DNA from: Minisyncoccota bacterium
GTDB taxonomy: Bacteria > Patescibacteriota > Minisyncoccia > Phycocordibacterales > UBA9973
NCBI GenBank assembly: GCA_039915165.1
Contig: JBDSNU010000018.1
Coordinates: 232,617-292,059 of the forward strand
Direction: 5' to 3'
DNA: 59,443 nucleotides
The position numbers and the translations under genes were made by a program. Positions 1 through 59,443 of the stretch are shown here, piece after piece. The notes below the pieces were generated by a model. That model was not told the origin of the DNA. It made no database searches and worked only from the letters and a program-made list of their open reading frames with translations. How positions within the stretch are numbered: the first letter of the stretch is position 1; every line of letters begins with the position of its first letter.

Positions 1-1697
1 ATTTTGGTGCAGGTTCAAGAATGATGTGGATACCAAGTAATGGAGTTTTTCGTGTAGGAAATGTTGGAGGGGATAATTGGGATAGTGCAAATGTGGGGAA
101 TTATTCAATTGCAATGGGGCAAGATACTACAGCGTCTGGTGCTGCTTCACTTGCCTTAGGGGCAGGGACAACAGCCTCAGGCATAGTATCTGCAGCATTT
201 GGGGCTAATACAATTTCTTCAGGGTTTACTTCTACCGCTTTTGGAAATACAACCACTGCTTCTGCTTCCTATGCTACTTCGTTTGGTTTTACTACAATTG
301 CTTCAGGTATTGCCTCAACCTCATTTGGAAGCAATACCACAGCATCAGGATTAAATGCTGTTGCTTCCGGTTATACAACAAATGCTACTGGAGACTATTC
401 TACTTCTAATGGAGTTTTCACGAATGCAAACTCGTTCGCAAGTGTTGCTATTGGTCGATACAACGTTGGTGGTGGCAGTGCAACAACATGGGTCGGAACA
501 GACTCTCTGTTTGAAATTGGTAATGGTACTGATGTAGGGTCTGAATCTAATGCACTAACGGTATTGAAAAATGGTAATCTCGGTATTGGTACTACTACAC
601 CTGCATACAAGCTAGATGTAGTGTACACAACATCTGGAACAGTTGGTGAAAACTCTATTCGAGTTAAGAGTACAGGTTCTACTTCAACTTCTGAATTCCG
701 TTCTGAGAATGACCTCGGATACAGTGGTCGTTTATTCAAGCTCGGTTCTACATATAGCGCCTACAAAACTATTGCGGCGAACGATCTCGGTTTTTATAAC
801 TCACCACAGGCAGGAAATATAACAGTACTGAATGATTATTCAGGAGGAAAAATACTATTAGCTGCTGGTGGAAGCTCTGCTGCTCAAGTTACTCTTTTGC
901 CAAGTGGTTATTTGGGTATTAAGGCTACAGCTCCAGCATACCTCCTCCAGGTAGGTGATAGTAGCGTTGCTGGTATTGTAGCTCGTTTTGAAAACAGTAC
1001 GGGTACTTGTGATATTAATCCAACCACTTCATCACTAGTCTGTTCTTCTGATATGAACTTGAAGAAAAACATCACTCTTCTCGCGGATAATACTTCTGCT
1101 TGGAATTTTAATACTAATATTACATTTGCAAATCAGAGCGTGCTCAATAAATTACTTGCGCTTACTCCGGTAAACTATAACTGGAAAACAGAAGCAGATA
1201 GTGTTACGCGTCACCCTGGTTTTATTGCCCAAGAAGTTGAACAAGTATTTCCAGAACTCGTCTCAACTGATCCCATAACAGGGCTGAAATCTTTGAATTA
1301 CACAGGAATGATTCCCTATACTATTGAGGCAATAAAAGAAATGAATCTCAATATCCAAAATATTGATGACCTCACAAAAACTAATAGTTGGAGAGACTCA
1401 ATTATTACTTGGCTAGCTGATAGTAAGAACGGTATTACCAGTATCTTTAGTAAACAAGTTATTACTCCAACATTATGTGTTGGTACAACTGATGACAAGA
1501 CATGTATTACCAAAGCCCAACTCGATCAGTTGCTTCACCAACAGACAAATAGTGGTGCACCACAAACCACGGTTTCGACTAGCTCACCGCAAGCAACCGT
1601 TATTTCTCCTACACCTGATTCAACTGCGACACAAACTCCTGCAACAGAAGCACCTATAGTGACTCCTCCTACAGTTGAAGAAACACCTGCTGAATAA
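1..1697 (+). CDS. Large surface/tail-fibre-like protein, C-terminal part (YadA-like repeats, GIGTTTP repeats, peptidase S74 intramolecular chaperone, Pro/Thr-rich tail); 5' end lies outside the window
   Basis: The frame is open upstream of ATG 21 (FGAGSR-MMWIPS). It carries ~14-aa repeats ASGxxSTAFGxxTT, the motifs LFEIGNGT..NALTVLKNGN and GIGTTTP, the S74 signature SSDMNLKKNI...GFIAQEVEQVFPELV, and a P/T-rich C-terminus. Confidence 0.8.
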   Translation, partial: FGAGSRMMWIPSNGVFRVGNVGGDNWDSANVGNYSIAMGQDTTASGAASLALGAGTTASGIVSAAFGANTISSGFTSTAFGNTTTASASYATSFGFTTIASGIASTSFGSNTTASGLNAVASGYTTNATGDYSTSNGVFTNANSFASVAIGRYNVGGGSATTWVGTDSLFEIGNGTDVGSESNALTVLKNGNLGIGTTTPAYKLDVVYTTSGTVGENSIRVKSTGSTSTSEFRSENDLGYSGRLFKLGSTYSAYKTIAANDLGFYNSPQAGNITVLNDYSGGKILLAAGGSSAAQVTLLPSGYLGIKATAPAYLLQVGDSSVAGIVARFENSTGTCDINPTTSSLVCSSDMNLKKNITLLADNTSAWNFNTNITFANQSVLNKLLALTPVNYNWKTEADSVTRHPGFIAQEVEQVFPELVSTDPITGLKSLNYTGMIPYTIEAIKEMNLNIQNIDDLTKTNSWRDSIITWLADSKNGITSIFSKQVITPTLCVGTTDDKTCITKAQLDQLLHQQTNSGAPQTTVSTSSPQATVISPTPDSTATQTPATEAPIVTPPTVEETPAE

Positions 1698-1720
1698 CGA
1701 TTATGATAAAATGAGTCTAT

Positions 1721-2554
1721 ATGGACTCGAAACTAAAAACAGCCTTTATTAAGACTGTTAAAGAATATTACAAAAAACATGGACGGCATGATTTGCCTTG
1801 GCGTCTGACCATTGATCCCTACAAGATCACTGTGTCTGAAGTAATGCTGCAACAAACTCAGGTGGCTCGTGTGATTGAAAAATACCACGAGTTTTTAAAG
1901 GCATTCCCTACAGTGAAAAAGCTAGCAACTGCACCTTTGCAAGAAGTATTACTGCATTGGAGCGGACTTGGATATAATCGCCGTGCTAGATTTTTGCAAC
2001 GCATGGCACAGAGTGTCATCGAAAATCATAATAGTATTTTCCCTCAAACATTCGAAGAGCTATTGAAACTTCCGGGTGTCGGACATTATACGGCGGGAGC
2101 AATCTCAGCATTTGCATACAATAAGCCAATTACTATTATCGAAACAAATATTCGTACAGTGTATCTGCACCACTTTACTCCTTCACTACGCTCAGGACTT
2201 GCGGCGCAAAATGAAATATCAGACAAAGAATTATTACCACTGATCGAACAGACACTCGATGTCAAAAACCCCCGGGAATGGTATTGGGCATTGATGGACT
2301 ATGGATCATATTTAAAATCTACCGGCGTTAAAATTCATCGCACTAGTGCGCAATATAAAAAACAGAAATCATTCAAAGGATCTCTGCGAGAAGTGCGAGG
2401 AGGTATCGTGAAAATTCTGACTAAAGAATCTGCAACCGCAGCCAAACTAGAGAAACAACTTTCTTTTGAAACTGGTCGCATTGAACATGCGCTGCAGCAA
2501 TTATTGCAAGAAGAATTTATTATCAAGAAAGGGAAGTCGTATTCGATTAAGTAG
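1721..2554 (+). CDS. mutY: A/G-specific adenine glycosylase MutY-like (HhH-GPD), short form without Fe-S cluster
   Basis: Motifs GRHDLPWR, SEVMLQQTQV, WSGLGYNRRA and HhH LPGVGHYTAGAI are present. There is no Cys cluster. Confidence 0.85.
   Translation: MDSKLKTAFIKTVKEYYKKHGRHDLPWRLTIDPYKITVSEVMLQQTQVARVIEKYHEFLKAFPTVKKLATAPLQEVLLHWSGLGYNRRARFLQRMAQSVIENHNSIFPQTFEELLKLPGVGHYTAGAISAFAYNKPITIIETNIRTVYLHHFTPSLRSGLAAQNEISDKELLPLIEQTLDVKNPREWYWALMDYGSYLKSTGVKIHRTSAQYKKQKSFKGSLREVRGGIVKILTKESATAAKLEKQLSFETGRIEHALQQLLQEEFIIKKGKSYSIK
2179..2199 (+). repeat. REP-like palindrome family A, in frame in mutY (PSLRSG)
   Basis: tccttcactacgctcaggact; five related copies in the window. Confidence 0.7.
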
Positions 2555-2598
2555 TTACTTCAGATTTTCTTTACTTACCATGCGTATAATGGTCGGTT

Positions 2599-3000
2599 GT
2601 GGAAAAAGATTATAAAAAGGAAATAGAAAGAATTAGAAAAGTATACAAAAAAATCCAAGATACGTATTGTCCAGTGTTGTTTTCAAAAATAACTTTTAAC
2701 GGACAAGGATTTCACCATTTACGATATCATGGAGGTGGTAGGTCTAGGACTGTTGAGGATACATTATATAAAATAAAACTTTTTCCATACATACTACCTG
2801 TAATCATCAACTCTCGAAAGATAGTTGGATATAAAAAAGTACTCGAACCACAAAATCGGACGAATATAAGACCTCAAAAAGAAGTAGAATATTGGGCAAT
2901 CGTTGCAGAAGATAAAAAACTTCATAATATTAAGGTTATTCTAAAAAGAATCGGCAAAGGCAAACTTATGTTCTGGAGTGTGATGAAAACAAAGAAATAA
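2599..3000 (+). CDS. Small basic hypothetical protein, putative BECR/RelE-like RNase fold
   Basis: 133 aa with GTG start 8 nt after TATAAT (2585-2590). Motifs FNGQGFHHL, YWAIV, IKVILKR and MFWSV give a helix-His followed by a beta-meander pattern. Confidence 0.6.
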   Translation: MEKDYKKEIERIRKVYKKIQDTYCPVLFSKITFNGQGFHHLRYHGGGRSRTVEDTLYKIKLFPYILPVIINSRKIVGYKKVLEPQNRTNIRPQKEVEYWAIVAEDKKLHNIKVILKRIGKGKLMFWSVMKTKK

Positions 3001-3030
3001 AAAACACCTTTAAAAAAGGTGATTTTTATT
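2998..3030. terminator. Bidirectional intrinsic terminator shared by the 2599-3000 gene and small RNA 1
   Basis: Hairpin aaaaacacc-tttaaaaaa-ggtgattttt with A and T tracts on both sides. Confidence 0.7.
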
Positions 3031-3092
3031 GTGCTTGGCTTCGGCTTTAGAAATTGCTTTCGTGTCCGAACAAGTCTTACGACCACAAGCAC
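3031..3092 (-). ncRNA. Putative ~62-nt structured small RNA (sRNA1), family unknown
   Basis: Minus-strand TTGACA (3128-3123), 18-nt spacer, TATTAT (3104-3099). The predicted start at 3092 is the first base of a 7-bp closing stem GUGCUUG/CAAGCAC. Internal hairpins are GUC-GUAA-GAC, UUCGG/CCGAA and GAAA-GCAA-UUUC. The terminator follows immediately. Confidence 0.7.
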
Positions 3093-3098
3093 ATTTCT

Positions 3099-3128
3099 AT
3101 AATATCGTAAAAGTATAAATATTGTCAA
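3099..3128 (-). promoter_or_regulatory. sigma70-type promoter of sRNA1
   Basis: TTGACA-N18-TATTAT on the minus strand, starting 1 nt after the MFS stop codon. Confidence 0.7.
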
Positions 3129-3129
3129 C

Positions 3130-4290
3130 TTAACGAATATCAATTAATCTGATTGTATAAAGCGCCCCTGTTAATAAGAGGATGCCTAGGACAATAAATA
3201 GCACTGAGTAAGAAGTTTTTATAATAATCAGCCAGCCCAGAAGTGGAGCGATAACATATGCAAGAGGATGCATCATTGTATATACGCTGACAATGCCTTC
3301 ATCTTGATCAGTAATCTGTTTAAAGAAATATGTTTCAGAGAGCACTTCTACCATACAAATCCCTACGCGAGTACAAAATAGTATAGCCGCATAGATGATA
3401 ATGGAATGGGTATGTTGATGAGCGAGAGCAAAGGCTATAGTACTAATACCGGCAAAAGTAAAACCAAAAAGCAATAATTTTTTCTCGCCAACTTTGTCGG
3501 ACAATTTGCCTACCTGATATTGGAACAATACGAATGCCAATAGCATTACTGAGAATGCGCTACCGATCTGTGTCCAGTTGAAGTGCAATACTCGCGACAT
3601 GTATAGCGGAGTAAACACAGTCATCCAGACATAAAAGAATTGCAGGAGAAAGTTTATCGAGAGTATGCGACGCAATGAAGGAGATTTTTTAATAACATTC
3701 CATGCTGCAGGAATGGTTGCTTCTACATAGGGCCGGTCAATGAATGTTCTTTGACTATACGCAACGGTTATTAATCCGATGAAGAGTAGTACTGCGGCAA
3801 CAATGTAAACGCTACCAATGCTAATCCTTGCGACTAGTAAGCCAGTGAATACTGGCATAACAGCTACTGCACTATTTACTATAGTGAGATACATACCGCG
3901 CGTGTGTCCTGCTGTACGGGCATCTGTGTAGTGAGCAACAAAGAGATCACTACAATACCAAATAGTGCTTGTAAGGGCGCTGTAGAGCACGAAAACAGTA
4001 GTAAATACCAAGGGTGTTGCTGTACTGCCCAATAAAAACATTGCCCCTGATAGTAATGCAAAAATAGTTACTGAAGTTTTTACCAAACCAAATGATTTGA
4101 TGATACGCGGCAAGATAAATAATAGTATCAATGAGCCCATTGCTCCAAAGACATAAAATAGACTGGTGTATTCGCCATTAACAAACCGCTCCAAAGCAGT
4201 TGAGTTAATGTACATAACGATTGACCAGTGCGCGAAAAAGAGAAACGAGACAAGAAATATTGGTCGTAACGCTTTTGAGCTACTCTGCAT
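3130..4290 (-). CDS. MFS transporter
   Basis: 386 aa with ~12 hydrophobic segments; motif A-like GKLSDKVGEKK in the second half. Confidence 0.85.
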   Translation of the reverse strand: MQSSSKALRPIFLVSFLFFAHWSIVMYINSTALERFVNGEYTSLFYVFGAMGSLILLFILPRIIKSFGLVKTSVTIFALLSGAMFLLGSTATPLVFTTVFVLYSALTSTIWYCSDLFVAHYTDARTAGHTRGMYLTIVNSAVAVMPVFTGLLVARISIGSVYIVAAVLLFIGLITVAYSQRTFIDRPYVEATIPAAWNVIKKSPSLRRILSINFLLQFFYVWMTVFTPLYMSRVLHFNWTQIGSAFSVMLLAFVLFQYQVGKLSDKVGEKKLLLFGFTFAGISTIAFALAHQHTHSIIIYAAILFCTRVGICMVEVLSETYFFKQITDQDEGIVSVYTMMHPLAYVIAPLLGWLIIIKTSYSVLFIVLGILLLTGALYTIRLIDIR

Positions 4291-4291
4291 A

Positions 4292-6217
4292 TTATGAAGA
4301 GAGGATTACTGGCAGCACTAGTGGACGTTTTGCTGTCTGTTGGAAGAGATATTTAGAAACGATATCTGCAACAATGTTTTTGATCTGATCAATGTTTGGT
4401 TGCTGCTGACCTTTTGTTTCTTGTTCAATAGTACGCTTGATCAACGCACGTGTGTGACGAACAAGTTCTTGAGATTCTTTTAAATACACGAATCCACGAG
4501 AGATAATATCTGGAGATTTTTTAAGTAGACCAGTTTTGCTGTCGAGTAATGCTACGACAACGAACATACCATCTTCTGCTAGCATTTGACGATCGCGAAT
4601 CACCACGTTTTGTTCATCGCCAACAGAGAAGCCATCAACCATCATAGGTGCAGACGGCGCTTTCTCTTTACGGACACTGATCTTTGTACCACCATCAGTG
4701 ATTTCAATAATTGATCCATTGTCTGGCACAACGATATGATCTTCTGCCATACCCATTTCCATCACCAAGTCCTTGTGGAGCTGCAGACGGTAGTGGTTAC
4801 CGTGAATTGGAATGAAGAACTTCTCATGCATCTTGCGGTGCAACCAACGTACGTCTTCTTTGTTACCGTGTCCTGTTGCGTGAACATATTCTTCGCCAGG
4901 AGTACGGTATCCAATGATCTTGATTCCTTGTCGAGCAATACCATCTTTCATTTTTTCGATAGCACGTTCGTTACCAGGAATGATTGAAGATGAAAGAATA
5001 ACAGTGTCACCTTTCTTCAGAGAAAAGTTTTTGTCAGTCTTGTTTGCTGCACGATTAAGTCCAGAAAATTCTTCACCTTGTCCACCTGTTGAAAGGATAA
5101 GGATTTTGTGTGCCGGGTACTTATCAATATCAGTCATTGGAATAATAGTGTCCTTTGCAGGCTTCAACAAACCAGCTTCGATAGCGATATCGATGTTAGT
5201 TTTCATTGAGCGGCCATTAAGAGCAACTTTCTTACCAAGCTCTTCTGCTGTCTTGATCAATCCGATCAATCGAGTGATGTGTGATGCAAAGGCAGCAATG
5301 ATGATACGTCCATTGATACGGCGCAAAATATTTGCGAGACCTGTGTGAACTTTTGATTCAGCAAGAGAGAAGCCTTCGTTTTCGATGTTGGTAGAGTCCG
5401 TCATCAAAAGCAATACTTTTGCAGTATCAAAATACTTGTATGCTTTTTCTTCTTCAGCACTAACTACGCCATCGATCTGATCGAGCTTATAGTCACCAGG
5501 GTTCACAATATCCCCAAATGGTGTTTCGATGATCACACCCATTGAGTCTGGAATAGTATGAGTTACGCCCCAGAAACGAACTTTGATATTACCAAGAGTT
5601 ATTGACTCATCTTTTTCAACAATAACAGTATTGATAGCAGGAAGTGTAGGGAATTCACTCTGACGTTTCTTCAGCATCAAGACACTGAGGTTACGAGAAT
5701 ACACTGGTGGATTACCGATACGTGAAAGTACCAACGGTACGCCGCCGATGTGGTCAAGGTGCCCGTGAGTAATGATCAATGCGCGGATTTTGTCCTTGCG
5801 TTCCTCGAGGTATCGAGTATTAGGGATGATGTAGTCAACACCAGGAGTATTTTCATTAGAGAAGTGCATACCAGCATCGATAACAATGATGTCGTCACCG
5901 ATTTCGATAGCAGTCATGTTTTTTCCGATTTCTTCTACGCCACCAAGAGGTATAACGCGAATAGTACCTGGTTCTGGGTCAGGGATGTGAGCAGTTTTTC
6001 GTTCTGATATTTCAGTAACTGCGCCAACTTCTGGCTTTGGCCATGCTGGACGACGCTGTCTGTCATGAGGACGGCGGCCGTTAGCGAATGAGCGCTTTGG
6101 TTTAGTAGCAGCAGTTTGTCCTGAAGTAGTTGCATCAGTCGCTCGGCTTGGAGGAGTTGAAGTACGTGGTGCTGGTCGTGTAAAGAGTTCTTTTTTTGGT
6201 TGATTGTTTGGTTCCAT
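4292..6217 (-). CDS. rnj: Ribonuclease J
   Basis: PLGGVEEIGKNMT, THGHLDHIGG (MBL motif), THTIPD, HATGHG and PIHG; low-complexity N-terminal extension. Confidence 0.95.
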   Translation of the reverse strand: MEPNNQPKKELFTRPAPRTSTPPSRATDATTSGQTAATKPKRSFANGRRPHDRQRRPAWPKPEVGAVTEISERKTAHIPDPEPGTIRVIPLGGVEEIGKNMTAIEIGDDIIVIDAGMHFSNENTPGVDYIIPNTRYLEERKDKIRALIITHGHLDHIGGVPLVLSRIGNPPVYSRNLSVLMLKKRQSEFPTLPAINTVIVEKDESITLGNIKVRFWGVTHTIPDSMGVIIETPFGDIVNPGDYKLDQIDGVVSAEEEKAYKYFDTAKVLLLMTDSTNIENEGFSLAESKVHTGLANILRRINGRIIIAAFASHITRLIGLIKTAEELGKKVALNGRSMKTNIDIAIEAGLLKPAKDTIIPMTDIDKYPAHKILILSTGGQGEEFSGLNRAANKTDKNFSLKKGDTVILSSSIIPGNERAIEKMKDGIARQGIKIIGYRTPGEEYVHATGHGNKEDVRWLHRKMHEKFFIPIHGNHYRLQLHKDLVMEMGMAEDHIVVPDNGSIIEITDGGTKISVRKEKAPSAPMMVDGFSVGDEQNVVIRDRQMLAEDGMFVVVALLDSKTGLLKKSPDIISRGFVYLKESQELVRHTRALIKRTIEQETKGQQQPNIDQIKNIVADIVSKYLFQQTAKRPLVLPVILSS

Positions 6218-6246
6218 ATAATTTATTATTTAAAAATTTTCATTAG

Positions 6247-7713
6247 TTATTTCTGTTGCGTACTAGTATCTTTTCTAAACCATTTCCAGAGCTTGTCAGT
6301 ATTGGTATACCAGTCTTTCACATCTTCATACTCCGTTGTGGGAGATTCTAATGTGTTAGAAATAATTGTATGAGTAGTAGTATTGAAAACGTAGGGTAGT
6401 GCTTCTGTATATAACGGTAATGCGATTGAGTATTGAGCCGGAATAGTGACATCGCTACTGCGTGCAAGGAATACTGAAAATCCACCTGCTGTTATATTTT
6501 TTTGAAATGCCCCAGGGTCAAATGCTTTCACTGAAACATTGGCACCAATTTTTTGGAGTTGTTGTGCAAGCGTTTGTGCTGCGAGCAACATCTGAGGATC
6601 ATTTTCGACTGCAATAGAGAATCCCGGAATTGAGATAGTCTTGTTTGTTCGAGTTGCAGTACCTGCCTGAGCAGGATTTGTAAGCACTCCTGACGGAGTT
6701 CCATAACCGTATACAACTGTATCAACTATAGCTTTTTTGTCAATAGATTGGTTTATTGTGCTGATAGTAGAAGGGTTTGCTAGAGCTGAATCATTTGATG
6801 ATCGGTATAAGTTTACACCTTCATTGGTTGTTACGGTAGTGTTAATAAGTGATGTCGGTAGGTTATTGAGACTTACTGTTTCTGGCGTTAGTGAATAGGT
6901 GAAATCGATATCGCCGTTTGTGATAGCAGAGAGCAGTTCTGTTTGGTTGGCATACGTTGCAAGTGTCAGTGTTCTCAACAGTGCTTGTCCGCCGATAAAA
7001 TACTTGTTGCGCTTGAGTGTCACACTTGAAGGCATGCCATCTGTGTAAGAAATACTACTTACCTTGAATGCGCCAGATCCCACTGGGTGAAGATTTTGCT
7101 TGGCAGTAGTAAATGATTCATCAGGAATAGTTGTCCAAATATGTTTAGGTAAAATATTGAATGACATACGAGAGATGAAAGTCACATCTGGTGCAGGAAG
7201 TGTAAATATAACTGTTTGAGCATCAGGCGTTTCAATAGTAATGTTTTGCCAGTATTCACTAGAGTGACTAATAGTCGCGTCTTGCATTTTTTGTACAGTA
7301 AATGCCACATCGTCACTAGTTAATGGCTTACCATCACCGAAACGAAGTCCTGGGTGCAATGTTAGGGTAATTATTTTGCCATCAGGAGAGAACGAATATG
7401 TGTCGATATCATCAGTAAGATTGCCGTATACCAAAGCAATGAGCCGCTGATCTGTTTCTGTTGTGGCGAGTAGTGGATTAATAAAACGCGGGGCACCGAT
7501 CACACCTTCTGTTAAATTGCCGCCCTGAGCAGGGAGTTCAACGAGATATTTTTTATTGATAGTAATTATTAAAAGAAAGACTGTGGCACATAGTGCAAAA
7601 AACACTCCATAAAATAATGCTGCCAGTCCAGTCAAAGGCCATCGCAATAGTGTGCGAAGCGTTTTTGCATGTGGAAATTTTTTTGTAATAAGAAAAGAGG
7701 AAAAAGACGCCAT
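6247..7713 (-). CDS. Family-5 (peptide/nickel-type) ABC substrate-binding protein with N-terminal membrane anchor
   Basis: EGVIGAPRFINPL, LTSDDVAFT, PVGSGAFKV and LKRNKYF; N-terminal TM segment. Confidence 0.75.
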   Translation of the reverse strand: MASFSSFLITKKFPHAKTLRTLLRWPLTGLAALFYGVFFALCATVFLLIITINKKYLVELPAQGGNLTEGVIGAPRFINPLLATTETDQRLIALVYGNLTDDIDTYSFSPDGKIITLTLHPGLRFGDGKPLTSDDVAFTVQKMQDATISHSSEYWQNITIETPDAQTVIFTLPAPDVTFISRMSFNILPKHIWTTIPDESFTTAKQNLHPVGSGAFKVSSISYTDGMPSSVTLKRNKYFIGGQALLRTLTLATYANQTELLSAITNGDIDFTYSLTPETVSLNNLPTSLINTTVTTNEGVNLYRSSNDSALANPSTISTINQSIDKKAIVDTVVYGYGTPSGVLTNPAQAGTATRTNKTISIPGFSIAVENDPQMLLAAQTLAQQLQKIGANVSVKAFDPGAFQKNITAGGFSVFLARSSDVTIPAQYSIALPLYTEALPYVFNTTTHTIISNTLESPTTEYEDVKDWYTNTDKLWKWFRKDTSTQQK

Positions 7714-7755
7714 AGAGATGGTGCCTCACCTTTATCTGTTAGAGGTAAAAGGAAG

Positions 7756-7971
7756 TTAGAGAGCGATTACCCAAATAGAGAGGGCAGCGAAGAGAACAGC
7801 TACTATAATAGTCAGAACGAACAAAACGCGTTCGAGACCTCGTCGAGTTTGAAAAGCTGACATGCTATCGCCGAAGTTACTGCCAGTATCTCCGCTAGGG
7901 CGCTGAAGAAGTATCAAAGCAATAAGTGCGATGCCGGTGATTAATTGAAGACTGTGTAGCGTTGCTGTCAT
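7756..7971 (-). CDS. secG: Preprotein translocase subunit SecG
   Basis: 71 aa, two TM segments, LILLQRPSGDTGSNFG and TRRGLERVL. Upstream promoter TTGCAT-N17-TATGAT. Confidence 0.85.
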   Translation of the reverse strand: MTATLHSLQLITGIALIALILLQRPSGDTGSNFGDSMSAFQTRRGLERVLFVLTIIVAVLFAALSIWVIAL

Positions 7972-8050
7972 AGGTGAAACGTTGATATCATATCAGAAAA
8001 GAGGCGAGGATGCAATTTTCTAATCTTTATTTTGAGGGAGAAAAAAGTAC

Positions 8051-8079
8051 TTGACAAATATGTATAAAGGTGCTATGAT
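8051..8079 (+). promoter_or_regulatory. Near-consensus sigma70 promoter driving an uncharacterised transcript
   Basis: TTGACA (8051-8056), 17-nt spacer, TGc-TATGAT (-10 at 8074-8079). Confidence 0.8.
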
Positions 8080-8085
8080 GTACTC

Positions 8086-8445
8086 AGACCGGTCATAAAG
8101 ATCGTGTACATTAAATCCGCGACAATCATGCGTAACAAATCACCATCAACGAGTATTTTGTACATGGCAGTTATCTGCACACAAAATATATTTTAACTTA
8201 CCGGCGCCGGGGCCCGCGACACTACAGTGTTGAAGGGGCACACTACAGCCTCCAAAAGAAAGGAAGCAAATGAAACGCGTATTAAAACCTCCACGATGAG
8301 GACTACAAAGAGAGATCTTTGACCAACAGTTCAATGTTTAACCATTATGACGGGCATTCACAAGATGCCCGCCCGCACACAACGAGTCTGAAAGGACCAC
8401 ACACATATATATAACCGATTCTCATTAGAGGATCGGTTTTTTTAT
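8086..8445 (+). ncRNA. Putative ~330-nt structured non-coding RNA, family unknown
   Basis: Bounded by the promoter and a terminator, with no plus-strand ORF longer than ~26 aa that I could find. Long-range stem 8091-8103/8314-8324, plus hairpins gcag-ttat-ctgc and cgggcat-tcacaag-atgcccg. Confidence 0.55.
8413..8445 (+). terminator. Intrinsic terminator
   Basis: aaccgattctc-attag-aggatcggtt followed by a T tract. Confidence 0.75.
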
Positions 8446-8504
8446 TATCGTGTGCTATGCTTTTACTAAATAAACAGATTCGTAAACAATTAAATTAATT
8501 TTGT

Positions 8505-8612
8505 ATGAAAAATTACTGTGGAATTGGAAAAGATTCACCAATCGGAAGTTCGCCAATTAAAAATGGTGTAGGTACTAAAGACACAATGCTGTCCGGTGGC
8601 GTCAAAGGGTAA
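8505..8612 (+). CDS. Putative 35-aa small peptide MKNYCGIGKDSPIGSSPIKNGVGTKDTMLSGGVKG
   Basis: Below the ORF-track cut-off. It has an upstream extended -10 (TGc-TATGCT, ~8452-8460), an A-rich leader and a downstream terminator. Confidence 0.45.
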   Translation: MKNYCGIGKDSPIGSSPIKNGVGTKDTMLSGGVKG

Positions 8613-8630
8613 TCACAGAATTTCCCTAAG

Positions 8631-8662
8631 CAAAAACTCTCAGAATATATCTGAGAGTTTTT
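8631..8662. terminator. Bidirectional terminator between the small ORF and the capA-like gene
   Basis: aaaaactctcaga-atata-tctgagagttttt. Confidence 0.8.
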
Positions 8663-9699
8663 TATTTGGACAACGAGTCTAATAGTATTTTTGCTTGATC
8701 AGTTGGATCGAGAGATGGAATACCATCTTTTGAAAGTACTATTGAGGTGAAGGCGGTGTTGGTGGGTGCGAAGCGTGTGGAGGATGTATCTGCAGCATTT
8801 GAGAAAATTGTAGTATAAATGCCACCGAGAGAAAGGTTGCCAGCGGGTGTAGCAAGTCTGCCTTTGCCGCCAACAAAGTTGCCCAGTGAATAGGCAATAG
8901 GCTTACCATTAAAAGTTTCTGTTTTGCGCAACACATGTGGACCGTCACCAAGTACGAGATCTGCGCCTGCATTGATCGCAGTATGTGCAACAGCTTGAAC
9001 ATTGCCACGGTTTTCTGTGCCCATATATTCAGTTGTTCCGGTTACTGCGGTTTTTGTAGCCCCTTCTGATCCGCCGTGAAAAATTACTACCACAATGTCA
9101 TTATCTTTTTTTAATGCAGCAACAGTCGATGCGATATAGGCATAGTCGTTAATTGTTTCAGTAGGTTCAGTACTTGAAAGTCCCATGATGCCAACACGAA
9201 CACCTTTGATGGTCATACTTGTAGTTGATTTATCTGGAGCAATATAAGCAATGCCAACACGGTCGAGCTCAGCTTCTGTATCTTTTAATCCGGCATCACC
9301 ATAATCATATGAATGGTTATTTATTAAACTAACGAAATCAAACCCAGCGGCTTTGAGTGTGTCAGCAAAAGAAGGCTCGCCTTGAAAGGCGTGACACATT
9401 GAACTGATGTACATACATTTTGATTTGCGGCCATAATGCGCAAATGTTCCTTCGAGGTTGCCCATCATGAAGTCTGGCTGTTCGAGTGCATCAGTAACGT
9501 TGTTGAGTACTGTTAAGTTATATCCAATATCACTAGAAGGCACCATGTCGCCAACCCAGCCAATACTAAGAGTCTTCGCAGGTGCAACAGTAGGAGATTC
9601 AACTTTGACGATCGGATCACTGCTAGGAATAACAGAAAAATGCCACACCGCTGCAGCGGCTACAAGGCATATAACTATGAGGAAAAACTTTCTTATCAT
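8662..9699 (-). CDS. CapA-family metallophosphatase (poly-gamma-glutamate synthesis protein-like)
   Basis: VGDMV, GNLEG, NNHSYDYG, VIFHGGSE, GDGPHVL and YSLGNF; N-terminal TM segment. Confidence 0.85.
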   Translation of the reverse strand: MIRKFFLIVICLVAAAAVWHFSVIPSSDPIVKVESPTVAPAKTLSIGWVGDMVPSSDIGYNLTVLNNVTDALEQPDFMMGNLEGTFAHYGRKSKCMYISSMCHAFQGEPSFADTLKAAGFDFVSLINNHSYDYGDAGLKDTEAELDRVGIAYIAPDKSTTSMTIKGVRVGIMGLSSTEPTETINDYAYIASTVAALKKDNDIVVVIFHGGSEGATKTAVTGTTEYMGTENRGNVQAVAHTAINAGADLVLGDGPHVLRKTETFNGKPIAYSLGNFVGGKGRLATPAGNLSLGGIYTTIFSNAADTSSTRFAPTNTAFTSIVLSKDGIPSLDPTDQAKILLDSLSK

Positions 9700-11645
9700 A
9701 ACAGTGCGTAATCAATCAATCGTTTGTTGAGATCTGTTGAGAGCACTTTCAAGCGCACTCGATCGCCAATACGAAACTCCTTTTTAGTACTTTTACCGAC
9801 AATGGTCAAGTTTTTGTCATCGTATTCGTAATAATCATTACCAATATCTCGAAGACGAACCATGCCTTCACAGCGAGTTTCTTTTTCTTCAACGAAGAGG
9901 CCATTCTTTGAAACACCAGTAACAATACCGTCAAATTTTTCACCAACATGGCTGGTCATGTATTCAACTTGCTTGTATTTGATACTTGCACGCTCTGCAT
10001 CGGCTGCTTCTTTTTCGCGCTGTGATGAATGTTGAGCGATCTCATCATAGTAGTGCCACATTTCTTTAGGAATAGTTTTGTGCTGCAAGTACTCGAAGAG
10101 TAGACGATGCACTACGAGGTCAGGATAACGACGAATAGGTGAAGTGAAGTGCGTGTAATATTTAAATGCTAAACCGTAGTGACCAATATTTTTTGTAGAA
10201 TAAATAGCTTTGGCCATTGAGCGAACGATTGCTGTTTGCACGGTTTCTTTTTCTGGTTTGCCATTCAGTGACTGTACGAGATCATTAAGTTCTTTTGAAG
10301 GAATAACACCATCGTCATTTACGGTGAGCTTATATCCGATGCGCTTCAAAAAGAGCTGTAGGTTTTCTACTCGTTCTGGATCTGGTGCATCATGAACACG
10401 GTAGACGAAAACTTCTTCAGCATGTTTGTCACCAGTTGCAATAAATTCTGCTACCTTGCGGTTAGCAAGCAACATCAATTCTTCAATCATGTGATGAGTT
10501 TCGCCGCGAACTTTTTTGTATACGCCGAGTGGATGACCATCAGTATCAAGTTTGAATTTCACTTCTTCTGTTTCTAGAGAAATAGCGCCTTCTTCGAAAC
10601 GTTTCTTTTCTAAGAATTTACCAACAGCAAGTGCCGCTTCAAGTTCTTTCAAATAAGGTCCTTCTTTTGTATCAAGTACTGCTTGTGCACTTTCATAGCT
10701 AAATCGCTGGTGAGAATAAATAACAGTCTTGCCGAACCATTGGTCAACGATTTGCATTTTTGGAGTAAAGGTAAATACAGCAGAGAAGGTAAGTCGATCT
10801 ACATTAGGATTTAAACTACAAAGATCATTTGAAAGCACTTCAGGCAACATCGGAATTGTACGGTCTACCAAATACACAGACGTTGCTCGTTCCGTTGCTT
10901 CTTTATCAATAGGATGACCATGTTGTACATAGTGCGATACATCAGCGATGTGAACACCGATTTCAGTATTGCCGTCCGCTAAAAAGTTTACAGAGATTGC
11001 ATCATCGAAGTCTTTTGCATCTTCAGGGTCAATAGTGAACGTAACAATCGGACGGAAGTCGCGGCGATTATTTTTTTCTTCCTCAGTAATACCATGGTCA
11101 CTGATCTCATGCGCTTCTTTGATAACTTCAGCAGGGTAGTCACTGCCAAATCCTTTTTCAAGTGCCAGTGAAAGCATTTCCGCATTGTTTTCAAGTGGCT
11201 TGCCGAGTACGTGAGTGATCTCACCTTTTGGTGCTGCCATGGGATCATTCCATTCATAAATACGACAAAATACTTTGTTACCAAGTACTGCGCCATTGAG
11301 TTTGTCCGCAGGAATGATGATAGCAGTGTACATACGGCCGTCATTAGAAGTGATAACATTGTTACCATTTTCAAATGTCAGCGTGCCACTGTACCCAACT
11401 TTTGATCGGCGAGTAACATCGAGAACTTTTCCTTCTGGATTGTTTTCACGAGAGCCAGGAGCAATCATTGCTGTGATCTCTACTTTTACAGTGTCACTAT
11501 GAAAAGCTTTGTTCAATGCTTCACGGGGAACTTCGACTGTAATGCCGAGGTCTCGTACTTTTACGAACCCTGTTCCTTTTGTTGAAATATTAATCTGTCC
11601 TTCGTACGTTGCGCCGACTTTCAATTCCGGTGAAGTTTGTTCCAT
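9696..11645 (-). CDS. rnr: Ribonuclease R
   Basis: FTIDPEDAKDFDDAIS, HIADVSHYV, SVYLVDRTIPMLP and YTHFTSPIRRYPDL; C-terminal S1 domain. Confidence 0.95.
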   Translation of the reverse strand: MEQTSPELKVGATYEGQINISTKGTGFVKVRDLGITVEVPREALNKAFHSDTVKVEITAMIAPGSRENNPEGKVLDVTRRSKVGYSGTLTFENGNNVITSNDGRMYTAIIIPADKLNGAVLGNKVFCRIYEWNDPMAAPKGEITHVLGKPLENNAEMLSLALEKGFGSDYPAEVIKEAHEISDHGITEEEKNNRRDFRPIVTFTIDPEDAKDFDDAISVNFLADGNTEIGVHIADVSHYVQHGHPIDKEATERATSVYLVDRTIPMLPEVLSNDLCSLNPNVDRLTFSAVFTFTPKMQIVDQWFGKTVIYSHQRFSYESAQAVLDTKEGPYLKELEAALAVGKFLEKKRFEEGAISLETEEVKFKLDTDGHPLGVYKKVRGETHHMIEELMLLANRKVAEFIATGDKHAEEVFVYRVHDAPDPERVENLQLFLKRIGYKLTVNDDGVIPSKELNDLVQSLNGKPEKETVQTAIVRSMAKAIYSTKNIGHYGLAFKYYTHFTSPIRRYPDLVVHRLLFEYLQHKTIPKEMWHYYDEIAQHSSQREKEAADAERASIKYKQVEYMTSHVGEKFDGIVTGVSKNGLFVEEKETRCEGMVRLRDIGNDYYEYDDKNLTIVGKSTKKEFRIGDRVRLKVLSTDLNKRLIDYALL

Positions 11646-11747
11646 ATAGGGAATACTGTAGCATGATTCATATAAAAGAACGAAGGAAAACCTTTGACAT
11701 TTGGTAGTTTTGCCGTATAGTTTTTACAAAAATAATTTAATAAGGAA

Positions 11748-12050
11748 ATGAAAAAAACTATTCCAGTAACCGCGTCTCTTTTTATCGCAAAAAAGAAATT
11801 CGATGGTATTGCCAACTTGTTTGGTATACCTCTGTTTGGAAATGTGTTCGTGGTAGCAGGTACTACCTTTATCTGTAACAGCTTTCTTCCTGGATCTGAT
11901 GGAAGTATTACAGGAGAAATGATGCATGTCATGACAATAGTAGAAAGGGAAACTGCTGAAAAACGATTGATCTCGGCTGGCTTTTCTATCCCTATCGTTA
12001 CGCACATCACAAGAAAAGACCTACCTGAAGCACTGCAATGTGTATTTTAG
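11748..12050 (+). CDS. Hypothetical protein (100 aa)
   Basis: Upstream TTGACA (11694-11699)-N16-TATAGT and a downstream hairpin aaaacgtca...tgacgtttt. I recognise no motif. Confidence 0.5.
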   Translation: MKKTIPVTASLFIAKKKFDGIANLFGIPLFGNVFVVAGTTFICNSFLPGSDGSITGEMMHVMTIVERETAEKRLISAGFSIPIVTHITRKDLPEALQCVF

Positions 12051-12121
12051 TTACATTAAAACGTCATTGGCCCACTACGGTCGTTGACGTTTTTTCTTTT
12101 GTCTGCTACGATATGCCCTAC

Positions 12122-12427
12122 ATGTTAAAGATTCGATTACAGCGCATTGGGCGCAAAAATGAAGCAGCATTCCGACTAGTAGTAACGGATTCTAAAAACG
12201 GCCCTCAAAGTGGTAAGTTCTTGGAAATTCTTGGTTCATACACACTCAAAAATGATGCTGTAACTCTCAAGAAAGAACGTATTACTCACTGGATTGCAAA
12301 TGGTGCTCAGGTTTCTGACACTGCTTACAATATGCTCGTGAAGCAAGGACTAGTAGAAGGACGTGCAAAAAACGTACTTTCACGCAAGTCTCCAACAGTA
12401 GCTCGTAAGGAATTGAAGAAGAAATAA
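12122..12427 (+). CDS. rpsP: 30S ribosomal protein S16
   Basis: MLKIRLQRIGRKN..FRLVV..GKFLEILGSY..GAQVSDT. Start reassigned to ATG 12122. Confidence 0.95.
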   Translation: MLKIRLQRIGRKNEAAFRLVVTDSKNGPQSGKFLEILGSYTLKNDAVTLKKERITHWIANGAQVSDTAYNMLVKQGLVEGRAKNVLSRKSPTVARKELKKK

Positions 12428-12428
12428 T

Positions 12429-12460
12429 CCCCACTTCGCCTAAGGGCTTCGCGGGACAAG
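12429..12460 (+). repeat. REP-like palindrome (family C), intergenic
   Basis: ccccacttcgcctaagggcttcgcgggacaag; close match to 41087-41119 inside uvrB. Confidence 0.65.
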
Positions 12461-12571
12461 CCTCTATAAAAAACCAACAGTTGATGTTGGTTTTTTTATT
12501 TAGAAAATCTTTATGTTATTATCTATATAGGTGCCACTCGGTACTGATTAGCAGCTAATCTCTATACCTTT

Positions 12572-12877
12572 ATGTCTGACAAAGAATTTCTTGAAATGCT
12601 TATAAAAGCTCTTGTTGATAACCCAGACGATGTCGTTATCGTTCGTACCGTTGATGAAATGGGTGTACTTTTGACACTTTCTATTAACCAATCCGATATG
12701 GGTAAGATCATTGGCCGCGCAGGTAACACTGCCAAGGCCATCCGAACATTGCTCCGTGTCGTTGGTATGAAAAATAATGCCCGCGTGAACCTCAAAATCA
12801 ACGAACCGGCCGGTTATGAACGCCAGCCTGACGTTGCCAATCTAGACGACGCAATGGCCGACCTCAAAGACCTGTAA
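12572..12877 (+). CDS. khpA: KH-domain RNA-binding protein (KhpA/YlqC)
   Basis: FLEMLIKALVDNPDDV, DMGKIIGRAGNTAKAIRTLL; canonical position between rpsP and trmD. Confidence 0.9.
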   Translation: MSDKEFLEMLIKALVDNPDDVVIVRTVDEMGVLLTLSINQSDMGKIIGRAGNTAKAIRTLLRVVGMKNNARVNLKINEPAGYERQPDVANLDDAMADLKDL

Positions 12878-12883
12878 TATATA

Positions 12884-12921
12884 CATACAAAAACCCCTTA
12901 GAAATAAGGGGTTTTTGTATG
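12884..12921. terminator. Intrinsic terminator after khpA
   Basis: 17-bp perfect stem catacaaaaacccctta-gaaa-taaggggtttttgtatg. Confidence 0.8.
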
Positions 12922-13003
12922 CAGCCGAGGGTCAGGTACTATTGACTATTAATACAAAATGTGCTATTATTATAGCAGAAATTAACCCTTTAAAAACATA
13001 TAT

Positions 13004-13183
13004 ATGTCAATAATTTACGCATTATTTAACCTTTGTTTGGGCGCAATTATTTTTATTCTTTTTTATGAAGATAAAAATCGTATCGCTCTTGCTGTTGATA
13101 AAACACAGTTTAGAAATAACTTTCTACATGCTGTGAAGAACAGTACACCAACTCAGGCAACATATCGTAAAAGAAACAGATAG
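13004..13183 (+). CDS. Orphan 59-aa membrane protein MSIIYALFNLCLGAIIFILFYEDKNRIALAV...RKRNR
   Basis: Own promoter TTGACT (12942-12947)-N17-TATTAT, N-terminal TM segment, and a hairpin terminator at ~13200-13230. Confidence 0.55.
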   Translation: MSIIYALFNLCLGAIIFILFYEDKNRIALAVDKTQFRNNFLHAVKNSTPTQATYRKRNR

Positions 13184-13263
13184 GTTGTAAAAATACATGT
13201 ACCCACTTTATTTATAAGGTGGGTATTTTTGACTTTACATCAATTCCTTGTAGTATTGATCTT

Positions 13264-14004
13264 ATGAAATTTCACTTTCTGACAATTTTCCCTGAGATGA
13301 TCGAAAGCTATCTTGGTGAAGCAATGTTGAAGCGAGCAGCTGAAAAGAAGCTCGTGGCATTTGATGTGAAAAATATTCGTGACTATACATTGGATAAACA
13401 TAAGAAAGTTGACGAACGTCCTTATGGCGGTGGTCCCGGCATGGTGATGACACCTGAACCAATTTTGCGCGCCTTCAGTGCACTAAAGATGAAAGGTGCC
13501 GCCTCCGCTAAAGCTTCGGCGCGCCAAGGAAAAACTAAAGTAGTAATGCTGTCGCCAACAGGTGCGATGTTCACTAACACTATGGCTGCCAAATGGGCCA
13601 AGTCATACACAGATGTTGTATTTATTTGTGGACGGTATGAAGGAGTAGATGATCGTGTACGCAAAATCTTGAAAGCTGAAGAAGTATCTATTGGTGACTT
13701 TGTGCTAACAGGTGGGGAATTACCAGCATTAGTAATGACTGATGCAATTTGCCGTCAGATCCCGGGAGTATTAGGTACTCACGAGTCTGTTGAAGAAATG
13801 CGCACTGCTAGTCCTCGCGTATTTACTCGTCCAGAGATTTTGGAATGGCCCATCGCCGCGCCGAAGCGATTAGCAAAAGAGGGAAAAGCTTCCTTATCTA
13901 AAACCAAACCGGCTACCAGAGGCAAGAAGCACCTAGTTCCACCCGTACTTATCTCAGGAGACCATAAAAAGATCGAAGCATGGCGCAAAGCGCAGGTCAA
14001 ATAG
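13264..14004 (+). CDS. trmD: tRNA (guanine-N1)-methyltransferase TrmD
   Basis: MKFHFLTIFPEM, VDERPYGGGPGMV, ICGRYEGVDDRV, SIGDFVLTGGELPA. Contains two REP-derived in-frame inserts. Confidence 0.95.
   Translation: MKFHFLTIFPEMIESYLGEAMLKRAAEKKLVAFDVKNIRDYTLDKHKKVDERPYGGGPGMVMTPEPILRAFSALKMKGAASAKASARQGKTKVVMLSPTGAMFTNTMAAKWAKSYTDVVFICGRYEGVDDRVRKILKAEEVSIGDFVLTGGELPALVMTDAICRQIPGVLGTHESVEEMRTASPRVFTRPEILEWPIAAPKRLAKEGKASLSKTKPATRGKKHLVPPVLISGDHKKIEAWRKAQVK
13502..13528 (+). repeat. REP-like family B, in frame in trmD (SAKASARQ)
   Basis: cctccgctaaagcttcggcgcgccaag; 26 nt identical to 52566-52591. Confidence 0.8.
13854..13882 (-). repeat. REP-like family B, reverse copy in frame in trmD (AAPKRLAKE)
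   Basis: Reverse complement cctcttttgctaatcgcttcggcgcggcg. Confidence 0.55.
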
Positions 14005-14033
14005 TTGCATTTCATTACTATTTTTAATAATAT
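14005..14033 (+). promoter_or_regulatory. sigma70-type promoter of sRNA2
   Basis: TTGCAT (14005-14010)-N17-TAATAT (14028-14033), immediately after the trmD stop. Confidence 0.55.
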
Positions 14034-14039
14034 ATTCAT

Positions 14040-14120
14040 ATAGCTTGACGACAGAAACGGCTTGCTGCGGACGTCAGTAATGACGGGCTCATGAGCGCAC
14101 CGCCAACGCTCCTGGCTATA
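14040..14120 (+). ncRNA. Putative ~81-nt structured small RNA (sRNA2), family unknown
   Basis: GC-rich island in an AT-rich spacer. The predicted start coincides with the closing stem (U)AUAGC/GCUAUA. It contains CGUCA-GUAA-UGACG and GAGCG/CGCUC stems, and a terminator follows. Confidence 0.65.
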
Positions 14121-14123
14121 AGT

Positions 14124-14150
14124 AAAAAACCACCTTTTGGTGGTTTTTTA
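14124..14150. terminator. Bidirectional terminator shared by sRNA2 and the 14151-14576 gene
   Basis: aaaaaaccacc-tttt-ggtggtttttt; the stop codon of the convergent gene begins at 14151. Confidence 0.8.
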
Positions 14151-14576
14151 CTATCTTCTAATGTGAATAGATATTATTTCCATACTACTTTCTATTTTTT
14201 CCAGCAGTATTCTTAATTCACCTTTAGTAAGATGTGGATGTTTCTTTGAATAAAAATGTTTAAAATATGGCTCAAATTGGTAAAAATCAAAATTAACAAC
14301 ACTGTCATATAAGTGATTGATAATGAAATAAATAACATTTAATGAATGAAGATTATTATTTTTTGAAAGCCCCGCCTTTCTCCTCTCGACGAAATGTTTA
14401 AGGGCTTTTCGTGAAATATACACTGGTAGACCATTGTGTGGATGGTCTACTTTATTAATAATAAAAAACAGTAATAATTCTGGAGGCTTTTCTATGGGTT
14501 CACTTTCTCCCATATTGAAATATTTGCGTACTAATTTTTTTATCATGCGCAAACTATCCCGTGACCCGTGTTTCAT
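14151..14576 (-). CDS. Hypothetical protein, putative BECR/RelE-like RNase fold
   Basis: 141 aa, AT-rich. Pattern VYISRKALKHFVERR...FYSKK...LRILLE...EIISIH. TACACT lies 6 nt before the ATG. Confidence 0.6.
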   Translation of the reverse strand: MKHGSRDSLRMIKKLVRKYFNMGESEPIEKPPELLLFFIINKVDHPHNGLPVYISRKALKHFVERRKAGLSKNNNLHSLNVIYFIINHLYDSVVNFDFYQFEPYFKHFYSKKHPHLTKGELRILLEKIESSMEIISIHIRR

Positions 14577-14784
14577 TGCCGAAGTGTATTCTTTTCAGAC
14601 TCAAGAAAAAACAAAGATTTTATCTATAGGCTAATGACTATAAGGATATAATTGACAAATCTTTATATTTTGTTTATATTATAACTCTTACAGATTGTGG
14701 AAGGGTTACGGCAGAAAAACCTGTAAATTACGAGAGATTTTATAGTTAACGCCATCAGAGAAATCTGAGGCTATTTTTGGTTCT

Positions 14785-14809
14785 GCCGCCGAAGCCTTCG
14801 GCGAAGGAG
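14785..14809 (-). repeat. REP-like family B in the rpoB leader
   Basis: gccgccgaagccttcggcgaaggag. Confidence 0.55.
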
Positions 14810-14821
14810 CACGTTTAAATT

Positions 14822-17800
14822 ATGAGTAAAGCAATTCCTTTGGGCGCACAGCGTCCGAAAAAGTACTTTTCGAAATATAAGAAACCTCTTGTTGAGTTTC
14901 CAAACCTTATTCAGCACCAGCTTGATTCATTCAACTGGCTTGTAGAAAAAGGCTTGAAAGAAACTTTCAAGGAGTTCACTCCTATTAATGACTACTCTGG
15001 CAAGAAATTCCAATTGGATTTCGTGTCATTTCACCTTGTAGAACCGAAGTTCGACGAACATCACTGCAAAGAAAACAAACTCTCTCTCGAAACACAAATC
15101 AAAGCTCGCGTTAAATTGACCAACAAACAAACTGGTTCTGAAAAGGAGCAGGAAATTTTCATGGCTGATTTACCAGTAATGACTCCACATGGAACATTCA
15201 TCATCAATGGTGTTGAACGTTCAATCATTCCACAGCTCTCTCGTTCAAGTGGTGTATTTTTCACTGAACTCGAAGTGAAAGGCAAGCGTTTCTTTGGCGC
15301 TAAAATCATTCCAAACCGAGGTGTATGGATTGAAATCGAATCTGATCCAGACGGTACTGTGTACGTACGTATCGACAAGAAGCGCAAATTCCCAGTTGTG
15401 TCTCTTTTGCGTGCTCTTGGTTTGACTACAGACGAAGACATCAAAAAACACTTCACAAACGAAACAGCTCAAAAAGTAATTCTTCACTCACTTGAAAAGG
15501 ATGTAGCAAAAACTCCTGGCGAAGCGTTTGTAGAAATCTATCGTAAGCTCCGTGATGGTGACTTGGCTACTGCTGATAACGCTCGTGACTTCGTAAACAA
15601 TCTTTTCTCAGAAGAACGCTATGACCTCTCATCAGTTGGACGTTTCCGTTTCAACAAGCGTTTTGAACTTGATATGGGTGACGCAGAAATGGAACGCAAG
15701 ACATTGTCTGCTGCTGACTTGGCATTGATCGTGAATAACATCATTGCTTTGAACAATACTCCTGGCTCACACGCTGACGATATTGATAACCTTAGTTCAC
15801 GTCGCGTACGTTTCGTAGGTGAAATGCTTCAGCAGAAAATCTACGTTGGTCTTACACAGATCAAGCGTAACGTTCAGGACCGTATGTCTACTATTGATGC
15901 AACAAATGCATTGCCTATTCAGGTGGTAAACCAGCGTCCTCTACAGGCTCGTATTAAAGAATTTTTTACAACAAACCAGCTCTCACAGTTCATGCAACAA
16001 GAAAACGTTTTGTCTGAACTTGAAGAACTACGTACGTTGTCTGCGCTTGGTCCCGGCGGTTTGACTCGTGAACGCGCTACTCTTGAAGTACGTGATGTGC
16101 ACCCATCTCACTACGGTCGCGTATGTCCTATTCAAACTCCTGAAGGTCCAAACATTGGTCTTATCTTGCGTTTGTCTATCTATGCTCGCGTAAACGCATT
16201 CGGTGTTATTGAAACTCCTTATGTAAAAGTTAAAAACGGTAAGATCACTGGCGAAGTTGAATACTTGAACGCAGCTGAAGAAGAAAAAGTTGTTATTGCT
16301 CACGGCAGTAATAAGTACGATGAAAAAGGCAATCTTCCAGAAAATGTTGAAGCTCGTATTCGCACAAACCCAGGTATCGTAAAGAAAGATGAAGTGAACT
16401 ATATCGACGTTGCTCCTAACCAGGCATTCTCTGTTGGTACATCTATGATTCCTTTCGTTGAACACAACGATGCAAACCGTGCATTGATGGGAAGTAACAT
16501 GCAACGACAGGCTGTACCATTGATCCGCCCAGAAGCACCATTGGTTGCGACAGGTGTAGAACAAGATGCAGCACCATACTCAGGCCGTTTGATTATGGCT
16601 GAAGAAGATGGAGAAATCACTTATGTCGATGCTTCTAAGATCACTGTTCGCAGTGAAAAAGGAAAGGATAAGACTCATACTCTTACTTCATTCCAGCGTA
16701 ACAACAACTTCAACGCATTCCACCAGCGTCCAGTAGTAACCATGGGGCAAAAAGTTAAGAAGGGAGATCTTCTTGCTGATACTTCAACTACAGACCATGG
16801 TCAGATCGCTCTTGGTCAGAACATGATGGTTGCATTCATGAGTTGGAACGGTGCAAACTTCGAAGATGCGATTATCCTTTCAGAACGTTTGATCAAAGAT
16901 TCAAAGTTCACCTCAATCTATATTGCTGAATTTACTTCAGTAGTGCGTGATACAAAACTCGGACCAGAGGTAACTACACGTGACATTCCAAACGTTGGTG
17001 AGGCTCGTCTGAAAGATCTTGATGAAGACGGTATTATCCGTGTTGGTGCAGAAGTAAAAGAAGGGGACATTCTCGTTGGTAAAATTACTCCAAAGGGCGA
17101 AACTGAACTTACCCCTGAAGAACGCCTACTCCGAAGTATCTTCGCTGAAAAGGCTCGCGATGTGAAAGACACATCATTGAAAATGGATCACGGCAAGCGC
17201 GGACGTATTATTCGTGTGAAAGTATTCTCACGCGACCAAGGTCATACACTTGAATCAGGTGTGATCAAGAAGATCGTTATTGAAGTTGCACAGCTCCGTA
17301 ATATTTCAGTGGGTGACAAGCTCGCTGGTCGTCACGGTAACAAGGGTGTTATTTCAGTAGTGCTTCCAGAAGAAGACATGCCTTACATGGCAGACGGTCG
17401 TCCTGTTGACGTTGTGCTTACACCGCTCGGTGTGCCATCACGTATGAACCTCGGACAGATTCTTGAACTTCACTTGGGTATGGCGGCAAACGAACTTGGC
17501 TATCAAGCCATCGTGCCTCCATTCGCAGGTGCAACAGATAGTGAAATCAAAGAAGAGCTTGTAAAAGCTGGTCTTCCTGAAAATGGACGTGTACCACTCT
17601 TTGATGGACGAACTGGAGATAAATATGAACAGGACATTGCTGTGGGATACATGTATATCTTGAAACTTCACCACATGGTAGAAGACAAGATCCACATGCG
17701 ATCAATCGGGCCATACTCTTTGATCACTCAACAACCACTCGGAGGTAAGGCGCAAGGTGGAGGTCAGCGTTTCGGAGAAATGGAAGTGTGGGCATTGGAA

Positions 17801-18028
17801 GGATATGGTGCAGCGCACACCCTTCGAGAAATGCTTACTATCAAGTCCGACGATATCAGAGGTCGTGCACAGACATTCGATGCCATCATCAAGAACGAAA
17901 AAATTGGTGAGCCGAATGTACCAGCATCATTCTCTGTGATGTTGAACTATCTACGAGGCTTGTCATTGGACGTTGAACTCAAGAATACTCAAGCGGTCGA
18001 CACTGTAGAAGATGAGGTAACAAACTAA
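14822..18028 (+). CDS. rpoB: RNA polymerase beta subunit
   Basis: GRVCPIQTPEGPNIGL, GDKLAGRHGNKG, GGQRFGEMEVWALE. Confidence 0.99.
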   Translation: MSKAIPLGAQRPKKYFSKYKKPLVEFPNLIQHQLDSFNWLVEKGLKETFKEFTPINDYSGKKFQLDFVSFHLVEPKFDEHHCKENKLSLETQIKARVKLTNKQTGSEKEQEIFMADLPVMTPHGTFIINGVERSIIPQLSRSSGVFFTELEVKGKRFFGAKIIPNRGVWIEIESDPDGTVYVRIDKKRKFPVVSLLRALGLTTDEDIKKHFTNETAQKVILHSLEKDVAKTPGEAFVEIYRKLRDGDLATADNARDFVNNLFSEERYDLSSVGRFRFNKRFELDMGDAEMERKTLSAADLALIVNNIIALNNTPGSHADDIDNLSSRRVRFVGEMLQQKIYVGLTQIKRNVQDRMSTIDATNALPIQVVNQRPLQARIKEFFTTNQLSQFMQQENVLSELEELRTLSALGPGGLTRERATLEVRDVHPSHYGRVCPIQTPEGPNIGLILRLSIYARVNAFGVIETPYVKVKNGKITGEVEYLNAAEEEKVVIAHGSNKYDEKGNLPENVEARIRTNPGIVKKDEVNYIDVAPNQAFSVGTSMIPFVEHNDANRALMGSNMQRQAVPLIRPEAPLVATGVEQDAAPYSGRLIMAEEDGEITYVDASKITVRSEKGKDKTHTLTSFQRNNNFNAFHQRPVVTMGQKVKKGDLLADTSTTDHGQIALGQNMMVAFMSWNGANFEDAIILSERLIKDSKFTSIYIAEFTSVVRDTKLGPEVTTRDIPNVGEARLKDLDEDGIIRVGAEVKEGDILVGKITPKGETELTPEERLLRSIFAEKARDVKDTSLKMDHGKRGRIIRVKVFSRDQGHTLESGVIKKIVIEVAQLRNISVGDKLAGRHGNKGVISVVLPEEDMPYMADGRPVDVVLTPLGVPSRMNLGQILELHLGMAANELGYQAIVPPFAGATDSEIKEELVKAGLPENGRVPLFDGRTGDKYEQDIAVGYMYILKLHHMVEDKIHMRSIGPYSLITQQPLGGKAQGGGQRFGEMEVWALEGYGAAHTLREMLTIKSDDIRGRAQTFDAIIKNEKIGEPNVPASFSVMLNYLRGLSLDVELKNTQAVDTVEDEVTN

Positions 18029-18047
18029 CTCCTAACCAAACAACATT

Positions 18048-21000
18048 ATGAAAACACTCGATACAACAAATTTTGATCAAATCTCTCTTAAGCTCGCAAG
18101 TCCAGATCGCATTCGCGAATGGTCTTTTGGTGAAGTTACAAAACCTGAAACAATCAACTACCGTACCGGACGCAGTGAGCGTGGGGGTCTATTCGATGAA
18201 CGTATTTTTGGTCCTGAAAAAGACTATGAATGTTACTGTGGAAAGTACAAGCGTATTCGTTACGCTGGTATTATCTGTGAAAAGTGTGGCGTTGAAGTTA
18301 CACAATCTATCGTTCGTCGCGAACGCATGGGACACATTGAACTTGCAAGTCCTGTAGCGCACATCTGGTTCCTCCGTGGTGTTCCTTCACGTATGAGTAT
18401 TTTGCTCAACGTTTCTCTTACTGACCTGGAAAAGGTGGTGTACTTCGCTGGCTACATTATTACTACTGTTCATGAAGATGAACGAGAACGTATTGTTGCT
18501 GACTTGGATGCAGAATTCAAAAATAAATTGAAAGGTGCAGCTGATGAAGAAACTCGCGAAAAGCTTCGCACATTGCTTACAAATACAAAGAAAGAAATTC
18601 AGGAAATCCGTATTGGTAAAGTATTGAATGAAATTTCATACCACCACTACTCATTGAAATACGGCTCAGCGTTTGAAGCAGGTGTTGGTGCAGAACCAAT
18701 CTACCAATTGTTCCGTGATATGGATCTTGCAAAAGTAAAAGCTACTACAGAAAAATTGCTTGAAAAAGCAGGTGCTGCAGAACGTGAAAAACTCCACAAG
18801 CGTCTTTCCTTGGTACGCGGCATGATGTATGCAAACATTCGTCCTGAATGGATGTTCTTGACTGTTATCCCGGTGATCCCACCAGCGATCCGTCCTATGG
18901 TGGCACTTGAAGGTGGCCGTCATGCTACTTCAGATATCAACGACCTTTACCGTCGTGTGATCAACCGAAATAATCGTTTGAAAAAATTGAAAGAAATCGG
19001 TGCACCAGATGTTATCTTGCGTAACGAAAAGCGTATCCTGCAAGAAGCAGTTGATGCGTTGATCGATAACTCAATCGCCGGACAAGATAGTCCAGCAATG
19101 AGTCAGGCTCAGCGTCGTGCATTGAAATCTCTTTCTGATAACTTGAAATCAAAACAAGGTCTGTTCCGTCAGAACTTGCTTGGTAAGCGCGTGGACTATT
19201 CTGCCCGCTCAGTTATCGTTGTTGGTCCTACATTGAAACTTAGTCAGTGTGGTCTGCCAAAACATATGGCATTGGAATTGTTCCGTCCTTTCGTGATTTC
19301 AAAAATCATCGAACAGGAACTTGCATACAACATTCGTGGCGCTAACAAATTGATCGAAGATGGTATTCCAGAAGTATGGGCTATCCTTGAAGAAGCAATT
19401 AAGGGCAAGTACGTTATGTTGAACCGTGCTCCAACGCTTCACCGTCTTGGTATTCAGGCTTTCATGCCTATCCTTGTTGAAGGTAATGCTATCAAAGTTC
19501 ACCCACTCGTATGTCCTGCGTTCAACGCCGACTTCGACGGTGACCAGATGGGTGTATACCTTCCACTTTCTGAGCTTGCTCAGCATGAAGCAGCAACATT
19601 GATTGCTGCAGACAAAAACATCTTGAAGCCACAAAATGGTGAATCAATTGTTTCATCAAAAATGTTGGATATCGTTCTTGGATGTTACTGGATGACTACT
19701 TTGATCGATGGAGAAAAAGGCGAAGGCATGTATTTCTCAAGTCCAAATGAAGCGATCACTACTAATGACTTCAATGCTGTTTCTCTTCGTGCAAAAATCT
19801 ACGTACTTGGTACACAAAAAGATAAGTACGCTGGATTTGGTGGTAAGCCCTTTGAAACAACTGTTGGGCGTTTGTTGTTCAACGCTGTTCTTCCAAGTGA
19901 CTTCCCATACATGAACGAAGATATGACAGGCAAGAAAATGGTGGCAGTGATTGATTCATTGATTGCAAAATACGGTATCGATCGTGTTGCTCCAATTCTC
20001 GACCGTGTGAAAGATTTCGGTTACAAGTACGCAACTCGCTCAGGTACAACATGGGGTATTGATAACGTTATCGTGCCAAAAGAAAAGCCAGCAATTATTG
20101 CTAAGTACCGTACCCTAGAAGCAGAAATCCGTTCACAGTTTGAAGAAGGTTTGCTTTCTGAAGATGAACGCTATGAAAAAGTTATTTCTAACTGGAACAA
20201 AGCGAAAAGTGAAATCGAAAAGATTTTGCCAGACACAATTGAAAAGCATGGATCAGTGTATGACATGATCATCTCTGGTGCTCGTGGATCAATGAGTAAC
20301 GTTACTCAGATGGCTGGTATGAAAGGGTTGATTCAGAACACTACTGGACGAACTATTGATTTCCCAATCATTCCATCATTCAAGGAAGGTCTTTCTCCTT
20401 TGGAATACTTCATTACTACTCACGGTTCACGTAAAGGTCTAGCCGACACTGCGTTGAACACAGCTCGCGCTGGTTACTTGACTCGTCGTCTCGTTGACGT
20501 TGCGCAAGATGTGGTGATTACAGAAAATGACTGTGGAACAAAAGGTGCGAAGAGTATGAAGCTTGAAGTTATTTCAGGATTCGAAATCCCTCTAGCAAAA
20601 AGTATTCGTGGACGTGTGCTTGCAAAAGACATCGTTACAGAATCAGGCGAAACATTGTTCAAGCGTGGTCACTTGCTCACAAAGGATGACGTTGCATTGG
20701 TTGATGAAAAGGGTGTACTAGAAGTGTTTGTACGTACTCCAATGGTATGTAAGACAATCTACGGTATCTGTCGTCAGTGTTACGGTCTTGATCTTGGACG
20801 AAACCATTTGGTTGACCGTGGTGAATCAGTTGGTATCGTGGCCGCTCAAGCGATTGGCGAACCAGGTACACAGCTTACACTTCGTACGTTCCACGCCGGT
20901 GGTCTTGCTGGTGTCGATATTACTCAGGGTCTTCCTCGTGTTGAAGAAGTATTCGAATGTCGAACAGTGAAAAATCCTGCAATCGTAAACAAGTACGCAG

Positions 21001-21671
21001 GTACTGTTTCTGAAATCAAAGACAATGGCACAGAAAAATCTATCGTTGTTCTTTCTTCTGATAAAGAAGCAAAGAAAGACAGTATGGAGTATGTTGTTGG
21101 TCCTCGTCGTGTTTCAATTATCAAGGTTGGACAAGACGTTAAGGGTGGAGAACTACTGACAGACGGTTCTGCAAACATTGATGAAGTGTATGAATTCGGT
21201 GGCCGTGAAGCTGCAGAAGACTACATCATTCGTGAAATCATCAAGGTGTATGAACTACAAGGTGCTTCAATTGCTCGTAAGCACTTGGAAATCATTGTTC
21301 GTCAAATGTTCTCACGTCGCAAAGTTAAAGATGCTGGAGATACTTCATTCTCACCAGGAGATACTATCGAAGCAACTGAAATGATGGAAGAGAACGCAAA
21401 GATGCGCGAAAAAGGATTGGCAGAAGCAAAGGGTACACTCATTATTTTGGGTATTACTCAGACTGCATTGAATGCTAAGAGTTGGATCTCTGCTGCCTCT
21501 TTCCAAAACACAAACCGTGTATTGATTGCTAACGCCGTTAAGGGTGGAACTGATACACTTCGTGGCTTGAAAGAAAACGTTACTGTTGGACGATTAATTC
21601 CTGCAGGTACTGGGTTCCGTGAACGCTCTGCACTTGATATCAACAATATTAAGTACGACGAAGAACAATAA
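18048..21671 (+). CDS. rpoC: RNA polymerase beta' subunit
   Basis: CYCGKYK zinc finger, NADFDGDQM catalytic motif, [13 protein letters not shown]. Confidence 0.99.
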
Positions 21672-21674
21672 AGA

Positions 21675-23444
21675 ATGGATAACGGGTTGATCGAACAAAT
21701 AAAAAAACGATTGCCTATTGCCGAAGTACTGTCGACCTATATTACGCTAGAACCATCAGGAACTCAGTTTAAGGCTCGGTGCCCATTTCATAATGAAAAG
21801 ACTGCGTCGTTTTCGGTATCACCGGAACGCGGTCTTTTCTATTGTTTTGGGTGTGGAGAAAAAGGCGACATTCTTACTTTTGTAGAAAAGTTTGAAGGTC
21901 TTGATTTCAAAGGTGCACTCAAAGTATTGGCTGATCGAGCAGGTATTCCGCTCACTAGTAATCAATATACTAAAGTTGAACCAACTGATACGGTCTATGA
22001 TGCATTAGAAGTTGCTGCCAAAAAATATCAACAATACTTACTACAAAATTCCGAGGCAATTGCATATCTAAAAAATAGAGGACTGACAGACGCTACAATT
22101 GAATCATTCCGTATTGGCTATGCTCCAACAGAATGGCGCAGTATTGCAGGGTCACTCGATGAAAAAAGCATTGGTTTTTATGAACGTGCTGGCCTAATCA
22201 AGGCAGCCATCGCAGGGCCTACGGCGCCCCAAGAAAAACCTCGACACTATGATCGTTTTCGTGGGCGCATAATGTTTCCATTGATGGATAGTAGTGGGCG
22301 TATCGTTGCTTTCTCTGGACGTATGTTTCCTGATACCCCTGAAGGTCCAAAGTATCTGAACAGTCCTGAAACAGAAGTATTTTCCAAGTCACGTGTCTTG
22401 TTTGGTTTTGATAAGGCCAAGCTTGCCATCAAGAAACATAACTTCGCCATCTTGGTGGAAGGACAAATGGATCTTGTATTGAGCCATCAAGCTGGTTTCA
22501 AAAATACTGTCGCTACTTCTGGTACTGCAGTTTCTGAAACCGTGATCGGGGATGCGAGTGCACAACTTTCTATTATTGCGCGACTTACACAAAATTTATT
22601 TTTGGCGTTTGACGGCGATAGTGCTGGTAAAAAAGCTATGGAACGTGCAGCATTAGTTGCACTGTCACTTGGTATGAATCCAAAAGTTGTAGCATTGCCT
22701 GAAGGGGTAGACCCTGCTGACTATATCGGAGGCGTAGCAGGAGATCCTGAACAAAGTGAAGGATTGGGTGCGACTGACAATTGGAAGAATTTATTGAAGC
22801 AGGCAGAACACTTTATTCTTCACACACTTCATGAAATACAAAAGAAGTCGCCATCAGCCCACCAATTGAAACAATCAATCCGTACACAACTGTTTCCATT
22901 TCTTCTACGTGTACCATCTGCAATTGAACGGCAAGTCTATGTGAATACTATTGCCACAGAGTCCAACCTCGGTACAAAAGAGGTTAATGATGATTTCAAT
23001 GCATTCATGTTAGAGAATCAAAAAAATGATACAGAAAGAAACTCAGTACATATGGCACAGAAACCAGCATCAACTGCATTAACACATATCGAACGATTTA
23101 TCGGCTTAGTGGAACTCTTTCCCATTGAATCTGTAATGGTACATAAAAAAAATATTGATGAATTTCAATTCGAAGGATCACAATTAATATTACCCACAAT
23201 TGCAGATGATAAAAAAGAATGGGTGGTTGCACTAGTTGAACGACAATATGCTTCTACAAAAGAAGAAGACATTGAAAGTATAATTAAAGAATTATCAGCA
23301 ACATTGATTGCACAATTTTTGGAACAGTTACGTTTCGAATACTCAATGAAAATGAACGAAGCAAAACAACAGCATGATGAAGAAAAGGAATTGCAGTATT
23401 TAGCACTATTGCAGAAACTCCACCAGCGCCGCCACCAGACTTGA
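21675..23444 (+). CDS. dnaG: DNA primase
   Basis: [11 protein letters not shown] zinc-binding domain, [30 protein letters not shown] and FDGDSAG. Confidence 0.95.
22207..22233 (+). repeat. REP-like family B, diverged, in frame in dnaG (IAGPTAPQ)
   Basis: ccatcgcagggcctacggcgccccaag aligns without gaps to the trmD and leuS copies. Confidence 0.5.
22743..22763 (-). repeat. REP-like family A, in frame in dnaG (DPEQSEG)
   Basis: gatcctgaacaaagtgaagga. Confidence 0.65.
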
Positions 23445-23454
23445 TTGGTCGCTA

Positions 23455-23475
23455 GATCCTGAACGCAGTGAAGGA
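23455..23475 (-). repeat. REP-like family A, intergenic, abutting TTGACA upstream of rpoD
   Basis: gatcctgaacgcagtgaagga-ttgaca. Confidence 0.7.
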
Positions 23476-23508
23476 TTGACATTTCCTCCTTTTTACATGA
23501 TGATACGA

Positions 23509-24882
23509 ATGAACTTTATGCCAAACAAAAAACCAGCTCCAAAAGCACAACCAAAGAAAGTAGTTAAAAAAAGCGCACCAGCGCCGACAAAGAAGGTAGC
23601 AAAAAAAGTGGCACCAAAGAGTGCAACAAAACCCGCTCCAAAAAAAGTACCCGTTAAAAAAGTAACTGCTAAAGCTGTTGCGAAAGCACCAGTAAAAAAA
23701 GTTGTAGCAAAGGCTCCTGTAAAGAAGGCCGCTCCTGAAACAAAAGCAAAACCTAAGCCAATTACTATTCGTCATGCCGGATCAGCTCCGAAGCGTGAAA
23801 ATAATAGTGAAAAGAAAATCAAAGACCTTGAAGTAAAATCTGAAGAACTTATCGTAAAAGGTAAGAAGCGTGGATTTATCACATATGATGAGATTTTAAA
23901 AACATTCCCTGACATTGAGAACAATATTATGTTCCTTGATGAATTGTATGAAAAATTCAGCACAGCAGGTATTGATATTCTTGAAGGTGGAAACCTGCTC
24001 GATATTGATAATACAGAAGACCTTTCAAAATATGTAAAAGACAGTCACAGTTTCAGTTCAGTACAAATGTATTTGAAAGACATCGGTCAGTACCCATTGA
24101 TCAATGCTGCTCAAGAAAAAGAATTTGCAAAGCGTATTCAGGCAGGAGATCTAGAAGCAAAGAACTTGCTCGCTCGATCAAACCTTCGTTTGGTGGTATC
24201 AATCGCCAAGAAATATGCTAACCGCACTGCCGATCTTACTTTGCTCGACTTGATTCAAGAAGGGAACATTGGTCTCTTCAAGGCGGTTGAAAAATTTGAC
24301 CATACAAAAGGATTTAAGTTCTCAACATATGCGACATGGTGGATTCGTCAGTCGATCACTCGTGCATTGGCTGATCAGTCACGTACTATTCGTATCCCTG
24401 TGCACATGGTTGAAACTATTTCAAAATACAAGCAAGTAATGCGTCGCTTGGCACAAGACTTAGGTCGCGATCCAATGCCGGAAGAAATTGCCATGGAGAT
24501 GGGAATCGAAGTTGAAAAAGTTCACGTGATTGAACAGATCAACCAAGAAACTCGTTCATTGGAGTCTCCGATTGGTGATGATGAAGACAAGTCTACGTTT
24601 GGTGAATTTATTCCTGATGATAAGATCCTTCGTCCTGACCAAGAAGCCAGTCGCCGTATGTTGCAAGATGCAATCCGCGCAGTGCTCGAAGAACTTTCTC
24701 CAAAAGAGAAGCGTATCCTCGAAATGCGTTACGGACTCATCGATGGTGTACAGCACACACTCGAAGAAGTAGGTAAAGAATTCGGTGTTACTCGTGAACG
24801 TATTCGACAAATCGAAGCCAAGGTTCATGAGAAGCTCCGTCAGAATGACCGCATTCAACGCCTTCGAAATTATTTTGACTAA
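23509..24882 (+). CDS. rpoD: Primary sigma factor sigma70 with Lys/Ala/Pro-rich N-terminal extension
   Basis: [57 protein letters not shown]. Start is probably ATG 23509 or 23518. Confidence 0.97.
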
Positions 24883-24896
24883 ATTGTAACTATGAG

Positions 24897-24930
24897 CAAA
24901 AGCCCCAAGACAGGTAGTCTTGGGGCTTTT
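24897..24930. terminator. Intrinsic terminator after rpoD; its T tract runs into a TTGACA
   Basis: aaaagccccaagac-aggta-gtcttggggctttt-gaca. Confidence 0.8.
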
Positions 24931-24973
24931 GACATTTTCAAATAATTATGGTAAAAGAAAGAAAAAAAAGAAG

Positions 24974-25450
24974 ATGAAAAATAAAAAGGAGAAGCAACCG
25001 TATACTGAATTGGATTACAAAATGGTAGTAGGAATTCTTAGCAAACTTAGTACCGCGGTAAACAATGGTACCAAGGATCATGGCTATGAGTTGTTATTAA
25101 ATACATGTGATAATCCGAAGAGCTCTACTATTAAAGATTTTGTTCTTAATAAAAAAACCGATATCCTGAAAGATGATGATGCGTTTCAAATACAACTTGT
25201 CAAATTTAATGACGTTGACTTAGTTGAGGCAAGGTTCCGAACAGTGAGCAATGATTACACACTCCTCAATTTTGAGATGGGGCTAAAAAAATCATATTGC
25301 GCACTGGACTCATCGCCTAAAAGGGATCTGTACCGTAATGCATTTATGGACATTGATGACTTAATGTTTTATAAAAAATCATGGAAAAAGTCCCTGTCAG
25401 TATTTGTTACCGTTATTGATCTTGCAATAAATTCTGGCATTCAATTTTAA
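24974..25450 (+). CDS. Orphan hypothetical protein (~158 aa)
   Basis: AT-rich ORF between two terminators. Start reassigned from TTG 24920, which lies inside the terminator, to ATG 24974. Confidence 0.6.
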   Translation: MKNKKEKQPYTELDYKMVVGILSKLSTAVNNGTKDHGYELLLNTCDNPKSSTIKDFVLNKKTDILKDDDAFQIQLVKFNDVDLVEARFRTVSNDYTLLNFEMGLKKSYCALDSSPKRDLYRNAFMDIDDLMFYKKSWKKSLSVFVTVIDLAINSGIQF

Positions 25451-25472
25451 TTTAAATAAAACCTTTCAAAGG

Positions 25473-25500
25473 AAAAGGCCCCGCAAATGCGGGGCCTTTA
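25473..25500. terminator. Bidirectional terminator
   Basis: aaaggccccgca-aa-tgcggggccttt. Confidence 0.75.
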
Positions 25501-25507
25501 TTATTAC

Positions 25508-26290
25508 TTAGAGTACTGAGTCTATTGCTTTCTTTACGTCAGAGATAGGGTACGCGCCAGGGATGATCACTTGTTTGCCTGTAGCTTTATTTACGATCAC
25601 ACTGAATGGTGTACCTTGGGCACCAATTTTGTTTGCTTCATCAATACCAGCTTGTACTGCTGATGCTGTTGCCGTTGAAGTCATACATGATTTGAACTTT
25701 GCTGCATCGAGACCATTTTGCGTAGCGAAGGTGGTGAAGATCTCATTACTTTTTTGATCAGGATTAACTGTTACATTGATGGCGCTATCAAGATAGTTGT
25801 TAAATACTTTTGGTCCACCAAGTTGCCCAGCACAACTAAGTGCGAGTGCTTCGTTGTATGCATCAGGGTGGAGGGACTCAAGAGGGAAGAATCGATATAC
25901 CCATGCAACCTTACCTTTGTAGTCACTTACTATTTGCTGCAATGTTGGATGGAAACGAACACAGAAAGGACAATCACTGTCAGAATATTCGAAGATCAAT
26001 ACTTGTGCCGTATTTGCATCACCGCGAATATAGTTGGCATCGCTTGAGCGAAGCGTAGCAATTTCTACGGGAATCGATGTCGGTGTGGTCGGAGCCGCGT
26101 CCGACGCGGTTGTATCTTGTGTTGTTGGATTGGCGGGATTGGGAGTTGTTTTACTTCCGGGATGGAGAATAATAACTAGTGCAATGGCAATCATGGCTAC
26201 ACTAGTGACTATTGCTGCGGCAATGTTAGTAGTTTGAGATATTGCGGGTGTTTGTAGAGGGTCTTTTTGTGTTGTTTCTTGTGGTTCCAT
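25508..26290 (-). CDS. DsbA-family thioredoxin-fold oxidoreductase, membrane-anchored
   Basis: EYSDSDCPFC, WVYRFFPL, GAQGTPFS (cis-Pro loop); N-terminal TM segment. Confidence 0.9.
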   Translation of the reverse strand: MEPQETTQKDPLQTPAISQTTNIAAAIVTSVAMIAIALVIILHPGSKTTPNPANPTTQDTTASDAAPTTPTSIPVEIATLRSSDANYIRGDANTAQVLIFEYSDSDCPFCVRFHPTLQQIVSDYKGKVAWVYRFFPLESLHPDAYNEALALSCAGQLGGPKVFNNYLDSAINVTVNPDQKSNEIFTTFATQNGLDAAKFKSCMTSTATASAVQAGIDEANKIGAQGTPFSVIVNKATGKQVIIPGAYPISDVKKAIDSVL

Positions 26291-26359
26291 GGTCTAAGTA
26301 TAACCCACTTTCAAGCTAGAAAAAACAAGCCATTTGTGATAGTATGGTATGACAAATAT

Positions 26360-27613
26360 ATGACGATTCCTGAATTTTTCACGTACGCGGTCGTTTTTCT
26401 GGCCTTATACGTACAGGTCTTTTTGATGATTACGTACTTCGAACATCGCAAGAAGATTAAAACATTCAAAAATGAACCTCTTCCACACTTAGTTAATCCA
26501 CCCAAGGTGGCAATTATTGTGCCTTGTTGGAATGAAGAAAAAACTGTTCACGGCACCATTGCTTCAATTTTAGCCCTCGATTATCCACCGGAATTGTTGG
26601 AAGTTATTGCTGTTGATGATGGTAGTACTGACACAACATGGCAAGAACTCTTACAATACAAAGATCATCCACGTGTCCGTATTTTTCAAAAAGAAAATGG
26701 TGGTAAGCATACTGCTATTAACTTCGGTATAGACAATACCGATGCTGCAATTATTGGCGGCCTTGATGCCGACTCATTCGTAGCTCCTGACGCGCTTCGT
26801 CGAATGATTGGTATGTTCCAAGATAATCCAAAAGCTATGGCAGTAACACCGTCACTGATTGTGGATAAGCCAAAGAATCTTTTGCAATACGCACAACGCG
26901 TTGAATACAACATGAGTACATACAACAAAAAAATGTTGTCATTCCTTGGTGCTATTCACGTTACGCCTGGACCATTTTCATTATTCCGCGCAGAGCTCTT
27001 TCAAAAAATTGGTAAATTTAGAAAAGCTCACAATACTGAAGACCAAGAACTGGCATATCGTATGCAAGAACATCACATGCAGATTGAGCACTGTGTGAAT
27101 GCATTTATTTATACTCGTTCGCCTGATACTGTGAAGAAATTATATACACAACGACTACGATGGATTTATGGATTTATTCAGAACACTATGGATTATCGTC
27201 GTCTGTTATTCAAGAAAGAATATCTCAATTTCTCTTTCTTCACTTTGCCATCAGGTATTATTTCAATTATTGCGGTGGTGTATCTGTCATTGGTATTCGT
27301 ATATGATGCAATTCTCTTTGTTATTAAAAAAATCACTCAATACAGTATTGCTGGATTTCATGGCGGTGCATTGCCACATGTACAATTCGATTGGTTTTAT
27401 ATCAATACAGAGGCAGTAACATTTGTAACGATCTTCTTGTATGTTGTTCTATTATTTTCTATCGTAATGGGTACACGACTTAACAAACAAGGAAAGGGGT
27501 TTGATTGGCATGTATTAGCATACTTGGCTATCTATAGTGTGATCGCACCATTCTGGCTTTTGAAAGCTGTATGGAATACAATTGCTAGACGTGGCCAGCC
27601 AGCGTGGCGTTAA
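26360..27613 (+). CDS. Processive-type GT2 glycosyltransferase (PgaC/IcaA-like)
   Basis: IIVPCWNEE, VDDGSTD, GGKHTA, LDADS, TEDQE and QRLRW; TM segments. Start reassigned to 26360. Confidence 0.9.
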   Translation: MTIPEFFTYAVVFLALYVQVFLMITYFEHRKKIKTFKNEPLPHLVNPPKVAIIVPCWNEEKTVHGTIASILALDYPPELLEVIAVDDGSTDTTWQELLQYKDHPRVRIFQKENGGKHTAINFGIDNTDAAIIGGLDADSFVAPDALRRMIGMFQDNPKAMAVTPSLIVDKPKNLLQYAQRVEYNMSTYNKKMLSFLGAIHVTPGPFSLFRAELFQKIGKFRKAHNTEDQELAYRMQEHHMQIEHCVNAFIYTRSPDTVKKLYTQRLRWIYGFIQNTMDYRRLLFKKEYLNFSFFTLPSGIISIIAVVYLSLVFVYDAILFVIKKITQYSIAGFHGGALPHVQFDWFYINTEAVTFVTIFLYVVLLFSIVMGTRLNKQGKGFDWHVLAYLAIYSVIAPFWLLKAVWNTIARRGQPAWR

Positions 27614-27617
27614 TCAT

Positions 27618-28325
27618 ATGAAAGGATTTAGAAAATATTTTATTGCACTATTGATCACAGCCGCACTTTTTGCCGTTGCATTCTTTTTCAGTCAATATCT
27701 TACTAACCGCAAAATTGCTGAAATAAAAGAAGCGCAAAACCAAGTGACAACTGATATTTTATCTTCAGAAGCACAATTTGATCTGTTGCAGGAATTATCA
27801 TGTCAGGATGTTGGTAATAACTATCTTTCAACTGAAATCTCAAACCTGGCGGATAAGATCACCTATGGCGAGCAAAATTTCAATGACCAACGTCAGTTAA
27901 ACTTATTGAAACAGCAATATAGTATCTTGGAAGTGAAGGACTTCTTATTGACCAAGCGTATTAGTGAGCGTTGTAAACAGAATACTGTAACAATATTGTA
28001 TTTTTACAAGAACGCAGATGTCTGTGATGACTGTGTGAAGCAAGGGTATGTGCTCGATACTATTCACCAGCAGTATCCTGCGCTTCGCATCTACTCTTTT
28101 GATGCGAGTCTTGATAGTTCAACTGTGCGAGCATTGCTTACTATTTATAAAATCAGTGACAAGGTGCCATCATTGGTGATCAATGGCAAGACTGAAAACG
28201 GCTATATTGTTGTTGATGAGCTCAAAAAATTATTACCGACTAGTCTGACAAATCCAACTCCACTCAAAACCACTACTAGTGCTACAAAGGCTGTATCATC
28301 AACTAAAACTTCAACTGCAAAATAA
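27618..28325 (+). CDS. Membrane-anchored protein with C-terminal thioredoxin-like CxxC domain
   Basis: N-terminal TM segment, coiled coil, YFYKNADVCDDCVKQG and VPSLVING. Confidence 0.7.
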   Translation: MKGFRKYFIALLITAALFAVAFFFSQYLTNRKIAEIKEAQNQVTTDILSSEAQFDLLQELSCQDVGNNYLSTEISNLADKITYGEQNFNDQRQLNLLKQQYSILEVKDFLLTKRISERCKQNTVTILYFYKNADVCDDCVKQGYVLDTIHQQYPALRIYSFDASLDSSTVRALLTIYKISDKVPSLVINGKTENGYIVVDELKKLLPTSLTNPTPLKTTTSATKAVSSTKTSTAK

Positions 28326-28326
28326 C

Positions 28327-28764
28327 ATGAAGCAGCGATTAACTGCAGGTCTATGGCAAACAATGAAATTTATTTTTGTTGGATTGCTAAATACCGGGAT
28401 TGATTTTTTGGTGTTTAATCTTTTGGCATATTATGTCATCGGACTTGGGTCACCAACTGCATATTTCTTTTGCAAATCAATAGCATTTCTGGCAGCAATG
28501 ACGAATAGCTTCTTTTTTAATAGTCGTTTTACTTTTAAAAAACATGATCAGAAAAAAGGATTGTGGTGGCGCTTCACTCTCATTACAGTAAGTACATTTT
28601 TGATCAGTAGTCTTATATCAACACTCGCATTTAATGGTATTGTGGACCACACCTCGCTTTCAGCTATTTTGGCTGGTAATATTAGTGTCGTTATAAGCGT
28701 AGCAGTAGGAATGTTTATAAACTTTATTGGATATAAATTCTTTGTTTTCCAGAATCATGAATAA
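28327..28764 (+). CDS. GtrA-family lipid-linked sugar flippase
   Basis: KFIFVGLLNTGIDF, NSFFFNSRFTF, NFIGYKFFVF; four TM segments. Confidence 0.85.
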   Translation: MKQRLTAGLWQTMKFIFVGLLNTGIDFLVFNLLAYYVIGLGSPTAYFFCKSIAFLAAMTNSFFFNSRFTFKKHDQKKGLWWRFTLITVSTFLISSLISTLAFNGIVDHTSLSAILAGNISVVISVAVGMFINFIGYKFFVFQNHE

Positions 28765-30208
28765 ACTGAGATACATTTTGCCATACTGGAAACTCATTAC
28801 ACTTGTAGTGCTTTTTGTTGTTATTCGTATCGTGACACTGCAGCACGATGCATTGCCTTCATGGGATGCGGCTGTATATATTGGGATGGGTAAGTATTTA
28901 TTTTCTCATGGCAGTATAGGTACGTGGGAGGCATTGCGCCCAGTTGGTCTGCCGATTATGCTCGGGGCTTTTTGGAAAATTGGTATTGATCCATATGTTG
29001 CGGGGCAGGTAATTAGTTTGATAATTAGTGCGGGGTTATTGGTGCTAGTATATTTTTTTACAGAACGTATTCGTCCGCACAGTGGCACTATTGCTGCCAC
29101 AGTACTAGCCGCAACAGCAGTATTTTTCACTAACAGTGCGCTGCCTATTACTGACATCATTTCAACGTTCTTCGCAGTGCTTGCACTCTTTCTTATATAC
29201 AAAGCACAAACCACGCGACAGTATTTCATCGCTGGTATTGTCATTGCAATAGCGTGCATGTTTCGTTTTCCGCAAGGGTTGATGCTGGTCATCGCTATGG
29301 TAGCAATTGCCATTAAGATTTTTTATGAACCGACACTATTGAAATTTAAAAAAGGCAAACTAGGAGAGCGTGTAGTTACGGCTATAGAAAGAATGTTTAG
29401 TGTCGGAGGGGGATTCTTTTTGATCGTGGTGCCATTTCTCATCGGTAATTATTATTTTTATAACAATGCCTTTTTGCCATTTATTCAAGGTGCCGCAATA
29501 ATCAAGTTGTACCCAAGCTTATATCAAAAAGGTCCGCTGTTTTATGTACTAGAAGTAGTAAAAGCTGACCCTCTCTTTGTACTAGGATTGCTACCAATTG
29601 GTTTGTTATGGAAAAAAGAATATCGCACAAAAGGCATATTTATTGTGATCACTGCCATTGTTTTCATTGCAGGATACTTCACTTATCAAGTACACAAAGA
29701 ATCTCGATACATGGTGGCTTTTTTGCCATACATCGCTATGCTCACTGCATGTGGTGTTACTTATATATTAGAGTATGTTAAATTACCACAATTATTATTC
29801 TTTGGATTATTTGCGATTGCAGGATTTATGGTAACTGCAGGATTGTTATTTCATACTACTACTCCTGACAATAAAGCTTTTCATGATTTCAATAAGTACT
29901 TCAATAAAACAGAAGGAGCGCATATTCTTTCTGCAACGCCGTTTCCTTTTGTGTATGCCAATGTATTCTTAGAACATGATTTATATTCCGATTGGAATAA
30001 TGCATATTATGAATACAACACGTTAAAAAATCAGATTGATTATATTGCACTGGATAGCTGTAACCTAGAACAAGGCTGCGCTGATAATACTCACTGTACA
30101 GATGATAAAGAAGTATTGTTGGCAACCTTGCGTAAAAATGACATGGAGGTTTTTTCAGCAACAACACCAGCACAATGCCAATTATCAATCTATAAAATTA
30201 CGCACTAG
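28757..30208 (+). CDS. GT-C-fold membrane glycosyltransferase (PMT/ArnT-like, GT39/83)
   Basis: SWDAAVY..MG, EALRPVG, KESRYMVAFLPY; many TM segments. Confidence 0.75.
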   Translation: MNKLRYILPYWKLITLVVLFVVIRIVTLQHDALPSWDAAVYIGMGKYLFSHGSIGTWEALRPVGLPIMLGAFWKIGIDPYVAGQVISLIISAGLLVLVYFFTERIRPHSGTIAATVLAATAVFFTNSALPITDIISTFFAVLALFLIYKAQTTRQYFIAGIVIAIACMFRFPQGLMLVIAMVAIAIKIFYEPTLLKFKKGKLGERVVTAIERMFSVGGGFFLIVVPFLIGNYYFYNNAFLPFIQGAAIIKLYPSLYQKGPLFYVLEVVKADPLFVLGLLPIGLLWKKEYRTKGIFIVITAIVFIAGYFTYQVHKESRYMVAFLPYIAMLTACGVTYILEYVKLPQLLFFGLFAIAGFMVTAGLLFHTTTPDNKAFHDFNKYFNKTEGAHILSATPFPFVYANVFLEHDLYSDWNNAYYEYNTLKNQIDYIALDSCNLEQGCADNTHCTDDKEVLLATLRKNDMEVFSATTPAQCQLSIYKITH

Positions 30209-30209
30209 T

Positions 30210-30923
30210 ATGCCGCATCTTTCTGTAATCATTCCCGCATACAATGAAGCTACACGTATCGGTACAACATTAGAATCAATTGTTCAATTTACAAAAAAAG
30301 TAGACTACGATATTGAGGTTATAGTTGTTGAAAATAACACCACTGATCATACGAGAGAGGTAGTAATAACTTTTTCTGATCAATTACATATAACCATCAT
30401 CGACATTGAACTTTTTTCTGCAGATGGTGGCACAAAAGGTTTAGCGGTGAAGAAGGGTATGCTTGCTGCTACTGGTGAGTATCTTTTATATATGGACGCT
30501 GATAATGCTGTTGATATTTCTCAAGTAGAAACATTTTGGCAATATTTCGAACAGGGGAATGATGTAGTCTTCGGATCTCGCTATATCACAGGCGCCCATA
30601 TTCATCGTGTCTGGTACCGGGATATACTCGGTAGAATGGCTAATATCTTGGTTCAGACCACACTACTTCCTGGCATTAAGGATACACAATGTGGCTTCAA
30701 AATTTTCACCAAGGATGCAGGCAAAATGCTCTTTTCAAAGCTTGAAACGAATGGATGGGGCTTTGATATGGAACTGCTGGCACGAGCCCGCAAAAGCCAC
30801 TATAGGCTCAAAGAGGTGCCTATAGTTTGGCGAGAGGTTGGACATTCGACCGTTAAAGGTGCTGCATTTCTCACGACGCTAAAAGAACTGTTTGCTATAC
30901 GAAAATTGATAGGGAAACAGTAA
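30210..30923 (+). CDS. Polyprenyl-phosphate glycosyltransferase (GT2; DPM1/ALG5/GtrB-like)
   Basis: SVIIPAYNEA, KGLAVKKG, YMDAD, GSRY, DTQCGFK, WGFDMELL. Confidence 0.88.
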   Translation: MPHLSVIIPAYNEATRIGTTLESIVQFTKKVDYDIEVIVVENNTTDHTREVVITFSDQLHITIIDIELFSADGGTKGLAVKKGMLAATGEYLLYMDADNAVDISQVETFWQYFEQGNDVVFGSRYITGAHIHRVWYRDILGRMANILVQTTLLPGIKDTQCGFKIFTKDAGKMLFSKLETNGWGFDMELLARARKSHYRLKEVPIVWREVGHSTVKGAAFLTTLKELFAIRKLIGKQ

Positions 30924-30955
30924 GTGCCCATTCGAATACACTCAGGGCAAAAATA

Positions 30956-30986
30956 AAAACCTCGCAAAGTACTTTGCGAGGTTTTT
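30956..30986. terminator. Bidirectional terminator between the GT cluster and tRNA-Thr
   Basis: aaaaacctcgcaaag-ta-ctttgcgaggttttt. Confidence 0.8.
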
Positions 30987-30991
30987 ATTTT

Positions 30992-31067
30992 TGGAGCCGG
31001 ATGTCAGACTTGAACTGACGACCTTCGCTTTACAAAAGCGTTGCTCTACCAACTGAGCTAATCCGGC
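30992..31067 (-). tRNA. tRNA-Thr (anticodon UGU), CCA encoded
   Basis: 76-nt cloverleaf: acceptor GCCGGAT/ATCCGGC, D arm GCTC/GAGC, anticodon loop TTTGTAA, T arm GTCAG-TTCAAGT-CTGAC. Confidence 0.95.
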
Positions 31068-31110
31068 AAATGGTTCCTAGTAAGGAGTACACTAGGATAC
31101 CAAATAAAGT

Positions 31111-31608
31111 TTATTCTGACAACTCATTTGACGCTTCAGAGATTTCCTCATGAACGGCTGTAGTTATGTCATTTTCAACTATCTTTTTTCTCCGTGCAGG
31201 GATCTTCATTGCTACTGCTTTTCCTTGATTCAGAAGCGTTTTTCTTCGCCGCGCCGTAGGTTTACCGGAGGCTGGGGAAAGGTTTGCCAAGAAGTACGAT
31301 GAAGGTCCATGTTCCAATCCAGTAAGCATATCTTTTTCAATAAATGCTGGTTTGGATGTAGGGAAGATGGTAACGAATGCATTGCGAGCTTTTGTATTGC
31401 CCCACAGTGTTGCTTGCTTGCTATATCTCATACTGCCATAGACACTTCTGCGCATCAATCGCGCGGCTTTGTTCCATGAATGGATAACATCGCGACGCTT
31501 AATCGTTTTGATTGGCTTAGTCTGTTCGCTACGCCACCACACTAGCATGGCGCTGATCCAGAGCGCTACGATGAGCACTATGAGAATGATAACAAGTGTC
31601 AGGATCAT
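31111..31608 (-). CDS. Hypothetical protein with N-terminal TM segment and basic soluble domain
   Basis: 165 aa; the start overlaps the tsf stop (TAATG). Confidence 0.65.
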   Translation of the reverse strand: MILTLVIILIVLIVALWISAMLVWWRSEQTKPIKTIKRRDVIHSWNKAARLMRRSVYGSMRYSKQATLWGNTKARNAFVTIFPTSKPAFIEKDMLTGLEHGPSSYFLANLSPASGKPTARRRKTLLNQGKAVAMKIPARRKKIVENDITTAVHEEISEASNELSE

Positions 31609-32393
31609 TATGCTCCTACAGTATACAATACGAATTTCTGAACTGTAGCGCCGTTATCCTTTGCATACTGTTCAATAGTTTTTTCAGGAGCCTTAAAGAA
31701 TGATTGGTTAAGCAATGTCTGTTCAGCAAAGAATCCATTGATCTTACCTTCAAGCATCTTGTCTTTGATGTCTTGTGGCTTGCCTTCACTCTGTGCAGCA
31801 ACCTCTGCTTCCATAACAGCTTTCACAGTTGCTTGGTTTTCTGGAGTGATTTCATCCTTACTCAAGAATGCTGGCTTCATAGCAGCAACATGCATAGCAA
31901 TGTCTTTTGCAACTTCTGGAGTTCCTCCTTGAAGAGTTACCACCGCAGCTGACTTATGGTCGAAGTGAGTATAACCACTTACTACATCACCAGCAATTTC
32001 TTCAACACCACCGATGTGGATGTTCTCACCGATCTTCAACACGAGGTCACTGATCAATGTAGTAGAGTCAGCTTGCATTTTTTCAACGCCATCAGCCCAT
32101 GCCATATCAGCAAGCTTGTTTGCAAGACTTACGAAGTCATCATTGTGAGCAACGAAGTCTGTTTCGCAATTCAATACTAAAGTAAGAGCACGCTTGCCAT
32201 CAGTACGCATTACTACGATACCATCAGCAGCTGAGCGATCAGCTTTTTTCTGCGCAGCTTCACCGCCTTTCTTTTGCAAGATAACGATTGCCATTTCCAT
32301 GTCACCATTTGCTTCTTCAAGCGCCTTGCGACATTGCATTACTGAAACACCTGTCTTATCACGAAGTTCTTTTACTTGTTCTGTAGTGATCAT
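31608..32393 (-). CDS. tsf: Elongation factor Ts
   Basis: VKELRDKTGVSVMQCRKAL, LNCETDFVAHN, KDIAMHVAAMKP. Confidence 0.97.
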   Translation of the reverse strand: MITTEQVKELRDKTGVSVMQCRKALEEANGDMEMAIVILQKKGGEAAQKKADRSAADGIVVMRTDGKRALTLVLNCETDFVAHNDDFVSLANKLADMAWADGVEKMQADSTTLISDLVLKIGENIHIGGVEEIAGDVVSGYTHFDHKSAAVVTLQGGTPEVAKDIAMHVAAMKPAFLSKDEITPENQATVKAVMEAEVAAQSEGKPQDIKDKMLEGKINGFFAEQTLLNQSFFKAPEKTIEQYAKDNGATVQKFVLYTVGA

Positions 32394-32429
32394 ATATTTG
32401 ATTTCGCTCGCGCGAATTACTTTAATAAA

Positions 32430-33101
32430 TTATTGCTGAAATGCGTCTTTAAGTATACCAAGGATTGCATTGATTGATGAAGCAGAACTGTCATTAGCAA
32501 TGATAGGGTATTCAATAGCGCGAATAGAACAGTCAGTGTTACCGATAGTTACCATAGGAATGTTACTCTTGCGAGCTTCAGCTACAGCAATGTGTTCTTT
32601 CTTTGAGTCGATAATAACGAGAGCATCAGGAAGCTTAGATACACCAACAAGACCACTAAAGTATTTATTAAGACGTTCCATTTCGCGACTCATCAACAAT
32701 TGTTCTTTCTTTGTGAACTTTGCTAGTTCACCAGAAGCTGTTTTTTCACGCATATCTTCAAGCTTGTTGATACGGCGCTTGATTTCAGTGAAGTTAGTAA
32801 GCATGCCACCAATCCAACGTTCTGTAACGAATGGTTGTTTTAGTAGTTCTGCAATTTCTTGCACTGCACCGCGTGATTCTGGTTTAACACCAACGAACAA
32901 CACTGTCTTACCAGATGCAGCCATTCCTTTCAAAAAGTTAGCCGCAGCTTCGATTTGAGGAATAGTCTTTTCAAGGTCAATAATGTCTACCTTGTCCTTT
33001 GTTCCGTAGATGAACTTAGAAATAGTAGGGTGGCGACGAGTACGTGAGTATCCATAGTGGACACCTGCCTCCATGAGGTCTTTAGGATCAATAGTTTTCA
33101 T
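32430..33101 (-). CDS. rpsB: 30S ribosomal protein S2
   Basis: LMEAGVHYG, IIDLEKT, RWIGGMLTNF, LPDALVIID. Start reassigned to 33101. Confidence 0.97.
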   Translation of the reverse strand: MKTIDPKDLMEAGVHYGYSRTRRHPTISKFIYGTKDKVDIIDLEKTIPQIEAAANFLKGMAASGKTVLFVGVKPESRGAVQEIAELLKQPFVTERWIGGMLTNFTEIKRRINKLEDMREKTASGELAKFTKKEQLLMSREMERLNKYFSGLVGVSKLPDALVIIDSKKEHIAVAEARKSNIPMVTIGNTDCSIRAIEYPIIANDSSASSINAILGILKDAFQQ

Positions 33102-33104
33102 AAC

Positions 33105-33215
33105 AATCTGTAGCAGGGTTGTATTGCGTTTCGAGCGCACAACCCTTAATAACTGGGTAATTTCATCTTTTAGCGCGCCGAAGCTCGTGAAAGCGAAGGC
33201 GGCGATGAGCTCTTA
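33105..33215 (-). promoter_or_regulatory. Structured rpsB leader containing a REP-like copy and a hairpin
   Basis: Minus-strand TTGATA-N17-TACTGT upstream. Hairpin agggttgt-gcg..cgc-acaaccct before the start; REP at 33173-33202. Confidence 0.5.
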
Positions 33216-33349
33216 CAGTACCATTTTTGCCTACTTTTATCAAGGTTTAGCATATGTGCTTTGCTAAGCAACGCACATATTGACTTTTAGTTCAAAATGT
33301 GCTATTATATAAATAATAAATAAAAACGTACAAACCTTAAAAAATCAAT

Positions 33350-33814
33350 ATGGAAACTAAAAAAATCTTGCAAATATGGTCACTGATCGTAATTGTAATT
33401 GTAATCACGCATATTAATAATTCGCAACATGCTTCAGAGAATGCTGGAACAATTAAAATTGTCACACAGCCACACGTTGAAACGCAAACAATGTGGTGTG
33501 AATCATTTGTTGAAGGGACAATAAAAAAAATTACATTCCCTCGCTTTGCATCACCAAAGGTAAGAGTTGCTAAAAAAGAGCACGCAGTGCATTCAATTCT
33601 GAAATGGTCATCAAAACCATTTGCTGCAGTAATAATTGGACCCAATGTTAAATACATCATTCTTAAACCAAAAAGGGAAGCACTTTTAAGTCTAGATGTA
33701 AATAATGATGGCAAAATTGATACCGTTATGCATGTTGATTACATCAAACAGAAAGTTGGCGAAAAATTATCCTATATACGAACTACAGTACATCAAGTAC
33801 CAGTATGTAGATAA
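33350..33814 (+). CDS. Orphan exported protein (154 aa) with DVNNDGKID motif
   Basis: N-terminal hydrophobic segment; own promoter at 33280-33308 and terminator at 33832-33862. Confidence 0.65.
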   Translation: METKKILQIWSLIVIVIVITHINNSQHASENAGTIKIVTQPHVETQTMWCESFVEGTIKKITFPRFASPKVRVAKKEHAVHSILKWSSKPFAAVIIGPNVKYIILKPKREALLSLDVNNDGKIDTVMHVDYIKQKVGEKLSYIRTTVHQVPVCR

Positions 33815-33952
33815 TGGCTAACAAAAAAGTTAAGCCTCTGAATTAAATTCAGAGGCTTTTTTATTTACCCAATGATCTTTTGATTTTTAAATAAAATGTT
33901 CTATGCTTTCAATAAGGAAAAGTACAATTGTTTCACTTAAAAAAACAGCATC

Positions 33953-34138
33953 ATGATACGCTACTCTGATATGGTCGTTATATTGTTAGTAGTAATAGCT
34001 ATTCTATTTATATATAACTATTCTGTTCAATATTTCCGCCTCCAACCGGATTACAAAGAGTCATTAAATCAAAGTCTGACCCAAATATGGCCAATTATAC
34101 TGGTCCTAGCTGGTCTCTATCTTTATTATCTATTGTAA
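33953..34138 (+). CDS. Orphan 61-aa two-TM protein
   Basis: Own promoter TTGATT (33880)-N16-TATGCT and terminator aaaagccc-tatattat-ggggctttt. Confidence 0.55.
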   Translation: MIRYSDMVVILLVVIAILFIYNYSVQYFRLQPDYKESLNQSLTQIWPIILVLAGLYLYYLL

Positions 34139-34251
34139 TCAAAAATTAAAAGCCCTATATTATGGGGCTTTTTATATTGACATTTAGTACAAAATGTGCT
34201 ATGATAATACTGAAATTAAATCCACAAAAACCTTTTAAAACCAAATAAAAA

Positions 34252-34629
34252 ATGAAAAAGTTAGTATTTTTCTTAGCCGTAGCGCTAACCGCATTTGCTG
34301 CATGTAACTCAAAAAAAGAGAACCGTGTTGGTAAAATAATTGGTATCAGTTTTATGTTACCGGATATGCATACTACGAGTGATGAAATCCACATAACTTT
34401 TTACCGGCTTATAAAAACAAAAAAAGGTCAACATAGATTACTTAATCTATGTCGCGGCCGCGATACCTGCGATTTTAATCCAAACACTCTTCAAAAAAAT
34501 GGAGAACGCGCTGATTATTGGATCGCAATAAACGGCGACACAGTAATGAGAAACAAACCTTATCTAGGTAAAGCCATTGGCGACACAATAACTGTTGGTC
34601 CTGAAGAACTTGAAACACGTACTTGGTAA
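34252..34629 (+). CDS. Orphan putative lipoprotein (125 aa)
   Basis: MKKLVFFLAVALTAFAA-C signal and lipobox; own promoter at 34177-34205 and terminator at 34644-34679. Confidence 0.65.
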   Translation: MKKLVFFLAVALTAFAACNSKKENRVGKIIGISFMLPDMHTTSDEIHITFYRLIKTKKGQHRLLNLCRGRDTCDFNPNTLQKNGERADYWIAINGDTVMRNKPYLGKAIGDTITVGPEELETRTW

Positions 34630-34712
34630 AAAAGAACACCATTAAAGCCTTTGAATTAAAAAATTCAGAGGCTTTTTTTATTTGTCTTTTTGTGCGATTA
34701 TGTAAGGGATTT

Positions 34713-36161
34713 ATGAAAGAACAAACGCATGAAAAGGCGATTACGCCACGAGCTGAAGATTACTCACAATGGTATCTCGACATTATTGCTGCCGCTGATT
34801 TAGCAGAATATGCTCCAGTTAAGGGGTGTATGATCATTAAGCCATATGGGTATGCTATTTGGGAGCAGGTGCAAAAAGTATTAGATACAAAATTTAAAGA
34901 CCTTGGTGTACAAAATGCATACTTTCCATTACTGATCCCAGAACGTCTTTTGAAACGCGAGGCTCAGCACGTAGAAGGGTTTGCTCCAGAAGTTGCCGTG
35001 GTAACACATGCTGGTGGCGAGAAACTTGAAGAACCATTAGTGATCCGTCCTACATCTGAAACAATTATGTATGAAGTGTTTTCCGGATGGGTGCATTCAT
35101 ATCGTGACCTACCTCTATTGATTAACCAGTGGGCAAACGTTGTTCGATGGGAATTAAAAACAAAACCATTTCTTCGTACCACAGAATTTTTATGGCAAGA
35201 AGGGCACACTGTTCATGTTACTCAAGAAGAAGCTGATGCATACGCTCGACAAATGCTCGGAGTGTATGAATGGTTTGCGCGAGACTATATGGCAATCCCC
35301 GTTATCACAGGAACAAAGACCGACAACGAGCGTTTTGCTGGTGCATTAAAAACATATTGTACAGAAGCAATGATGCAAGATGGTAAAGCACTCCAGTATG
35401 CAACATCGCATAACCTAGGCGATAACTTTGCTAAAGCATTTGATATTCAATTTTTAGATGATCAAAATACTCCACAATACGGTTGGCAAACTAGTTGGGG
35501 GCTTTCAACACGTTCAATAGGTGGGCTTATTATGACGCATAGTGATGACAAAGGTTTGGTATTGCCTCCACGAATGACAGCGACTCCAATTGTTCTTGTG
35601 CCTGTATTTAATACAGACAATAAAGAAGAAGTTATTGCAAAAGCAAAAGAACTTGCTACAATGATTGCTCCAAATAATATTCACAAAGTTCGTATCGATA
35701 GTCGCGACCATATGCGGGTAGGTGAAAAATTCTTTGAATGGGAAAAGAAAGGTGTACCAGTTCGTGTTGAATATGGACCAAAAGATATTGCTGCAAATCA
35801 ATGTGTCGTAGTTCGACGTGACACGGGGGAAAAGAAAGTGGTGATGATCGATGAAAATATCGCTACAACTATTGATGCATTGCTTGAAAGTATCCAGACA
35901 GATTTGTTTGCAACTGCACAACAGCGCCTCACAGAAAATACTATTGAAGCAAATACTTGGGAAGAATTCACACAAGCAATTGAAAATGGAAAGTTTGTTC
36001 TTGCTCATTGGGATGGAACAACTGCAACAGAAAAGAAAATTAAAGAAGAGATGGGAGCAACAATTCGATGTATTCCTTTTAGTCAAAAATTAGAAGACGG
36101 AACTTGCATTAAAACAGGTGAGCCTTCAGCTGGGCGAGTATTGTTTGCGAAAGCTTACTAA
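34713..36161 (+). CDS. proS: Prolyl-tRNA synthetase (archaeal/eukaryote-like type)
   Basis: IRPTSETIMY, QWANVVRWE, FLWQEGHT, QTSWGLSTR, ending LFAKAY. Start reassigned to 34713. Confidence 0.96.
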   Translation: MKEQTHEKAITPRAEDYSQWYLDIIAAADLAEYAPVKGCMIIKPYGYAIWEQVQKVLDTKFKDLGVQNAYFPLLIPERLLKREAQHVEGFAPEVAVVTHAGGEKLEEPLVIRPTSETIMYEVFSGWVHSYRDLPLLINQWANVVRWELKTKPFLRTTEFLWQEGHTVHVTQEEADAYARQMLGVYEWFARDYMAIPVITGTKTDNERFAGALKTYCTEAMMQDGKALQYATSHNLGDNFAKAFDIQFLDDQNTPQYGWQTSWGLSTRSIGGLIMTHSDDKGLVLPPRMTATPIVLVPVFNTDNKEEVIAKAKELATMIAPNNIHKVRIDSRDHMRVGEKFFEWEKKGVPVRVEYGPKDIAANQCVVVRRDTGEKKVVMIDENIATTIDALLESIQTDLFATAQQRLTENTIEANTWEEFTQAIENGKFVLAHWDGTTATEKKIKEEMGATIRCIPFSQKLEDGTCIKTGEPSAGRVLFAKAY

Positions 36162-36164
36162 ATT

Positions 36165-37208
36165 ATGTTCAAAAATTTCTACCAGCGTTTTTCAAATGAT
36201 ATCGGTATCGATCTTGGTACCGCTAATACACTTGTCTATGTGAAAGGGCAGGGCATTGTTATCAATGAGCCATCTATCGTTGCGGTAAACCAAAAGACAG
36301 GTCAGATTGTTGCTATTGGCCGCGAAGCAAAAGACATGTGGGGTAAGACACCAGAACATATCAAGATCATCCGTCCTTTGTCTGAAGGTGTTGTTTCTGA
36401 TTTTGAAATGGCAGAAGAAATGCTGGCATATTTTATTCGTAAGGTTGAGAAACTTTCTAATAAATTTTTTCGCCCACGACTAGTGATCGGTGTACCTTCT
36501 GGTATTACCAATGTTGAACTACGTGCTGTATATGATGCAGGTATTGATGCAGGTGCATGTGAAGTACATCTCGTCGAAGAAGCGATGGCAGCAGCTATTG
36601 GTATTCGCTTACCAGTGCTTTCTTCAAGTGCGTCATTCATTGTGGATATCGGTGGCGGAACAACAGACATTGCATTGATTGCATTAGGAGGAATTGTTCG
36701 CTCATTAAACCTTCGTGTTGCCGGTGATCATTTTGATGCACGCGTGATTGATTACCTTCGTGATGAATTTAAATTGTTAGTTGGTGAGCGCACTGCAGAA
36801 AATGTGAAATTAGAACTCGGTTCTGCGATGGAAACAGACTATATGGAAATCGAAGTTCGAGGTCGTGACCTTGTAACAGGTTTACCAAAAGCATTGATGA
36901 TCACTGACGGTGATATTCGTGAAGCATTTGCACGCACTGTTGCTCAGCTCGTTACAGGTATTCGCGAAGTACTTGAAACTGCTCCACCAGAAATGGTGTC
37001 AGATATTTTGCAGACAGGGATTGTGCTAAGTGGAGGGGGTGCCAATCTTCGAGGATTAGCATTATTGCTGCAACAAGAGTTAAAATTACCAATACATATT
37101 GCCGAAGATCCTTTGTCAGCCGTTGCTCGCGGTACTGGTATCATCTTGGAACAATTTGAAAGTTACAAAAATACACTCTTATCAATAGAAGACCATGCCT
37201 CGTTATAA
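36165..37208 (+). CDS. mreB: Rod shape-determining actin homologue MreB
   Basis: IGIDLGTANTL, IVDIGGGTTD, LSGGGANL. Confidence 0.96.
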   Translation: MFKNFYQRFSNDIGIDLGTANTLVYVKGQGIVINEPSIVAVNQKTGQIVAIGREAKDMWGKTPEHIKIIRPLSEGVVSDFEMAEEMLAYFIRKVEKLSNKFFRPRLVIGVPSGITNVELRAVYDAGIDAGACEVHLVEEAMAAAIGIRLPVLSSSASFIVDIGGGTTDIALIALGGIVRSLNLRVAGDHFDARVIDYLRDEFKLLVGERTAENVKLELGSAMETDYMEIEVRGRDLVTGLPKALMITDGDIREAFARTVAQLVTGIREVLETAPPEMVSDILQTGIVLSGGGANLRGLALLLQQELKLPIHIAEDPLSAVARGTGIILEQFESYKNTLLSIEDHASL

Positions 37209-37962
37209 TTCTGTACAACCCAAAAAAGTTCGACCACTTCATACCATGCACCCTTGGTTGCGAGCGGGTATTGTCATCGCTAGCGTAATAATTGTTATTG
37301 CGATTGCTAGTGTAACGATTAAAAAACTGATTGCAAAAACTCCGCCAGTCTATGGAGGCGTTCTTACCGATCAATTACTTAGTAAAAACGCTTTGATCAA
37401 AAAAGTAACAGCACAAGAAAGTACTCTCACCGCATATGATGCTGAGATCACTACACTACAACAATTACAAAATGAAAATACTCAACTCAAAGCAGAGTTA
37501 GGAAGAAGTACAGGTGAAAAAGGAATTTTGGCTCATGTGGTGACATTACCCAATCGCAGTTTTTACGACTCCTTATTAATCGATGCAGGGAGTGCAGAAG
37601 GAATCAAGGTTGGATCAATTGCATATGCATTCAACAGTATTGCACTTGGTACTGTTAGTGATGTAACTATTCATAGCGCAACTATTTCTCTCTATAGTGC
37701 AGCGGGTCGTCAGACTTCTGGTACTGCAGTGGGTAGTGATGTAGCGGTGACTCTAGTTGGTCGCGGTGGTGGCGAATACGAAGTACAACTGCCGCGCGAT
37801 GTACCATTCTCTGTTGGCGCATTAGTTTCTCTGCAATCAGTAAATGTTGCTTCAATGGCAATTGTAGAAAAAATCATCACTGACCCTCGCGATCCATTCC
37901 AACGATTGTTGGCAAAGATTCCAGTAAATCTACAGGCGTTGAAGTTTGTGGTAGTTAAATAA
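37195..37962 (+). CDS. mreC: Rod shape-determining protein MreC
   Basis: TM segment, coiled coil LQNENTQLKAELG, LLIDAGSAEGIKVG; follows mreB. Confidence 0.85.
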   Translation: MPRYNSVQPKKVRPLHTMHPWLRAGIVIASVIIVIAIASVTIKKLIAKTPPVYGGVLTDQLLSKNALIKKVTAQESTLTAYDAEITTLQQLQNENTQLKAELGRSTGEKGILAHVVTLPNRSFYDSLLIDAGSAEGIKVGSIAYAFNSIALGTVSDVTIHSATISLYSAAGRQTSGTAVGSDVAVTLVGRGGGEYEVQLPRDVPFSVGALVSLQSVNVASMAIVEKIITDPRDPFQRLLAKIPVNLQALKFVVVK

Positions 37963-38039
37963 AATTTATATAAGAAAACACTATATTGACTTTGGCAAGA
38001 GTACAGGTTAATGTATGGTAAACAAATTACATAATAACA

Positions 38040-38420
38040 ATGGATAAAGAAGAAGCACTAAAACTTATTGAAATCTACGGCAAGGCATGGGAAACAAAAG
38101 ACCCTGACCTTATTGTCACTATTTTTACTGAGGATGCGACATATTACGACCCTCGAGAGCCTGAAAACATTGGTCGCGATGCGATCAGAGAATACTGGGT
38201 AACAAAGGTTATTGGTGAACAAGATAATATCAAGTTCACTCTTAAACACCTTGTAGTCAGCGAAGATATCGTTATGGCGGAATGGCATGCATCTTTCGAT
38301 GATATTAAGAGAGATCTTCATATCGAACTGGATGAGGCTGCAGTTTTTGGAGTAATAGATGGAAAGTTTTCTTTTCTTCGCGAATACTATAGAAGTGTTA
38401 AAACTCCTTTAGAAAAGTAA
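38040..38420 (+). CDS. NTF2-like/SnoaL-family protein
   Basis: YGKAWETKD..IFTEDATYYDP...GRDAIREYW...LREYY; own promoter and terminator (38431-38459). Confidence 0.8.
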   Translation: MDKEEALKLIEIYGKAWETKDPDLIVTIFTEDATYYDPREPENIGRDAIREYWVTKVIGEQDNIKFTLKHLVVSEDIVMAEWHASFDDIKRDLHIELDEAAVFGVIDGKFSFLREYYRSVKTPLEK

Positions 38421-38522
38421 AAAGTATATGAAAGGTTCAGATTACATCTGAACCTTTTTGTTTGCTCGTTTTTTAAACAATGTTCGAAATTTATTATATA
38501 TGTTATAAACTACATACAATTT

Positions 38523-39737
38523 ATGCTTAAATTTTCTATACATAAAAAACTCGAAGGCACGCTTGCACGTGCTGGTGAAATTGAAACAAAGAACGGTATC
38601 ATCAAGACACCGGCTTTTGTTGTTGTTGGTACGAAAGCAACGGTGAAGTCTATGACAGCAGAACAGATTCGTAGTCTCAGTGCGCAGGTAGTATTAGCAA
38701 ATACCTACCATTTATATTTGCAGCCGGGTTCAGATATTGTTGCTCAGGCTGGAGGGTTTGGAAAATTTATGGATTGGCATGGTCCGACCATGACTGACTC
38801 GGGTGGCTTTCAAGCGTTTTCACTTGGTGCAGCGTTTGGCAATTCTGTAAGTAAGGTGGCTACAGGAGATGAAGTATCAAATATTTCTGCCACATCAGGA
38901 CAGCTCGCCAAAGTAACTGATGAAGGAGTGATGTTCAAATCACACTTAGATGGTAGTAAGCATTTATTTACCCCCGAGTCTTCAATGGAAGCACAATGGA
39001 AACTTGGCGCAGATATGATTTTTGCATTTGATGAATGCACTAGTCCGACCGCACCATATGAATATCAAAAGAAATCTTTGGCGCGAACATATGATTGGGC
39101 CAAGCGTAGTCTTGCTCGTCATAATGAATTAGATACAGATAAGAAACAGAGTTTGTTTGCCGTTATTCAAGGAGGGCGCTTTCAGGATTTGCGCGAGGAA
39201 GCCGCACGAACTTTGGGGGCACTGGCCGCAGGTCCTGAGCATAGCGAAGGATTTGATGGTTTTGGTATTGGCGGATCATTTACTAAAGATGATATCGGTA
39301 CTGCTGTTGGCTGGGTGAATGCATTGTTGCCTGAAGATAAGCCTCGTCACTTGCTCGGTATCGGTGAGCCACTCGACCTTTTCAATGCCGTAGAAGCCGG
39401 TTGTGATTTGTTTGACTGTATTGCGCCCACTCGTATGGCTCGTCACGGCTCGTTACATACTGCTGATGGACGTCTTAATATTAAGAACGCGCGATTTACT
39501 ACGGATTTCACGCCGATCGAAGAGGGATGCCAATGTTACACTTGCCAGCATCATACTCGTGCATATCTCGCACACCTTTTCCGAGGCGATGAAATGACCG
39601 CATCGACATTAGCCTCAATTCACAATCTGCATTTCATTTTGCGCTTGGTAGAAAAAATCCGCGAAAGTATTTTGGACGATACCTTTCATCAATATAAAAA
39701 AGATTTCTTGGCACGCTATATCAAAAAAGAGCAGTAA
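38523..39737 (+). CDS. tgt: tRNA-guanine transglycosylase
   Basis: TPAFVVVGT, LANTYHL, TDSGGFQ, FDEC, QGG, FDC..PTR, zinc site CQCYTC..H. Confidence 0.93.
   Translation: MLKFSIHKKLEGTLARAGEIETKNGIIKTPAFVVVGTKATVKSMTAEQIRSLSAQVVLANTYHLYLQPGSDIVAQAGGFGKFMDWHGPTMTDSGGFQAFSLGAAFGNSVSKVATGDEVSNISATSGQLAKVTDEGVMFKSHLDGSKHLFTPESSMEAQWKLGADMIFAFDECTSPTAPYEYQKKSLARTYDWAKRSLARHNELDTDKKQSLFAVIQGGRFQDLREEAARTLGALAAGPEHSEGFDGFGIGGSFTKDDIGTAVGWVNALLPEDKPRHLLGIGEPLDLFNAVEAGCDLFDCIAPTRMARHGSLHTADGRLNIKNARFTTDFTPIEEGCQCYTCQHHTRAYLAHLFRGDEMTASTLASIHNLHFILRLVEKIRESILDDTFHQYKKDFLARYIKKEQ
39231..39251 (-). repeat. REP-like family A, in frame in tgt (GPEHSEG)
   Basis: ggtcctgagcatagcgaagga. Confidence 0.65.
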
Positions 39738-39774
39738 GTTGCCCTCCTTGACGGCTTCTATATAATAGAAGTAT

Positions 39775-41859
39775 ATGAAGTTTGAACTTTCAGATCACTA
39801 CCAACCTGCAGGCGACCAGCCGAAGGCAATAAAAGGCTTATTAAAAGGCCTAAAAGACGGCGAGCGGTTTCAAACACTGTTGGGTGGAACGGCAACTGGT
39901 AAGACATTTACTATGGCTAATATCATCAAAGAAATTCAAAAGCCGACATTAGTGATCGCTCACAACAAAACATTGGCAGCTCAGTTGGCATCCGAGTTTA
40001 AGGAATTTTTCCCAAACAATGCTGTGCACTATTTCGTTTCGTACTATGACTATTACCAGCCAGAAGCGTATATGCCAGTGACAGATACCTTTATCGAAAA
40101 GGATGCGCAGATCAACAAAGAAATTGATCGTCTTCGTCATGCAACAACTCAGTCGTTACTAACTCGCAAAGATGTAATCATCGTTGCGTCAGTATCATGT
40201 ATTTACGGTTTAGGTTCTCCAGTTGAATATGCGAAGGAAAATTTCAAGATCGAAAAGGGTATGAAGATTTCTCGTACAGAAATGATGGAGCGTCTCATTA
40301 GTATTCACTTCACTCGTAACATCGCAGACCTTGAGTCTGGACAGTTTCGTGCGCTTGGTAATAAGGTTGAGATTATGCCGATCTCTGACACGTTTCAGTA
40401 CATGATTGAATTTTCTGGCACGACCGTTAGTAGTATTCTCAAGATTGATCCTGTATCAGCACGTATTCTCAATGAGGAAGAAGCTGTATATATATTCCCA
40501 ACGAAGCACTTCATCACTAACCAAGACCAGAAAGAACGCGCGATCAATGACATTAAGCACGAGCTCGATGAGCAGTTGAAACATTTTGAAATGGAAGGGA
40601 AGTTGCTTGAAGCAGAGCGTATTAAACGTCGTACCACTTATGACCTAGCGATGATTCGTGAAATTGGCTACTGTTCCGGTATTGAAAACTATTCTCGTCC
40701 GATGTCAGGCAAAGCCGCAGGAGAACCACCAGAAACATTGCTTTCATATTTCCCTCATAAAGAAGATGGATCACCAGACTTCATGCTCTTTATCGATGAA
40801 TCTCACGTATCTTTGCCACAGCTGCATGGTATGTATGCCGGTGATGCATCACGTAAACAAACGCTGGTTGATTTTGGTTTTCGTTTGCCAAGTGCCAAAG
40901 ATAACCGCCCATTGAAGTTTGAAGAATTCAAAGAACGAATTGGTCAGACAATTTTCGTATCAGCTACTCCAGGTAAATATGAAGCAGAACATGCAACAAA
41001 TGTTGTTGAACAAATCATTCGCCCGACAGGACTCGTAGATCCTATTGTTGAAGTGAAGCCAATCCTTGAACAATTGTCGGGCAAGTCCCCACTACACCCA
41101 GAGGGTTACGCGGGACAAGTTCATGACTTCATAGCTGAAGCCGAAAAAGAAATTGCAAAAGGTGGACGGGCACTTGCAACTACTTTGACAAAGAGAATGG
41201 CAGAAGATCTGACGGATTATTTGAAAGAAAAGAAAATCAAAGCCGCATATATTCACAGTGATATCAAAACTATCGATCGTATCAAAATCATTACGCAATT
41301 TCGTAAAGGTGAATTCGATATGTTGATCGGGGTGAACTTGCTCCGTGAAGGGCTTGATATGCCTGAAGTTACATTGATCGGTATTTTGGATGCTGACAAA
41401 GAAGGATTCTTGCGTAGTGAAGTCTCATTGATCCAAACTATTGGACGTGCAGCACGTAACTCAAACGGTCGCGTGATTTTGTACGCAGACAATATGACTG
41501 GTTCAATGGACCGTGCTATTAAAGAAACACAACGTCGTCGCGATATTCAGCTTGCATATAACAAGAAACATGGCATCACACCTAAAACTATTCAGAAGAA
41601 AATCTTGGATATTACTCAAGGTATGGAAAGCCCGCATGCCAAAGCAGTGAATGCAGAGTTGGCATTGGATATTGAACTTTTTGCTCAACTTGAAAAAGAT
41701 ATGAAGGGCAAGAAAGGCAAGCGCAATCCAATTGAGAAACTGATCAAAATGAAAGAAGATGAAATGAAAGAATCAGTGAAATTGCTCGACTTCGAAACAG
41801 CAGCGATCTTGCGTGATGAAATCAAAGTATTACGAGAGAGAACATATATCAATACATAG
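39775..41859 (+). CDS. uvrB: Excinuclease ABC subunit B
   Basis: PAGDQPKAI, GGTATGKT, YYDYYQPEAY, DESH, LIQTIGRAARN, C-terminal UVR motif. Confidence 0.98.
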   Translation: MKFELSDHYQPAGDQPKAIKGLLKGLKDGERFQTLLGGTATGKTFTMANIIKEIQKPTLVIAHNKTLAAQLASEFKEFFPNNAVHYFVSYYDYYQPEAYMPVTDTFIEKDAQINKEIDRLRHATTQSLLTRKDVIIVASVSCIYGLGSPVEYAKENFKIEKGMKISRTEMMERLISIHFTRNIADLESGQFRALGNKVEIMPISDTFQYMIEFSGTTVSSILKIDPVSARILNEEEAVYIFPTKHFITNQDQKERAINDIKHELDEQLKHFEMEGKLLEAERIKRRTTYDLAMIREIGYCSGIENYSRPMSGKAAGEPPETLLSYFPHKEDGSPDFMLFIDESHVSLPQLHGMYAGDASRKQTLVDFGFRLPSAKDNRPLKFEEFKERIGQTIFVSATPGKYEAEHATNVVEQIIRPTGLVDPIVEVKPILEQLSGKSPLHPEGYAGQVHDFIAEAEKEIAKGGRALATTLTKRMAEDLTDYLKEKKIKAAYIHSDIKTIDRIKIITQFRKGEFDMLIGVNLLREGLDMPEVTLIGILDADKEGFLRSEVSLIQTIGRAARNSNGRVILYADNMTGSMDRAIKETQRRRDIQLAYNKKHGITPKTIQKKILDITQGMESPHAKAVNAELALDIELFAQLEKDMKGKKGKRNPIEKLIKMKEDEMKESVKLLDFETAAILRDEIKVLRERTYINT
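41087..41119 (+). repeat. REP-like family C, in frame in uvrB (PLHPEGYAGQ)
   Basis: ccccactacacccagagggttacgcgggacaag; matches the intergenic copy at 12429-12460. Confidence 0.65.
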
Positions 41860-41917
41860 TAAAATATCAATTACTTTACATTGTGGAGAATAAGCATACA
41901 GTGAAAAGAAAAGTAAT

Positions 41918-42271
41918 ATGGTAATTAAACAATGTGATGTAGTGGATCGTCTATTGAGAGATTCAAGAAGAAGTGCAGTGAGAAAACAATTTTTTATTAT
42001 CATGCTTCACCGCCTAACATATTTAGCGGTAATAGTGATTGTCTGTGCAGTTATTGGTGACTTAACTAATATTGCAAAATGGTACGGTAGTATACCTGGT
42101 GTAATTTTTATTACGTATTTATATGTGGCAAAGAATGCTATTCATTATAAAGATGAAACAATTCAACTGTTGCAAATTAATTATTTAGCAAAACTAAAAC
42201 AACAAAATATACAAAATCATGAAAGGGTTGAGCTGATTGAGATAGCGCTAGCGACCTTTCAGCCGGAATAA
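41918..42271 (+). CDS. Orphan two-TM protein (117 aa)
   Basis: AT-rich ORF with two hydrophobic segments. Confidence 0.5.
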   Translation: MVIKQCDVVDRLLRDSRRSAVRKQFFIIMLHRLTYLAVIVIVCAVIGDLTNIAKWYGSIPGVIFITYLYVAKNAIHYKDETIQLLQINYLAKLKQQNIQNHERVELIEIALATFQPE

Positions 42272-42279
42272 TGTAAAAC

Positions 42280-42308
42280 AAAAATGGGGACTGTCCCCAT
42301 TTTTTTAT
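42280..42308. terminator. Palindromic terminator/repeat with GGGGACTGTCCCC core (copy 1)
   Basis: aaaaatggggactgtccccattttt; near-identical to 45487-45519. Confidence 0.7.
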
Positions 42309-42775
42309 TTTATTAATTCTTTCACCTCTTCAATTTTATGAGGTAATGGATGAAGGTGTGCAGCGATTGCAATTGCTGCAGTGATCAATGCCAGGTTTTT
42401 GATAATGTATTGACCCTCAAGTGTTGGTACAAACCATTGTGTCCACACCATATGAGGAAGGAAAATAAGGGGTAATATTGTAGTGAAGAGGTGGATAAGA
42501 AGGAGGGGGATTACTATGCGTTCAGCGCCTTTGATTAAAAAGAGTACACCGATCAAACATTCAAACAATGCGAAGGCAATATAAAATGCATAAAAAGGAA
42601 TGAAGGGAATTGTTTGTGCATGTAGTGCAAATACTAATCCCGATGCTGGTGATAGACCTATTACTTTCAATATGCCGAACCAGAAATAAATAACGAAGAG
42701 GGAAACGCGTGCCAAGGGGATACTAATACGACGGAAAAAGCGAATAACTTCGTGATCAATGTGATAGATGTCCAT
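42305..42775 (-). CDS. DoxX-family membrane protein
   Basis: RVSLFVIYFWFGILK, FECLIG, PTLEGQYIIKNL. Start reassigned to 42775. Confidence 0.75.
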   Translation of the reverse strand: MDIYHIDHEVIRFFRRISIPLARVSLFVIYFWFGILKVIGLSPASGLVFALHAQTIPFIPFYAFYIAFALFECLIGVLFLIKGAERIVIPLLLIHLFTTILPLIFLPHMVWTQWFVPTLEGQYIIKNLALITAAIAIAAHLHPLPHKIEEVKELIK

Positions 42776-42832
42776 ATACAGATCATCATAGCACAGGTCG
42801 CCAGAGGTTGACTTTCGTGTTATAATTGATCT

Positions 42833-45484
42833 GTGGAAAAACGAAAGAGAGTGATAGGTAGCGCAGCTGAGACCATTGTAGTCAAAGGGGCACGAACACA
42901 TAATTTGAAGAATATTTCAGTAGAGATGCCTCGTAATGCGATGGTAGCTATTACTGGTATGTCAGGTTCGGGGAAAAGTTCTCTGGCTTTTGATACTATC
43001 TTTGCCGAAGGTCAGCGTCGTTATGTTGAATCCCTCTCTTCTTATGCTCGACAGTTTTTGAATCAAATGCCAAAGCCGGATGTTGATGAGATCACTGGTC
43101 TTTCGCCTGCAATCGCTATTGATCAAAAATCTCGTTCAAACAACCCTCGTTCAACTGTAGCTACTATCACAGAAATTTATGACTACTTGCGCGTGCTCTA
43201 TGCTCGTGTTGGTAAGGCGTACTGTCCTGTATGCGGCACATTGATTCAAAAACTTTCAATGGAAGAAATCAACGGATTTATTCTTGGCAAAATTAAAGAC
43301 CTCTCAAAGGCAAAAAATAAAGAAGTGATGGGTGTGGCTTGGAATGATACCCGTATTCAGATTTACGCACCAATTGTTCGAGGGCGAAAAGGTGAATACT
43401 ATCAACTGCTCTATGATTTGCTCGGTCGTGGATTTTCAACAGTGCGTGTTGATGGCAAGATCAAAAACCTTCGTGAAAAAATCGAAATGAACAAAACTAC
43501 TCCGCATACTATTGAAGTGCTAGTAGATGAACTTGCTGTACATGAATTCACTGATACTCCTCGTGATGCAGAACTTCGCCTTTCAGAATCAGTAGAACGA
43601 GCATTGATTGAAGCTGATGGTTTGGTGCAGATTAGTTTCGGTACCTCTCCTGATTTCTCAATGGAAACAAATTTACTGCAAGAATTTTTGCTTTCAAGCA
43701 AGTTTGCATGTCCAAACGATGGCTTCTCATTTCCAGAAATTGAACCACGTCTATTCTCTTTCAATAGTCCGTATGGAGCATGTCCTACTTGTAATGGTAT
43801 TGGTACAAAATTCTTTGGCGGCACCGAGCCTTGTGATACCTGTCATGGTAAGCGCCTACGCCCTGAAGCATTGAATGTATTCATGGGCACAACAAAAGAA
43901 GATAAGAATGGTATCGTAAATGGTATCAATATTGTTGACCTCACAGCTATGTCTGTTGAAGAAGCGTTTAACTTCTTCGGTGCATTGAAGCTATCAGCCA
44001 AAGATAAAGAGATTGCTAATGTCATCATTAAAGAAATTGAAGATCGTCTTAGTTTCTTATTAAACGTTGGGCTTGAATATTTGGCACTTAGTCGTACAGC
44101 AAATACATTGTCTGGTGGCGAAGCACAGCGTATTCGTTTGGCATCACAACTCGGTTCACGTTTAGTGGGAGCAATGTATGTATTGGACGAACCTACTATT
44201 GGATTGCATCAACGCGATAACGAACGCTTGATCAAAACACTGGAAGCACTTCGTGATATCGGCAACACTATCATTGTTGTTGAACATGATGAAGATACAA
44301 TTTTCGCATCAGACTACATCATCGATATTGGTCCTAAGGCCGGCGTTCATGGTGGACAGGTAGTGGTATCAGGATACCTTGATGAATTGCTTGCCGCAAA
44401 AAAGAATGATTCAGGTTCACGAACATTGGCATATTTGCGTAAGGAAGTAGAAATTGAAGTACCAGAAAAGCGTCGCACTGAAGACAAGGGAACACTTCGA
44501 ATCGTCGGGGCAAATTTGCATAATATACACAATTTAAACATTGATGTGCCATTGGGTCGTCTCGTTGCTATTACTGGCGTGTCAGGTTCAGGTAAGAGTA
44601 CCTTCTTGTACGATGTGCTCTATAGCAACCTGCAAGCTCGTTTCGAGCGCAAGCTTCGTAGTGCCAAAGTATTTAACTGCGCATCATTTACTGGTAGTGA
44701 ATATCTTGCGCGTGCGATCATGATCGACCAGTCGCCAATTGGCCGTACTCCTCGTTCCAACATTGCTACCTATACAGGAGCATTTACACACATTCGTGAA
44801 TTATTTGCTTCAACAGAAGAAGCTCGTCTGCGTGGATGGAAGGTAAACCGTTTCTCATTTAACGTGAAGGGTGGGCGCTGTGAAGCCTGTGAAGGTAATG
44901 GTGAAATTGCAGTTGAAATGCACTTCTTGCCAACTGTATATGTGACATGTGATGTTTGTAATGGTAAGCGTTTCGATAAAGAAACTCTTGTAGTGAAATA
45001 CAAAAAGAAAAGCGTGTATGATGTGCTGCAATTAACAGTAGAAGAAGCATTAGAATTTTTTACTGATATTCCTGCAATTTCTGATCGCTTGAAAACATTG
45101 TCAGACGTAGGTTTGAACTATGTGAAATTGGGACAATCAGCCACAACACTTTCTGGTGGCGAAGCGCAACGTGTGAAAATTGCTTCAGAACTATATCGCC
45201 CTTACTTGGAAAAAACCATCTACTTGCTCGATGAACCTACTGTTGGTTTGCACTATGACGATGTGAAAAATCTTATTGGTGTATTAAACAGACTCGTTGC
45301 CAAGGGTAATACTGTTGTTGTTATCGAACACAATTTAGACTTGATCAAAACTGCCGACTGGTTGATCGACTTTGGTCCTGAAGGAGGTGTGCATGGTGGT
45401 AAAGTTGTAGGCAAAGGAACTCCAGAAGAAATTGCTAACAATAAACATTCGCACACAGGAACGTACCTAAAGAAAATACTGTAA
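42833..45484 (+). CDS. uvrA: Excinuclease ABC subunit A
   Basis: GARTHNLKNI, two Walker A motifs (GMSGSGKS, GVSGSGKS), two LSGGEAQR signatures, zinc fingers. Confidence 0.98.
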   Translation: MEKRKRVIGSAAETIVVKGARTHNLKNISVEMPRNAMVAITGMSGSGKSSLAFDTIFAEGQRRYVESLSSYARQFLNQMPKPDVDEITGLSPAIAIDQKSRSNNPRSTVATITEIYDYLRVLYARVGKAYCPVCGTLIQKLSMEEINGFILGKIKDLSKAKNKEVMGVAWNDTRIQIYAPIVRGRKGEYYQLLYDLLGRGFSTVRVDGKIKNLREKIEMNKTTPHTIEVLVDELAVHEFTDTPRDAELRLSESVERALIEADGLVQISFGTSPDFSMETNLLQEFLLSSKFACPNDGFSFPEIEPRLFSFNSPYGACPTCNGIGTKFFGGTEPCDTCHGKRLRPEALNVFMGTTKEDKNGIVNGINIVDLTAMSVEEAFNFFGALKLSAKDKEIANVIIKEIEDRLSFLLNVGLEYLALSRTANTLSGGEAQRIRLASQLGSRLVGAMYVLDEPTIGLHQRDNERLIKTLEALRDIGNTIIVVEHDEDTIFASDYIIDIGPKAGVHGGQVVVSGYLDELLAAKKNDSGSRTLAYLRKEVEIEVPEKRRTEDKGTLRIVGANLHNIHNLNIDVPLGRLVAITGVSGSGKSTFLYDVLYSNLQARFERKLRSAKVFNCASFTGSEYLARAIMIDQSPIGRTPRSNIATYTGAFTHIRELFASTEEARLRGWKVNRFSFNVKGGRCEACEGNGEIAVEMHFLPTVYVTCDVCNGKRFDKETLVVKYKKKSVYDVLQLTVEEALEFFTDIPAISDRLKTLSDVGLNYVKLGQSATTLSGGEAQRVKIASELYRPYLEKTIYLLDEPTVGLHYDDVKNLIGVLNRLVAKGNTVVVIEHNLDLIKTADWLIDFGPEGGVHGGKVVGKGTPEEIANNKHSHTGTYLKKIL

Positions 45485-45486
45485 AT

Positions 45487-45519
45487 AAAAATAAGGGGAC
45501 TGTCCCCTTATTTTTATTT
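45487..45519. terminator. Palindromic terminator/repeat with GGGGACTGTCCCC core (copy 2)
   Basis: aaaaataaggggactgtccccttattttt. Confidence 0.7.
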
Positions 45520-45573
45520 TGTCTTGATATTTTGTAGAGATTAATTTGATGACCCTTTTCTTATGATTAGAGG

Positions 45574-46563
45574 ATGATGACATTAAAACAATTTCAAATT
45601 TGGTTCGAAGGAAAATTTAGCACATTAATTGAATACAAAGTAACATCATTTAGTCAGCTGAGTACTAATGAAGATATAAAAGAGATACTCTCACAGCTGT
45701 CTTCATATGCAAAGGGCGGAAAACACTTCCGTCCGTATATGGTCTATGTAGGATATATGACGGAGGGCGGCGAGTATGACATTTTTTCATTACTCGCAGC
45801 GATAGAGCTACTGCACCTCTTTTGTTTAGTGCAAGATGACATTATTGATAATGAAAGTTTTCGACATGGCACTGAAACTCTGCATCGCAGAGTGGCAGAG
45901 ATAAAACAGAGTAGAGAGATTGGCAGATCAGTCGCAATGCTTGTTGGAGATCTACTTTTGGCGTGGTCAGTCGAATGCTTAGAGCAAACTGAGATTGTTG
46001 AACCATATACTATTGATGATGCCAAGAAAGAATTTCGAACATTACTGTCAGAGGTATTACACGGACAATTGCTCGATGTATTGCTGATCACCAATGATAA
46101 CCCGAGTCAGGAAATTATTTTGCGTAGTATGTATTTGAAGAGTGCACAGTATTCTTTCTCTCGACCATTATATATTGGCACAGTGCTGGCAGGTGCAGAT
46201 CAGGAGTCAAAGGATTTTGTTGAAGAGTATGGTATCAACCTCGGTATGGCATATCAATTGCAAGATGACAGAAATGATTGCCTCAGTGATATAAAAGAAG
46301 GCCAACAAACGCTATTGTCGTGGTATATGTTTAATCAAGCAGCAGATGAAGACCGAAAGGAATTTGATTTATTCTTCTCAAAAGAATGGTCTGAAGATGA
46401 AGAGCAGAAACTTATGAATGTGCTGCGTCACTCAGGAGCATTGTCGTATGTTGAAAAAAGTATTGAAGATTATTTTTTACAAGCAGAAGATGCAATTTTT
46501 AACCACAATAAAGGTGGAGAAGAGGTTTGGCAAGAAATTATTACTACTGTAAAAAACGTGTAA
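45574..46563 (+). CDS. Trans-polyprenyl diphosphate synthase family protein
   Basis: GGKHFRP, FARM DDIID..RHG, GQLLD, KS, SARM YQLQDD. Confidence 0.85.
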   Translation: MMTLKQFQIWFEGKFSTLIEYKVTSFSQLSTNEDIKEILSQLSSYAKGGKHFRPYMVYVGYMTEGGEYDIFSLLAAIELLHLFCLVQDDIIDNESFRHGTETLHRRVAEIKQSREIGRSVAMLVGDLLLAWSVECLEQTEIVEPYTIDDAKKEFRTLLSEVLHGQLLDVLLITNDNPSQEIILRSMYLKSAQYSFSRPLYIGTVLAGADQESKDFVEEYGINLGMAYQLQDDRNDCLSDIKEGQQTLLSWYMFNQAADEDRKEFDLFFSKEWSEDEEQKLMNVLRHSGALSYVEKSIEDYFLQAEDAIFNHNKGGEEVWQEIITTVKNV

Positions 46564-46593
46564 TAAATCGATATTTTGTTATACTAAATAGAT

Positions 46594-47472
46594 ATGACAG
46601 CAGAATCATTCGAAAAATCTACTAATGAAGAGCTTTTAACAGTTACTCCAGAAGATGTGATTATCCAAAAGCCTGAAGATATCAATGAAATGCATGCGGC
46701 AGCCAGAGAGCAGCAGAAGCGTGAAGATGATCAGGAGGCTCAAGTAATGGCAGCTATATTAAAAGATAAAATGGAAGTTGGCATGCGCGCTATGCCTGAA
46801 GAAGAAGCTGGGGTTACACTTATTCCTACAAAAGAACAGTCAACAAAAAAATCTAGCTCATTCTTTAAAAAAGCAGCATTATGGGGAGCTGTAGTAGGAG
46901 GGTTATTTATGAGCCAGCAAGCAAAAGGTCAAGAGAAACTTCATGCTGATAAAACTTCGGTTAATAAGGAGGCAGGTATCACTTCAAAAGATTTTGAATT
47001 ACCTGATTCAGTAAAGCAGGAATGGACTCAGTATCGTGCATGGTACATGGCAGAAGTGAAAAAAGAAGGTCTTTCAAAAGAAACATTGAATACACGAGCC
47101 ACAATTCACCGATTGATGGAAAAGTACAACCTAGAGACTGGTAGCAATATAAATGATGAACTTGTTGGAAAAGTACAAAACTTCTTTATAGGGTATAAGA
47201 AATTTATAGAACAGGCTGCTAAAAAAAATAAAGTCACTATATCAGGCGAAGGAAATCAAGATTTCTTGTCAGGTATCTCAGATCCTGATCTAGTCGCTGG
47301 CGTTAAAACTATGGAACTCGATTTTCCAGGAGGTCAAACTACAACAACGTATAGTAACACTGTAAATTTTCAAATGCCCAGCGGTAAAACACTTCAAAGT
47401 ACAGTAAAAAAAGATACCAAAGTACAATACGAAGCATACGTTGATACTTCTAAATACGACGATCACAAATAA
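46594..47472 (+). CDS. Hypothetical protein with internal signal-like/TM segment
   Basis: 292 aa: acidic N-terminus, KKAALWGAVVGGLFM segment, soluble C-terminus. Confidence 0.65.
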   Translation: MTAESFEKSTNEELLTVTPEDVIIQKPEDINEMHAAAREQQKREDDQEAQVMAAILKDKMEVGMRAMPEEEAGVTLIPTKEQSTKKSSSFFKKAALWGAVVGGLFMSQQAKGQEKLHADKTSVNKEAGITSKDFELPDSVKQEWTQYRAWYMAEVKKEGLSKETLNTRATIHRLMEKYNLETGSNINDELVGKVQNFFIGYKKFIEQAAKKNKVTISGEGNQDFLSGISDPDLVAGVKTMELDFPGGQTTTTYSNTVNFQMPSGKTLQSTVKKDTKVQYEAYVDTSKYDDHK

Positions 47473-47532
47473 TAATTATGTTGCACTAACAAATAAAACC
47501 CGATAGCTATACTAGTTATCGGGTTTTGTGCA

Positions 47533-47838
47533 TTATTCATCGGTTTTAAAAATATCAGAGAACGCATCGCTAAAAAAAGTAATATCCTCGGACGGCTTTT
47601 CATCGCTATCTTCGGAAGATGTATCGCTTTCTTCTCCTCCTTCTTCATCATCCTCTTCTGGAGGGGTAGGGTCAGGATGAACATCAGGGTTATCAACATC
47701 GTCTTGTAGTTGGTCAGCTTCTTCTGAAGCGTCATCTGCGAGAGCTTGTTTGAGGTCATGCTCAACAACTGTCTTGTCTTCGTTTGTACTAGCAAGGGCT
47801 TCACGAGCTTCCTGCACTTTTTCTGATTCTTCGGGCAT
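47533..47838 (-). CDS. Highly acidic 101-aa protein
   Basis: 38 Asp/Glu in 101 residues by my count; A-rich leader; bidirectional terminator at 47495-47527. Confidence 0.65.
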   Translation of the reverse strand: MPEESEKVQEAREALASTNEDKTVVEHDLKQALADDASEEADQLQDDVDNPDVHPDPTPPEEDDEEGGEESDTSSEDSDEKPSEDITFFSDAFSDIFKTDE

Positions 47839-47899
47839 ATGTTTGTTTTTAAAGGTGAATGGATAGAAACTATTTCATATGTTATAATACCTTTATATT

Positions 47900-49180
47900 A
47901 TGATTCGTCAAGAGTTAGACAATTTAAGACTACCGAGTGAGCCTGGGGTATATTTTTGGCTCGGTGGCAAGAAGCCTGGTGGTGGAGGGTATGAAGGGCG
48001 AGAAGTCTTGTATATTGGCAAGGCGACTTCTTTGCGTGACCGTGTTCGTTCATACTTCGCACCCGATATTATCAAGACACGCGGAGCCCATATTGTAGAC
48101 ATGGTTTTTAAAACAGTGACAGTTGCTTACGACACTACACCTACTGTTTTGGAAGCATTGATCTTAGAGGCAAACTTAATTAAAAAATATAAGCCATACT
48201 ATAATACTAAAGAAAAAGACGATAAAAGTTTCAATTGCGTAGTGATCACAAAAGAAGAATACCCGCGCATTATTCTTGTTCGACAAAAGGATCTAGATAC
48301 TCAAAACAAAACAGTAACACTGCCTCGTCTTGGTTTATTTAATACGCAATACGATACTGTGTTTGGACCATTTCCTAACGGTCCTTCTATTCGTGAAGCA
48401 TTGAAAATCATTCGCAAAATTTTCCCTTTTAGAGATCGTGCTAGTGCGCAAAAAGACAAAGAAGCGTTTTATAGACAAATAGCACTTGCACCTGATGTTT
48501 CGAATACGGAAGCAATTACAACGTATAAGAAAAATATTGCTCGCATCAAATTAATTTTCCAGGGCAAATTGCGTTCGCTTATTTCCGGACTAAAAAAAGA
48601 AATGATTGGGGTAGCAAAAGCGGAACAGTTTGAAGAAGCAAGCATATTGAAGCAAAAAGTATTTGCCCTCGAACATATTCAAGACATCTCGCTTATTAAA
48701 CGCGACTTAGAACGGGCAAGTGGAGAGAGTATTTTCCGCATTGAGGCATATGACATAGCCCACCTTTCCGGCAAGCAAATGGTAGGAGTGATGACAGTCA
48801 TTGAAAACTCGGCCGCAAATAAAAATGAGTATCGTAAATTTATTATACGTGGATTTGATAAGGCGAATGATGCGGGTGCATTACGAGAAATGCTCGTTAG
48901 ACGTTTGGCGCATACAGAATGGCCATATCCTTCAGTGGTTGTTGTTGATGGTAATATCATTCAAACAAATGTTGCTCGTGAGGTGTTGAGCGAATTACAG
49001 TTAGATATTCCAATTGTCGCAGTAACAAAGGATGAGCACCACAAAGCCAAAGCTATTACTGGTCCGCAAGAAATTGTAGAAAATAATAAATTTGCTATTT
49101 TACTGGCAAATAATGAGGCACACCGTTTCGCTATTACATTCCACAAAGATCGACGCAGTAAAGCAATGAATATTAAATGA
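47900..49180 (+). CDS. uvrC: Excinuclease ABC subunit C (short; no C-terminal HhH domain evident)
   Basis: PGVYFW..LYIGKATSLRDRVRSYF (GIY-YIG), RIEAYDIAH, VVVDG, EAHRFAITFH. Confidence 0.9.
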   Translation: MIRQELDNLRLPSEPGVYFWLGGKKPGGGGYEGREVLYIGKATSLRDRVRSYFAPDIIKTRGAHIVDMVFKTVTVAYDTTPTVLEALILEANLIKKYKPYYNTKEKDDKSFNCVVITKEEYPRIILVRQKDLDTQNKTVTLPRLGLFNTQYDTVFGPFPNGPSIREALKIIRKIFPFRDRASAQKDKEAFYRQIALAPDVSNTEAITTYKKNIARIKLIFQGKLRSLISGLKKEMIGVAKAEQFEEASILKQKVFALEHIQDISLIKRDLERASGESIFRIEAYDIAHLSGKQMVGVMTVIENSAANKNEYRKFIIRGFDKANDAGALREMLVRRLAHTEWPYPSVVVVDGNIIQTNVAREVLSELQLDIPIVAVTKDEHHKAKAITGPQEIVENNKFAILLANNEAHRFAITFHKDRRSKAMNIK

Positions 49181-50952
49181 TGTATCATATGACTATGAAG
49201 GCACGTAATTGGAGTAGATTTTTTCTTAGCATGACCGCATTTATTGCTGTCATAATTATTAATACTGTTACTGTTATTGCACAGCAAGACAATATCCAAG
49301 AACATATTCAACAATATAGTTCTATTATTGCCGTGCAAAAAAATAATACTATTAATGTAACAGAAACGATTCAGTATGTTTTTCCTGATGGTCAGCAAAA
49401 ACATGGCATCTATCGAATTATTCCACTAAAGGGTATTACAATTAGTAACATTAGCGTTGTTGATGAAAACAATACCAAATACCTTTTTACCGCCTCAAGA
49501 AGTGGCGGGGAAGAAACAATAAAAATTGGCGATGCTGATACATTGGTTACAGGAACTCATAATTATATTTTGCAGTATGTTGTTTCTGGGGCAATTACTA
49601 ACTATAAAGACTTTGATGAAATATATTGGAATGCAATCGGTGATCAATGGAGTTATCCAATAACGAGCAGCCATCAAACAATCATTTTACCTGCCATTGT
49701 TGGGAAGGATGCTTTGAAGATTGCATGTTATAAAGGTGCTCTAGGTTCAACCACAACTTGTAATGACCTTGTAACTATAACTACCACAACTACGACTCAG
49801 ATAGATTTCAATCACTCGGATTCGTTGGCAAGTAATGAGGGTATTACCATTGCGGCAGGTTTTCCAAAAGGTGTAGTTACTGAGCTAACTGCATGGCAAC
49901 GCTTTGTCCATGCCCTGAAAAATAATATTGAATTAATCATTGCTTTAATTATTTTACTAAGCTCAATTGTATATAGTATCAAGAGCTGGTTAAAGAATGG
50001 TCGTGATGGAAAGAGGTTGGGCATAATTGTTGCTCAATACGATGTACCGGAAGGAATGCATCCAAGTGAAGTATATGGATTACTACACAAAAATGTTGCT
50101 AATAGTGCTATTGCAGCCGAGCTAATTAATTTAGCAGTAAAAGGCTATGTAAAGATTGAAAAATTTGAAACAAAGATTTTACTATTTACATCAGATGATT
50201 ACCGCCTGACTCTTTTAATAGATAATAAAAATATTGGCGACACACTTGATGGTGCATTACTCTCAGGGCTGTTTGGGGCGAACACTCATGCTAGGGAAGT
50301 AGTATTACTGTCGGATTTGAAAGGCACTTTTTATACCACTGTAGCAAAAGTAAAAAAAGCCGTCTTCAGTCTTTTGGTTGGTAAGAATTATTTCACCAAA
50401 GATCCAAGTTCCGTTCGTGCTGTAGCAGTTGCTACAGGAGTGATTGGTATAATTGCCTCTATATTTATTGGAATATATGCATTCAATTATTTTAATGATA
50501 TATACGTTTTGCCCGTACTCATACTTGCTGTCATCATATGCGCTGTGACAAAATATCGCTCAGCCGCAAGAACAGTAAAGGGTGTGGAAATAAAAGAATA
50601 CATTCTAGGACTCAAAGAATATTTACAGATTGCGGAAAAAGACCGTATAAATTTTCATAATGCTCCAGACAAAAAGCCAGAATTATTTGAAGCACTACTC
50701 CCATACGCGATGGTTCTAGGTGTTGAAAAAGCTTGGGCAAAAGAATTCGAAGGAATTTATACTACTCCACCCAATTGGTATGTTGACCCAACAATGAATG
50801 GATTTAATACAGGTTTATTGGTAGGTAGTTTTTCAAATTTTAATTCTGTAGCAACGAGTTCATTTGTTGCCCCAAGCTCATCTGGTAGTGGAAGCGGTGG
50901 AGGCGGGTTTTCTGGCGGTGGTTCAGGCGGTGGTGGAGGCGGAAGTTGGTAA
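49177..50952 (+). CDS. DUF2207-family membrane protein
   Basis: HGIYRIIP, EIYWNAIG, LPYAMVLGV..WAKEF, Gly-rich end GGGFSGGGSGGGGGGSW. Confidence 0.85.
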   Translation: MMYHMTMKARNWSRFFLSMTAFIAVIIINTVTVIAQQDNIQEHIQQYSSIIAVQKNNTINVTETIQYVFPDGQQKHGIYRIIPLKGITISNISVVDENNTKYLFTASRSGGEETIKIGDADTLVTGTHNYILQYVVSGAITNYKDFDEIYWNAIGDQWSYPITSSHQTIILPAIVGKDALKIACYKGALGSTTTCNDLVTITTTTTTQIDFNHSDSLASNEGITIAAGFPKGVVTELTAWQRFVHALKNNIELIIALIILLSSIVYSIKSWLKNGRDGKRLGIIVAQYDVPEGMHPSEVYGLLHKNVANSAIAAELINLAVKGYVKIEKFETKILLFTSDDYRLTLLIDNKNIGDTLDGALLSGLFGANTHAREVVLLSDLKGTFYTTVAKVKKAVFSLLVGKNYFTKDPSSVRAVAVATGVIGIIASIFIGIYAFNYFNDIYVLPVLILAVIICAVTKYRSAARTVKGVEIKEYILGLKEYLQIAEKDRINFHNAPDKKPELFEALLPYAMVLGVEKAWAKEFEGIYTTPPNWYVDPTMNGFNTGLLVGSFSNFNSVATSSFVAPSSSGSGSGGGGFSGGGSGGGGGGSW

Positions 50953-50993
50953 AACTCTCGCGATAATTAAAAAATCTTTGCTATACTATTGCC

Positions 50994-51950
50994 ATGCAAC
51001 GAATTGGAGTTCTCCGAGGGGGCGTTAGTCCTGAATATGCGCTTTCTATTAAGACCGGTGCAAACGTACAAAAAGCCTTACATGATGCCGGACTTGAAGC
51101 AGTTGATATGCTGTTGGATAAGGATGGCACATTGCACGTTCGAGGTATTCCCACAGATGTAGAAACTGCCAAATCACAAGTTGATGGAGTATGGAATGCG
51201 CTTCACGGTAGTTTCGGTGAAGACGGGCAAGTTCAACAAGTACTTGATCACTATGACATACCATATACTGGGTCATCGGCAGATGTATCTGCCCTGGCTT
51301 TCAATAAGCAATCAGCCAAAGAGCATGCGAAAGCATTAGGGATTAATACGCCATCGTATCTTCTTATTATTCCTGAGGGGGGAGAGTCTGTATCAGCGGT
51401 GACACAAAAAATTTATAAAACTATGGCACCGCCTTGGGTGTTAAAGCCTTTGGTTGGTGGTGGTTCTGTACAAACATTCTTTGCCTTCACTCCGCTTGAA
51501 CTCTCTCAGTTTGTTGATGAAAGTATATCTAATGCTCAGCCATTTATCGCTGAACAGTATATCCAAGGGAGGGAAGCGGCAGTCGGTGTTATTGATGATT
51601 TTCGACAGCAAGAACACTATGCTTTGCCTGTAGTTGAGATAGCATCACCATCTCGGGGAATATTAACAAATGAAATGCGAAAAGGTGAAGAGCAGTACGC
51701 ACGTTTAAATGGTGGCTTCACTACAGGAGAGCGAGATATGTTGTCACGTTTAGCAAAACAGTTGCATGTACATTTTGGTGCAAAAGATTATTCTCAAAGC
51801 GAGTTCATTGTCGACAATAAAGGCAAGCCATGGTTTTTAGAATTAGATACACATCCGCATTTGACTAATAATTCACCTTTCCTGGTTGCATTGGATGCAG
51901 TAGGAGCTAGTATGCAAGAATTTGTAACATCTGTTGTTAAGGCAAAATAA
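50994..51950 (+). CDS. ddl: D-Ala-D-Ala ligase-like ATP-grasp protein with divergent active site
   Basis: VLRGGVSPEYALS, LHGSFGEDG, PYTGS, VLKP..GGS, EQYIQGRE; C-terminal motifs are atypical. Confidence 0.75.
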   Translation: MQRIGVLRGGVSPEYALSIKTGANVQKALHDAGLEAVDMLLDKDGTLHVRGIPTDVETAKSQVDGVWNALHGSFGEDGQVQQVLDHYDIPYTGSSADVSALAFNKQSAKEHAKALGINTPSYLLIIPEGGESVSAVTQKIYKTMAPPWVLKPLVGGGSVQTFFAFTPLELSQFVDESISNAQPFIAEQYIQGREAAVGVIDDFRQQEHYALPVVEIASPSRGILTNEMRKGEEQYARLNGGFTTGERDMLSRLAKQLHVHFGAKDYSQSEFIVDNKGKPWFLELDTHPHLTNNSPFLVALDAVGASMQEFVTSVVKAK

Positions 51951-51964
51951 GTTATACTTCTTTT

Positions 51965-52492
51965 ATGGAACATACAAACACGCATCGCTCAGGACTTATG
52001 AAATGGTCTATTATTATTGGCATTGTTATCGTATTGAATTTATTTTTTAATTATGCAATTTCTTTAGTCTACAAATCGCCTGATTATAATAATTACTTTC
52101 CACAAACTCAGGTTGTTCCCGACATCAATAATGAACAAGATTGTATTGCCGCTGGTGGACAATGGAATTCCTCGATTCCCCCAGGGCAAGTGCGGAAAGG
52201 TGAAGGGTACTGTGACCCAACATTTACTAAACAGCAGCAATATCAAGCTGCTCAAAAACAATATGACCGCAGCGTTTTCATCATTTTAGTAATCCTCGGA
52301 GTAATAAGTATTGTTACAGGGGCATTCGTTGTAAATGCTGTACTGTCACTGTCATTTTCTTGGGGAGGAGTCCTTTCATTGTTTATTGCCTCTGTTCGGT
52401 ATTGGTCAGATGCAAATAGTTTGATGAAGGTATTTATTCTGGCTATCGCTTTAGGGACATTGATCTGGGTTGCAGTCAAAAAATTTGCTTAA
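51965..52492 (+). CDS. Hypothetical membrane protein with two-Cys extracellular loop
   Basis: About four TM segments; CIAAGGQW...CDP. Confidence 0.7.
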   Translation: MEHTNTHRSGLMKWSIIIGIVIVLNLFFNYAISLVYKSPDYNNYFPQTQVVPDINNEQDCIAAGGQWNSSIPPGQVRKGEGYCDPTFTKQQQYQAAQKQYDRSVFIILVILGVISIVTGAFVVNAVLSLSFSWGGVLSLFIASVRYWSDANSLMKVFILAIALGTLIWVAVKKFA

Positions 52493-52558
52493 TTCATAGT
52501 TCGTGTCAAAAAGCCTTTCATTTGCTTGAAAGGCTTTTTTGTGGAAAAATGTATATAT

Positions 52559-55138
52559 ATGCCCACCTCCGCTAAAGCTTCGGCGCGCCAAAGAACTCCT
52601 GCCACAATATATAACCACTTGAAGGTGGAAAAAAAATGGCAGAAAGAATGGGAGGTAAATGGTACGTACAAAACTGAAAACCCTTCACTACGTTCAGGAT
52701 CTAAACGACTCCAACCAAAAATGTATGTTTTGGATATGTTCCCATATCCATCAGGTGCAGGACTGCACGTTGGACATCCTCGGGGATATATCGGTAGTGA
52801 TGTATATGCGCGCATGAAGCGTATGGATGGGTTCAACGTGCTTCACCCAATGGGCTTTGATTCATTTGGGTTACCAGCGGAACAATATGCGATTCAAACA
52901 AAGAAACACCCCGGACCTTTCACGGATAAACTTGTTGCTCAATATAAAAAACAATTAGAAGTAATTGGATTTTCATATGATTGGTCACGAGAAGTTTCTA
53001 CACACCGCCCCGAATATTACAAATGGACGCAATGGATCTTTTTGAAACTCTGTGACGCATGGTATGACAGCAAGAAAAATAAAGCGCGAACAATTGATGA
53101 ATTAGTAACACTGTTTGAGAAGAGCGGTACAAAGTCAGTAGCTGCATTTGCTGATAATGCTACCCCAACGTTTTCAGCAAAAGAGTGGCAAAGTTTTTCT
53201 GCTATCGAAAAACAAAATATTTTAATGCAGTACCGTTTGGCATACGAAGGATTTGCGGAGGTAAATTGGTGTGAAGAACTTGGTACAGTACTAGCGAATG
53301 ATGAGATTGTTGATGGTCCAACAGGTCCTGTTTCTGAGCGTGGCGGTTTTCCTGTCATCAAAAAAGCTATGCGTCAGTGGTTCATGCGTATCACGGCATA
53401 CGCAGATCGCTTGGTAGAAGATCTCCAGCCGCTTGATTGGCCAAACAATATCAAAGAGATTCAAAAAAACTGGATAGGGAAAAGTGTAGGATCAGAGATT
53501 ACTTTTGAAATTCCTGCAGCACAAACTTCTGTATCTGTTTTTACCACACGTGCAGATACGCTGTTCGGAGTGACATATATTGTCCTTGCACCTGAATACC
53601 CATTCATATCCGAATGGCAAAATGTTATTTCTAACTGGACAGAAGTTGAGGCGTATATAAAAAGCATCGCCCAAAAAGAAGAGAATGAAAGAACTGCAGC
53701 CGATAAGCCTAAGACCGGTATACAACTAAAGGGGCTTACTGCGATCAACCCTGCAAATGGTGAAGAAGTGCCGGTATGGATTGCTGACTATGTATTAGCA
53801 AACTATGGTACAGGCGCAGTGATGGGTGTTCCTCAACATGATGAACGTGACTTTGCATTTGCAACAACATATAAGTTGGCAATTATTGATCGACCACTAG
53901 TTGATAAAAATGAAATTACAAAAAAAGTAGCAGGCACACTTGTTACTAAATATAAAATGCGTGATGCAATTTTTGCACGTCAGCGTTACTGGGGTGAACC
54001 AATTCCATTACGCCACGCAACAAATGGATTGATCACTCCTTTGAAAGAAAAGCAGTTGCCTTTGGAATTACCAAAAGTAAAATCATACGAACCTTCCGGT
54101 AATGGCGAAAGTCCTTTGTCACAAGTAAAAGAGTGGATCAAAGAAGGATATGAAACAAACACTATGCCAGGGTGGGCAGGTTCTTCATGGTACTTCTTGC
54201 GATATATGGATCCGACAAATAACAAAGCATTTGCCGGAAAAAAAGCACTGGATTATTGGAAAGATGTAGATATGTATGTGGGAGGAGCAGAGCATGCCAC
54301 AGGCCACCTTTTGTATAGTCGTTTTTGGCACAAGTTCTTATTTGATATGGGTCTTGTTGCAACAAAAGAACCATTTAAAGCATTGCGTAATCAAGGATTG
54401 ATCGGAGGTTCTGATGGCCGCAAAATGTCAAAGCGATGGGGGAATGTTATTAATCCCGATGATGTGGTGAAATTGTACGGAGCAGACTCGTTACGTTTAT
54501 TTGAAATGTTCCTCGGTCCCTTTGAGGCACACTTGCCTTGGAGTACGGAAGGAATCATTGGCTCACGCAGATTTATTGAACGAGTCTGGCGCCTAGCCTT
54601 GAAGCTAAAAGATCAGGAGAATTTTCGAGCGTCTGGTGAGCGATTAGCGAGGACCAAGGACCGAGAAAATATTTCTGATCTTGGCGCTTCGCAGAAAGCA
54701 CTTCACAAGACAATTAAAAAAGTTACCAAAGATATTCAGACATTTTCATTCAATACAGCAGTTTCTTCATTAATGATTTGTTTAAATGAATTCGAAAAGA
54801 ATGGCGTAAGTGAAAAAGATTTTCAAATATTTCTACAACTGCTCGCACCATTTGCTCCACATGTCACAGAAGAATTATGGAATGGATCAACTAGTATTCA
54901 CCTTGCAGGCTGGCCGAAATTTAATCCAAAGTATCTTGTAGAAGATCAGGTTACAGTCGGTGTGCAAGTGAACGGTAAAGTAAGAGCAGAGATCACTATT
55001 GCTATAGATGCGTCAAAAGAGGATATAGAAACTGCTGCATTGGCACTACCGCGTATTCAAGAATTCTTGCAAGGTAAGTCAGTAAAGAAAATTATTGTTG
55101 TTCCGGGGCGGGTTATTAACATCGTTGCAACCGAATAG
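52559..55138 (+). CDS. leuS: Leucyl-tRNA synthetase
   Basis: MFPYPSGAGLHVGH, GGAEHA, KMSKRWGN, VQVNGKVR. Contains three REP-like in-frame segments. Confidence 0.97.
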   Translation: MPTSAKASARQRTPATIYNHLKVEKKWQKEWEVNGTYKTENPSLRSGSKRLQPKMYVLDMFPYPSGAGLHVGHPRGYIGSDVYARMKRMDGFNVLHPMGFDSFGLPAEQYAIQTKKHPGPFTDKLVAQYKKQLEVIGFSYDWSREVSTHRPEYYKWTQWIFLKLCDAWYDSKKNKARTIDELVTLFEKSGTKSVAAFADNATPTFSAKEWQSFSAIEKQNILMQYRLAYEGFAEVNWCEELGTVLANDEIVDGPTGPVSERGGFPVIKKAMRQWFMRITAYADRLVEDLQPLDWPNNIKEIQKNWIGKSVGSEITFEIPAAQTSVSVFTTRADTLFGVTYIVLAPEYPFISEWQNVISNWTEVEAYIKSIAQKEENERTAADKPKTGIQLKGLTAINPANGEEVPVWIADYVLANYGTGAVMGVPQHDERDFAFATTYKLAIIDRPLVDKNEITKKVAGTLVTKYKMRDAIFARQRYWGEPIPLRHATNGLITPLKEKQLPLELPKVKSYEPSGNGESPLSQVKEWIKEGYETNTMPGWAGSSWYFLRYMDPTNNKAFAGKKALDYWKDVDMYVGGAEHATGHLLYSRFWHKFLFDMGLVATKEPFKALRNQGLIGGSDGRKMSKRWGNVINPDDVVKLYGADSLRLFEMFLGPFEAHLPWSTEGIIGSRRFIERVWRLALKLKDQENFRASGERLARTKDRENISDLGASQKALHKTIKKVTKDIQTFSFNTAVSSLMICLNEFEKNGVSEKDFQIFLQLLAPFAPHVTEELWNGSTSIHLAGWPKFNPKYLVEDQVTVGVQVNGKVRAEITIAIDASKEDIETAALALPRIQEFLQGKSVKKIIVVPGRVINIVATE
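52566..52593 (+). repeat. REP-like family B forming the LeuS N-terminal extension (SAKASARQ)
   Basis: cctccgctaaagcttcggcgcgccaaag. Confidence 0.8.
52681..52701 (+). repeat. REP-like family A, in frame in leuS (PSLRSG)
   Basis: cccttcactacgttcaggatc. Confidence 0.7.
54611..54680. repeat. Longer imperfect inverted repeat, in frame in leuS (DQENFRASGERLARTKDRENISD)
   Basis: gatcagga-gaattttc ... gaaaatat-ttctgatc arms in a linker that is longer than usual. Confidence 0.5.
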
Positions 55139-55178
55139 CTTTTTTAGCAATCAAAAATAATGTATTATAGAGACACAT

Positions 55179-57542
55179 ATGTATCAAAACACCATTAGAA
55201 AATTCAACACAATATCATTTAGTATTATTACTGGACTGTGCGTACTTTTACCATTTTTCTTCCTACCTGCAACATTGAGCGGACTTGGTGCAACGAAGGC
55301 AGTAGTACTGTATATCGGAGTATTTCTCGCATTCTCATTTTGGCTCATCGCACAATTTTTGGATGGATCATTCAAGTTTCCAAAACATTGGACATTTTTA
55401 TTTATCGGATTGTGGGTAGTATTTGCATTAATTAGTGCATTAACTTCGCTAAATACTAGTATTTCTCTTTGGGGCAGAGGGTTTGCAGTAGACTCTTTCG
55501 CAACAGTGTTGGTTGTCGGATTGTTTACATTTTTGATTGCATCATTCTCTCGGGATCAGCGTCGTTTAGTGCAGCTCTTCCTCGCAGCATTTGCTGGGTC
55601 AGTGCTGACTGTATTTCTTCAGGTAGTTTTGTATGTAACACAGCGTACTCATTTTGTGTCTACCTATCTTGCACATGTTTCAACTCAAGGGACATTGGTT
55701 GGTTCATGGGTTGATTTTGCTTATTTTGTTATTTTCACATTCCTGCTCGCATTGTTGATGTATGAAGTATTGATGCCAAAAGGTTTTTTCCGAATATTGT
55801 CATTGGTAGCAATGGTACTTTCTTTGATCGTATTGGTGTTTCTTAACTTCAACGCTGCATGGATCATTACTATTGTTTCAGCATTGCTCGTATTCGTATA
55901 CAAATCATCAGTAGAGCGTTCTATTTCAAAATTCTTCTTAAAAAATAGTGATGCGAGTGAGAGCGAAAAGGAAGAAGAAATGCAAAACACTCAGCGTTTT
56001 CCAATCATGTCATTCGTGGCACTACTTGTTGGACTATTCTTCTTCTTAAGTAGTAATTCAATTGGTGCAGGTCTTGCTCATTTTGCTGGCGTATCATTTA
56101 CAGACATTCGTCCATCATTTGGCACTACTACTCATGTAATGCGTGCAACTCTTGCCCACGATCCAATATTTGGTGCCGGAGCCGGTCGCTATGCTGACAT
56201 GTGGAACCTCTATCATCCACTAGCAATTAACAATACTGTATTTTGGAATACATCATTTGATACGGGATATAGTTTCTTGCAGTCCGTATTTACTACAAAC
56301 GGTATTCTCCCGGTATTGTTCCTTGTCGCCGCATTGCTCTTCGCTGCAGTTCACGGATTCAAATTATTTAACTATCAGTTCCCAGATCGCTTCAGTCGAT
56401 TCATTGCGGTGACTTCAGTCATTATGCTCGTGGCATTCATTTGTTTGATTGTGTTTGCTTCACCCGGTCTTGTGTTGATTGCATTCGGTTTCATGTATCT
56501 TGGTTTACTACTCGGTGTTTCTACATTAGTTGGTAGAACAAAGCTTGCTTCACTGCAGTATCTTGATGATCCTCGTACTAGCTTCTTCGCCATCTTAGCA
56601 ATTGTTGTTGCTGCTATGGCTGGTTTCTCTGCTGTGTATTTCAGTGGTAACCGTTTTGCAAGTATTATTTATTATAACCGCGCTATTGCTGCAAGTGATC
56701 GATATACAGCACAGTCACGCCTAGAAAAAGCAATTGCACTTTCACCAAATGATATCTATTGGCGTACACGCACAGCATTGTTTACCAATCAATTCACTAG
56801 TGCAGCAGGGCAACAAAATCCTGATAAGAGTCAATTGCAAACATTTTTCTCTCAAGCAGAGCAGAGTGCGCAAGGTGCTGTTGCATGGGATCCAAATAGT
56901 GCAAATAACTGGCTGACATTGAGTCAGGTGTATCAACTTGTTTCTAGTACTCAAAATACACAAGCATTTACGAATGCAAAAACTGCAGCTGATGAAGCGC
57001 AAAAGCGTAATCCAACTAACCCAGTATTCGTATTGAATCAGGCTCAGCTAGCTCTTACTAAACAAGATACCGGGGCGGCGTTTAACTATATTGCTCAAGC
57101 AATCGCACTGAAGTCAGACTATCTTGATGCATATGTACTCAAAGCTCAGATTGAACAAGCTGGAGGAAGTACTACGGCTGCTGTAACAGAGATGACTGCA
57201 TATGTACAAGCTGCCCCTTATGATGATCAAGGATACTTGCTACTCGGTCAGGCATATACTCAACAAAAGGATTACACAAATGCAATTGCTGCATTTGCAC
57301 GTGCTCGTGATTTAGCGCCTACCAATCCAAATAATTATTTGCAATATATCAGTGCATTAATCGCTGGTGGGCAGAAAGAACAAGCGGTATCAGCACTCCA
57401 AGATTTCAAAGTGAAATTCCCACAAGTAACTGGTGTTGATGAACAGATTCAACGTATTCAAAATGGAACTGCTGCACCTATAGAGACAGCAACCGTTCCT
57501 GCTACAACAACTACACCTGCTACAACCCCAAAGAAAAAATAA
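55179..57542 (+). CDS. Polytopic membrane protein with C-terminal TPR repeats (O-antigen ligase-like N-terminal part)
   Basis: More than 10 TM segments, PIFGAGAG motif, TPR-like helices (AIALSPND, ARDLAPTN). Confidence 0.7.
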   Translation: MYQNTIRKFNTISFSIITGLCVLLPFFFLPATLSGLGATKAVVLYIGVFLAFSFWLIAQFLDGSFKFPKHWTFLFIGLWVVFALISALTSLNTSISLWGRGFAVDSFATVLVVGLFTFLIASFSRDQRRLVQLFLAAFAGSVLTVFLQVVLYVTQRTHFVSTYLAHVSTQGTLVGSWVDFAYFVIFTFLLALLMYEVLMPKGFFRILSLVAMVLSLIVLVFLNFNAAWIITIVSALLVFVYKSSVERSISKFFLKNSDASESEKEEEMQNTQRFPIMSFVALLVGLFFFLSSNSIGAGLAHFAGVSFTDIRPSFGTTTHVMRATLAHDPIFGAGAGRYADMWNLYHPLAINNTVFWNTSFDTGYSFLQSVFTTNGILPVLFLVAALLFAAVHGFKLFNYQFPDRFSRFIAVTSVIMLVAFICLIVFASPGLVLIAFGFMYLGLLLGVSTLVGRTKLASLQYLDDPRTSFFAILAIVVAAMAGFSAVYFSGNRFASIIYYNRAIAASDRYTAQSRLEKAIALSPNDIYWRTRTALFTNQFTSAAGQQNPDKSQLQTFFSQAEQSAQGAVAWDPNSANNWLTLSQVYQLVSSTQNTQAFTNAKTAADEAQKRNPTNPVFVLNQAQLALTKQDTGAAFNYIAQAIALKSDYLDAYVLKAQIEQAGGSTTAAVTEMTAYVQAAPYDDQGYLLLGQAYTQQKDYTNAIAAFARARDLAPTNPNNYLQYISALIAGGQKEQAVSALQDFKVKFPQVTGVDEQIQRIQNGTAAPIETATVPATTTTPATTPKKK

Positions 57543-57551
57543 TCCGTACGT

Positions 57552-59255
57552 ATGGTTTCAAAAATAATTAAATTCTTGAACCGTGATCTATTCACCATGA
57601 ACCAGGCCGCCCTGGTTCTTGCTGTTTTCTCCTTTCTTTCGCAAGTATGTGGTTTATTGCGTGATCACTTATTGGCTGCATTAGTTGGACCATCGGTAAA
57701 CCTTGATACGTATTACAGTGCCTTTCGTGTGCCAGATTTTGTTTATAACTCATTTGGTATTTTGTTTTCAGTCACAGTACTGATTCCATTTATTGCCCAA
57801 TATGTTGAACAGGAAAAACAAGATGGTCATAATGGTGCTTTTCGACGTTTCCTCGACAGTATATTCAGTGTCTATATGATTGGTATGACAGTTCTGTCAC
57901 TGGTATTGATTGTGATAATGCCATGGCTGACACGGTTGGTTGCACCAGGGTTTAGTGGAATTGAGCAAGTACATTTGGTGTTGTATTCTCGCATCATGCT
58001 GATCTCGCCATTTTTATTTGGTATTTCCAGTTTGTTAAGTTCATTTGCGCAGGTACAAAAAAAGTTTTTTGCATTTGCTATTGCGCCACTGCTTTATAAT
58101 GCCGGCATATTAATTGGTATCATATTCTTGCGTCCAATCTTTGGAATGCTTGGCGTTGTTCTTGGAGTAGCCATTGGTGCTATATTGTATTTTGCTATAC
58201 AAGTACCAACATTGATTAAGCTTGGTAAATTGCCACGATTCAATCTCAAAATTGATTGGAGTACCATCAAGCGCGTCATGTTATTGTCATTACCTCGTAC
58301 GCTTAGTTCATCATTAAATAACATTACCTTTATTATAATTGGTGCCATCGCCTCATTACTTACAGCAGGCTCAATTTCGATTTTTCAGTTTTCATATAAT
58401 ATAGAAAATACACCGCTGTTAATCATCGGTGTGTCATATGCCGTCGCTGCATTTCCAACTATGACTCGCATGTTTGCTGCAGGGGAGAAAAAAGAATTAC
58501 TAGATGTATTGCACCGCACTACGCGCAATATATTTTTCTTTTGCGTGCCGGCGTCATTATTAATGATTGTATTGCGTGCACATATAGTTCGGTTACTACT
58601 AGGAGCAGGAGTATTCTCATGGAATGATACTCGTTTAGTGGCAGCATCTGTAGCATTGTTCTCTATTTCAATCGTTGCACAATGTTTAGAACTATTATTG
58701 GTGAGAGCATTCTTCGCTACAGGTAATACCAAAACACCATTGATTATTAATAGCTGGTCAACATTGGTTACCCTAGGCTCTGTTGTAGGGTTATTGGCCC
58801 TACATCGTTACAGTGTGTTTTTTGGTGATTTCTTGAATGATCTATTGCGTATTGATGGTACAACCGGATCAAGTGTAGTGCTGTTAGCATTAGGATTTTC
58901 AATCGGAGAAACTATCAACGCGTATGCATTATGGATAGCATTTAAAAAGAAAATGCCTGGTTTGAAATCAGATAATATACTCTTAACAAAAAGTATTACA
59001 CACATGCTTGCTGCTGGTATTATCGGAGCAACTGCGGCATACGGTACATTAGTACTGACTGGAGGAGATATACTGCAGACACATTTTTTTGGTATTTTAA
59101 TACAAACTATAATCGCTACTGCAGTGGGGGCTGCGATGTATGGTATTGTTTTACGAGCTTTACGAAATGAAGACATCACATTGTTTATTGAAACAGCTCG
59201 TTCTCGTTTCTGGAAACAGCGCCCAATCATTGTTCAGGAAGAACAAGAACTCTAA
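57552..59255 (+). CDS. murJ: Lipid II flippase MurJ (MviN)
   Basis: SQVCGLLRD, DTYYSAFRVPD, FAIAPLLYNAG, RAFFATGNTKTP. Confidence 0.9.
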   Translation: MVSKIIKFLNRDLFTMNQAALVLAVFSFLSQVCGLLRDHLLAALVGPSVNLDTYYSAFRVPDFVYNSFGILFSVTVLIPFIAQYVEQEKQDGHNGAFRRFLDSIFSVYMIGMTVLSLVLIVIMPWLTRLVAPGFSGIEQVHLVLYSRIMLISPFLFGISSLLSSFAQVQKKFFAFAIAPLLYNAGILIGIIFLRPIFGMLGVVLGVAIGAILYFAIQVPTLIKLGKLPRFNLKIDWSTIKRVMLLSLPRTLSSSLNNITFIIIGAIASLLTAGSISIFQFSYNIENTPLLIIGVSYAVAAFPTMTRMFAAGEKKELLDVLHRTTRNIFFFCVPASLLMIVLRAHIVRLLLGAGVFSWNDTRLVAASVALFSISIVAQCLELLLVRAFFATGNTKTPLIINSWSTLVTLGSVVGLLALHRYSVFFGDFLNDLLRIDGTTGSSVVLLALGFSIGETINAYALWIAFKKKMPGLKSDNILLTKSITHMLAAGIIGATAAYGTLVLTGGDILQTHFFGILIQTIIATAVGAAMYGIVLRALRNEDITLFIETARSRFWKQRPIIVQEEQEL

Positions 59256-59296
59256 CTTATTTTAATATTTAGCTTTTTATTGTTATAATAAAAACA

Positions 59297-59443
59297 ATGA
59301 ATCACTTTGTTCGAGCACACAAAACCTTCCTGCTCTCAATAGGTTTTTTAGTTGCATTTGCTGTGACTGTTTCTTATGCGACACCTCCTTCATCTCCCTA
59401 TTCCGCCGGCGCAACACTTGATCCACAGTGTGCACCTGGCTCA
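59297..59443 (+). CDS. N-terminus of an exported surface protein; truncated by the window end
   Basis: MNHFVRAHKTFLLSIGFLVAFAVTVSYA signal peptide followed by PYSAGATLDPQCAPG; TGt-TATAAT lies 7 nt upstream. Confidence 0.7.
   Translation, partial: MNHFVRAHKTFLLSIGFLVAFAVTVSYATPPSSPYSAGATLDPQCAPGS

What the first reader, a model, noticed from the sequence alone, without database searches (positions are those of the whole stretch)
2179..52701. Family A REP-like palindromes translated in frame inside housekeeping enzymes
Five ~21-nt copies (consensus YCCTTCRCTDYGYTCAGGAYY) occur in mutY, dnaG, tgt, leuS and one intergenic site. The two orientations give recurring peptides, PSLRSG and (D/G)PE(Q/H)SEG, at positions where the orthologues I recall have shorter loops. 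This resembles Rickettsia palindromic elements: a selfish repeat writing new peptide into essential proteins. No transposase is present in the window.
Basis: partly seen in the sequence, partly recalled or inferred. Interest (0 to 1): 0.65.

Follow-up and report, generated by a model that had tools for sequence, protein, structure and literature searches.

The report
Tiny hairpin repeats inside essential genes
A very small hairpin-forming DNA repeat, whose core also occurs in many other bacterial phyla, has been written in frame into loops of essential enzymes of an ultra-small (CPR) bacterium; this is a miniature, so far unnamed variant of the known REP and Rickettsia-type "coding palindromes", and the enzyme that copies it was not identified.

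Summary
Five copies match at the stated coordinates, against none expected by chance. Four lie in frame in mutY, dnaG, tgt and leuS, where most same-genus orthologues are 6-11 residues shorter. The fifth lies in the dnaG-rpoD spacer.

Family A is one sub-family of a larger family, CCTTC-N7-10-TCAGG, with 48 hits in this 782-kb genome against about 1-2 per other spacing. The unit is a mini-hairpin: stem (RY)CCT/AGG(RY), a fixed TC x TC internal loop (tandem G.A on the other strand), a covarying R-Y pair and a 3-5-nt loop.

- Perfect-palindrome versions are not enriched.
- Copies lie in either orientation, in LigA, RecG (x3), TopA, Fpg, RarA, Dus (x2), LepA, IleS, AtpG and others, in terminator loops and beside tRNA genes.
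- Relatives carry other sub-family variants, or the opposite orientation, at the same loops.
- Counts range from 0 to 35 within the genus.
- One 17-mer variant caps longer covarying hairpins in at least ten phyla.

No mobiliser was identified. The RAYT-like genes are bracketed by other REPs, and small GIY-YIG genes adjoin copies at only 3 loci.

Verdict: a REP/RPE-like selfish repeat, a new variant of a known kind.

The parts
2177..2208 (+). Family A copy in mutY (TC orientation on the coding strand). Core CCTTCACTACGCTCAGG plus tail ACTTGCGGC. Encodes TPSLRSGLAA.
   Evidence: Most orthologues are 6-7 aa shorter. G001 has the opposite-orientation copy CCTGAGCAAAACGAAGG in the same loop.
22743..22763 (-). 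Family A copy in dnaG (GA orientation on the coding strand). The + strand reads GATCCTGAACAAAGTGAAGGA and encodes DPEQSEG within an 11-aa extra loop (residues 352-366).
   Evidence: Most orthologues lack it. G022, G001 and G007 carry variants with a compensatory outer pair, and G017 carries the opposite orientation.
23448..23475 (-). Intergenic family A copy with tail. The + strand reads GGTCGCTAGATCCTGAACGCAGTGAAGGA. It lies between the dnaG stop and the rpoD promoter, and its last bases GGA belong to the conserved GGATTGACA (-35) box.
   Evidence: It is absent from G001, G017, G021, G022, G023, G024 and G016. G007 has arm fragments at the same place.
39223..39251 (-). Family A copy in tgt with tail. 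The + strand reads GCCGCAGGTCCTGAGCATAGCGAAGGA and encodes AAGPEHSEG (residues 235-243).
   Evidence: The 24-nt difference is clean against 19 or more same-genus orthologues. G001, G007 and G021 have a same-length but decayed insert. The insert is a loop with pLDDT below 50 in the model.
52680..52706 (+). Family A copy in leuS. CCCTTCACTACGTTCAGGATCT plus tail, encoding NPSLRSGS (residues 52-59).
   Evidence: G007 and G001 carry CCTTCGACAGGCTCAGGG at the identical position, while G017 and G024 are shorter. It is 22/22 identical to the paralogous copy at C13:44056.
30927..30947 (+). Degenerate member of another sub-family (CCATTCGAATACACTCAGGG), intergenic, just before a terminator hairpin and tRNA 30995-31067 (-).
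   Evidence: An intact orthologous copy, CCCTTCGATTACACTCAGGGC, is present in G001.

Best explanation
The five copies are members of a family of tiny REP-like hairpin repeats.

Shown:
- The unit is 5'-(R Y) CCT-TC-R-[3-5 nt]-Y-TC-AGG (R Y)-3'. About a third of the copies are followed by a short tail, RYCTNCGR. Read on the other strand, that tail is a CGNAG tag 5' of the hairpin.
- On the complementary strand the two TC dinucleotides become tandem G.A mismatches.
- The pairs on both sides of the mismatch covary, so the unit is constrained as a folded single strand and not as a duplex protein site.
- Copies were added to, or written over, permissive loops of essential genes, terminator loops and tRNA-proximal spacers. 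This happened in either orientation and repeatedly at the same sites in related genomes.
- Copies resemble paralogues in their own genome more than the copy at the same site in a sister genome.
- Where the family is rare in a genome, old inserts persist as peptide loops but lose the motif.

Inferred:
- An unidentified trans-acting, structure-specific single-strand DNA enzyme copies or re-homogenises the hairpins. It would be of the HUH/RAYT kind or the small GIY-YIG (Ssn) kind.
- In this gene-dense 0.78-Mb genome, selection then keeps only in-frame copies, mostly in the frames that read P-x4-G (PSxxSG or PExxEG). These are tolerated as floppy surface loops.
- The element is best seen as selfish or neutral DNA, not as something the host proteins need.
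For: Enrichment and specificity:
- 48 hits at spacings 7-10 against about 1-2 at each other spacing.
- Among all CCT-NN...NN-AGG combinations, TC/TC has 41 hits against a mean of 2.9.
- The perfect palindromes CCTTC..GAAGG (6) and CCTGA..TCAGG (2) are not enriched.

Covariation:
- The inner pair is Watson-Crick in 28 of 35 copies against 15.0 expected (GC 16, AT 11).
- The outer pair is Watson-Crick in 27 of 35 against 16.3 expected.
- The formal covariation score is 0.239 against 0.141 +/- 0.026, reached by 0 of 500 shuffles.
- The same loop types exist with both A-T and G-C inner pairs.
- The dnaG site shows CCT..AGG, then CCT..AGC, then GCT..AGC across G000, G022 and G001/G007.

Real insertions in loops: 53/56 and 87.

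Re-use of sites and replacement:
- leuS carries different sub-family variants at the identical position.
- mutY and dnaG carry opposite orientations in sister genomes.
- In dnaG of G022, G001 and G007 the native codons are replaced.
- The leuS copy is 22/22 identical to the paralogue on C13 but only 12/18 to the orthologous-site copy.

Patchy expansion and decay:
- Counts are 0-35 per genome within the genus and up to 45 in a phylum sample.
- The tgt insert has decayed in G001, G007 and G021.

Other support:
- DNA-level nature: both orientations, three frames, and intergenic and terminator-loop copies.
- Frame bias to CCT-first frames: 9 of 14 (p = 0.017) and 7 of 9.
- Precedent: intragenic REPs concentrated in replication and repair genes, and CGTC REPs lacking a dedicated transposase (PMC3733652); hairpin repeats tied to small GIY-YIG ssDNA nucleases (PMC11893778).
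Against: - No mobiliser was found. The three intact RAYT-like genes of this genome, and those of G022, are bracketed by unrelated REPs.
- Small GIY-YIG genes adjoin motif copies at only 3 loci: G000 C13, G037 and one alphaproteobacterium. In 19 other GIY-YIG loci of relatives there was no adjacency.
- An unbiased clustering of ORFs around 119 cross-phylum copies showed no recurrent neighbour.
- Correlations of motif count with gene counts are weak and not corrected for phylogeny: Y1 rho 0.45, p 0.03; GIY-YIG rho 0.33, p 0.11.
- Predicted hairpin energies are weak, -2 to -6 kcal/mol with z about 0.
- There is no orientation bias relative to replication (13:17), unlike IS200/IS605-type single-strand transposition.
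- Conservation of stem and compensatory changes at orthologous sites could equally mean the host selects for the structure.
Confidence: 0.6

Rival explanations
1. The hairpin is a host-useful signal kept by selection. Examples would be a recognition site for a structure-specific ssDNA nuclease that limits or guides recombination of taken-up DNA (as NTS-SsnA does in Neisseria), or a site for a topoisomerase or nucleoid protein. In a genome with almost no spacers it has to sit inside genes.
For: - Stem and mismatch are conserved with compensatory changes at orthologous sites.
- The same 17-mer occurs across at least ten phyla.
- Host genes are rich in DNA replication and repair functions: MutY, DnaG, RecG x3, LigA, TopA, Fpg, RarA. 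The same is reported for DUS and for intragenic REPs (PMC3733652).
- Five small GIY-YIG genes are present in the genome.
Against: - Copy number ranges from 0 to 35 among species of one genus, so the motif is dispensable.
- Old inserts lose the motif while the peptide loop stays.
- Density, about 1 per 17 kb, is far below that of uptake or Chi-type signals.
- There is no orientation bias relative to replication or transcription.
- In a 0.78-Mb genome most genes are information-processing genes anyway.
Confidence: 0.2
2. No dedicated enzyme is involved. The hairpins stall replication, and the nascent strand switches template to another copy using the 5-7-nt arms as microhomology. This copies the loop and tail over the resident sequence, a short-patch 'copy-over' or conversion. 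Occasionally it seeds new copies at sites that already contain CCT or AGG.
For: - Paralogue identity exceeds orthologous-site identity.
- Native codons are replaced rather than simply extended in dnaG of G022, G001 and G007.
- Empty sites often already contain half-arm-like bases: GAAGGA or GAGGGA in dnaG, CCTGAG in mutY, and GGATTGACA in the dnaG-rpoD spacer.
- Tails look like the start of a further arm (CCTNCG), so the layout is arm-loop-arm-arm.
- Family A is clustered locally, with 5 of 8 copies in 59 kb.
- No mobiliser was found.
Against: - This does not explain identical 17-mers in distant phyla, nor lineage-specific bursts.
- The half-site resemblances are short and could be chance.
- Opposite orientations at one site are not produced by simple conversion.
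Confidence: 0.15
3. The recurring peptides (PSLRSG, PExSEG) are selected protein features or convergent loops, or the matches are chance or assembly artefacts.
For: Variation among copies falls on third codon positions in both reading orientations. There is a frame bias towards P-x4-G readings.
Against: - The same DNA occurs in both orientations, in three frames, and in non-coding DNA and terminator loops.
- The 'wobble' positions are the covarying pair and the loop of the hairpin.
- None of 100 shuffles gave a match.
- Copies recur at the same sites in independently assembled relatives.
Confidence: 0.02

Closest known systems
REP / REPIN elements mobilised by RAYT (TnpA-REP) tyrosine HUH transposases, including the intragenic REPs catalogued by Di Nocera et al. 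2013 (PMC3733652)
   Same: - Short imperfect palindromes with fixed mismatches.
- Tens of dispersed copies, with lineage-specific expansion and decay.
- Positions near gene 3' ends and terminators.
- A short conserved tag 5' of the hairpin in part of the copies (CGNAG, sometimes CGTAG).
- Intragenic in-frame copies concentrated in replication, repair and tRNA-synthetase genes.
   Different: - The core is only 17-19 nt.
- There is no general GTAG tag.
- Copies are mostly singletons, not doublets.
- The majority are intragenic.
- No RAYT-like gene in this genome or its relatives is flanked by it; each RAYT-like gene has another REP.
- There is no strand bias.
- One variant of the core is shared across many phyla.
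Rickettsia palindromic elements (RPE-1 to RPE-8; Ogata et al. 2000, from my own knowledge; RPE-4/6 treated as CGTC REPs in PMC3733652)
   Same: A selfish palindromic repeat inserted in frame into housekeeping genes and read through as extra surface peptide, in a reduced genome.
   Different: - RPE-1 is 100-150 bp and encodes 30-50 aa. Here the gain is 6-11 aa.
- RPEs are confined to Rickettsia, whereas this family spans Patescibacteria and its core spans phyla.
- Here the same loops are re-used with different variants and orientations.
Ssn-related motifs (NTS/dRS3 and CGTC REPs) with SsnA-type small GIY-YIG single-strand DNA nucleases (PMC11893778)
   Same: - Hairpin repeats recognised as folded single strands, with the loop sequence unimportant.
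- The genome has five GIY-YIG genes of about 80-105 aa. One of them, plus one in G037 and one in an alphaproteobacterium, sits directly beside motif copies.
   Different: - The motif does not fit the published SRM search pattern (HGTCWY...).
- Adjacency was found at 3 loci only, and at none of 19 other loci.
- Cleavage was not tested.
DNA uptake sequences (DUS/USS) of Neisseria and Pasteurellaceae (own knowledge)
   Same: Short DNA-level motifs tolerated inside coding regions in both orientations, over-represented in genome-maintenance genes and paired in terminators.
   Different: - Uptake sequences occur about once per kb and are linear words.
- Here there are about 45 copies per genome, and a hairpin with covariation.

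Membership tests
REP/REPIN-RAYT | Short (about 20-40 nt) imperfect palindrome present in many dispersed copies | tested here: met
   48 hits of CCTTC-N7-10-TCAGG, with a covarying stem.
REP/REPIN-RAYT | Conserved GTAG tetranucleotide at the 5' end of the hairpin | tested here: not met
   Only about one third of copies have a CGNAG tag (CGCAG, CGTAG or CGAAG) 1-3 nt from the hairpin foot. The others have GCAAGG-type tails or none.
REP/REPIN-RAYT | Copies flank a RAYT gene (REPtron) | tested here: not met
   Four Y1_Tnp hits in G000. The three intact genes are bracketed by GGGGTCWGACCCC, ATGTGCTTTGCTTAGCAACGCACAT or GGGAGCTWAGCTCCC. No motif was found in 8 RAYT loci of relatives.
REP/REPIN-RAYT | Predominantly extragenic, often as inverted doublets | tested here: not met
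   About 23 of about 35 credible copies are inside ORFs. Only one or two inverted doublets were seen, at C13:43914/44056 and C13:84421/84497.
Rickettsia palindromic elements | In-frame insertion into protein-coding genes, translated as a surface loop | tested here: met
   Orthologue alignments for four genes. Tgt model with the insert in a low-confidence loop.
Rickettsia palindromic elements | Sequence family of 100-150-bp (RPE-1) or CGTC-tagged units specific to Rickettsia | tested here: not met
   The unit is 17-30 nt, has no CGTC tag, and occurs in Patescibacteria and other phyla.
Ssn-related motifs / Ssn GIY-YIG nucleases | Match to the SRM consensus HGTCWYN(0-2)YYVSBRHN(0-5)WNVSBRGN(0-2)RNCYNB | tested here: not met
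   Compared by eye with the pattern quoted. The copies lack the HGTCWY head on either strand.
Ssn-related motifs / Ssn GIY-YIG nucleases | Repeats flank the small GIY-YIG gene | tested here: inconclusive
   Adjacent at G000 C13:84142-84360, at G037 (L062, 5 units) and at L168. Not adjacent at the 4 other G000 genes or at 19 loci of relatives.
Ssn-related motifs / Ssn GIY-YIG nucleases | Site-specific cleavage of the folded single strand by the cognate nuclease | not testable with these tools
   This needs a biochemical assay.
DNA uptake sequences | Very high density (about 1 per kb), with strand and orientation features of an uptake signal | tested here: not met
   About 1 copy per 17 kb, and 0-5 copies in most congeners.
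Known structured RNA (Rfam 15) | Match to a curated covariance model | tested here: not met
   No hit overlaps any copy at E up to 1.

The most novel reading that the evidence does not exclude
The G.A-clamped 17-19-nt cap (CCTGAR-loop-YGAAGG, with a CCG/CGNAG tag a few bases upstream) would be the recognition module of a third, still unidentified hairpin-copying system. It would stand beside GTAG-REP/RAYT and CGTC-REP/Ssn and be shared from Patescibacteria to Chloroflexota, Actinomycetota, Bacteroidota and Proteobacteria. It would work by re-targeting existing hairpin sites and overwriting them ('copy-over'). That would explain same-site turnover, orientation flips, partial-arm tails and within-genome homogenisation, including inside essential coding sequence.
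Probability: 0.2. Interest if true: 0.8.

Novelty: new variant of a known kind. Interest (0 to 1): 0.5.

Why it matters
- It shows that even sub-megabase CPR genomes carry active or recently active selfish repeats, and that these remodel surface loops of replication, repair and translation enzymes. This is a source of lineage-specific protein variation, and of spurious 'low-complexity' peptides such as LRQAQG, PSTSSGQ and PEPVEG in metagenome protein sets.
- The precise anatomy (tandem G.A clamp, covarying pairs, tag) gives a searchable definition. It also gives a concrete substrate for finding the responsible enzyme, which could be a useful structure-specific ssDNA tool.
- The turnover at fixed sites offers a natural system for studying how short hairpins are copied without long homology.

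Tried and rejected
- **Peptide-level motif:** rejected. Both orientations, three frames and non-coding copies occur.
- **Duplex binding site for a dimer:** rejected. The symmetric palindromes CCTTC..GAAGG and CCTGA..TCAGG are not enriched, while the asymmetric TC/TC form is enriched about 14-fold.
- **Known RNA family:** none in Rfam.
- **Thermodynamic support for the hairpin:** not obtained, z about 0. The structure rests on covariation only.
- **RAYT linkage:** the RAYT-like genes have other REPs.
- **GIY-YIG linkage:** 3 adjacent loci against 19 without.
- **Recurrent neighbour genes:** an unbiased search around 119 cross-phylum copies found only common families such as SDR, ABC and MFS.
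- **Strand bias:** none relative to genes or GC skew.
- **Literature search by the typical peptides** (FDKLRANG, PELVEG, LRQAQG and others): nothing relevant.
- **tRNA T-loop or D-loop mimicry, K-turn, pMV158-type nick site and d(GCGAAGC) mini-hairpin:** considered from memory and dropped, because the defining positions are not conserved across sub-families.
- **Precise excision in G017 and G024:** cannot be claimed, because the relevant tree nodes are weakly supported.

Full report
**Observation**

None of 100 dinucleotide-preserving shuffles gave a match. Translation confirms the following:
- TPSLRSG in a MutY/Nth-type glycosylase.
- NPSLRSG in LeuS.
- GDPEQSEG in DnaG.
- AAGPEHSEG in Tgt.
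- The fifth copy lies in the 31-nt spacer between dnaG and rpoD.

The window is C8:232617-292059 of a 782-kb, 22-contig, 40% G+C genome. Earlier notes of this scan place it in the Paceibacteria.

**Are they insertions?**

I fetched orthologous loci from 30-40 relatives for each gene.
- **tgt:** most same-genus orthologues read GALP/FDGFG where G000 reads GALAAGPEHSEGFDGFG, a clean 24-nt difference. G001, G007 and G021 have an insert of the same length at the same place, but its sequence has decayed (AASSELAEG, AATADFPEG).
- **leuS:** G000 has ...AAC CCTTCACTACGTTCAGGA.... At the identical position G007 and G001 have CCTTCGACAGGCTCAGGG. G021 has a decayed insert. G017, G024 and the outgroups are 5-7 codons shorter.
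- **dnaG:** most relatives read DPADFI-LKEG-TDAWK, and G000 has 11 more residues.
  - G022, G001 and G007 have hairpins abutting the conserved TGG codon: CCTGAGCAAAGCGAAGC, GCTGAGCGTGGCGAAGC and GCTGAGCGAAGTGAAGC. In these three the native codons are replaced, not merely extended.
  - G017 carries the opposite orientation, CCTTCGCTAGACTCAGG.
- **mutY:** most orthologues are 6-7 residues shorter. G001 has the opposite orientation, CCTGAGCAAAACGAAGG, in the same loop.

An AlphaFold2 model of Tgt (29-sequence alignment, mean pLDDT 85) puts residues 235-243 between helix 221-233 and strand 246-249, with pLDDT below 50 at residues 238-241. The 'extra loop' reading is therefore right.

**What the unit is**

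Relaxing the pattern shows that family A is one sub-family of a larger family.
- CCTTC-N7/8/9/10-TCAGG occurs 24, 11, 6 and 7 times in the genome, against about 1-2 at other spacings.
- Among all 256 CCT-NN...NN-AGG combinations, TC/TC (which is GA/GA on the other strand) has 41 hits against a mean of 2.9.
- The true palindromes CCTTC..GAAGG and CCTGA..TCAGG are not enriched.
- The base after CCTTC and the base before TCAGG covary: GC 16, AT 11, so 28 of 35 are Watson-Crick against 15 expected.
- The bases just outside the arms also covary: C..G 16, T..A 11, so 27 of 35 against 16.3 expected.
- On an ungapped alignment of all 24 spacing-7 hits, chance hits included, the covariation score is 0.239 against 0.141 +/- 0.026, reached by 0 of 500 shuffles.
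- Three different loop types exist in both the A-T and the G-C version.
- At the dnaG site the outermost pair goes from C-G (G000), through a C.C intermediate (G022), to G-C (G001, G007).

The unit is therefore a mini-hairpin:
- a stem (RY)CCT/AGG(RY);
- an obligatory 2x2 internal loop, TC x TC on one strand and tandem G.A on the other;
- one or two inner pairs;
- a 3-5-nt loop.

About a third of copies carry a 3' tail RYCTNCGR. On the G.A strand this reads CGNAG, 1-3 nt 5' of the hairpin. Others carry GCAAGG-type tails.

Nearest-neighbour folding gives only -2 to -6 kcal/mol, no better than shuffles. The structure therefore rests on covariation and not on predicted stability. Rfam has nothing on these sites.

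**Where copies sit**

Host genes of the credible copies are:
- by Pfam: LigA, RecG (three copies), CCA-adding enzyme, Dus (two copies), TopA, ATP synthase gamma, LepA, Fpg, a tRNA-binding protein and MgsA/RarA;
- the four window genes;
- by eye: IleS and an AlaS-like protein.

Other copies form the loops of two long A/T-rich terminator-like hairpins (aaaaaaccac-CAP-gtggtttttt), lie just upstream of terminators, or lie next to tRNA genes.

Orientation is unbiased relative to the host gene (about 14:9) and to GC skew (13:17). Five of the six frames are open. The CCT-first frames, PSxxSG and PExxEG, are over-used: 9 of 14 (p = 0.017) and 7 of 9. This fits a selection filter for Pro...Gly loops.

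**Dynamics**

- Within the genus, counts of CCTTC-N7-8-TCAGG are 35 (G000), 32, 18, 17, 14 and 9, and 0-7 in the remaining genus members. Reversed-pattern controls give 0-6.
- In 150 genomes sampled across the phylum, about 15% have 15 or more hits, with a maximum of 45. Family-A-type loops occur in distant families.
- The leuS copy is 22/22 identical to a paralogue at C13:44056, but only 12/18 identical to the copy at the same codon position in G001 and G007.
- Five of about eight family A copies lie in this one 59-kb window (p about 1e-4).
- A three-gene tree gives (G022,(G001,(G000,G024,G017,(G007,G021)))). The dnaG element-bearing allele (G022, G001, G007, but not G021) cannot be explained by one gain without loss or exchange. 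G000 and G017 must be separate events. Weak nodes prevent a claim of precise excision.

Together these results indicate repeated writing at the same permissive sites, concerted evolution within a genome, and decay where the family is not maintained.

**Breadth**

The exact 17-mer CCTTCGACAGGCTCAGG, present three times in G000, occurs in more than 119 stretches of the species-representative genome collection. The hits come from Chloroflexota, Actinomycetota, Cyanobacteria, Bacteroidota, Alphaproteobacteria, Myxococcota, Acidobacteriota, Eremiobacterota, Latescibacterota, Spirochaetota and CPR lineages. There it usually caps a longer hairpin whose lower stem differs from copy to copy but stays complementary, for example ccgttcat-CAP-acgaacgg and cctcac-CAP-gtgagg. 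It is followed by a conserved RYGARCGG tail.

**Search for a mobiliser**

- **RAYT-like genes.** The genome has four Y1_Tnp (RAYT-like) hits. The three intact genes are each bracketed by their own, different REP: GGGGTCWGACCCC, ATGTGCTTTGCTTAGCAACGCACAT and GGGAGCTWAGCTCCC. The G022 homologue is flanked in the same way by GGGGTCWGACCCC, and none of the eight RAYT loci examined contains the motif.
- **Small GIY-YIG genes.** The genome has five.
  - One, at C13:84142-84360, lies 60 nt from an inverted doublet of motif-like units placed after a tRNA.
  - A homologue in a different family (G037) follows five tandem units in the same tRNA-repeat-gene arrangement.
  - One alphaproteobacterial copy lies 5 nt from a GIY-YIG ORF.
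  - Nineteen other GIY-YIG loci of relatives and four in G000 show nothing.
  - The motif does not fit the published Ssn-related motif pattern.
- **Correlations** of motif count with Y1 (rho 0.45) or GIY-YIG (rho 0.33) counts are weak and not corrected for phylogeny.
- **Neighbour clustering** around the cross-phylum copies found only ubiquitous families.

**Comparison with known systems**

Intragenic REPs, many in replication and repair genes and tRNA synthetases, are documented for several bacteria. Rickettsia RPE-4/6 are treated as CGTC-tagged REPs. CGTC REPs were noted to lack a dedicated transposase (PMC3733652), and were later linked to Ssn GIY-YIG nucleases (PMC11893778).

The present family behaves like these elements. 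It fails the defining tests of each named family:
- no GTAG or CGTC tag;
- not flanking a RAYT gene;
- no SRM match;
- far smaller than RPE-1.

I found no description of it in the searchable literature. Earlier notes of this scan report the same CCTTCGAC...CTCAGG core, and G.A-clamped hairpins, in other CPR genomes. I treated those notes as leads only.

**Verdict**

The finding is a new, miniature variant of a known kind: REP/RPE-like coding hairpin repeats. The copying mechanism is unresolved, and the cross-phylum conserved cap is intriguing.

Noticed in passing
window 30927-30947 (+), with terminator 30957-30995 and tRNA 30995-31067 (-): A degenerate copy of another sub-family (CCATTCGAATACACTCAGGG) sits between a gene end and a terminator beside a tRNA gene. 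G001 has the intact orthologous copy.
   Followed up: partly
window 23445-23500, and the same spacer in L209-L217: The dnaG-rpoD spacer is a hot spot for repeats. The G000 copy abuts, and shares GGA with, the conserved rpoD -35 box GGATTGACA. G007 has arm fragments there. G006 has three tandem 36-nt units of an unrelated repeat.
   Followed up: partly
G000 C8:10526-11143, C8:207205-207867 and C12:13150-13930 (outside the window): Three intact RAYT-like (Y1_Tnp) genes, each bracketed by its own REP: GGGGTCWGACCCC at about 7 sites, ATGTGCTTTGCTTAGCAACGCACAT at about 11, and GGGAGCTWAGCTCCC at about 4. This 0.78-Mb genome therefore hosts several independent REP systems.
   Followed up: partly
G000 C13:84142-84520 (outside the window); L062 (G037): A small GIY-YIG gene is preceded by an inverted doublet (G000) or five tandem units (G037) of CCCTTCGTCG-N-CTCCTCAGG, in both cases wedged between a tRNA gene and the nuclease start codon.
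   Followed up: partly
window about 52575-52600 (the N-terminal extension of leuS): AGCTTCGGCGCGCCAAAG, translated as SAKASARQ, resembles a repeat upstream of another GIY-YIG gene (C8 near 161480). It is probably a further repeat family supplying coding sequence at a gene start.
   Followed up: no
G000 C8:170575-170592 and C13:63191-63208 (outside the window): Two copies form the loop of 15-16-bp perfect A/T-rich inverted repeats (aaaaagaaaaaaccac / gtggttttttcttttt). These are terminator-like hairpins whose apex is the motif.
   Followed up: no

Follow-up and report, generated by a model that had tools for sequence, protein, structure and literature searches.

In the type I toxin-antitoxin (TA) pairs txpA/RatA and bsrG/SR4 of B. 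subtilis toxin mRNA and a convergent small RNA overlap at their 3' ends, over about 75–120 nt; the toxins of type I are hydrophobic membrane peptides of small size, usually under 60 aa. In the type III systems (ToxIN, CptIN, TenpIN) a ToxN/AbiQ-like toxin is instead coupled to a small structured ncRNA that neutralises it directly, and this RNA is a tandem repeat array that precedes the toxin gene, is transcribed together with it and is processed by the toxin. Neutralisation of a toxic protein by direct binding of a structured, non-repeat ncRNA has been described for AbiF (Abi_2)/RCd22, termed type III-like (PMC12373285). The DUF3800 motifs (DUF3800-I to -XI, drum and skipping-rope; Weinberg et al. 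2017) are several unrelated, highly structured small RNAs, many with an intrinsic terminator at their end, that have a compelling association with one kind of protein gene; the nearby gene is not necessarily on the same strand, and the function of the motifs is unknown (PMC5737381). PBECR/colicin-D-like BECR RNases and LPD3 are domains known from the polyvalent proteins of phages and plasmids and also as solo versions, and they are described in injected effectors of phages and conjugative elements with no RNA partner reported (Iyer et al. 2017, PMC5512222).

The window analysed here is a stretch of 59,443 nt from a Minisyncoccota bacterium (assembly GCA_039915165.1, contig JBDSNU010000018.1, positions 232,617 to 292,059), and it carries two loci, A and B, where a small protein gene faces a small RNA gene. 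The protein-RNA pair recurs in over 50 further genomes and has the look of a novel toxin or defence module under RNA control, and no match to this pairing was found in the literature.

Organization of the two loci

The two loci are unrelated in sequence and built alike, with the protein gene placed tail-to-tail with the RNA gene (Table 1). Both protein genes end at a two-way terminator, which at locus B adjoins the stop codon of gene B, and past this terminator the other strand carries the RNA gene and a σ70 promoter for it. The RNA-A promoter begins 2 nt past the stop codon of the MFS gene, and the first base of the RNA-B promoter is the base right after the trmD stop codon. The GC content is 0.31 for gene A and 0.30 for gene B, 0.48 for RNA-A and 0.57 for RNA-B, compared to 0.40 for the whole window. 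A preliminary description of this DNA had proposed one common architecture for two loci without sequence homology, namely AT-rich genes encoding 133–141 aa in units that directly follow housekeeping stop codons (MFS, trmD), with a bidirectional terminator against the gene stop and a σ70 promoter for the RNA; with the ORFs, terminators, promoters and neighbours all located, this picture holds at both loci.

Table 1. Features of locus A and locus B, with positions counted from the first nucleotide of the window.
Feature	Position	Strand	Basis
Gene A (133 aa, GTG start)	2599..3000	+	ORF and translation
Bidirectional intrinsic terminator common to gene A and RNA-A	3005..3021	both	terminator scan
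RNA-A core, 62 nt	3031..3092	-	covariance model R1 match, covariation, MFE fold
RNA-A promoter, TTGACA-18-TATTAT, σ70-type	3128-3099	-	scan, 11/12 matches
MFS transporter gene, neighbour of locus A	3130-4290	-	
trmD, neighbour of locus B	13219-14004	+	
RNA-B promoter, TTGCAT-17-TAATAT	14005..14033	+	read from sequence
RNA-B core, 81 nt	14040..14120	+	covariance model R2 match, covariation
Bidirectional terminator common to RNA-B and gene B (A-tract, CCACC-TTTT-GGTGG hairpin, T-tract)	14124..14149	both	read from sequence
Gene B (141 aa)	14151..14576	-	ORF and translation

The -35 and -10 boxes of RNA-A are found at the same positions across 27 RNA-A loci, and in 31 RNA-B loci the boxes TTG(A/C)A... 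and TAnnAT stand at a constant distance. An equivalent hairpin separates stop codon and RNA in all homologous A loci (median gap 29.5 nt), and the terminator arrangement seen in the window recurs in all B loci (median gap 26 nt). The RNA-A transcript probably extends through the terminator to about position 3000. The promoter and terminator scanner did not flag the locus B promoter or hairpin, though both are visible in the sequence; our guess is that the -35 region is too weak and that the T-run was probably absorbed into the stem. Leaderless starts had also been suggested for the protein genes, and this is unsupported: gene A is preceded by TATAAT at 2585-2590, 8 nt ahead of the GTG, without a good -35 region, its homologue at another locus (L001) has TATAAT about 37 nt upstream, and for gene B a promoter could not be located.

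The RNAs and their pairing with the protein genes

Covariance models R1 (RNA-A) and R2 (RNA-B) were built from homologous loci and then run on the window, the relatives collected being 30 A loci and 30 B loci with family proteins of 115–180 aa. Such models of the DNA downstream of homologues were the check named in the preliminary description, and both RNAs turn out to be conserved with strong compensatory changes. R1 has a single match at 3028-3093 on the minus strand (72.6 bits, E 1e-18; 10.5 bits on the plus strand), R2 has a single match at 14039-14121 on the plus strand (64.2 bits, E 1e-14; no match on the other strand), and the next best matches of the models in the window reach at most 12 bits. 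The two matches, each on the predicted strand, are far above chance.

RNA-A folds into a three-way junction with a closing stem P1, a GNRA-capped P2 and a P3 with a variable distal hairpin, with UAAG and the junction bases as invariant unpaired parts. In its alignment 93.7% of the cells are paired, compensatory change is seen in 11 of the 17 pairs, none of 500 shuffles is as good, and the MFE fold (z = -2.0) is the same as the comparative fold. RNA-B is a short form of a family of about 80–123 nt, with a closing stem P1, a hairpin P3, a stem P4, the invariant unpaired segments ACGACAGAAA and GCUGCGG, and a possible pseudoknot; 89.8% of the cells are paired, 16 of 25 pairs are compensatory, and held-out loci score 96–98 bits with the RNA-B model. 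Because of the covariation, the conserved promoters and the strand specificity, both are real structured RNAs. The GUC(A)-GUAA-(U)GAC hairpin that had been described as common to both is not a shared conserved feature, being the conserved GNRA-capped P2 in RNA-A and the variable hairpin P3 in RNA-B. Neither locus contains a tandem repeat array, and the RNA is single-copy. With Rfam 15 the sole match at gathering score in the whole window is a tRNA-Thr, with neither RNA-A nor RNA-B matched, and at E<=10 the matches over both loci fall on the terminators, all far below the gathering score and none convincing.

RNA-A is present on the opposite strand at the A loci wherever the downstream DNA suffices (29 R1 matches, with none downstream at L184), and RNA-B is present in 30 of 30 B loci. 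Counted from the protein side, the RNA is kept with the same convergent layout wherever there is sufficient downstream DNA, at more than 50 loci in all, and held-out loci likewise carry the matching RNA, bearing out the earlier proposal of a dedicated RNA partner for each gene. RNA-B was not found with R2 at any A locus, and R1 gives one weak match at the B loci (L133, 34 bits), an orphan RNA-A-like gene without its protein that is the only one among about 60 loci. At L155 the B gene is frameshifted and the RNA intact, possibly by an assembly error. Judged from these sequences, a separate RNA family belongs to each protein family. Conserved protein-coding neighbours are absent, both among ORFs of at least 50 aa and among small upstream ORFs of 20–110 aa, and the RNA is therefore the sole candidate partner.

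The neighbourhoods are otherwise unrelated: trmD/rpoB is found beside only 4 of the 30 B loci, no A locus has kept the housekeeping (MFS/trmD) context, and other family loci lie in a pilus operon or near R-M and SocA_Panacea, AbiEii/DUF6922 or PemK genes. The spread is sporadic, with 28 loci in a scan of 185,579 species, one genome each, and some genomes hold two copies. Searches of phages, plasmids and IMG/VR contigs yielded no copy of the module.

The predicted proteins

Proteins A and B of the window have no match to any Pfam, NCBIfam or PADLOC model. There are 91 homologues of protein B, mostly in Patescibacteria, and 14 of 72 family members match Pfam PBECR3 (PF18812) at E<=0.01, the best at 2e-6, with no competing family; the window protein itself has no match to PBECR3 at E<=1, and one relative (P0009) reaches 22.2 bits where the cut-off is 30. 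Lys60, Arg66 and His138 are invariant, and His61, Glu64 and Ser136 nearly so. The AF2 model (pLDDT 91.9) is a soluble alpha/beta domain with a helix at 56-70 followed by strands at 98-102, 106-113, 119-128 and 131-140, in keeping with the helix and four-stranded antiparallel sheet of colicin-like BECR RNases; the Lys-His pair sits in this helix, and the Ser and His belong to the final strand. BrnT, ParE, RelE and HigB come on top in Foldseek, all with E > 0.1. Protein B is predicted to be a divergent PBECR3-type (BECR) RNase; of the BECR/RelE-like nature ascribed to it before, the catalytic pattern fits, while the PBECR3 (14/72) and Foldseek matches are sub-threshold only.

The protein A family comprises, at E<=1e-3, 1140 representatives of 50%-identity clusters. 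Among 125 family members, 39 match Pfam LPD3 (PF18798) at E<=0.01, the best at 1.4e-7; no other family competes, and the individual scores seen for relatives are 14.6–23.9 bits, under the 27-bit cut-off. Gly37, His40 and Ser127 are invariant, and in the AF2 model, also a soluble alpha/beta domain (pLDDT 87), the secondary structure elements come in the same order as in protein B, His40 being part of a helix and Ser127 of the final strand. The hhalign probability for protein A against protein B is below 1%, Foldseek against PDB gives no BECR match for protein A, and all Foldseek E-values exceed 0.06. The profile matches point to a divergent LPD3-like domain, a domain without assigned function. 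The same BECR/RelE-like label had been given to protein A, for which the order of elements and the His/Ser pattern would agree with a possible BECR fold; Foldseek gives no match to support it, and the profile evidence points to LPD3.

Possible function and relation to known systems

We give a probability of about one half to the reading that each locus is a self-contained module of a toxin and an RNA antitoxin, type III-like in its working but differently built. Each locus would be a horizontally mobile two-gene module, complete in itself, and the protein would be a small metal-independent endoribonuclease-like enzyme, a PBECR3/colicin-D-like BECR protein in B and an LPD3-like protein with the same His/Ser pattern in A. 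A strong constitutive promoter of its own would drive the RNA, which would end at the terminator shared with the protein gene and act as antitoxin by binding the cognate protein directly with its family-specific fold, blocking or occupying the active site. Once the RNA is no longer made, or is broken down, upon module loss, phage attack or stress, the longer-lived nuclease would be set free and might then cut RNA of the cell or of an invader. We infer that the proteins are toxic RNases, that they bind their RNAs directly and that the modules serve in defence or addiction, and it is the gene association that suggests that the RNA neutralises the nuclease or serves as its cofactor. The RNA antitoxin is favoured by the strict pairing in unrelated contexts with no protein partner, the family-specific structured RNAs, the catalytic pattern that is intact in both families as in the colicin-D/PBECR3 description, and the AT-rich, sporadically distributed genes. 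Against it we count the single-copy RNA, as opposed to the toxin-processed repeat arrays of known type III antitoxins, and the fact that toxicity and RNase activity are predicted, for window proteins without Pfam, NCBIfam or PADLOC match and with Foldseek E > 0.06 throughout, as well as the orphan at L133 and the lack of phage, plasmid and IMG/VR copies. More tentatively, the two may be the first families of a new class of nuclease modules with an RNA antitoxin or RNA partner, where a single-copy, independently transcribed, convergent structured sRNA and not a processed repeat array controls a BECR-type RNase; with unrelated folds of its RNAs the class would have two or more origins, and its known members are mainly in Patescibacteria/CPR; its RNA may be a mimic of the natural RNA substrate of the nuclease.

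The same association evidence applies if the RNA is not an inhibitor but the specific substrate, cofactor or cargo of the protein, which might process or stabilise the RNA or be directed by it, with a role such as targeting of invader RNA or host regulation and not self-poisoning. The unpaired segments that stay invariant, ACGACAGAAA and GCUGCGG in RNA-B, UAAG plus the junction bases in RNA-A, are expected for a specific contact with protein or RNA, and the DUF3800-associated RNAs, the closest analogue, have been judged likely to do 'a biochemically challenging task' (PMC5737381). We nevertheless consider this unlikely, as the RNAs are short (62–120 nt), no guide-like variable segment is evident besides the hairpins that co-vary as stems, and an AT-rich, sporadic and context-free spread is typical of selfish or defence modules. 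Antisense control of the type I kind, where the convergent transcripts would overlap by about 25–30 nt at the shared terminator and pairing of the 3' ends would cause mRNA decay or blocked expression, is less probable again. It would suit the tail-to-tail layout with one shared hairpin, which is universal in both families, and the median gap of 26–30 nt from stop codon to RNA core, but the overlap at the terminator leaves the conserved, co-varying, family-specific core unexplained. A crude duplex search of the core against the cognate mRNA gave no consistent complementarity (z mostly -1.6 to +1.0, sites scattered), and soluble alpha/beta proteins of 115–180 aa are not small hydrophobic peptides.

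In a module of reversed polarity the RNA would be harmful or active and the RNase would restrain it by cleavage, following the logic of type V (GhoS) or type VIII systems, and here the predicted RNase with the RNA as its only conserved neighbour and the rarity of orphan RNA-A-like genes (one among about 60 loci) would be as expected. A near-consensus constitutive RNA promoter in almost all loci is odd for a toxin, however, and the frameshifted B gene beside an intact RNA, unless an assembly error, also speaks against such an arrangement, which we regard as improbable. Finally, each RNA in the window is directly 3' of a housekeeping gene on the same strand, and the RNAs might thus be independent sRNAs or 3'-UTR elements of MFS/trmD that lie beside orphan genes by accident. 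This is effectively refuted by the protein-RNA pairing, which is kept across all loci in unrelated contexts where the housekeeping genes rarely are, and each RNA has its own conserved promoter.

Read as RNA-antitoxin modules, the loci resemble type III TA systems by a predicted endoribonuclease-type protein coupled to a small structured ncRNA without protein antitoxin, by a terminator between the two parts and by being small and mobile, and direct RNA-protein neutralisation, the mechanism of type III, is the one proposed here. They differ by a single-copy, convergent RNA located downstream with its own promoter, and by PBECR3-like and LPD3-like proteins; the ToxN/AbiQ, CptN and TenpN families gave no Pfam or PADLOC match, and family members match only PBECR3 or LPD3. 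The missing repeat array and the different protein families set the loci apart from classical type III. A convergent small RNA predicted to overlap the 3' end of the protein mRNA is shared with type I, but here the two transcripts should overlap in the terminator hairpin alone, about 25–30 nt, the conserved structured RNA core showed no consistent complementarity to the mRNA in the crude duplex search, and proteins of 133 and 141 aa, modelled confidently as soluble alpha/beta domains, are unlike type I toxins. The layout fits neither classical type, as the preliminary description had stated.

AbiF/RCd22, with a structured, non-repeat ncRNA specifically tied to a toxic protein, is a precedent for the RNA-antitoxin reading, but both the protein family (Abi_2, Cas13-related) and the RNA are others, and it is found in Bacillota, Pseudomonadota and their prophages, not in Patescibacteria. 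The abiF motif is located upstream of its gene, so the layout may differ from that of the present modules. [quoted passage not shown] For the pattern as a whole, the DUF3800-associated RNA motifs are the closest published parallel, and the likeness to them that had been pointed out is apt (Weinberg et al. 2017, PMC5737381). Proteins A and B and their family members have no match to the DUF3800 domain and the RNAs match no Rfam model, and the orientation that is variable in the DUF3800 motifs is fixed here, tail-to-tail with a shared terminator.

Organization of loci A and B

Two loci of the window, A and B, each consist of a short protein gene (gene A or gene B) and, past a terminator next to its stop codon and on the opposite strand, a small structured RNA (RNA-A or RNA-B).

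Features of the two modules and of the genes next to them.
Feature	Position	Strand	Remarks
Gene A	2599-3000	+	ORF, 133 aa, GTG start
Terminator common to gene A and RNA-A	3005-3021	both	Hairpin after the gene A stop codon; scored as intrinsic terminator both ways by the scanner
RNA-A	~3031-3092	-	62 nt between promoter and terminator; fold is a closed three-way junction
RNA-A promoter	3128-3099	-	TTGACA-18-TATTAT; scanner, 11/12 matches
MFS transporter gene	3130-4290	-	Stop codon directly precedes the RNA-A promoter
trmD	stop codon at 14004		RNA-B promoter begins at the next base
RNA-B promoter	14005-14033	+	TTGCAT-17-TAATAT; read from sequence
RNA-B	14040-14120	+	GC-rich 81-nt stretch
Terminator hairpin	14124-14149		A-tract/CCACC-TTTT-GGTGG/T-tract; abuts the gene B stop codon; read from sequence
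Gene B	14151-14576	-	ORF, 141 aa
rpoB	14822-18028		Next after gene B

Each module is self-contained in about 0.55 kb. The GC content is 30-31% in the two protein genes, 40% in the window and 44-45% in trmD and rpoB, and reaches 48% in RNA-A and 57% in RNA-B. Neither the promoter nor the terminator of locus B was reported by the simple scanner, though homologous loci support both. The leaderless starts proposed for the two protein genes in the preliminary description could not be upheld, since gene A is preceded by a TATAAT box without a good -35 region and no promoter was found for gene B.

Some other features of the surrounding region can be mentioned. A GC-rich hairpin located just 5' of the rpoB start codon (~14783-14812) overlaps the AAGGAG ribosome-binding site, with a hairpin at the equivalent place in a related genome (L002, ~3825-3850), and may be an rpoB leader element. 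Genes for RNase J and an RNase R/II-family (RNB) exonuclease (4292-6217 and 9696-11645, both on the minus strand) lie within 10 kb of both modules, which would bear on the modules if small-RNA turnover matters. CDS 21-1697 (+) encodes a 558-aa protein with a YadA-head repeat and a Peptidase_S74 (endosialidase chaperone) domain, an architecture that is tail-fibre-like or adhesin-like. In the ORF-poor gap 7714-8661, a promoter close to consensus (8051-8079, +; TTGACA-17-TATGAT and an upstream TG) is followed after about 350 nt by an intrinsic terminator at 8413-8438 plus a T-run; on this strand the whole element (8051-8445, +) contains no ORF reaching 35 aa, and it has no Rfam match and is a candidate for an unknown non-coding RNA.

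Homologous loci and conserved RNAs

Close homologues of protein A are scarce (5 clusters), yet the family as a whole is large, with 1140 cluster representatives at E<=1e-3. For protein B 91 relatives were found, and the available source names are almost all from Patescibacteria (Nomurabacteria, Parcubacteria, Taylorbacteria and others). DNA around A relatives was obtained for 4 loci by exact look-up and for 26 metagenome loci by a search with a six-sequence alignment, and around B relatives from 2 look-ups, 28 species-representative genomes and further look-ups. Wherever the downstream sequence is long enough, a matching small RNA is present on the opposite strand, just beyond the terminator of the gene; the two-locus observation, with its shared architecture and dedicated RNA, is confirmed and considerably strengthened. 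The covariance model of RNA-A (R1) finds this RNA, at 36-83 bits and without exception antisense to the gene, in all A loci for which downstream DNA is available, and that of RNA-B (R2) finds its RNA in 30 of 30 B loci at 46-111 bits, as well as at 96-98 bits in loci outside model building (L191-L195). In the window each model has one match, R1 at 3028-3093 (-) with 72.6 bits (10.5 bits on the opposite strand) and R2 at 14039-14121 (+) with 64.2 bits, the next-best matches being at most 12 bits, and on 100 unrelated viral loci the best score was 24.6 bits, within a coding region. The RNA-protein arrangement exceeds chance.

Some genomes contain two B modules. A Nomurabacteria locus (L133) contains an orphan RNA-A-like gene (3187-3246, -; 34 bits with R1) with its own promoter and terminator that adjoins RNA-B and lies divergently to a gene for a DUF6998-like protein of 186 aa and to a DUF2726 gene; an A-family protein is absent from this locus. 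The A-family gene of loci L174 and L175 has a single in-frame TGA at position 2199, with the frame otherwise intact and an intact RNA-A, indicating either a TGA read as a sense codon (cf. genetic code 25) or a recent pseudogene. In L155 (2459-2930) the B-family gene has one frameshift and the C-terminal motif carries on in another frame, while RNA-B is intact (95 bits), pointing either to a toxin that has decayed while its RNA was kept or to an error in assembly.

The alignment of RNA-A comprises 26 distinct sequences. Its closing stem P1 has 7 bp, P2 reads GGC-GNRA-GCC and has a conserved G-U at its base, and in P3 UUCGG is paired with CCGAA and bears a variable distal hairpin. In this structure 93.7% of the cells are paired and 11 of the 17 pairs show compensatory double changes (e.g. 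UUCAG/CUGAA and UGCGAC/GUCGCA); none of 500 shuffles paired as well, and sliding the partners drops the pairing to 22-51%. In the alignment of 31 RNA-B sequences, pairing extends to 89.8% of the cells and compensatory change to 16 of 25 pairs, with rich covariation in P1, the hairpin P3 and stem P4, such as columns 87/124 of P4 with U-A in 14, C-G in 13 and G-C in 4 sequences. An invariant ACGACAG in RNA-B can pair with an invariant GCUGCG or form a pseudoknot with CUGCCGU in the P4 loop; the covariation fits both, so that the pseudoknot is possible, and the copy in the window is without most of the pseudoknot partner. A GUAA hairpin, earlier taken as common to the two RNAs, turned out to be the conserved GNRA-capped P2 in RNA-A and the variable hairpin P3 in RNA-B.

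The G-U pairs and the model scores fix the transcribed strand of both RNAs. Stacking of the 48 nt that precede each RNA reveals, in both families, TTGACA-like boxes around -36 and TATAAT-like ones around -12, indicating that RNA-A and RNA-B are independent transcription units and not 3' UTRs. The median distance from stop codon to RNA core is 26-30 nt, leaving space for the shared hairpin only. A search of the entire window with Rfam 15 at gathering score gave no match to RNA-A or RNA-B, and the E-value mode, applied to the two loci, gave only weak, terminator-driven matches. A tRNA or tmRNA can be dismissed, as ARAGORN reports only a tRNA-Thr (30992-31067), and so can a coding function, since substitutions keep the helices and hairpin length changes are not multiples of three. 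The invariant ACGACAGAAA...CGGCUU found in all RNA-B copies (14047-14066 in the window) resembles the conserved CR-V of bacterial RNase P RNA (CACGACAGAACCCGGCUUAUCGG in E. coli M1 RNA); the likeness is probably coincidental, since Rfam reports no RNase P match at RNA-B.

Protein families and genomic settings

Proteins A and B of the window have no usable match in Pfam, NCBIfam, PADLOC or PHROG, and the assignment therefore rests on their families; PDB sequence searches with profiles gave nothing for either. In the protein B family 14 of 72 members match the Pfam domain PBECR3 (best E 2e-6, the scores individually seen all being below the gathering cut-off), and no other Pfam family recurs. 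The AlphaFold model of protein B (pLDDT 91.9) has as top Foldseek matches in PDB the RelE-superfamily toxins BrnT, ParE2, RelE, HigB and PrpT, none of them significant (E at least 0.16). Lys60 and His138 are invariant and His61 and Ser136 nearly so; in the model Lys60-His61 belong to the helix that precedes the sheet and Ser136 and His138 to the last strand, and the same arrangement has been described for colicin D and PBECR3 (Iyer et al. 2017, PMC5512222).

In the protein A family 39 of 125 members match Pfam LPD3 (best E 1.4e-7), a polyvalent-protein domain of unknown function (Iyer et al. 2017, PMC5512222). In its model (pLDDT 87.2) the elements follow one another as in B, namely a helix, two short strands, two helices and four strands, with His40 in a helix and Ser127 on the last strand, both of them invariant in the family. 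Foldseek matched no BECR structure, and the best viral match (TM 0.59, E 0.065) was to part of a Myoviridae protein of 1164 aa. Homology between the A and B families gained no support, profile-profile comparison with hhalign being non-significant with both shallow and deep profiles. The BECR fold initially proposed for both proteins is thus supported for B only: judged by profile, model, Foldseek and residue evidence, a BECR RNase is a reasonable prediction for protein B and a hypothesis for protein A.

Of the 30 B loci, only 4 share the trmD/rpoB setting found in the window; elsewhere the module occurs in a type IV pilus operon, beside a restriction-modification system and a SocA_Panacea gene, beside AbiEii/DUF6922, and in the vicinity of PemK. 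The mobility of the B module is illustrated by L194 (4001-4711), where gene B and RNA-B are inserted between the pilin and prepilin-peptidase genes of the pilus operon. All-against-all comparison of flanking ORFs across the loci revealed no further conserved protein, and no small upstream ORF is conserved, which leaves no candidate for a hidden protein antitoxin or an immunity gene. The protein and RNA pair is the unit, and the surroundings vary by locus. An origin from phages or plasmids is rejected, as no A or B relatives were found by tblastn in GenBank phages and PLSDB plasmids or by a profile scan of IMG/VR; in viral contigs a loose RNA-A DNA pattern gave chance matches only (100 of 120 stretches rescored with the covariance model) and a strict RNA-B pattern none.

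Proposed mechanism and relation to known systems

The predicted RNase (hypothetical in the case of A) would be a toxin and the structured RNA its antitoxin, which would neutralise the cognate protein by direct RNA-protein binding, in the manner of type III systems and of AbiF/RCd22; we give this reading a probability of about 0.5. A toxin-antitoxin or abortive-infection module with an RNA antitoxin fits a predicted RNase that retains its catalytic residues and lacks a protein partner, the strict family-by-family coupling to a constitutively promoted structured RNA, and AT-rich units inserted at unrelated genomic places. A ribonucleoprotein whose RNA serves the protein as substrate or cofactor is distinctly less probable. 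Type I-like control through the transcript overlap of about 25-30 nt at the shared terminator is unlikely, being weakened by the conserved structured RNA core and by a crude test for antisense pairing, in which no consistent site of complementarity was found between the RNA core and the cognate mRNA. Reversed polarity, with the roles of RNA and protein exchanged, is more improbable still, and the lack of any functional link is effectively excluded by the pairing of the covariance models with A and B loci in unrelated neighbourhoods.

If RNA neutralisation is correct, these are two RNA families new to Rfam 15 and to the literature searched, with clear covariation support, and the second and third natural examples, after type III and AbiF/RCd22, of a toxic protein controlled by RNA shape and not by antisense pairing, now of BECR-type toxins. 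Solo LPD3 and PBECR3 domains would also receive their first testable function, and the modules would offer one of the rare ways into the conflict or addiction systems of Patescibacteria, a group with few representatives in culture; the RNA-protein pairs could act as orthogonal RNA-protein switches. Since the modules are tiny and self-contained, tests of toxicity, rescue, binding and phage defence in E. coli should be straightforward.

The only partners otherwise known for BECR-type toxins (RelE, colicin D, E5 superfamily) are protein antitoxins or immunity proteins. In the full texts searched, which cover the literature incompletely, neither RNA partners of PBECR or LPD3 proteins nor such RNA-nuclease modules in Patescibacteria are described. 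The A and B modules fail the defining features of both type III and type I systems: unlike in type III, there is no repeat array, the RNA is neither upstream nor co-transcribed and the toxin is not ToxN-like, and type I toxins are small hydrophobic peptides, which proteins A and B are not. We rate the modules as a variant of RNA-partnered toxin-like modules. In AbiF/RCd22 the RNA neutralises the protein by direct binding (PMC12373285). The proteins and RNAs of A and B differ from those of the DUF3800-associated motifs, yet these eleven unrelated structured RNAs, several with terminators and all beside one protein family, with function unknown (PMC5737381), are the nearest published parallel to the pattern of the two modules.

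Follow-up and report, generated by a model that had tools for sequence, protein, structure and literature searches.

We report that the forward strand of a 59,443-nt stretch of DNA (hereafter the window), assigned from its CapA, SecG and RNase R proteins to Candidatus Nomurabacteria / Paceibacteria, carries at positions 8085-8443 what appears to be an independent RNA gene. Taking the evidence as a whole, we lean towards a stand-alone sRNA gene of an uncatalogued family, present in one Nomurabacteria/Paceibacteria subclade, whose product would act in trans as a riboregulator. That the unit is a genuine independent RNA gene is held with more confidence than any particular mechanism. From its sequence, the RNA reads as largely non-coding and possibly dual-function.

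The locus and its predicted transcription signals

The unit lies in a 690-nt spacer between secG (7756-7971) and capA (8662-9699), both on the reverse strand and the latter convergent with it. capA is overlapped by rnr (9696-11645, reverse strand), beyond which lie the genes for an SBP_bac_5 protein and RNase J. RNase R, RNase J and KhpA are all encoded in the neighborhood.

The original prediction described a near-perfect promoter (TTGACA, 17 nt, TATGAT) and a strong terminator that enclose no substantial ORF, and this description was borne out in all three respects. The predicted sigma-70-type promoter (8051-8079, forward strand) consists of TTGACA (8051-8056), a 17-nt spacer and TATGAT (8074-8079), with 11 of 12 consensus matches and a TG extension (8071-8072); only four promoters as good occur within the 59-kb window. 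Spacing from the -10 box places the predicted 5' end at CAGA (8085-8088, forward strand), which likewise opens the units of three of the relatives described below (L164, L003 and L172), while CAGC opens that of a fourth (L168). A leaderless mRNA starting at 8085 was rejected because position +1 does not carry a start codon. At the other end, the predicted intrinsic terminator (8413-8443, forward strand) has an 11-bp stem (8413-8438) with a 4-nt loop, followed by a T run. The interval between promoter and terminator, about 355 nt, holds no credible gene: no forward-strand ORF within it exceeds 31 aa, the longest reaching 30-31 aa from GTG or TTG starts.

Self-comparison of the window revealed neither a second copy of the unit nor long complementarity between it and the rest of the window, and a covariance model of its 3' module (see below) made a single match there. 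Tandem repeats are absent from the unit, and a guide-RNA array or a type III toxin-antitoxin array was rejected on that ground.

No catalogued RNA family was matched by a covariance-model scan that covered tmRNA (permuted forms included), RNase P RNA and 6S RNA, as had been suggested for this region. At gathering thresholds, Rfam (4227 families) returned a tRNA-Thr alone from the whole window; at E ≤ 10, the region drew only terminator-driven chance matches, such as Qrr and STnc240; and in nine homologous loci (E ≤ 5) no family fell in the spacer. SRP RNA, T-box, riboswitch and known ribozyme families are excluded by these null results. ARAGORN, applied to the window and to 11 homologous loci, detected no tmRNA, in agreement with the earlier remark that a tRNA-like domain is absent.

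Counterparts in relatives

The gene order rnr-capA-secG-sbp-rnj is widely kept among relatives, and homologous units were recognized solely by reading the syntenic capA-secG spacers. Searches with the region by blastn and nhmmer against 81 loci matched only an identical contig (L001), and a metagenome scan with a CapA alignment returned mostly distant relatives. Promoter-to-terminator units occupy the same spacer in 12 of the 14 relatives with at least 68% CapA identity and are missing from the other two. With a predicted promoter and terminator of its own, an intergenic position and this conservation in 12 of 14 close relatives, the window unit has the genomic layout of a stand-alone sRNA gene.

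Ten of these units, in the same place and orientation, group with that of the window as a family. They come from L162/L163 (CapA identity 81%, unit of 356 nt), L164/L165 (79%, 323 nt), L002 (78%, 269 nt), L166 (75%, 240 nt), L167 (73%, 406 nt), L168/L169 (72%, 361 nt), L172 (71%, 200 nt), L173 (71%, 462 nt), L003 (68%, 291 nt) and L004 (68%, 251 nt). The family analyzed here comprises these ten and the window (11 units). Two divergent units were left out: that of L174 (CapA identity 69%), about 290 nt long and devoid of the 3' module, and that of L170, a promoter-terminator unit of 113 nt that the 3' module model matches only at E 0.009.

Further away, the spacer of L006 (CapA identity 58%) holds an unrelated promoter-terminator unit of 232 nt, and the RNA unit is absent from all of the more distant relatives that keep the synteny. 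The spacer measures 24-65 nt in L008, L009, L010 and L012, 90 nt in L171, 133 nt on the P0005 contig and about 200 nt, mostly unresolved N, in L007. Weak matches to the 3' module model (E ~1e-3) were obtained in L005 and L082, in the spacer between gltX and a SpoU-type methylase gene. The capA-secG spacer is itself a variable island, with extra small ORFs and, in L003, an IS200/RAYT-like gene.

Within the family, unit length is very variable (200-462 nt). The promoter is nearly invariant, with CTTGACAAA...TGCTATGAT common to the units of L162, L164, L167, L172 and L173 as well as L174, and the window shares with L162 a perfect block of 36 nt (CATTATGACGGGCATTCACAAGATGCCCGCCCGCAC). At four-fold degenerate sites of the flanking genes, by comparison, identity to the window is 55% for L162, 44% for L164 and 35-49% for the others, which argues for constraint on the RNA unit. 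Judging from these spacers, the unit would be an accessory element that has been lost twice and evolves fast.

Conserved elements and fold of the predicted RNA

The 3' module runs in the order hairpin A, 6-12 nt, AAYGA, hairpin B, CACAC, AUAUAUA and terminator. Hairpin A (7-8 bp, 8351-8371, forward strand), which had been described as a 7-bp hairpin and is indeed present, lies inside the 36-nt block identical to L162. MAFFT misaligned this element; after re-anchoring on AAYGA, a stable hairpin was found 6-12 nt before the anchor in all nine units tested, with stem sequences that all differ (z -2.3 to -4.3). Hairpin A is also spanned by an ORF (MFNHYDGHSQ..., in the window and L162), which we rejected as a coding sequence, its frame being shifted in L164 relative to the AACGAG anchor.

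The AACGA anchor (8381-8385) is followed by hairpin B (GUCU-GAAA-GGAC, 8386-8397), both on the forward strand. RNAalifold, run on nine 3' modules aligned with MAFFT, predicts two helices, hairpin B and the terminator. Counted on these nine of about 11 independent sequences, a sample too small for a formal test, all four pairs of hairpin B are changed on both sides (87.5% of cells paired) and six of the ten terminator pairs show compensatory changes (92% of cells paired). Together, the two stems have 91% of cells paired and 10 of 14 pairs with changes on both sides, a covariation score that none of 500 shuffles reached, and sliding the partner by 1-3 columns makes pairing fall to 28-57%. These compensatory changes point to structure conserved in relatives, and the relatives' spacers speak for the discrete non-coding unit with conserved structural elements that had been proposed. 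A covariance model built on the 3' module scores its nine training members at 54-85 bits and recovers L002, outside the training set, at E 8.5e-5.

The stretch that separates hairpin B from the terminator keeps CACAC or CAAAC followed by AUAUA. In the window this is a CA-/AU-rich linker (CACACACAUAUAUAU, 8398-8412, forward strand), unpaired in all folds computed and a candidate effector or seed region; ACATATA occurs in 5 of the 11 units and in none of 200 shuffles. When the linker was paired with 46 translation-start regions in the window, no outlier emerged (best -9.3, mean -4.8 kcal/mol).

Towards the 5' end, local folding predicts a stem-loop, P1 (CGGUC-AUAAA-GAUCG, 8090-8104, forward strand), with equivalents in L164 (CGGUC/GACCG) and L003 (GCCGG/CUGGC); 8 of the 11 units have a predicted stem-loop near the 5' end. 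P1 is followed at 8105-8144 by the motifs ACAUUAAAUC and UAACAAAUCACC, which flank a 3-bp hairpin (CGC 8118-8120/GCG 8130-8132, forward strand) and are common to L164, L003, L162, L002 and L167; GCGTAAC occurs in 4 of the 11 units as against none of 200 shuffles. Next comes a predicted hairpin, P3 (8153-8189, forward strand), formed by GUAUUUUGU and ACAAAAUAU with an inner GCAG/CUGC stem; in L162 its outer stem is kept and its inner stem changed to GCC/GGC. UUUUAAC and an 18-nt G+C-only run then occupy 8191-8218 (forward strand). TTTAAC is found in 8 of the 11 units, CCGGC in 8 and CCGGCC in 6, each count being reached by none of 200 shuffles, and AGAGATC is also enriched across the 11 units relative to dinucleotide shuffles.

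The run includes the perfect palindrome CCGGCGCCGG (8201-8210), which was confirmed together with a direct repeat of ACACTACAG at 8219 and 8240. Within a G+C-only run, a palindrome is by itself unsurprising. The window contains only six G+C-only palindromes of at least 8 nt, and the density of G+C-only palindromes is 4.3 per kb in the units versus 0.49 per kb in the window.

Folding of the inferred transcript (about 8085-8443) yields -96.5 kcal/mol and a z-score against shuffles of -4.58 (opposite strand, -2.08); a repeat with separate shuffles gave -5.0, and removal of the terminator -4.25. Across the 11 units, the median forward-strand z-score is about -4, the units of L002 and L004 being hardly more structured than shuffles.

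Alignment outside the 3' module is unreliable, and the long-range helices of the original prediction fared less well. The helix joining 8091-8103 to 8314-8324 can pair, but it needs a 2-nt bulge, has competitors and is not kept in relatives. The segment 8089-8103 (GGTCATAAAGATC at 8091-8103) has three competing partners, namely 8314-8324, 8345-8354 and the local hairpin 8090-8104, and among these 5' pairings only the local hairpin recurs in relatives (L164 and L003). L162 does not have the 5' arm, yet it keeps the "partner" sequence UUAUGAC, which leaves the long-range helices of the single-sequence fold unsupported. The pairing of GTGTACA with TGTACAT proved mistaken: TGTACAT stands at 8105-8111 and again at 8159-8165, and the two copies are direct repeats with a self-complementary core. 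CAGAC and GTCTG, proposed to join the 5' and 3' ends, are both present (8085 and 8386), but GTCTG serves as the 5' arm of hairpin B, a conserved local stem. We therefore rejected 8091-8103/8314-8324, 8089-8098/8345-8354 and CAGAC/GUCUG, none of which is kept by relatives. A likeness of CAGACCGGUCAUA to RNase P CR-V was also considered and dropped, since its would-be partner is the covarying hairpin B. As far as comparative folding goes, the RNA would be a chain of local hairpins.

Proposed function, rival readings and known systems

We propose that a strong constitutive-type promoter would drive the unit and an intrinsic terminator would end it, with the 5' stem-loop and the terminator hairpin shielding the RNA at both ends from RNase J and RNase R, whose genes lie nearby. 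Unpaired conserved stretches, chiefly the linker at 8398-8412, may provide the effector surface, which would act on target mRNAs by base pairing or else contact an RNA-binding protein. The central mini-ORF could be translated, which would make this a dual-function RNA, and the whole would be accessory rather than housekeeping.

The mini-ORF raises a rival that we find unlikely, in which the unit, as a small mRNA or a dual-function RNA, serves mainly to produce the micro-peptide MKRVLKPPR, its long structured flanks controlling translation or stability. A purine-rich element (AAAAGAAAGGAAG, 8254-8266, forward strand) precedes this ORF of nine codons (ATG to TGA, 8270-8299, forward strand), and its A-rich, unstructured upstream sequence resembles the 5' UTRs of other host genes. 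A GGA-type motif with an ATG or GTG within 10 nt is found in 6 of the 11 units under a strict pattern and in about 8 of 11 by eye, counting L162 and L173, whose start codons follow a looser A/G-rich sequence. MK...(K/N)PPR stays in frame among the three closest units, with synonymous third-position differences and a length difference that is a multiple of 3. Beyond these three units, however, the peptides (7 to about 33 aa) are unrelated, and L166 reads the shared CCUCC in a different frame. The minimal unit of L172 has neither the purine-rich element nor the mini-ORF, yet its 5' end is kept, and so are AACGAG, hairpin B, the CACAC linker and the terminator, which make up most of the 3' module. 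The best-conserved parts of the family, the promoter and the 3' module, also lie outside the ORF. We thus consider translation of the mini-ORF possible and the peptide as the function unlikely; since the peptide is not conserved, any role would be in the act of translation itself. A Shine-Dalgarno motif precedes only 4 of the 41 ORFs of at least 150 aa, and many ORFs look leaderless. Because the host genome hardly uses Shine-Dalgarno sequences, a conserved site of this kind is unusual for it.

It is quite unlikely, in our estimate, that the RNA has no function of its own, with strong convergent transcription merely insulating secG from rnr-capA read-through or the unit being a decaying remnant. 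Such a reading would fit the extreme variability in length and sequence around a promoter and terminator that are the most constant parts, as well as the loss of the unit from two close relatives with intact synteny. It does not account for motifs and a 3' module that are conserved well above synonymous-site identity, with compensatory changes in the stems.

We give a low probability to a CPR-specific RNA that engages the cellular machinery instead of pairing with targets in the classical antisense manner; its Shine-Dalgarno-like start, among the few strong ones in this genome, would capture ribosomes, and its conserved G+C-only palindromic run may mediate self-association. Ribosome capture is suggested by a host that nearly lacks Shine-Dalgarno sequences and appears largely leaderless, and self-association by the fact that perfect palindromes as short as those in this run (CCGGCGCCGG in the window, GCGGCCGGCCGC in L173 and CCGGCCGG in L166) cannot fold back on themselves.

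Very improbable, too, is a cis-acting leader or attenuator, whose conditional terminator (8413-8443) would gate a downstream small ORF (8505-8612), possibly through translation of the mini-ORF. A short leader ORF, hairpins and then a terminator have the look of a classical attenuator, and a small ORF follows on the same strand in 7 of the 11 units, and an ORF of 122 aa in an eighth (L173). We rejected this reading on two grounds: L164 and L167 have no downstream gene, the terminator abutting the convergent capA stop codon, and the downstream ORFs, which differ by species, are each preceded, just past the terminator, by a separate extended -10 promoter (TGCTATGCT or TGCTATGAT). For ORF 8505-8612 this promoter comprises TG (8453-8454) and TATGCT (8456-8461), with counterparts in L002, L162, L168 and L172. 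No alternative antiterminator pairing was seen with the 5' half of the terminator, and a homologue search for the family of downstream small ORFs found nothing.

Still less probable is the mRNA of a type I toxin-antitoxin toxin, or a cassette of some other selfish or accessory kind. Patchy presence and fast evolution in a variable island would be explained in this way, the long structured RNA with a small internal ORF has the right form, and L002 encodes a hydrophobic peptide (MCSHFLNLVYLLVVFK). Against this, most of the peptides, MKRVLKPPR included, are short and hydrophilic; prediction gave no antisense promoter or RNA inside the unit; and relatives do not keep the 5'-3' pairing that characterizes hok-like mRNAs. 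The unit also occurs once in 59 kb and has no match in phage genomes and viral contigs.

We see next to no chance that the unit is a highly derived housekeeping RNA, as the original prediction had entertained, whether tmRNA, RNase P RNA, 6S RNA or SRP RNA: it is missing from the syntenic spacer in 2 of 14 close relatives and in all distant ones that keep the synteny, its length ranges from 200 to 462 nt, its 5'-3' pairing is not conserved, and neither ARAGORN nor Rfam detected such an RNA here or at homologous loci. Its size is close to that of tmRNA and RNase P RNA, and its location recalls Bacillus subtilis, in which secG, rnr, smpB and ssrA are neighbors. The frame GCA AAT GAA from 8266, which had been read as ANETRIKTSTMRTTKRDL followed by a stop, is present as described, and its ANE... 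bears a superficial likeness to the beginning of the E. coli tag. This tag-like frame ends KRDL in the window (...TKRDL) and is not conserved, running to ...STM and a stop in L164 and to YYETTCCRSK... in L162. tmRNA was accordingly rejected, with neither a tRNA-like domain, nor a model match at E ≤ 10, nor a conserved degradation tag (typically ...ALAA). RNase P RNA was set aside for want of a model match at E ≤ 10 and of a conserved 5'-3' pairing, and 6S RNA because no Rfam model matched and comparative folding supports local hairpins only. The other suggestion, a new large ncRNA class, overstates the case: conserved long-range helices are absent, and what emerges is a modular, hairpin-chain sRNA restricted to a subclade.

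Taken together, the comparative evidence suggests a new family of a known kind, namely a bacterial sRNA, possibly dual-function, confined to a Nomurabacteria subclade. Our literature search on regulatory RNAs in bacteria of the Candidate Phyla Radiation turned up no paper. Here, a strongly promoted RNA appears to be kept at a single locus across a clade of ultra-small uncultured bacteria, providing a concrete candidate for studies of riboregulation where translation apparently starts without Shine-Dalgarno sequences. We judge its importance to be moderate, because it would be a lineage-restricted accessory RNA and not a missing housekeeping RNA.

Among known systems, tmRNA (ssrA) is similar in size, in the vicinity of rnr and secG and in having an A-rich stretch before a short open frame. 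It differs in its tRNA-like domain, its ring of pseudoknots, its conserved tag with a hydrophobic/Ala-Ala end and its universal distribution, none of which the window RNA shares. Another likeness is to protein-sequestering sRNAs with repeated short motifs, namely CsrB/RsmZ for CsrA and CrcZ for Hfq/Crc. These RNAs also measure 300-400 nt, are designed for high expression and carry recurring unpaired motifs between hairpins; in the window RNA such motifs (UUAAC, AAAUC and A-rich ARN-like) were partly judged by eye, and only TTTAAC and GTAAC were shown to be enriched. Unlike in those RNAs, motif copies are low (2-4 per RNA) and there are no GGA-in-loop repeats.

The long, modular dual-function RNAs of Firmicutes, RNAIII of Staphylococcus (hld) and SR1 of Bacillus (SR1P), offer a further comparison. 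The window RNA has no sequence or Rfam similarity to either, its peptide is much shorter and not conserved, and pairing of a C-rich loop with Shine-Dalgarno sequences, as in those systems, is unlikely in a host that is almost without them. What it shares with them is a strong promoter and an intrinsic terminator of its own, a length of several hundred nucleotides, local hairpins that follow one another in a chain, a small ORF inside, and a pattern of evolution in which only part of the hairpins and unpaired motifs is shared by different species and the remainder diverges quickly.

The capA-secG spacer and the unit downstream of the RNA

Comparison with the loci of relatives (L-numbered below) indicates that the capA-secG spacer, which carries the predicted small RNA of the window, is a variable island. 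In L003, it harbors an IS200/RAYT-like ORF of 250 aa (5144-5896) placed between inverted copies of ATCGTGACGCCTTGCTTCACGATA, while the spacers of L004, L166 (4528-4824), L172 (4520-4972) and L173 (2596-2964) contain additional ORFs, co-oriented with the RNA, for small membrane proteins of ~90-150 aa. Other short promoter-to-terminator units, which resemble the window RNA slightly or not at all, also occupy this spacer: a 232-nt unit in L006 (spacer at 5600-5790) and a 113-nt unit in L170 (1526-1631).

We also observed a second small transcription unit directly 3' of the window RNA (8453-8669). It comprises an extended -10 promoter (TG at 8453-8454, TATGCT at 8456-8461), an ORF of 35 aa (8505-8612; product MKNYCGIGKDSPIGSSPIKNGVGTKDTMLSGGVKG) and a bidirectional terminator common to this ORF and capA (8625-8669). 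A database search found no homologue of the small ORF; related small ORFs, with the motifs G-x-G-K-G-S-P and ...G(T/R)(K/R)DTML, sit 3' of the RNA in L002, L166, L168 and L172. Between the start of the 35-aa ORF (8492-8507) and a 16-nt stretch of the window RNA (8178-8193, CACACAAAATATATTT), complementarity reaches 81%. This complementarity is probably due to chance, since the stretch is AT-rich and lies within the 3' arm of hairpin P3 of the RNA. No matching complementarity was seen by eye in the L162 sequences.

Promoters and translation starts in the window

Three further promoters share the near-consensus design of the window RNA promoter, with TTGAC(T/A) followed by TGTGCTAT(T/G)AT (12942-12970, 33280-33308 and 34177-34205). 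The latter two lie upstream of genes whose small products are predicted to be membrane or secreted proteins, and the 5' UTRs behind these promoters are A-rich and lack a Shine-Dalgarno sequence. The genome is almost devoid of such sequences: just 4 of the 41 window ORFs of at least 150 aa have a Shine-Dalgarno motif. Across the whole window, many start codons lie 6-10 nt 3' of a TAnnnT box (for example those at 1720, 45573, 46593, 47899 and 50993 on the plus strand, and that of secG at 7971 on the minus strand), a spacing which suggests that leaderless mRNAs are widespread. Upstream of secG, the order TATGAT, GTTTCACCT, ATG is kept in all relatives.

Weak matches to the 3' module at another locus

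In L005 and L082, two relatives with 59% CapA identity to the window and broken synteny, the covariance model of the RNA's 3' module weakly matches (E about 1e-3) a ~330-nt spacer that separates gltX from a gene for a SpoU-type methylase (L005 3400-3690; L082 3322-3426). This spacer ends in a strong terminator, and the element it carries may be either a distant homologue of the window RNA or a different small RNA.

Follow-up and report, generated by a model that had tools for sequence, protein, structure and literature searches.

A convergent structured RNA and a predicted BECR-fold ribonuclease as a candidate type III-like toxin/RNA-antitoxin module in Patescibacteria

Among described systems, those closest to the locus reported here are the type III toxin-antitoxin (TA) systems (ToxIN, CptIN and TenpIN), in which a small pseudoknotted non-coding RNA takes the place of a protein antitoxin to an endoribonuclease, the RNA and toxin genes are separated by a Rho-independent terminator, and the loci are mobile, patchily distributed and found near defence genes. 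The RNA of these systems is a tandem array of direct repeats of ~34–45 nt, RNA and toxin are encoded in that order within one same-strand operon, and the toxins are of the ToxN/AbiQ, CptN or TenpN families. A convergent arrangement is known from type I pairs of Bacillus subtilis such as txpA/RatA and bsrG/SR4, in which the toxin gene and the antitoxin RNA overlap at their 3' ends; the toxins there are small hydrophobic peptides, and the RNAs act through extended antisense pairing that lowers the stability or translation of the toxin mRNA. Phage copies of type III RNAs have been described as pseudo-ToxI (PMC3475682, PMC8860590), which acts as a decoy (PMC3475682). In Clostridioides difficile, the structured RNA RCd22, which carries two abiF motifs, neutralises AbiF, a toxin of the Abi_2/AbiD/F family, through direct binding (bioRxiv 10.1101/2025.04.15.648962). 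On the side of the toxins, the PBECR domains are defined by a His in a helix together with a C-terminal Ser/Thr (PMC5512222), and the colicin-like group by a Lys-His pair together with a His on the terminal strand (bioRxiv 10.64898/2026.08.28.747851). Known BECR members are neutralised by a protein immunity factor or antitoxin (ImmD, RelB, BrnA) or occur as domains of phage polyvalent or MuF proteins.

The gene pair described here lies in a window (the whole stretch of 59,443 nucleotides that was analysed) from a Minisyncoccota bacterium, assigned through its trmD relatives to Candidatus Nomurabacteria (Paceibacteria, Patescibacteria/CPR), where both genes occupy the spacer between trmD, with its stop at 14004, and rpoB, with its start at 14822. 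Their features, in window coordinates, are as follows.

14005–14033, plus strand: promoter-like site (TTGCAT at 14005–14010, a 17-nt spacer and TAATAT at 14028–14033), read from the sequence
14040–14119, plus strand: small RNA core of 80 nt, representing the reduced ('short') form, without hairpin P3a and the J1/2 linker
14040–14047 (AUAGCUUG) with 14112–14119 (CUGGCUAU), plus strand: stem P1, with one U.U and one U-G in the window genome
14048–14068, plus strand: junction J1/2, made up of ACGACAGAAA (14048–14057), CGGC (14058–14061) and UUGCUGC (14062–14068)
14069–14089, plus strand: hairpin P2, with CGUCA (14072–14076), a GUAA tetraloop and UGACG (14081–14085)
14088–14092, plus strand: conserved CUCAU, part of J2/3, near-invariant in 26 sequences (UAU for CAU in 3)
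14093–14097 (GAGCG) with 14107–14111 (CGCUC), plus strand: stem P3, with the loop CACCGCCAA at 14098–14106
14102–14105, plus strand: GCCA in the P3 loop, 3' strand of the favoured pseudoknot
14124–14149, both strands: bidirectional intrinsic terminator, AAAAAACCACC-UUUU-GGUGGUUUUUU, a perfect hairpin read from the sequence
14151–14576, minus strand: 141-aa PBECR3/colicin-D-like predicted endoribonuclease of the BECR fold, a candidate toxin by its family motifs, AF2 model, Foldseek and Pfam

Like the type III systems, this pair combines an endoribonuclease, predicted in our case, with a small, probably pseudoknotted RNA and has no protein antitoxin; it likewise has a Rho-independent terminator between the genes, a mobile and patchy distribution near defence genes, and a phage-borne copy of its RNA. 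However, the pair falls outside the known type III families, differing from them in its lack of repeats, its gene order and the family of its toxin. Its RNA consists of one copy, 80–121 nt long, folded as a three-way junction instead of a repeat array, and Tandem Repeats Finder found no tandem repeats over 13800–14900. At every locus the two genes converge from separate promoters, and the terminator between them, in contrast to that of type III loci, is bidirectional. The candidate toxin has a PBECR3/colicin-D-like BECR fold, and in Pfam, NCBIfam and PADLOC the window protein has no ToxN/AbiQ, CptN or TenpN match. With AbiF/RCd22 the pair has in common a structured, non-ToxI-like RNA adjoining a (predicted) RNase-type toxin, whereas the toxin here is of the BECR fold and the RNA has no Rfam match. 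Its fold class and its arrangement of a helix Lys-His with Ser/His on the last strand are those of the PBECR3/colicin D-like, RelE, ParE and BrnT toxins (PMC5512222; bioRxiv 10.64898/2026.08.28.747851), but the sole conserved partner is an RNA. In contrast to the type I pairs, the two transcripts would overlap by the 26-nt terminator only, the candidate toxin is a predicted 141-aa soluble alpha/beta protein, and the RNA has a structured conserved core for which no complementarity to the start region of the toxin mRNA was detected.

The RNA element stands out as a peak of 57% GC between flanks of 25–30%, the GC content of the window being 40%. The promoter-like site begins directly 3' of the trmD stop codon and implies a transcription start at ~14040; it had been overlooked by a promoter scan because its −35 hexamer has only 3/6 matches. 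A −10 box, mostly of the extended TGnTAnnAT form, lies a few nucleotides 5' of P1 in all 23 homologous loci checked, regardless of the flanking gene, and an A-tract, hairpin and T-tract follow a few nucleotides 3' of P1 in every homologue with enough downstream sequence. In the window, the stop codon of the convergent toxin gene lies right beside the terminator, which this gene has in common with the RNA; several Rfam models that contain terminators align to it on both strands. Because its own −10 box and terminator also accompany the RNA in unrelated contexts without trmD, the element is not the 3' UTR of trmD, the read-through explanation that a first-pass annotation of this DNA had kept in view. 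Judged by these comparisons, the RNA is a genuine non-coding gene with its own promoter and terminator, and computation predicts that it is made from a sigma-70-type promoter and ends at the terminator common with the toxin gene. As for expression, one family member was found as a 151-nt contig in one soil metatranscriptome; a search of RNA-seq data for the window sequence found no run containing it, and the contig itself is present in rhizosphere samples (runs X1 and X2). The conserved AUG (in CUCAUG) was considered as the start of a small ORF and rejected, as this codon is AUA in 4 homologues, indels in P3a are not multiples of three, and an early stop occurs in L081; by the same comparison, the RNA is without coding potential.

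Homologues were gathered in three ways. An nhmmer search found the element directly after trmD in 3 (L002, L007 and L009) of the closest species representatives; a gapped pattern derived from blocks of invariant sequence and run against metagenomes gave 14 further true copies and one chance match (L082); and protein-first look-ups contributed ten additional loci, an eleventh (L098) having re-found the L084 RNA. The family amounts to 26 distinct sequences, with covariance-model (CM) matches of 38–124 bits in 26 loci. Most homologues have a long form of about 97–121 nt, in which the P3 loop contains an additional hairpin (P3a) and the J1/2 linker is longer; the reduced 80-nt form occurs in the window and in L009. 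The model R1, built from long-form homologues only, finds the window RNA at 50 bits (E ~1e-9). Neither blastn nor R1 detected another copy in the window, and by CM the RNA is single-copy at each locus. The most divergent homologue (L109:1959–2079, minus strand) has an extra AGCA-GAAA-UGCU hairpin inserted in the J1/2 linker, and therefore this linker tolerates insertions, the flanking core staying fixed. At the trmD-rpoB spacer, the RNA/toxin module is present in 4 of the ~10 closest Nomurabacteria, and other close relatives have different inserts after trmD or none; elsewhere the module sits in unrelated contexts. The spacer itself (window 14005–14821; L001–L020) is a variable hotspot holding different small ORFs, the RNA/toxin module, or nothing.

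In databases, the RNA core in its short or long form had no match to the Rfam 15 covariance models, among them those for self-cleaving ribozymes, riboswitches, tRNA and SRP RNA, either at the gathering cutoff or at E <= 10, where only terminator-type noise appeared. ARAGORN found no tRNA at the RNA site, and searches of IMG/VR (two patterns), INPHARED phages and E. coli genomes returned no match to the RNA. The RNA family is previously undescribed, being unreported in the literature searched and absent from Rfam 15.

The single window sequence decides nothing about the structure, because its fold energy is no better than that of shuffled sequence (z = 0.06) and its minimum free energy (MFE) structure lacks P1; by itself, the MFE fold of most long forms already includes the consensus helices. 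The comparative evidence comes from the CM-based alignment A7 of 26 sequences, in which 95% of cells are paired, compared with 36–46% for slid controls, and compensatory changes occur in 23 of 30 pairs; none of 500 shuffles reached the observed values. Stems P1, P2 and P3, and P3a of the long form, are strongly supported by this covariation, and the RNA is accordingly modelled, by computation, as a three-way junction of P1, P2 and P3, with P3a added in the long form. GNRA-type loops and many G-U pairs identify the plus strand as that of the RNA.

The three stems proposed in the first-pass annotation are all present and conserved in the homologues in which it had suggested looking for covariation. 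Its closing stem AUAGC/GCUAU extends in fact to the eight positions of P1, where compensatory changes were seen in 7 of 8 pairs across the 26 sequences; its CGUCA-GUAA-UGACG hairpin (14072–14085) is P2, with covariation in 4 of 5 pairs; and its GAGCG/CGCUC stem is P3, which is 100% paired and covaries, again, in 4 of 5 pairs. The competing copy of UGACG is also there, at 14046–14050, but its alternative pairing with CGUCA is not conserved and is peculiar to the window, since no other homologue shares its P2 stem sequence. P2 is probably extended by two base pairs, G14069.U14089 and G14070-C14088, the G-C pair being replaced by A-U in L096 and L104. Directly after P2, A7 columns 87–88 (window 14086–14087) are UA in 22 of the sequences but GG in the other 4, namely the window, L096, L104 and L110, both positions always changing together; this dinucleotide at the base of P2 may represent an alternative non-canonical motif.

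Conservation extends to the unpaired positions. ACGACAGAAA is nearly invariant, J1/2 has invariant columns in alignments A3, A5 and A7, and about 40 nearly invariant unpaired nucleotides lie in the junctions around the probable pseudoknot. The unpaired core averages 84% identity; the partner proteins average 39%, with a lowest value of 24%. A local hairpin within J1/2, suggested by MFE folds, was discarded, since the linker varies without keeping complementarity.

The pseudoknot probably forms between CGGC of J1/2 and GCC(G/A) in the 3' part of the P3 loop. These positions are 99% paired, and 24 sequences have CGGC:GCCG without variation; in L009 the pairing is UGGC:GCCA, with the U-A as the sole double change, and in the window it is CGGC:GCCA with a C.A mismatch. 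The covariation in its favour is suggestive, short of proof. A pseudoknot of the P3 loop had been anticipated, with GCGG as the partner; this string exists, one base away from the coordinates assigned to it, at 14067–14070, but is probably the wrong partner. GCGG:CCGC shows no double change, 5 of 24 sequences leave its fourth position unpaired, in long forms that same pair is in conflict with the closing pair of P3a, which covaries, and two of its G's are apparently part of the P2 extension. CGGC:GCCA fits the alignment better.

The 141-aa window protein had no match in Pfam, NCBIfam, PADLOC or PHROGs, a PDB sequence search with the family profile gave no meaningful match, and the protein was not matched in IMG/VR, INPHARED or PLSDB. 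Its family is small, with 113 clusters at E <= 1e-3 among 1.84 billion protein representatives in a profile search. Invariant or near-invariant residues of the family are H45, P46, H47, S55, R56, K60, H61, E64, R66, K111, R122, S136 and H138. One member, P0081, matches Pfam PBECR3 (PF18812) at 35.3 bits (E 1.2e-8), above the gathering cutoff of 30 bits, and is tied to the window protein by the family profile at E 1e-13; P0014 (28.2 bits, 2e-6) and P0003 (22.2 bits, 1.4e-4) match PBECR3 below that cutoff. The AF2 model (pLDDT 91.7) has a helix at 56–70 and four C-terminal strands at 98–102, 106–113, 119–128 and 131–140, i.e., the helix followed by a four- to five-stranded sheet that is a feature of the BECR fold. 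In this model K60-H61 lie in the helix and S136 and H138 on the last strand; all four are invariant, and the layout is the catalytic one of a His in the N-terminal (pre-alpha) helix, frequently after a Lys, with Ser/Thr and also His on the C-terminal strand. By Foldseek, the best PDB matches are the RelE-type toxin BrnT (probability 0.99) and ParE2 (TM 0.57), and the best BFVD matches are phage polyvalent-nuclease and MuF-C-domain proteins (probability 1.0, TM 0.52), with E-values in both databases that are weak (0.01–0.1). The computed signature and fold of the protein are thus those of a colicin-D/PBECR3-like RNase.

The RNA and the protein appear, from their joint occurrence, to be almost obligately linked. 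Starting from the protein, 11/11 homologues with retrievable DNA have a convergent RNA a few tens of nucleotides past the stop codon; among these are proteins sharing only 24–31% identity with other family members, and also members found at profile E 1e-13 and 1e-9. Starting from the RNA, the convergent ORF is present in 13 of 15 assessable distinct loci. Among the 11 protein homologues with DNA, no toxin without the RNA was seen, whereas the RNA without the toxin was found in two cases. No conserved protein partner was found among the neighbours, the upstream genes being rpoB, S16, HTH, RF-1, DUF6922 and others. The pair moves among many genomic contexts and lies repeatedly near AbiEii, YafQ, HicA or PemK genes, which suggests small defence/TA islands at several loci. 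The other TA genes seen within a few kb are at L106:1231–2245, L107:2064–2759, L098:2747–3004, L100:2443–2676 and L109:2461–2850, and comprise AbiEii with DUF6922, YafQ-like, HicA and PemK genes.

In one of the two cases without a toxin gene (L087:73–763 and L095), the RNA is followed by a decayed, 14-aa vestige of the C-terminus of the toxin ORF and then, on the strand of the RNA, by a gene for an NYN-domain (PIN-like RNase) protein, and the toxin seems, from this arrangement, to have been replaced. In the other (L086/L094), the RNA lies in phage DNA from two samples (L094:2267–2373, plus strand; L086:579–685, minus strand), two short contigs of one phage type. An ORF ~540 nt upstream of this RNA (L094:413–1729) matches phrog_1745 'DNA transfer protein' (E 5.5e-89) and A1-like proteins in 1131 phage records. 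The phage RNA retains the full conserved core and has its own, different terminator; by analogy with pseudo-ToxI, it is a possible anti-defence decoy.

Taken together, we hypothesize that the RNA and the convergent 141-aa gene may form a mobile two-gene toxin/RNA-antitoxin module that would work like type III but with a novel toxin fold, a convergent gene arrangement and a pseudoknotted RNA present as one copy, and we give this candidate module about an even chance of being right. It is favoured because of the covarying RNA, the linkage, the predicted RNase toxin, the lack of a conserved protein antitoxin, the mobile and patchy distribution and the precedents of RCd22 and pseudo-ToxI, and a protein-binding RNA antitoxin for the 14151–14576 protein, an idea already raised in the first-pass annotation, is the best-supported reading. 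In addition, the RNA persists without the toxin, yet no toxin is seen without the RNA, an asymmetry expected of an antidote. Counting against the module are the weak Foldseek E-values, the position of the window protein under all Pfam thresholds, the departure from every architectural rule of known type III systems, the higher conservation of the RNA core than of the protein, the thin evidence of expression, and a phage case made up of two short contigs of one phage type. In the proposed mechanism, the near-invariant single-stranded core (ACGACAGAAA, UUGCUGCGG and CUCAU) would bind the RNase, and the bound RNA would occupy or occlude the K60-H61/S136-H138 catalytic site and keep the enzyme inactive. 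If the supply of RNA dropped, e.g., upon transcription shut-off by a phage, the RNA would decay, and the freed RNase would cleave cellular RNA and arrest growth. A phage carrying the RNA alone might use it as a decoy that silences the toxin.

The linkage could also be read as that of a non-toxic ribonucleoprotein, in which the RNA is a dedicated substrate, cofactor or guide of the enzyme and not its inhibitor, for instance by being processed by the RNase or by directing it to other RNAs. An RNA core far more conserved than the protein would be expected if it contacts a conserved cellular partner, and, according to Iyer et al., inactive PBECR domains may simply bind RNA (PMC5512222). However, the catalytic K-H and S-x-H residues are invariant, the pair is patchy, mobile and adjoins other TA genes, the family is very small (113 clusters among 1.84 billion proteins), and the RNA persists without a protein that was itself not seen without the RNA; we consider such a ribonucleoprotein unlikely. 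The difference in conservation (84% vs. 39%) could still mean that the RNA has a function beyond binding the protein. The convergent layout, with its common 26-nt terminator hairpin kept in all loci, would in turn suit a type I-like antisense mechanism, in which complementary 3' ends across the terminator (or read-through) lower the stability or translation of the toxin mRNA. Here the conservation is in the structured core and not in the overlap, the duplex energies between the core and toxin translation-initiation regions are no better than those for control windows, the toxin is a predicted 141-aa soluble RNase rather than a small membrane peptide, and the phage RNA ends in a different terminator and lacks a toxin mRNA as pairing partner, all of which makes antisense control improbable.

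About 40 nearly invariant unpaired junction nucleotides around a probable pseudoknot are, on the other hand, typical of ribozymes and aptamers, and the RNA might itself be a self-cleaving ribozyme or an aptamer whose linkage to the protein is secondary, or an antitoxin released by a ligand or by self-cleavage. Yet neither the short nor the long form matches any Rfam ribozyme or riboswitch at E <= 10, a result that also speaks against the small ribozyme that the first-pass annotation had offered as an alternative; moreover, there is no downstream gene on the same strand to regulate, and the protein partner is retained by the short form despite its loss of P3a and the linker. We see little probability in this explanation. 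As to whether a separate RNA exists at all, a chance GC-rich patch or a trmD 3' UTR would be compatible with the single-sequence fold energy and with the RNA-seq search, in which no run covering the window was found. Set against the covariation, a promoter and terminator conserved without trmD, and CM matches of 38–124 bits in 26 loci, the probability of such an artefact is close to nil.

If the toxin/RNA-antitoxin module is real, it would be a fourth, architecturally different family of protein-toxin/RNA-antitoxin (type III-like) systems, and RNA would prove able to control BECR-fold RNases, for which all antidotes known so far are proteins. It might then be the first TA or abortive-infection class in which a BECR-fold (colicin-D/RelE-type) RNase is restrained by a single-copy pseudoknotted RNA and not by a protein, found in ultra-small CPR bacteria and with its RNA captured by phage as a decoy, a tentative claim to which we give somewhat less than an even chance. 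The orphan RNA in a phage points to an arms race that is still under way. To our knowledge, almost no regulation or phage defence has been experimentally characterised in the Patescibacteria/CPR with their tiny genomes, and the present functional hypothesis for a non-coding RNA in this group is among very few. As a compact, strongly covarying new fold with ~40 invariant junction nucleotides, the RNA is also attractive for structural work.

The near-invariant RNA core may be kept constant through imitating a conserved cellular target of the toxin, for which a tRNA-Met-type anticodon loop is a candidate. CUCAU presumably has the letters of positions 32–36 of a tRNA-Met-type anticodon loop, which is a lead only to a possible toxin target. 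The conserved C-U-C-A-U-(G/A)-R (14088–14094) reads GGGCUCAU in the window and in L110 (L110:672–743), which we take to resemble an initiator-tRNA anticodon arm.

On the far side of the spacer, the 5' leader of rpoB (14652–14800, plus strand) opens with a strong promoter, TTGACA-17-TATATT, 3' of which lies a conserved element, UUACAGAUUGUGGAAGGGUUACGGCAGAAAAACCUGUAA ... AACGCC-hairpin-GGCAUUUUU. This element, which has no Rfam match, is also present upstream of rpoB in L001, L002, L003, L006, L007, L009, L026, L096 and L104, and is a candidate for a cis-regulatory leader or an attenuator.
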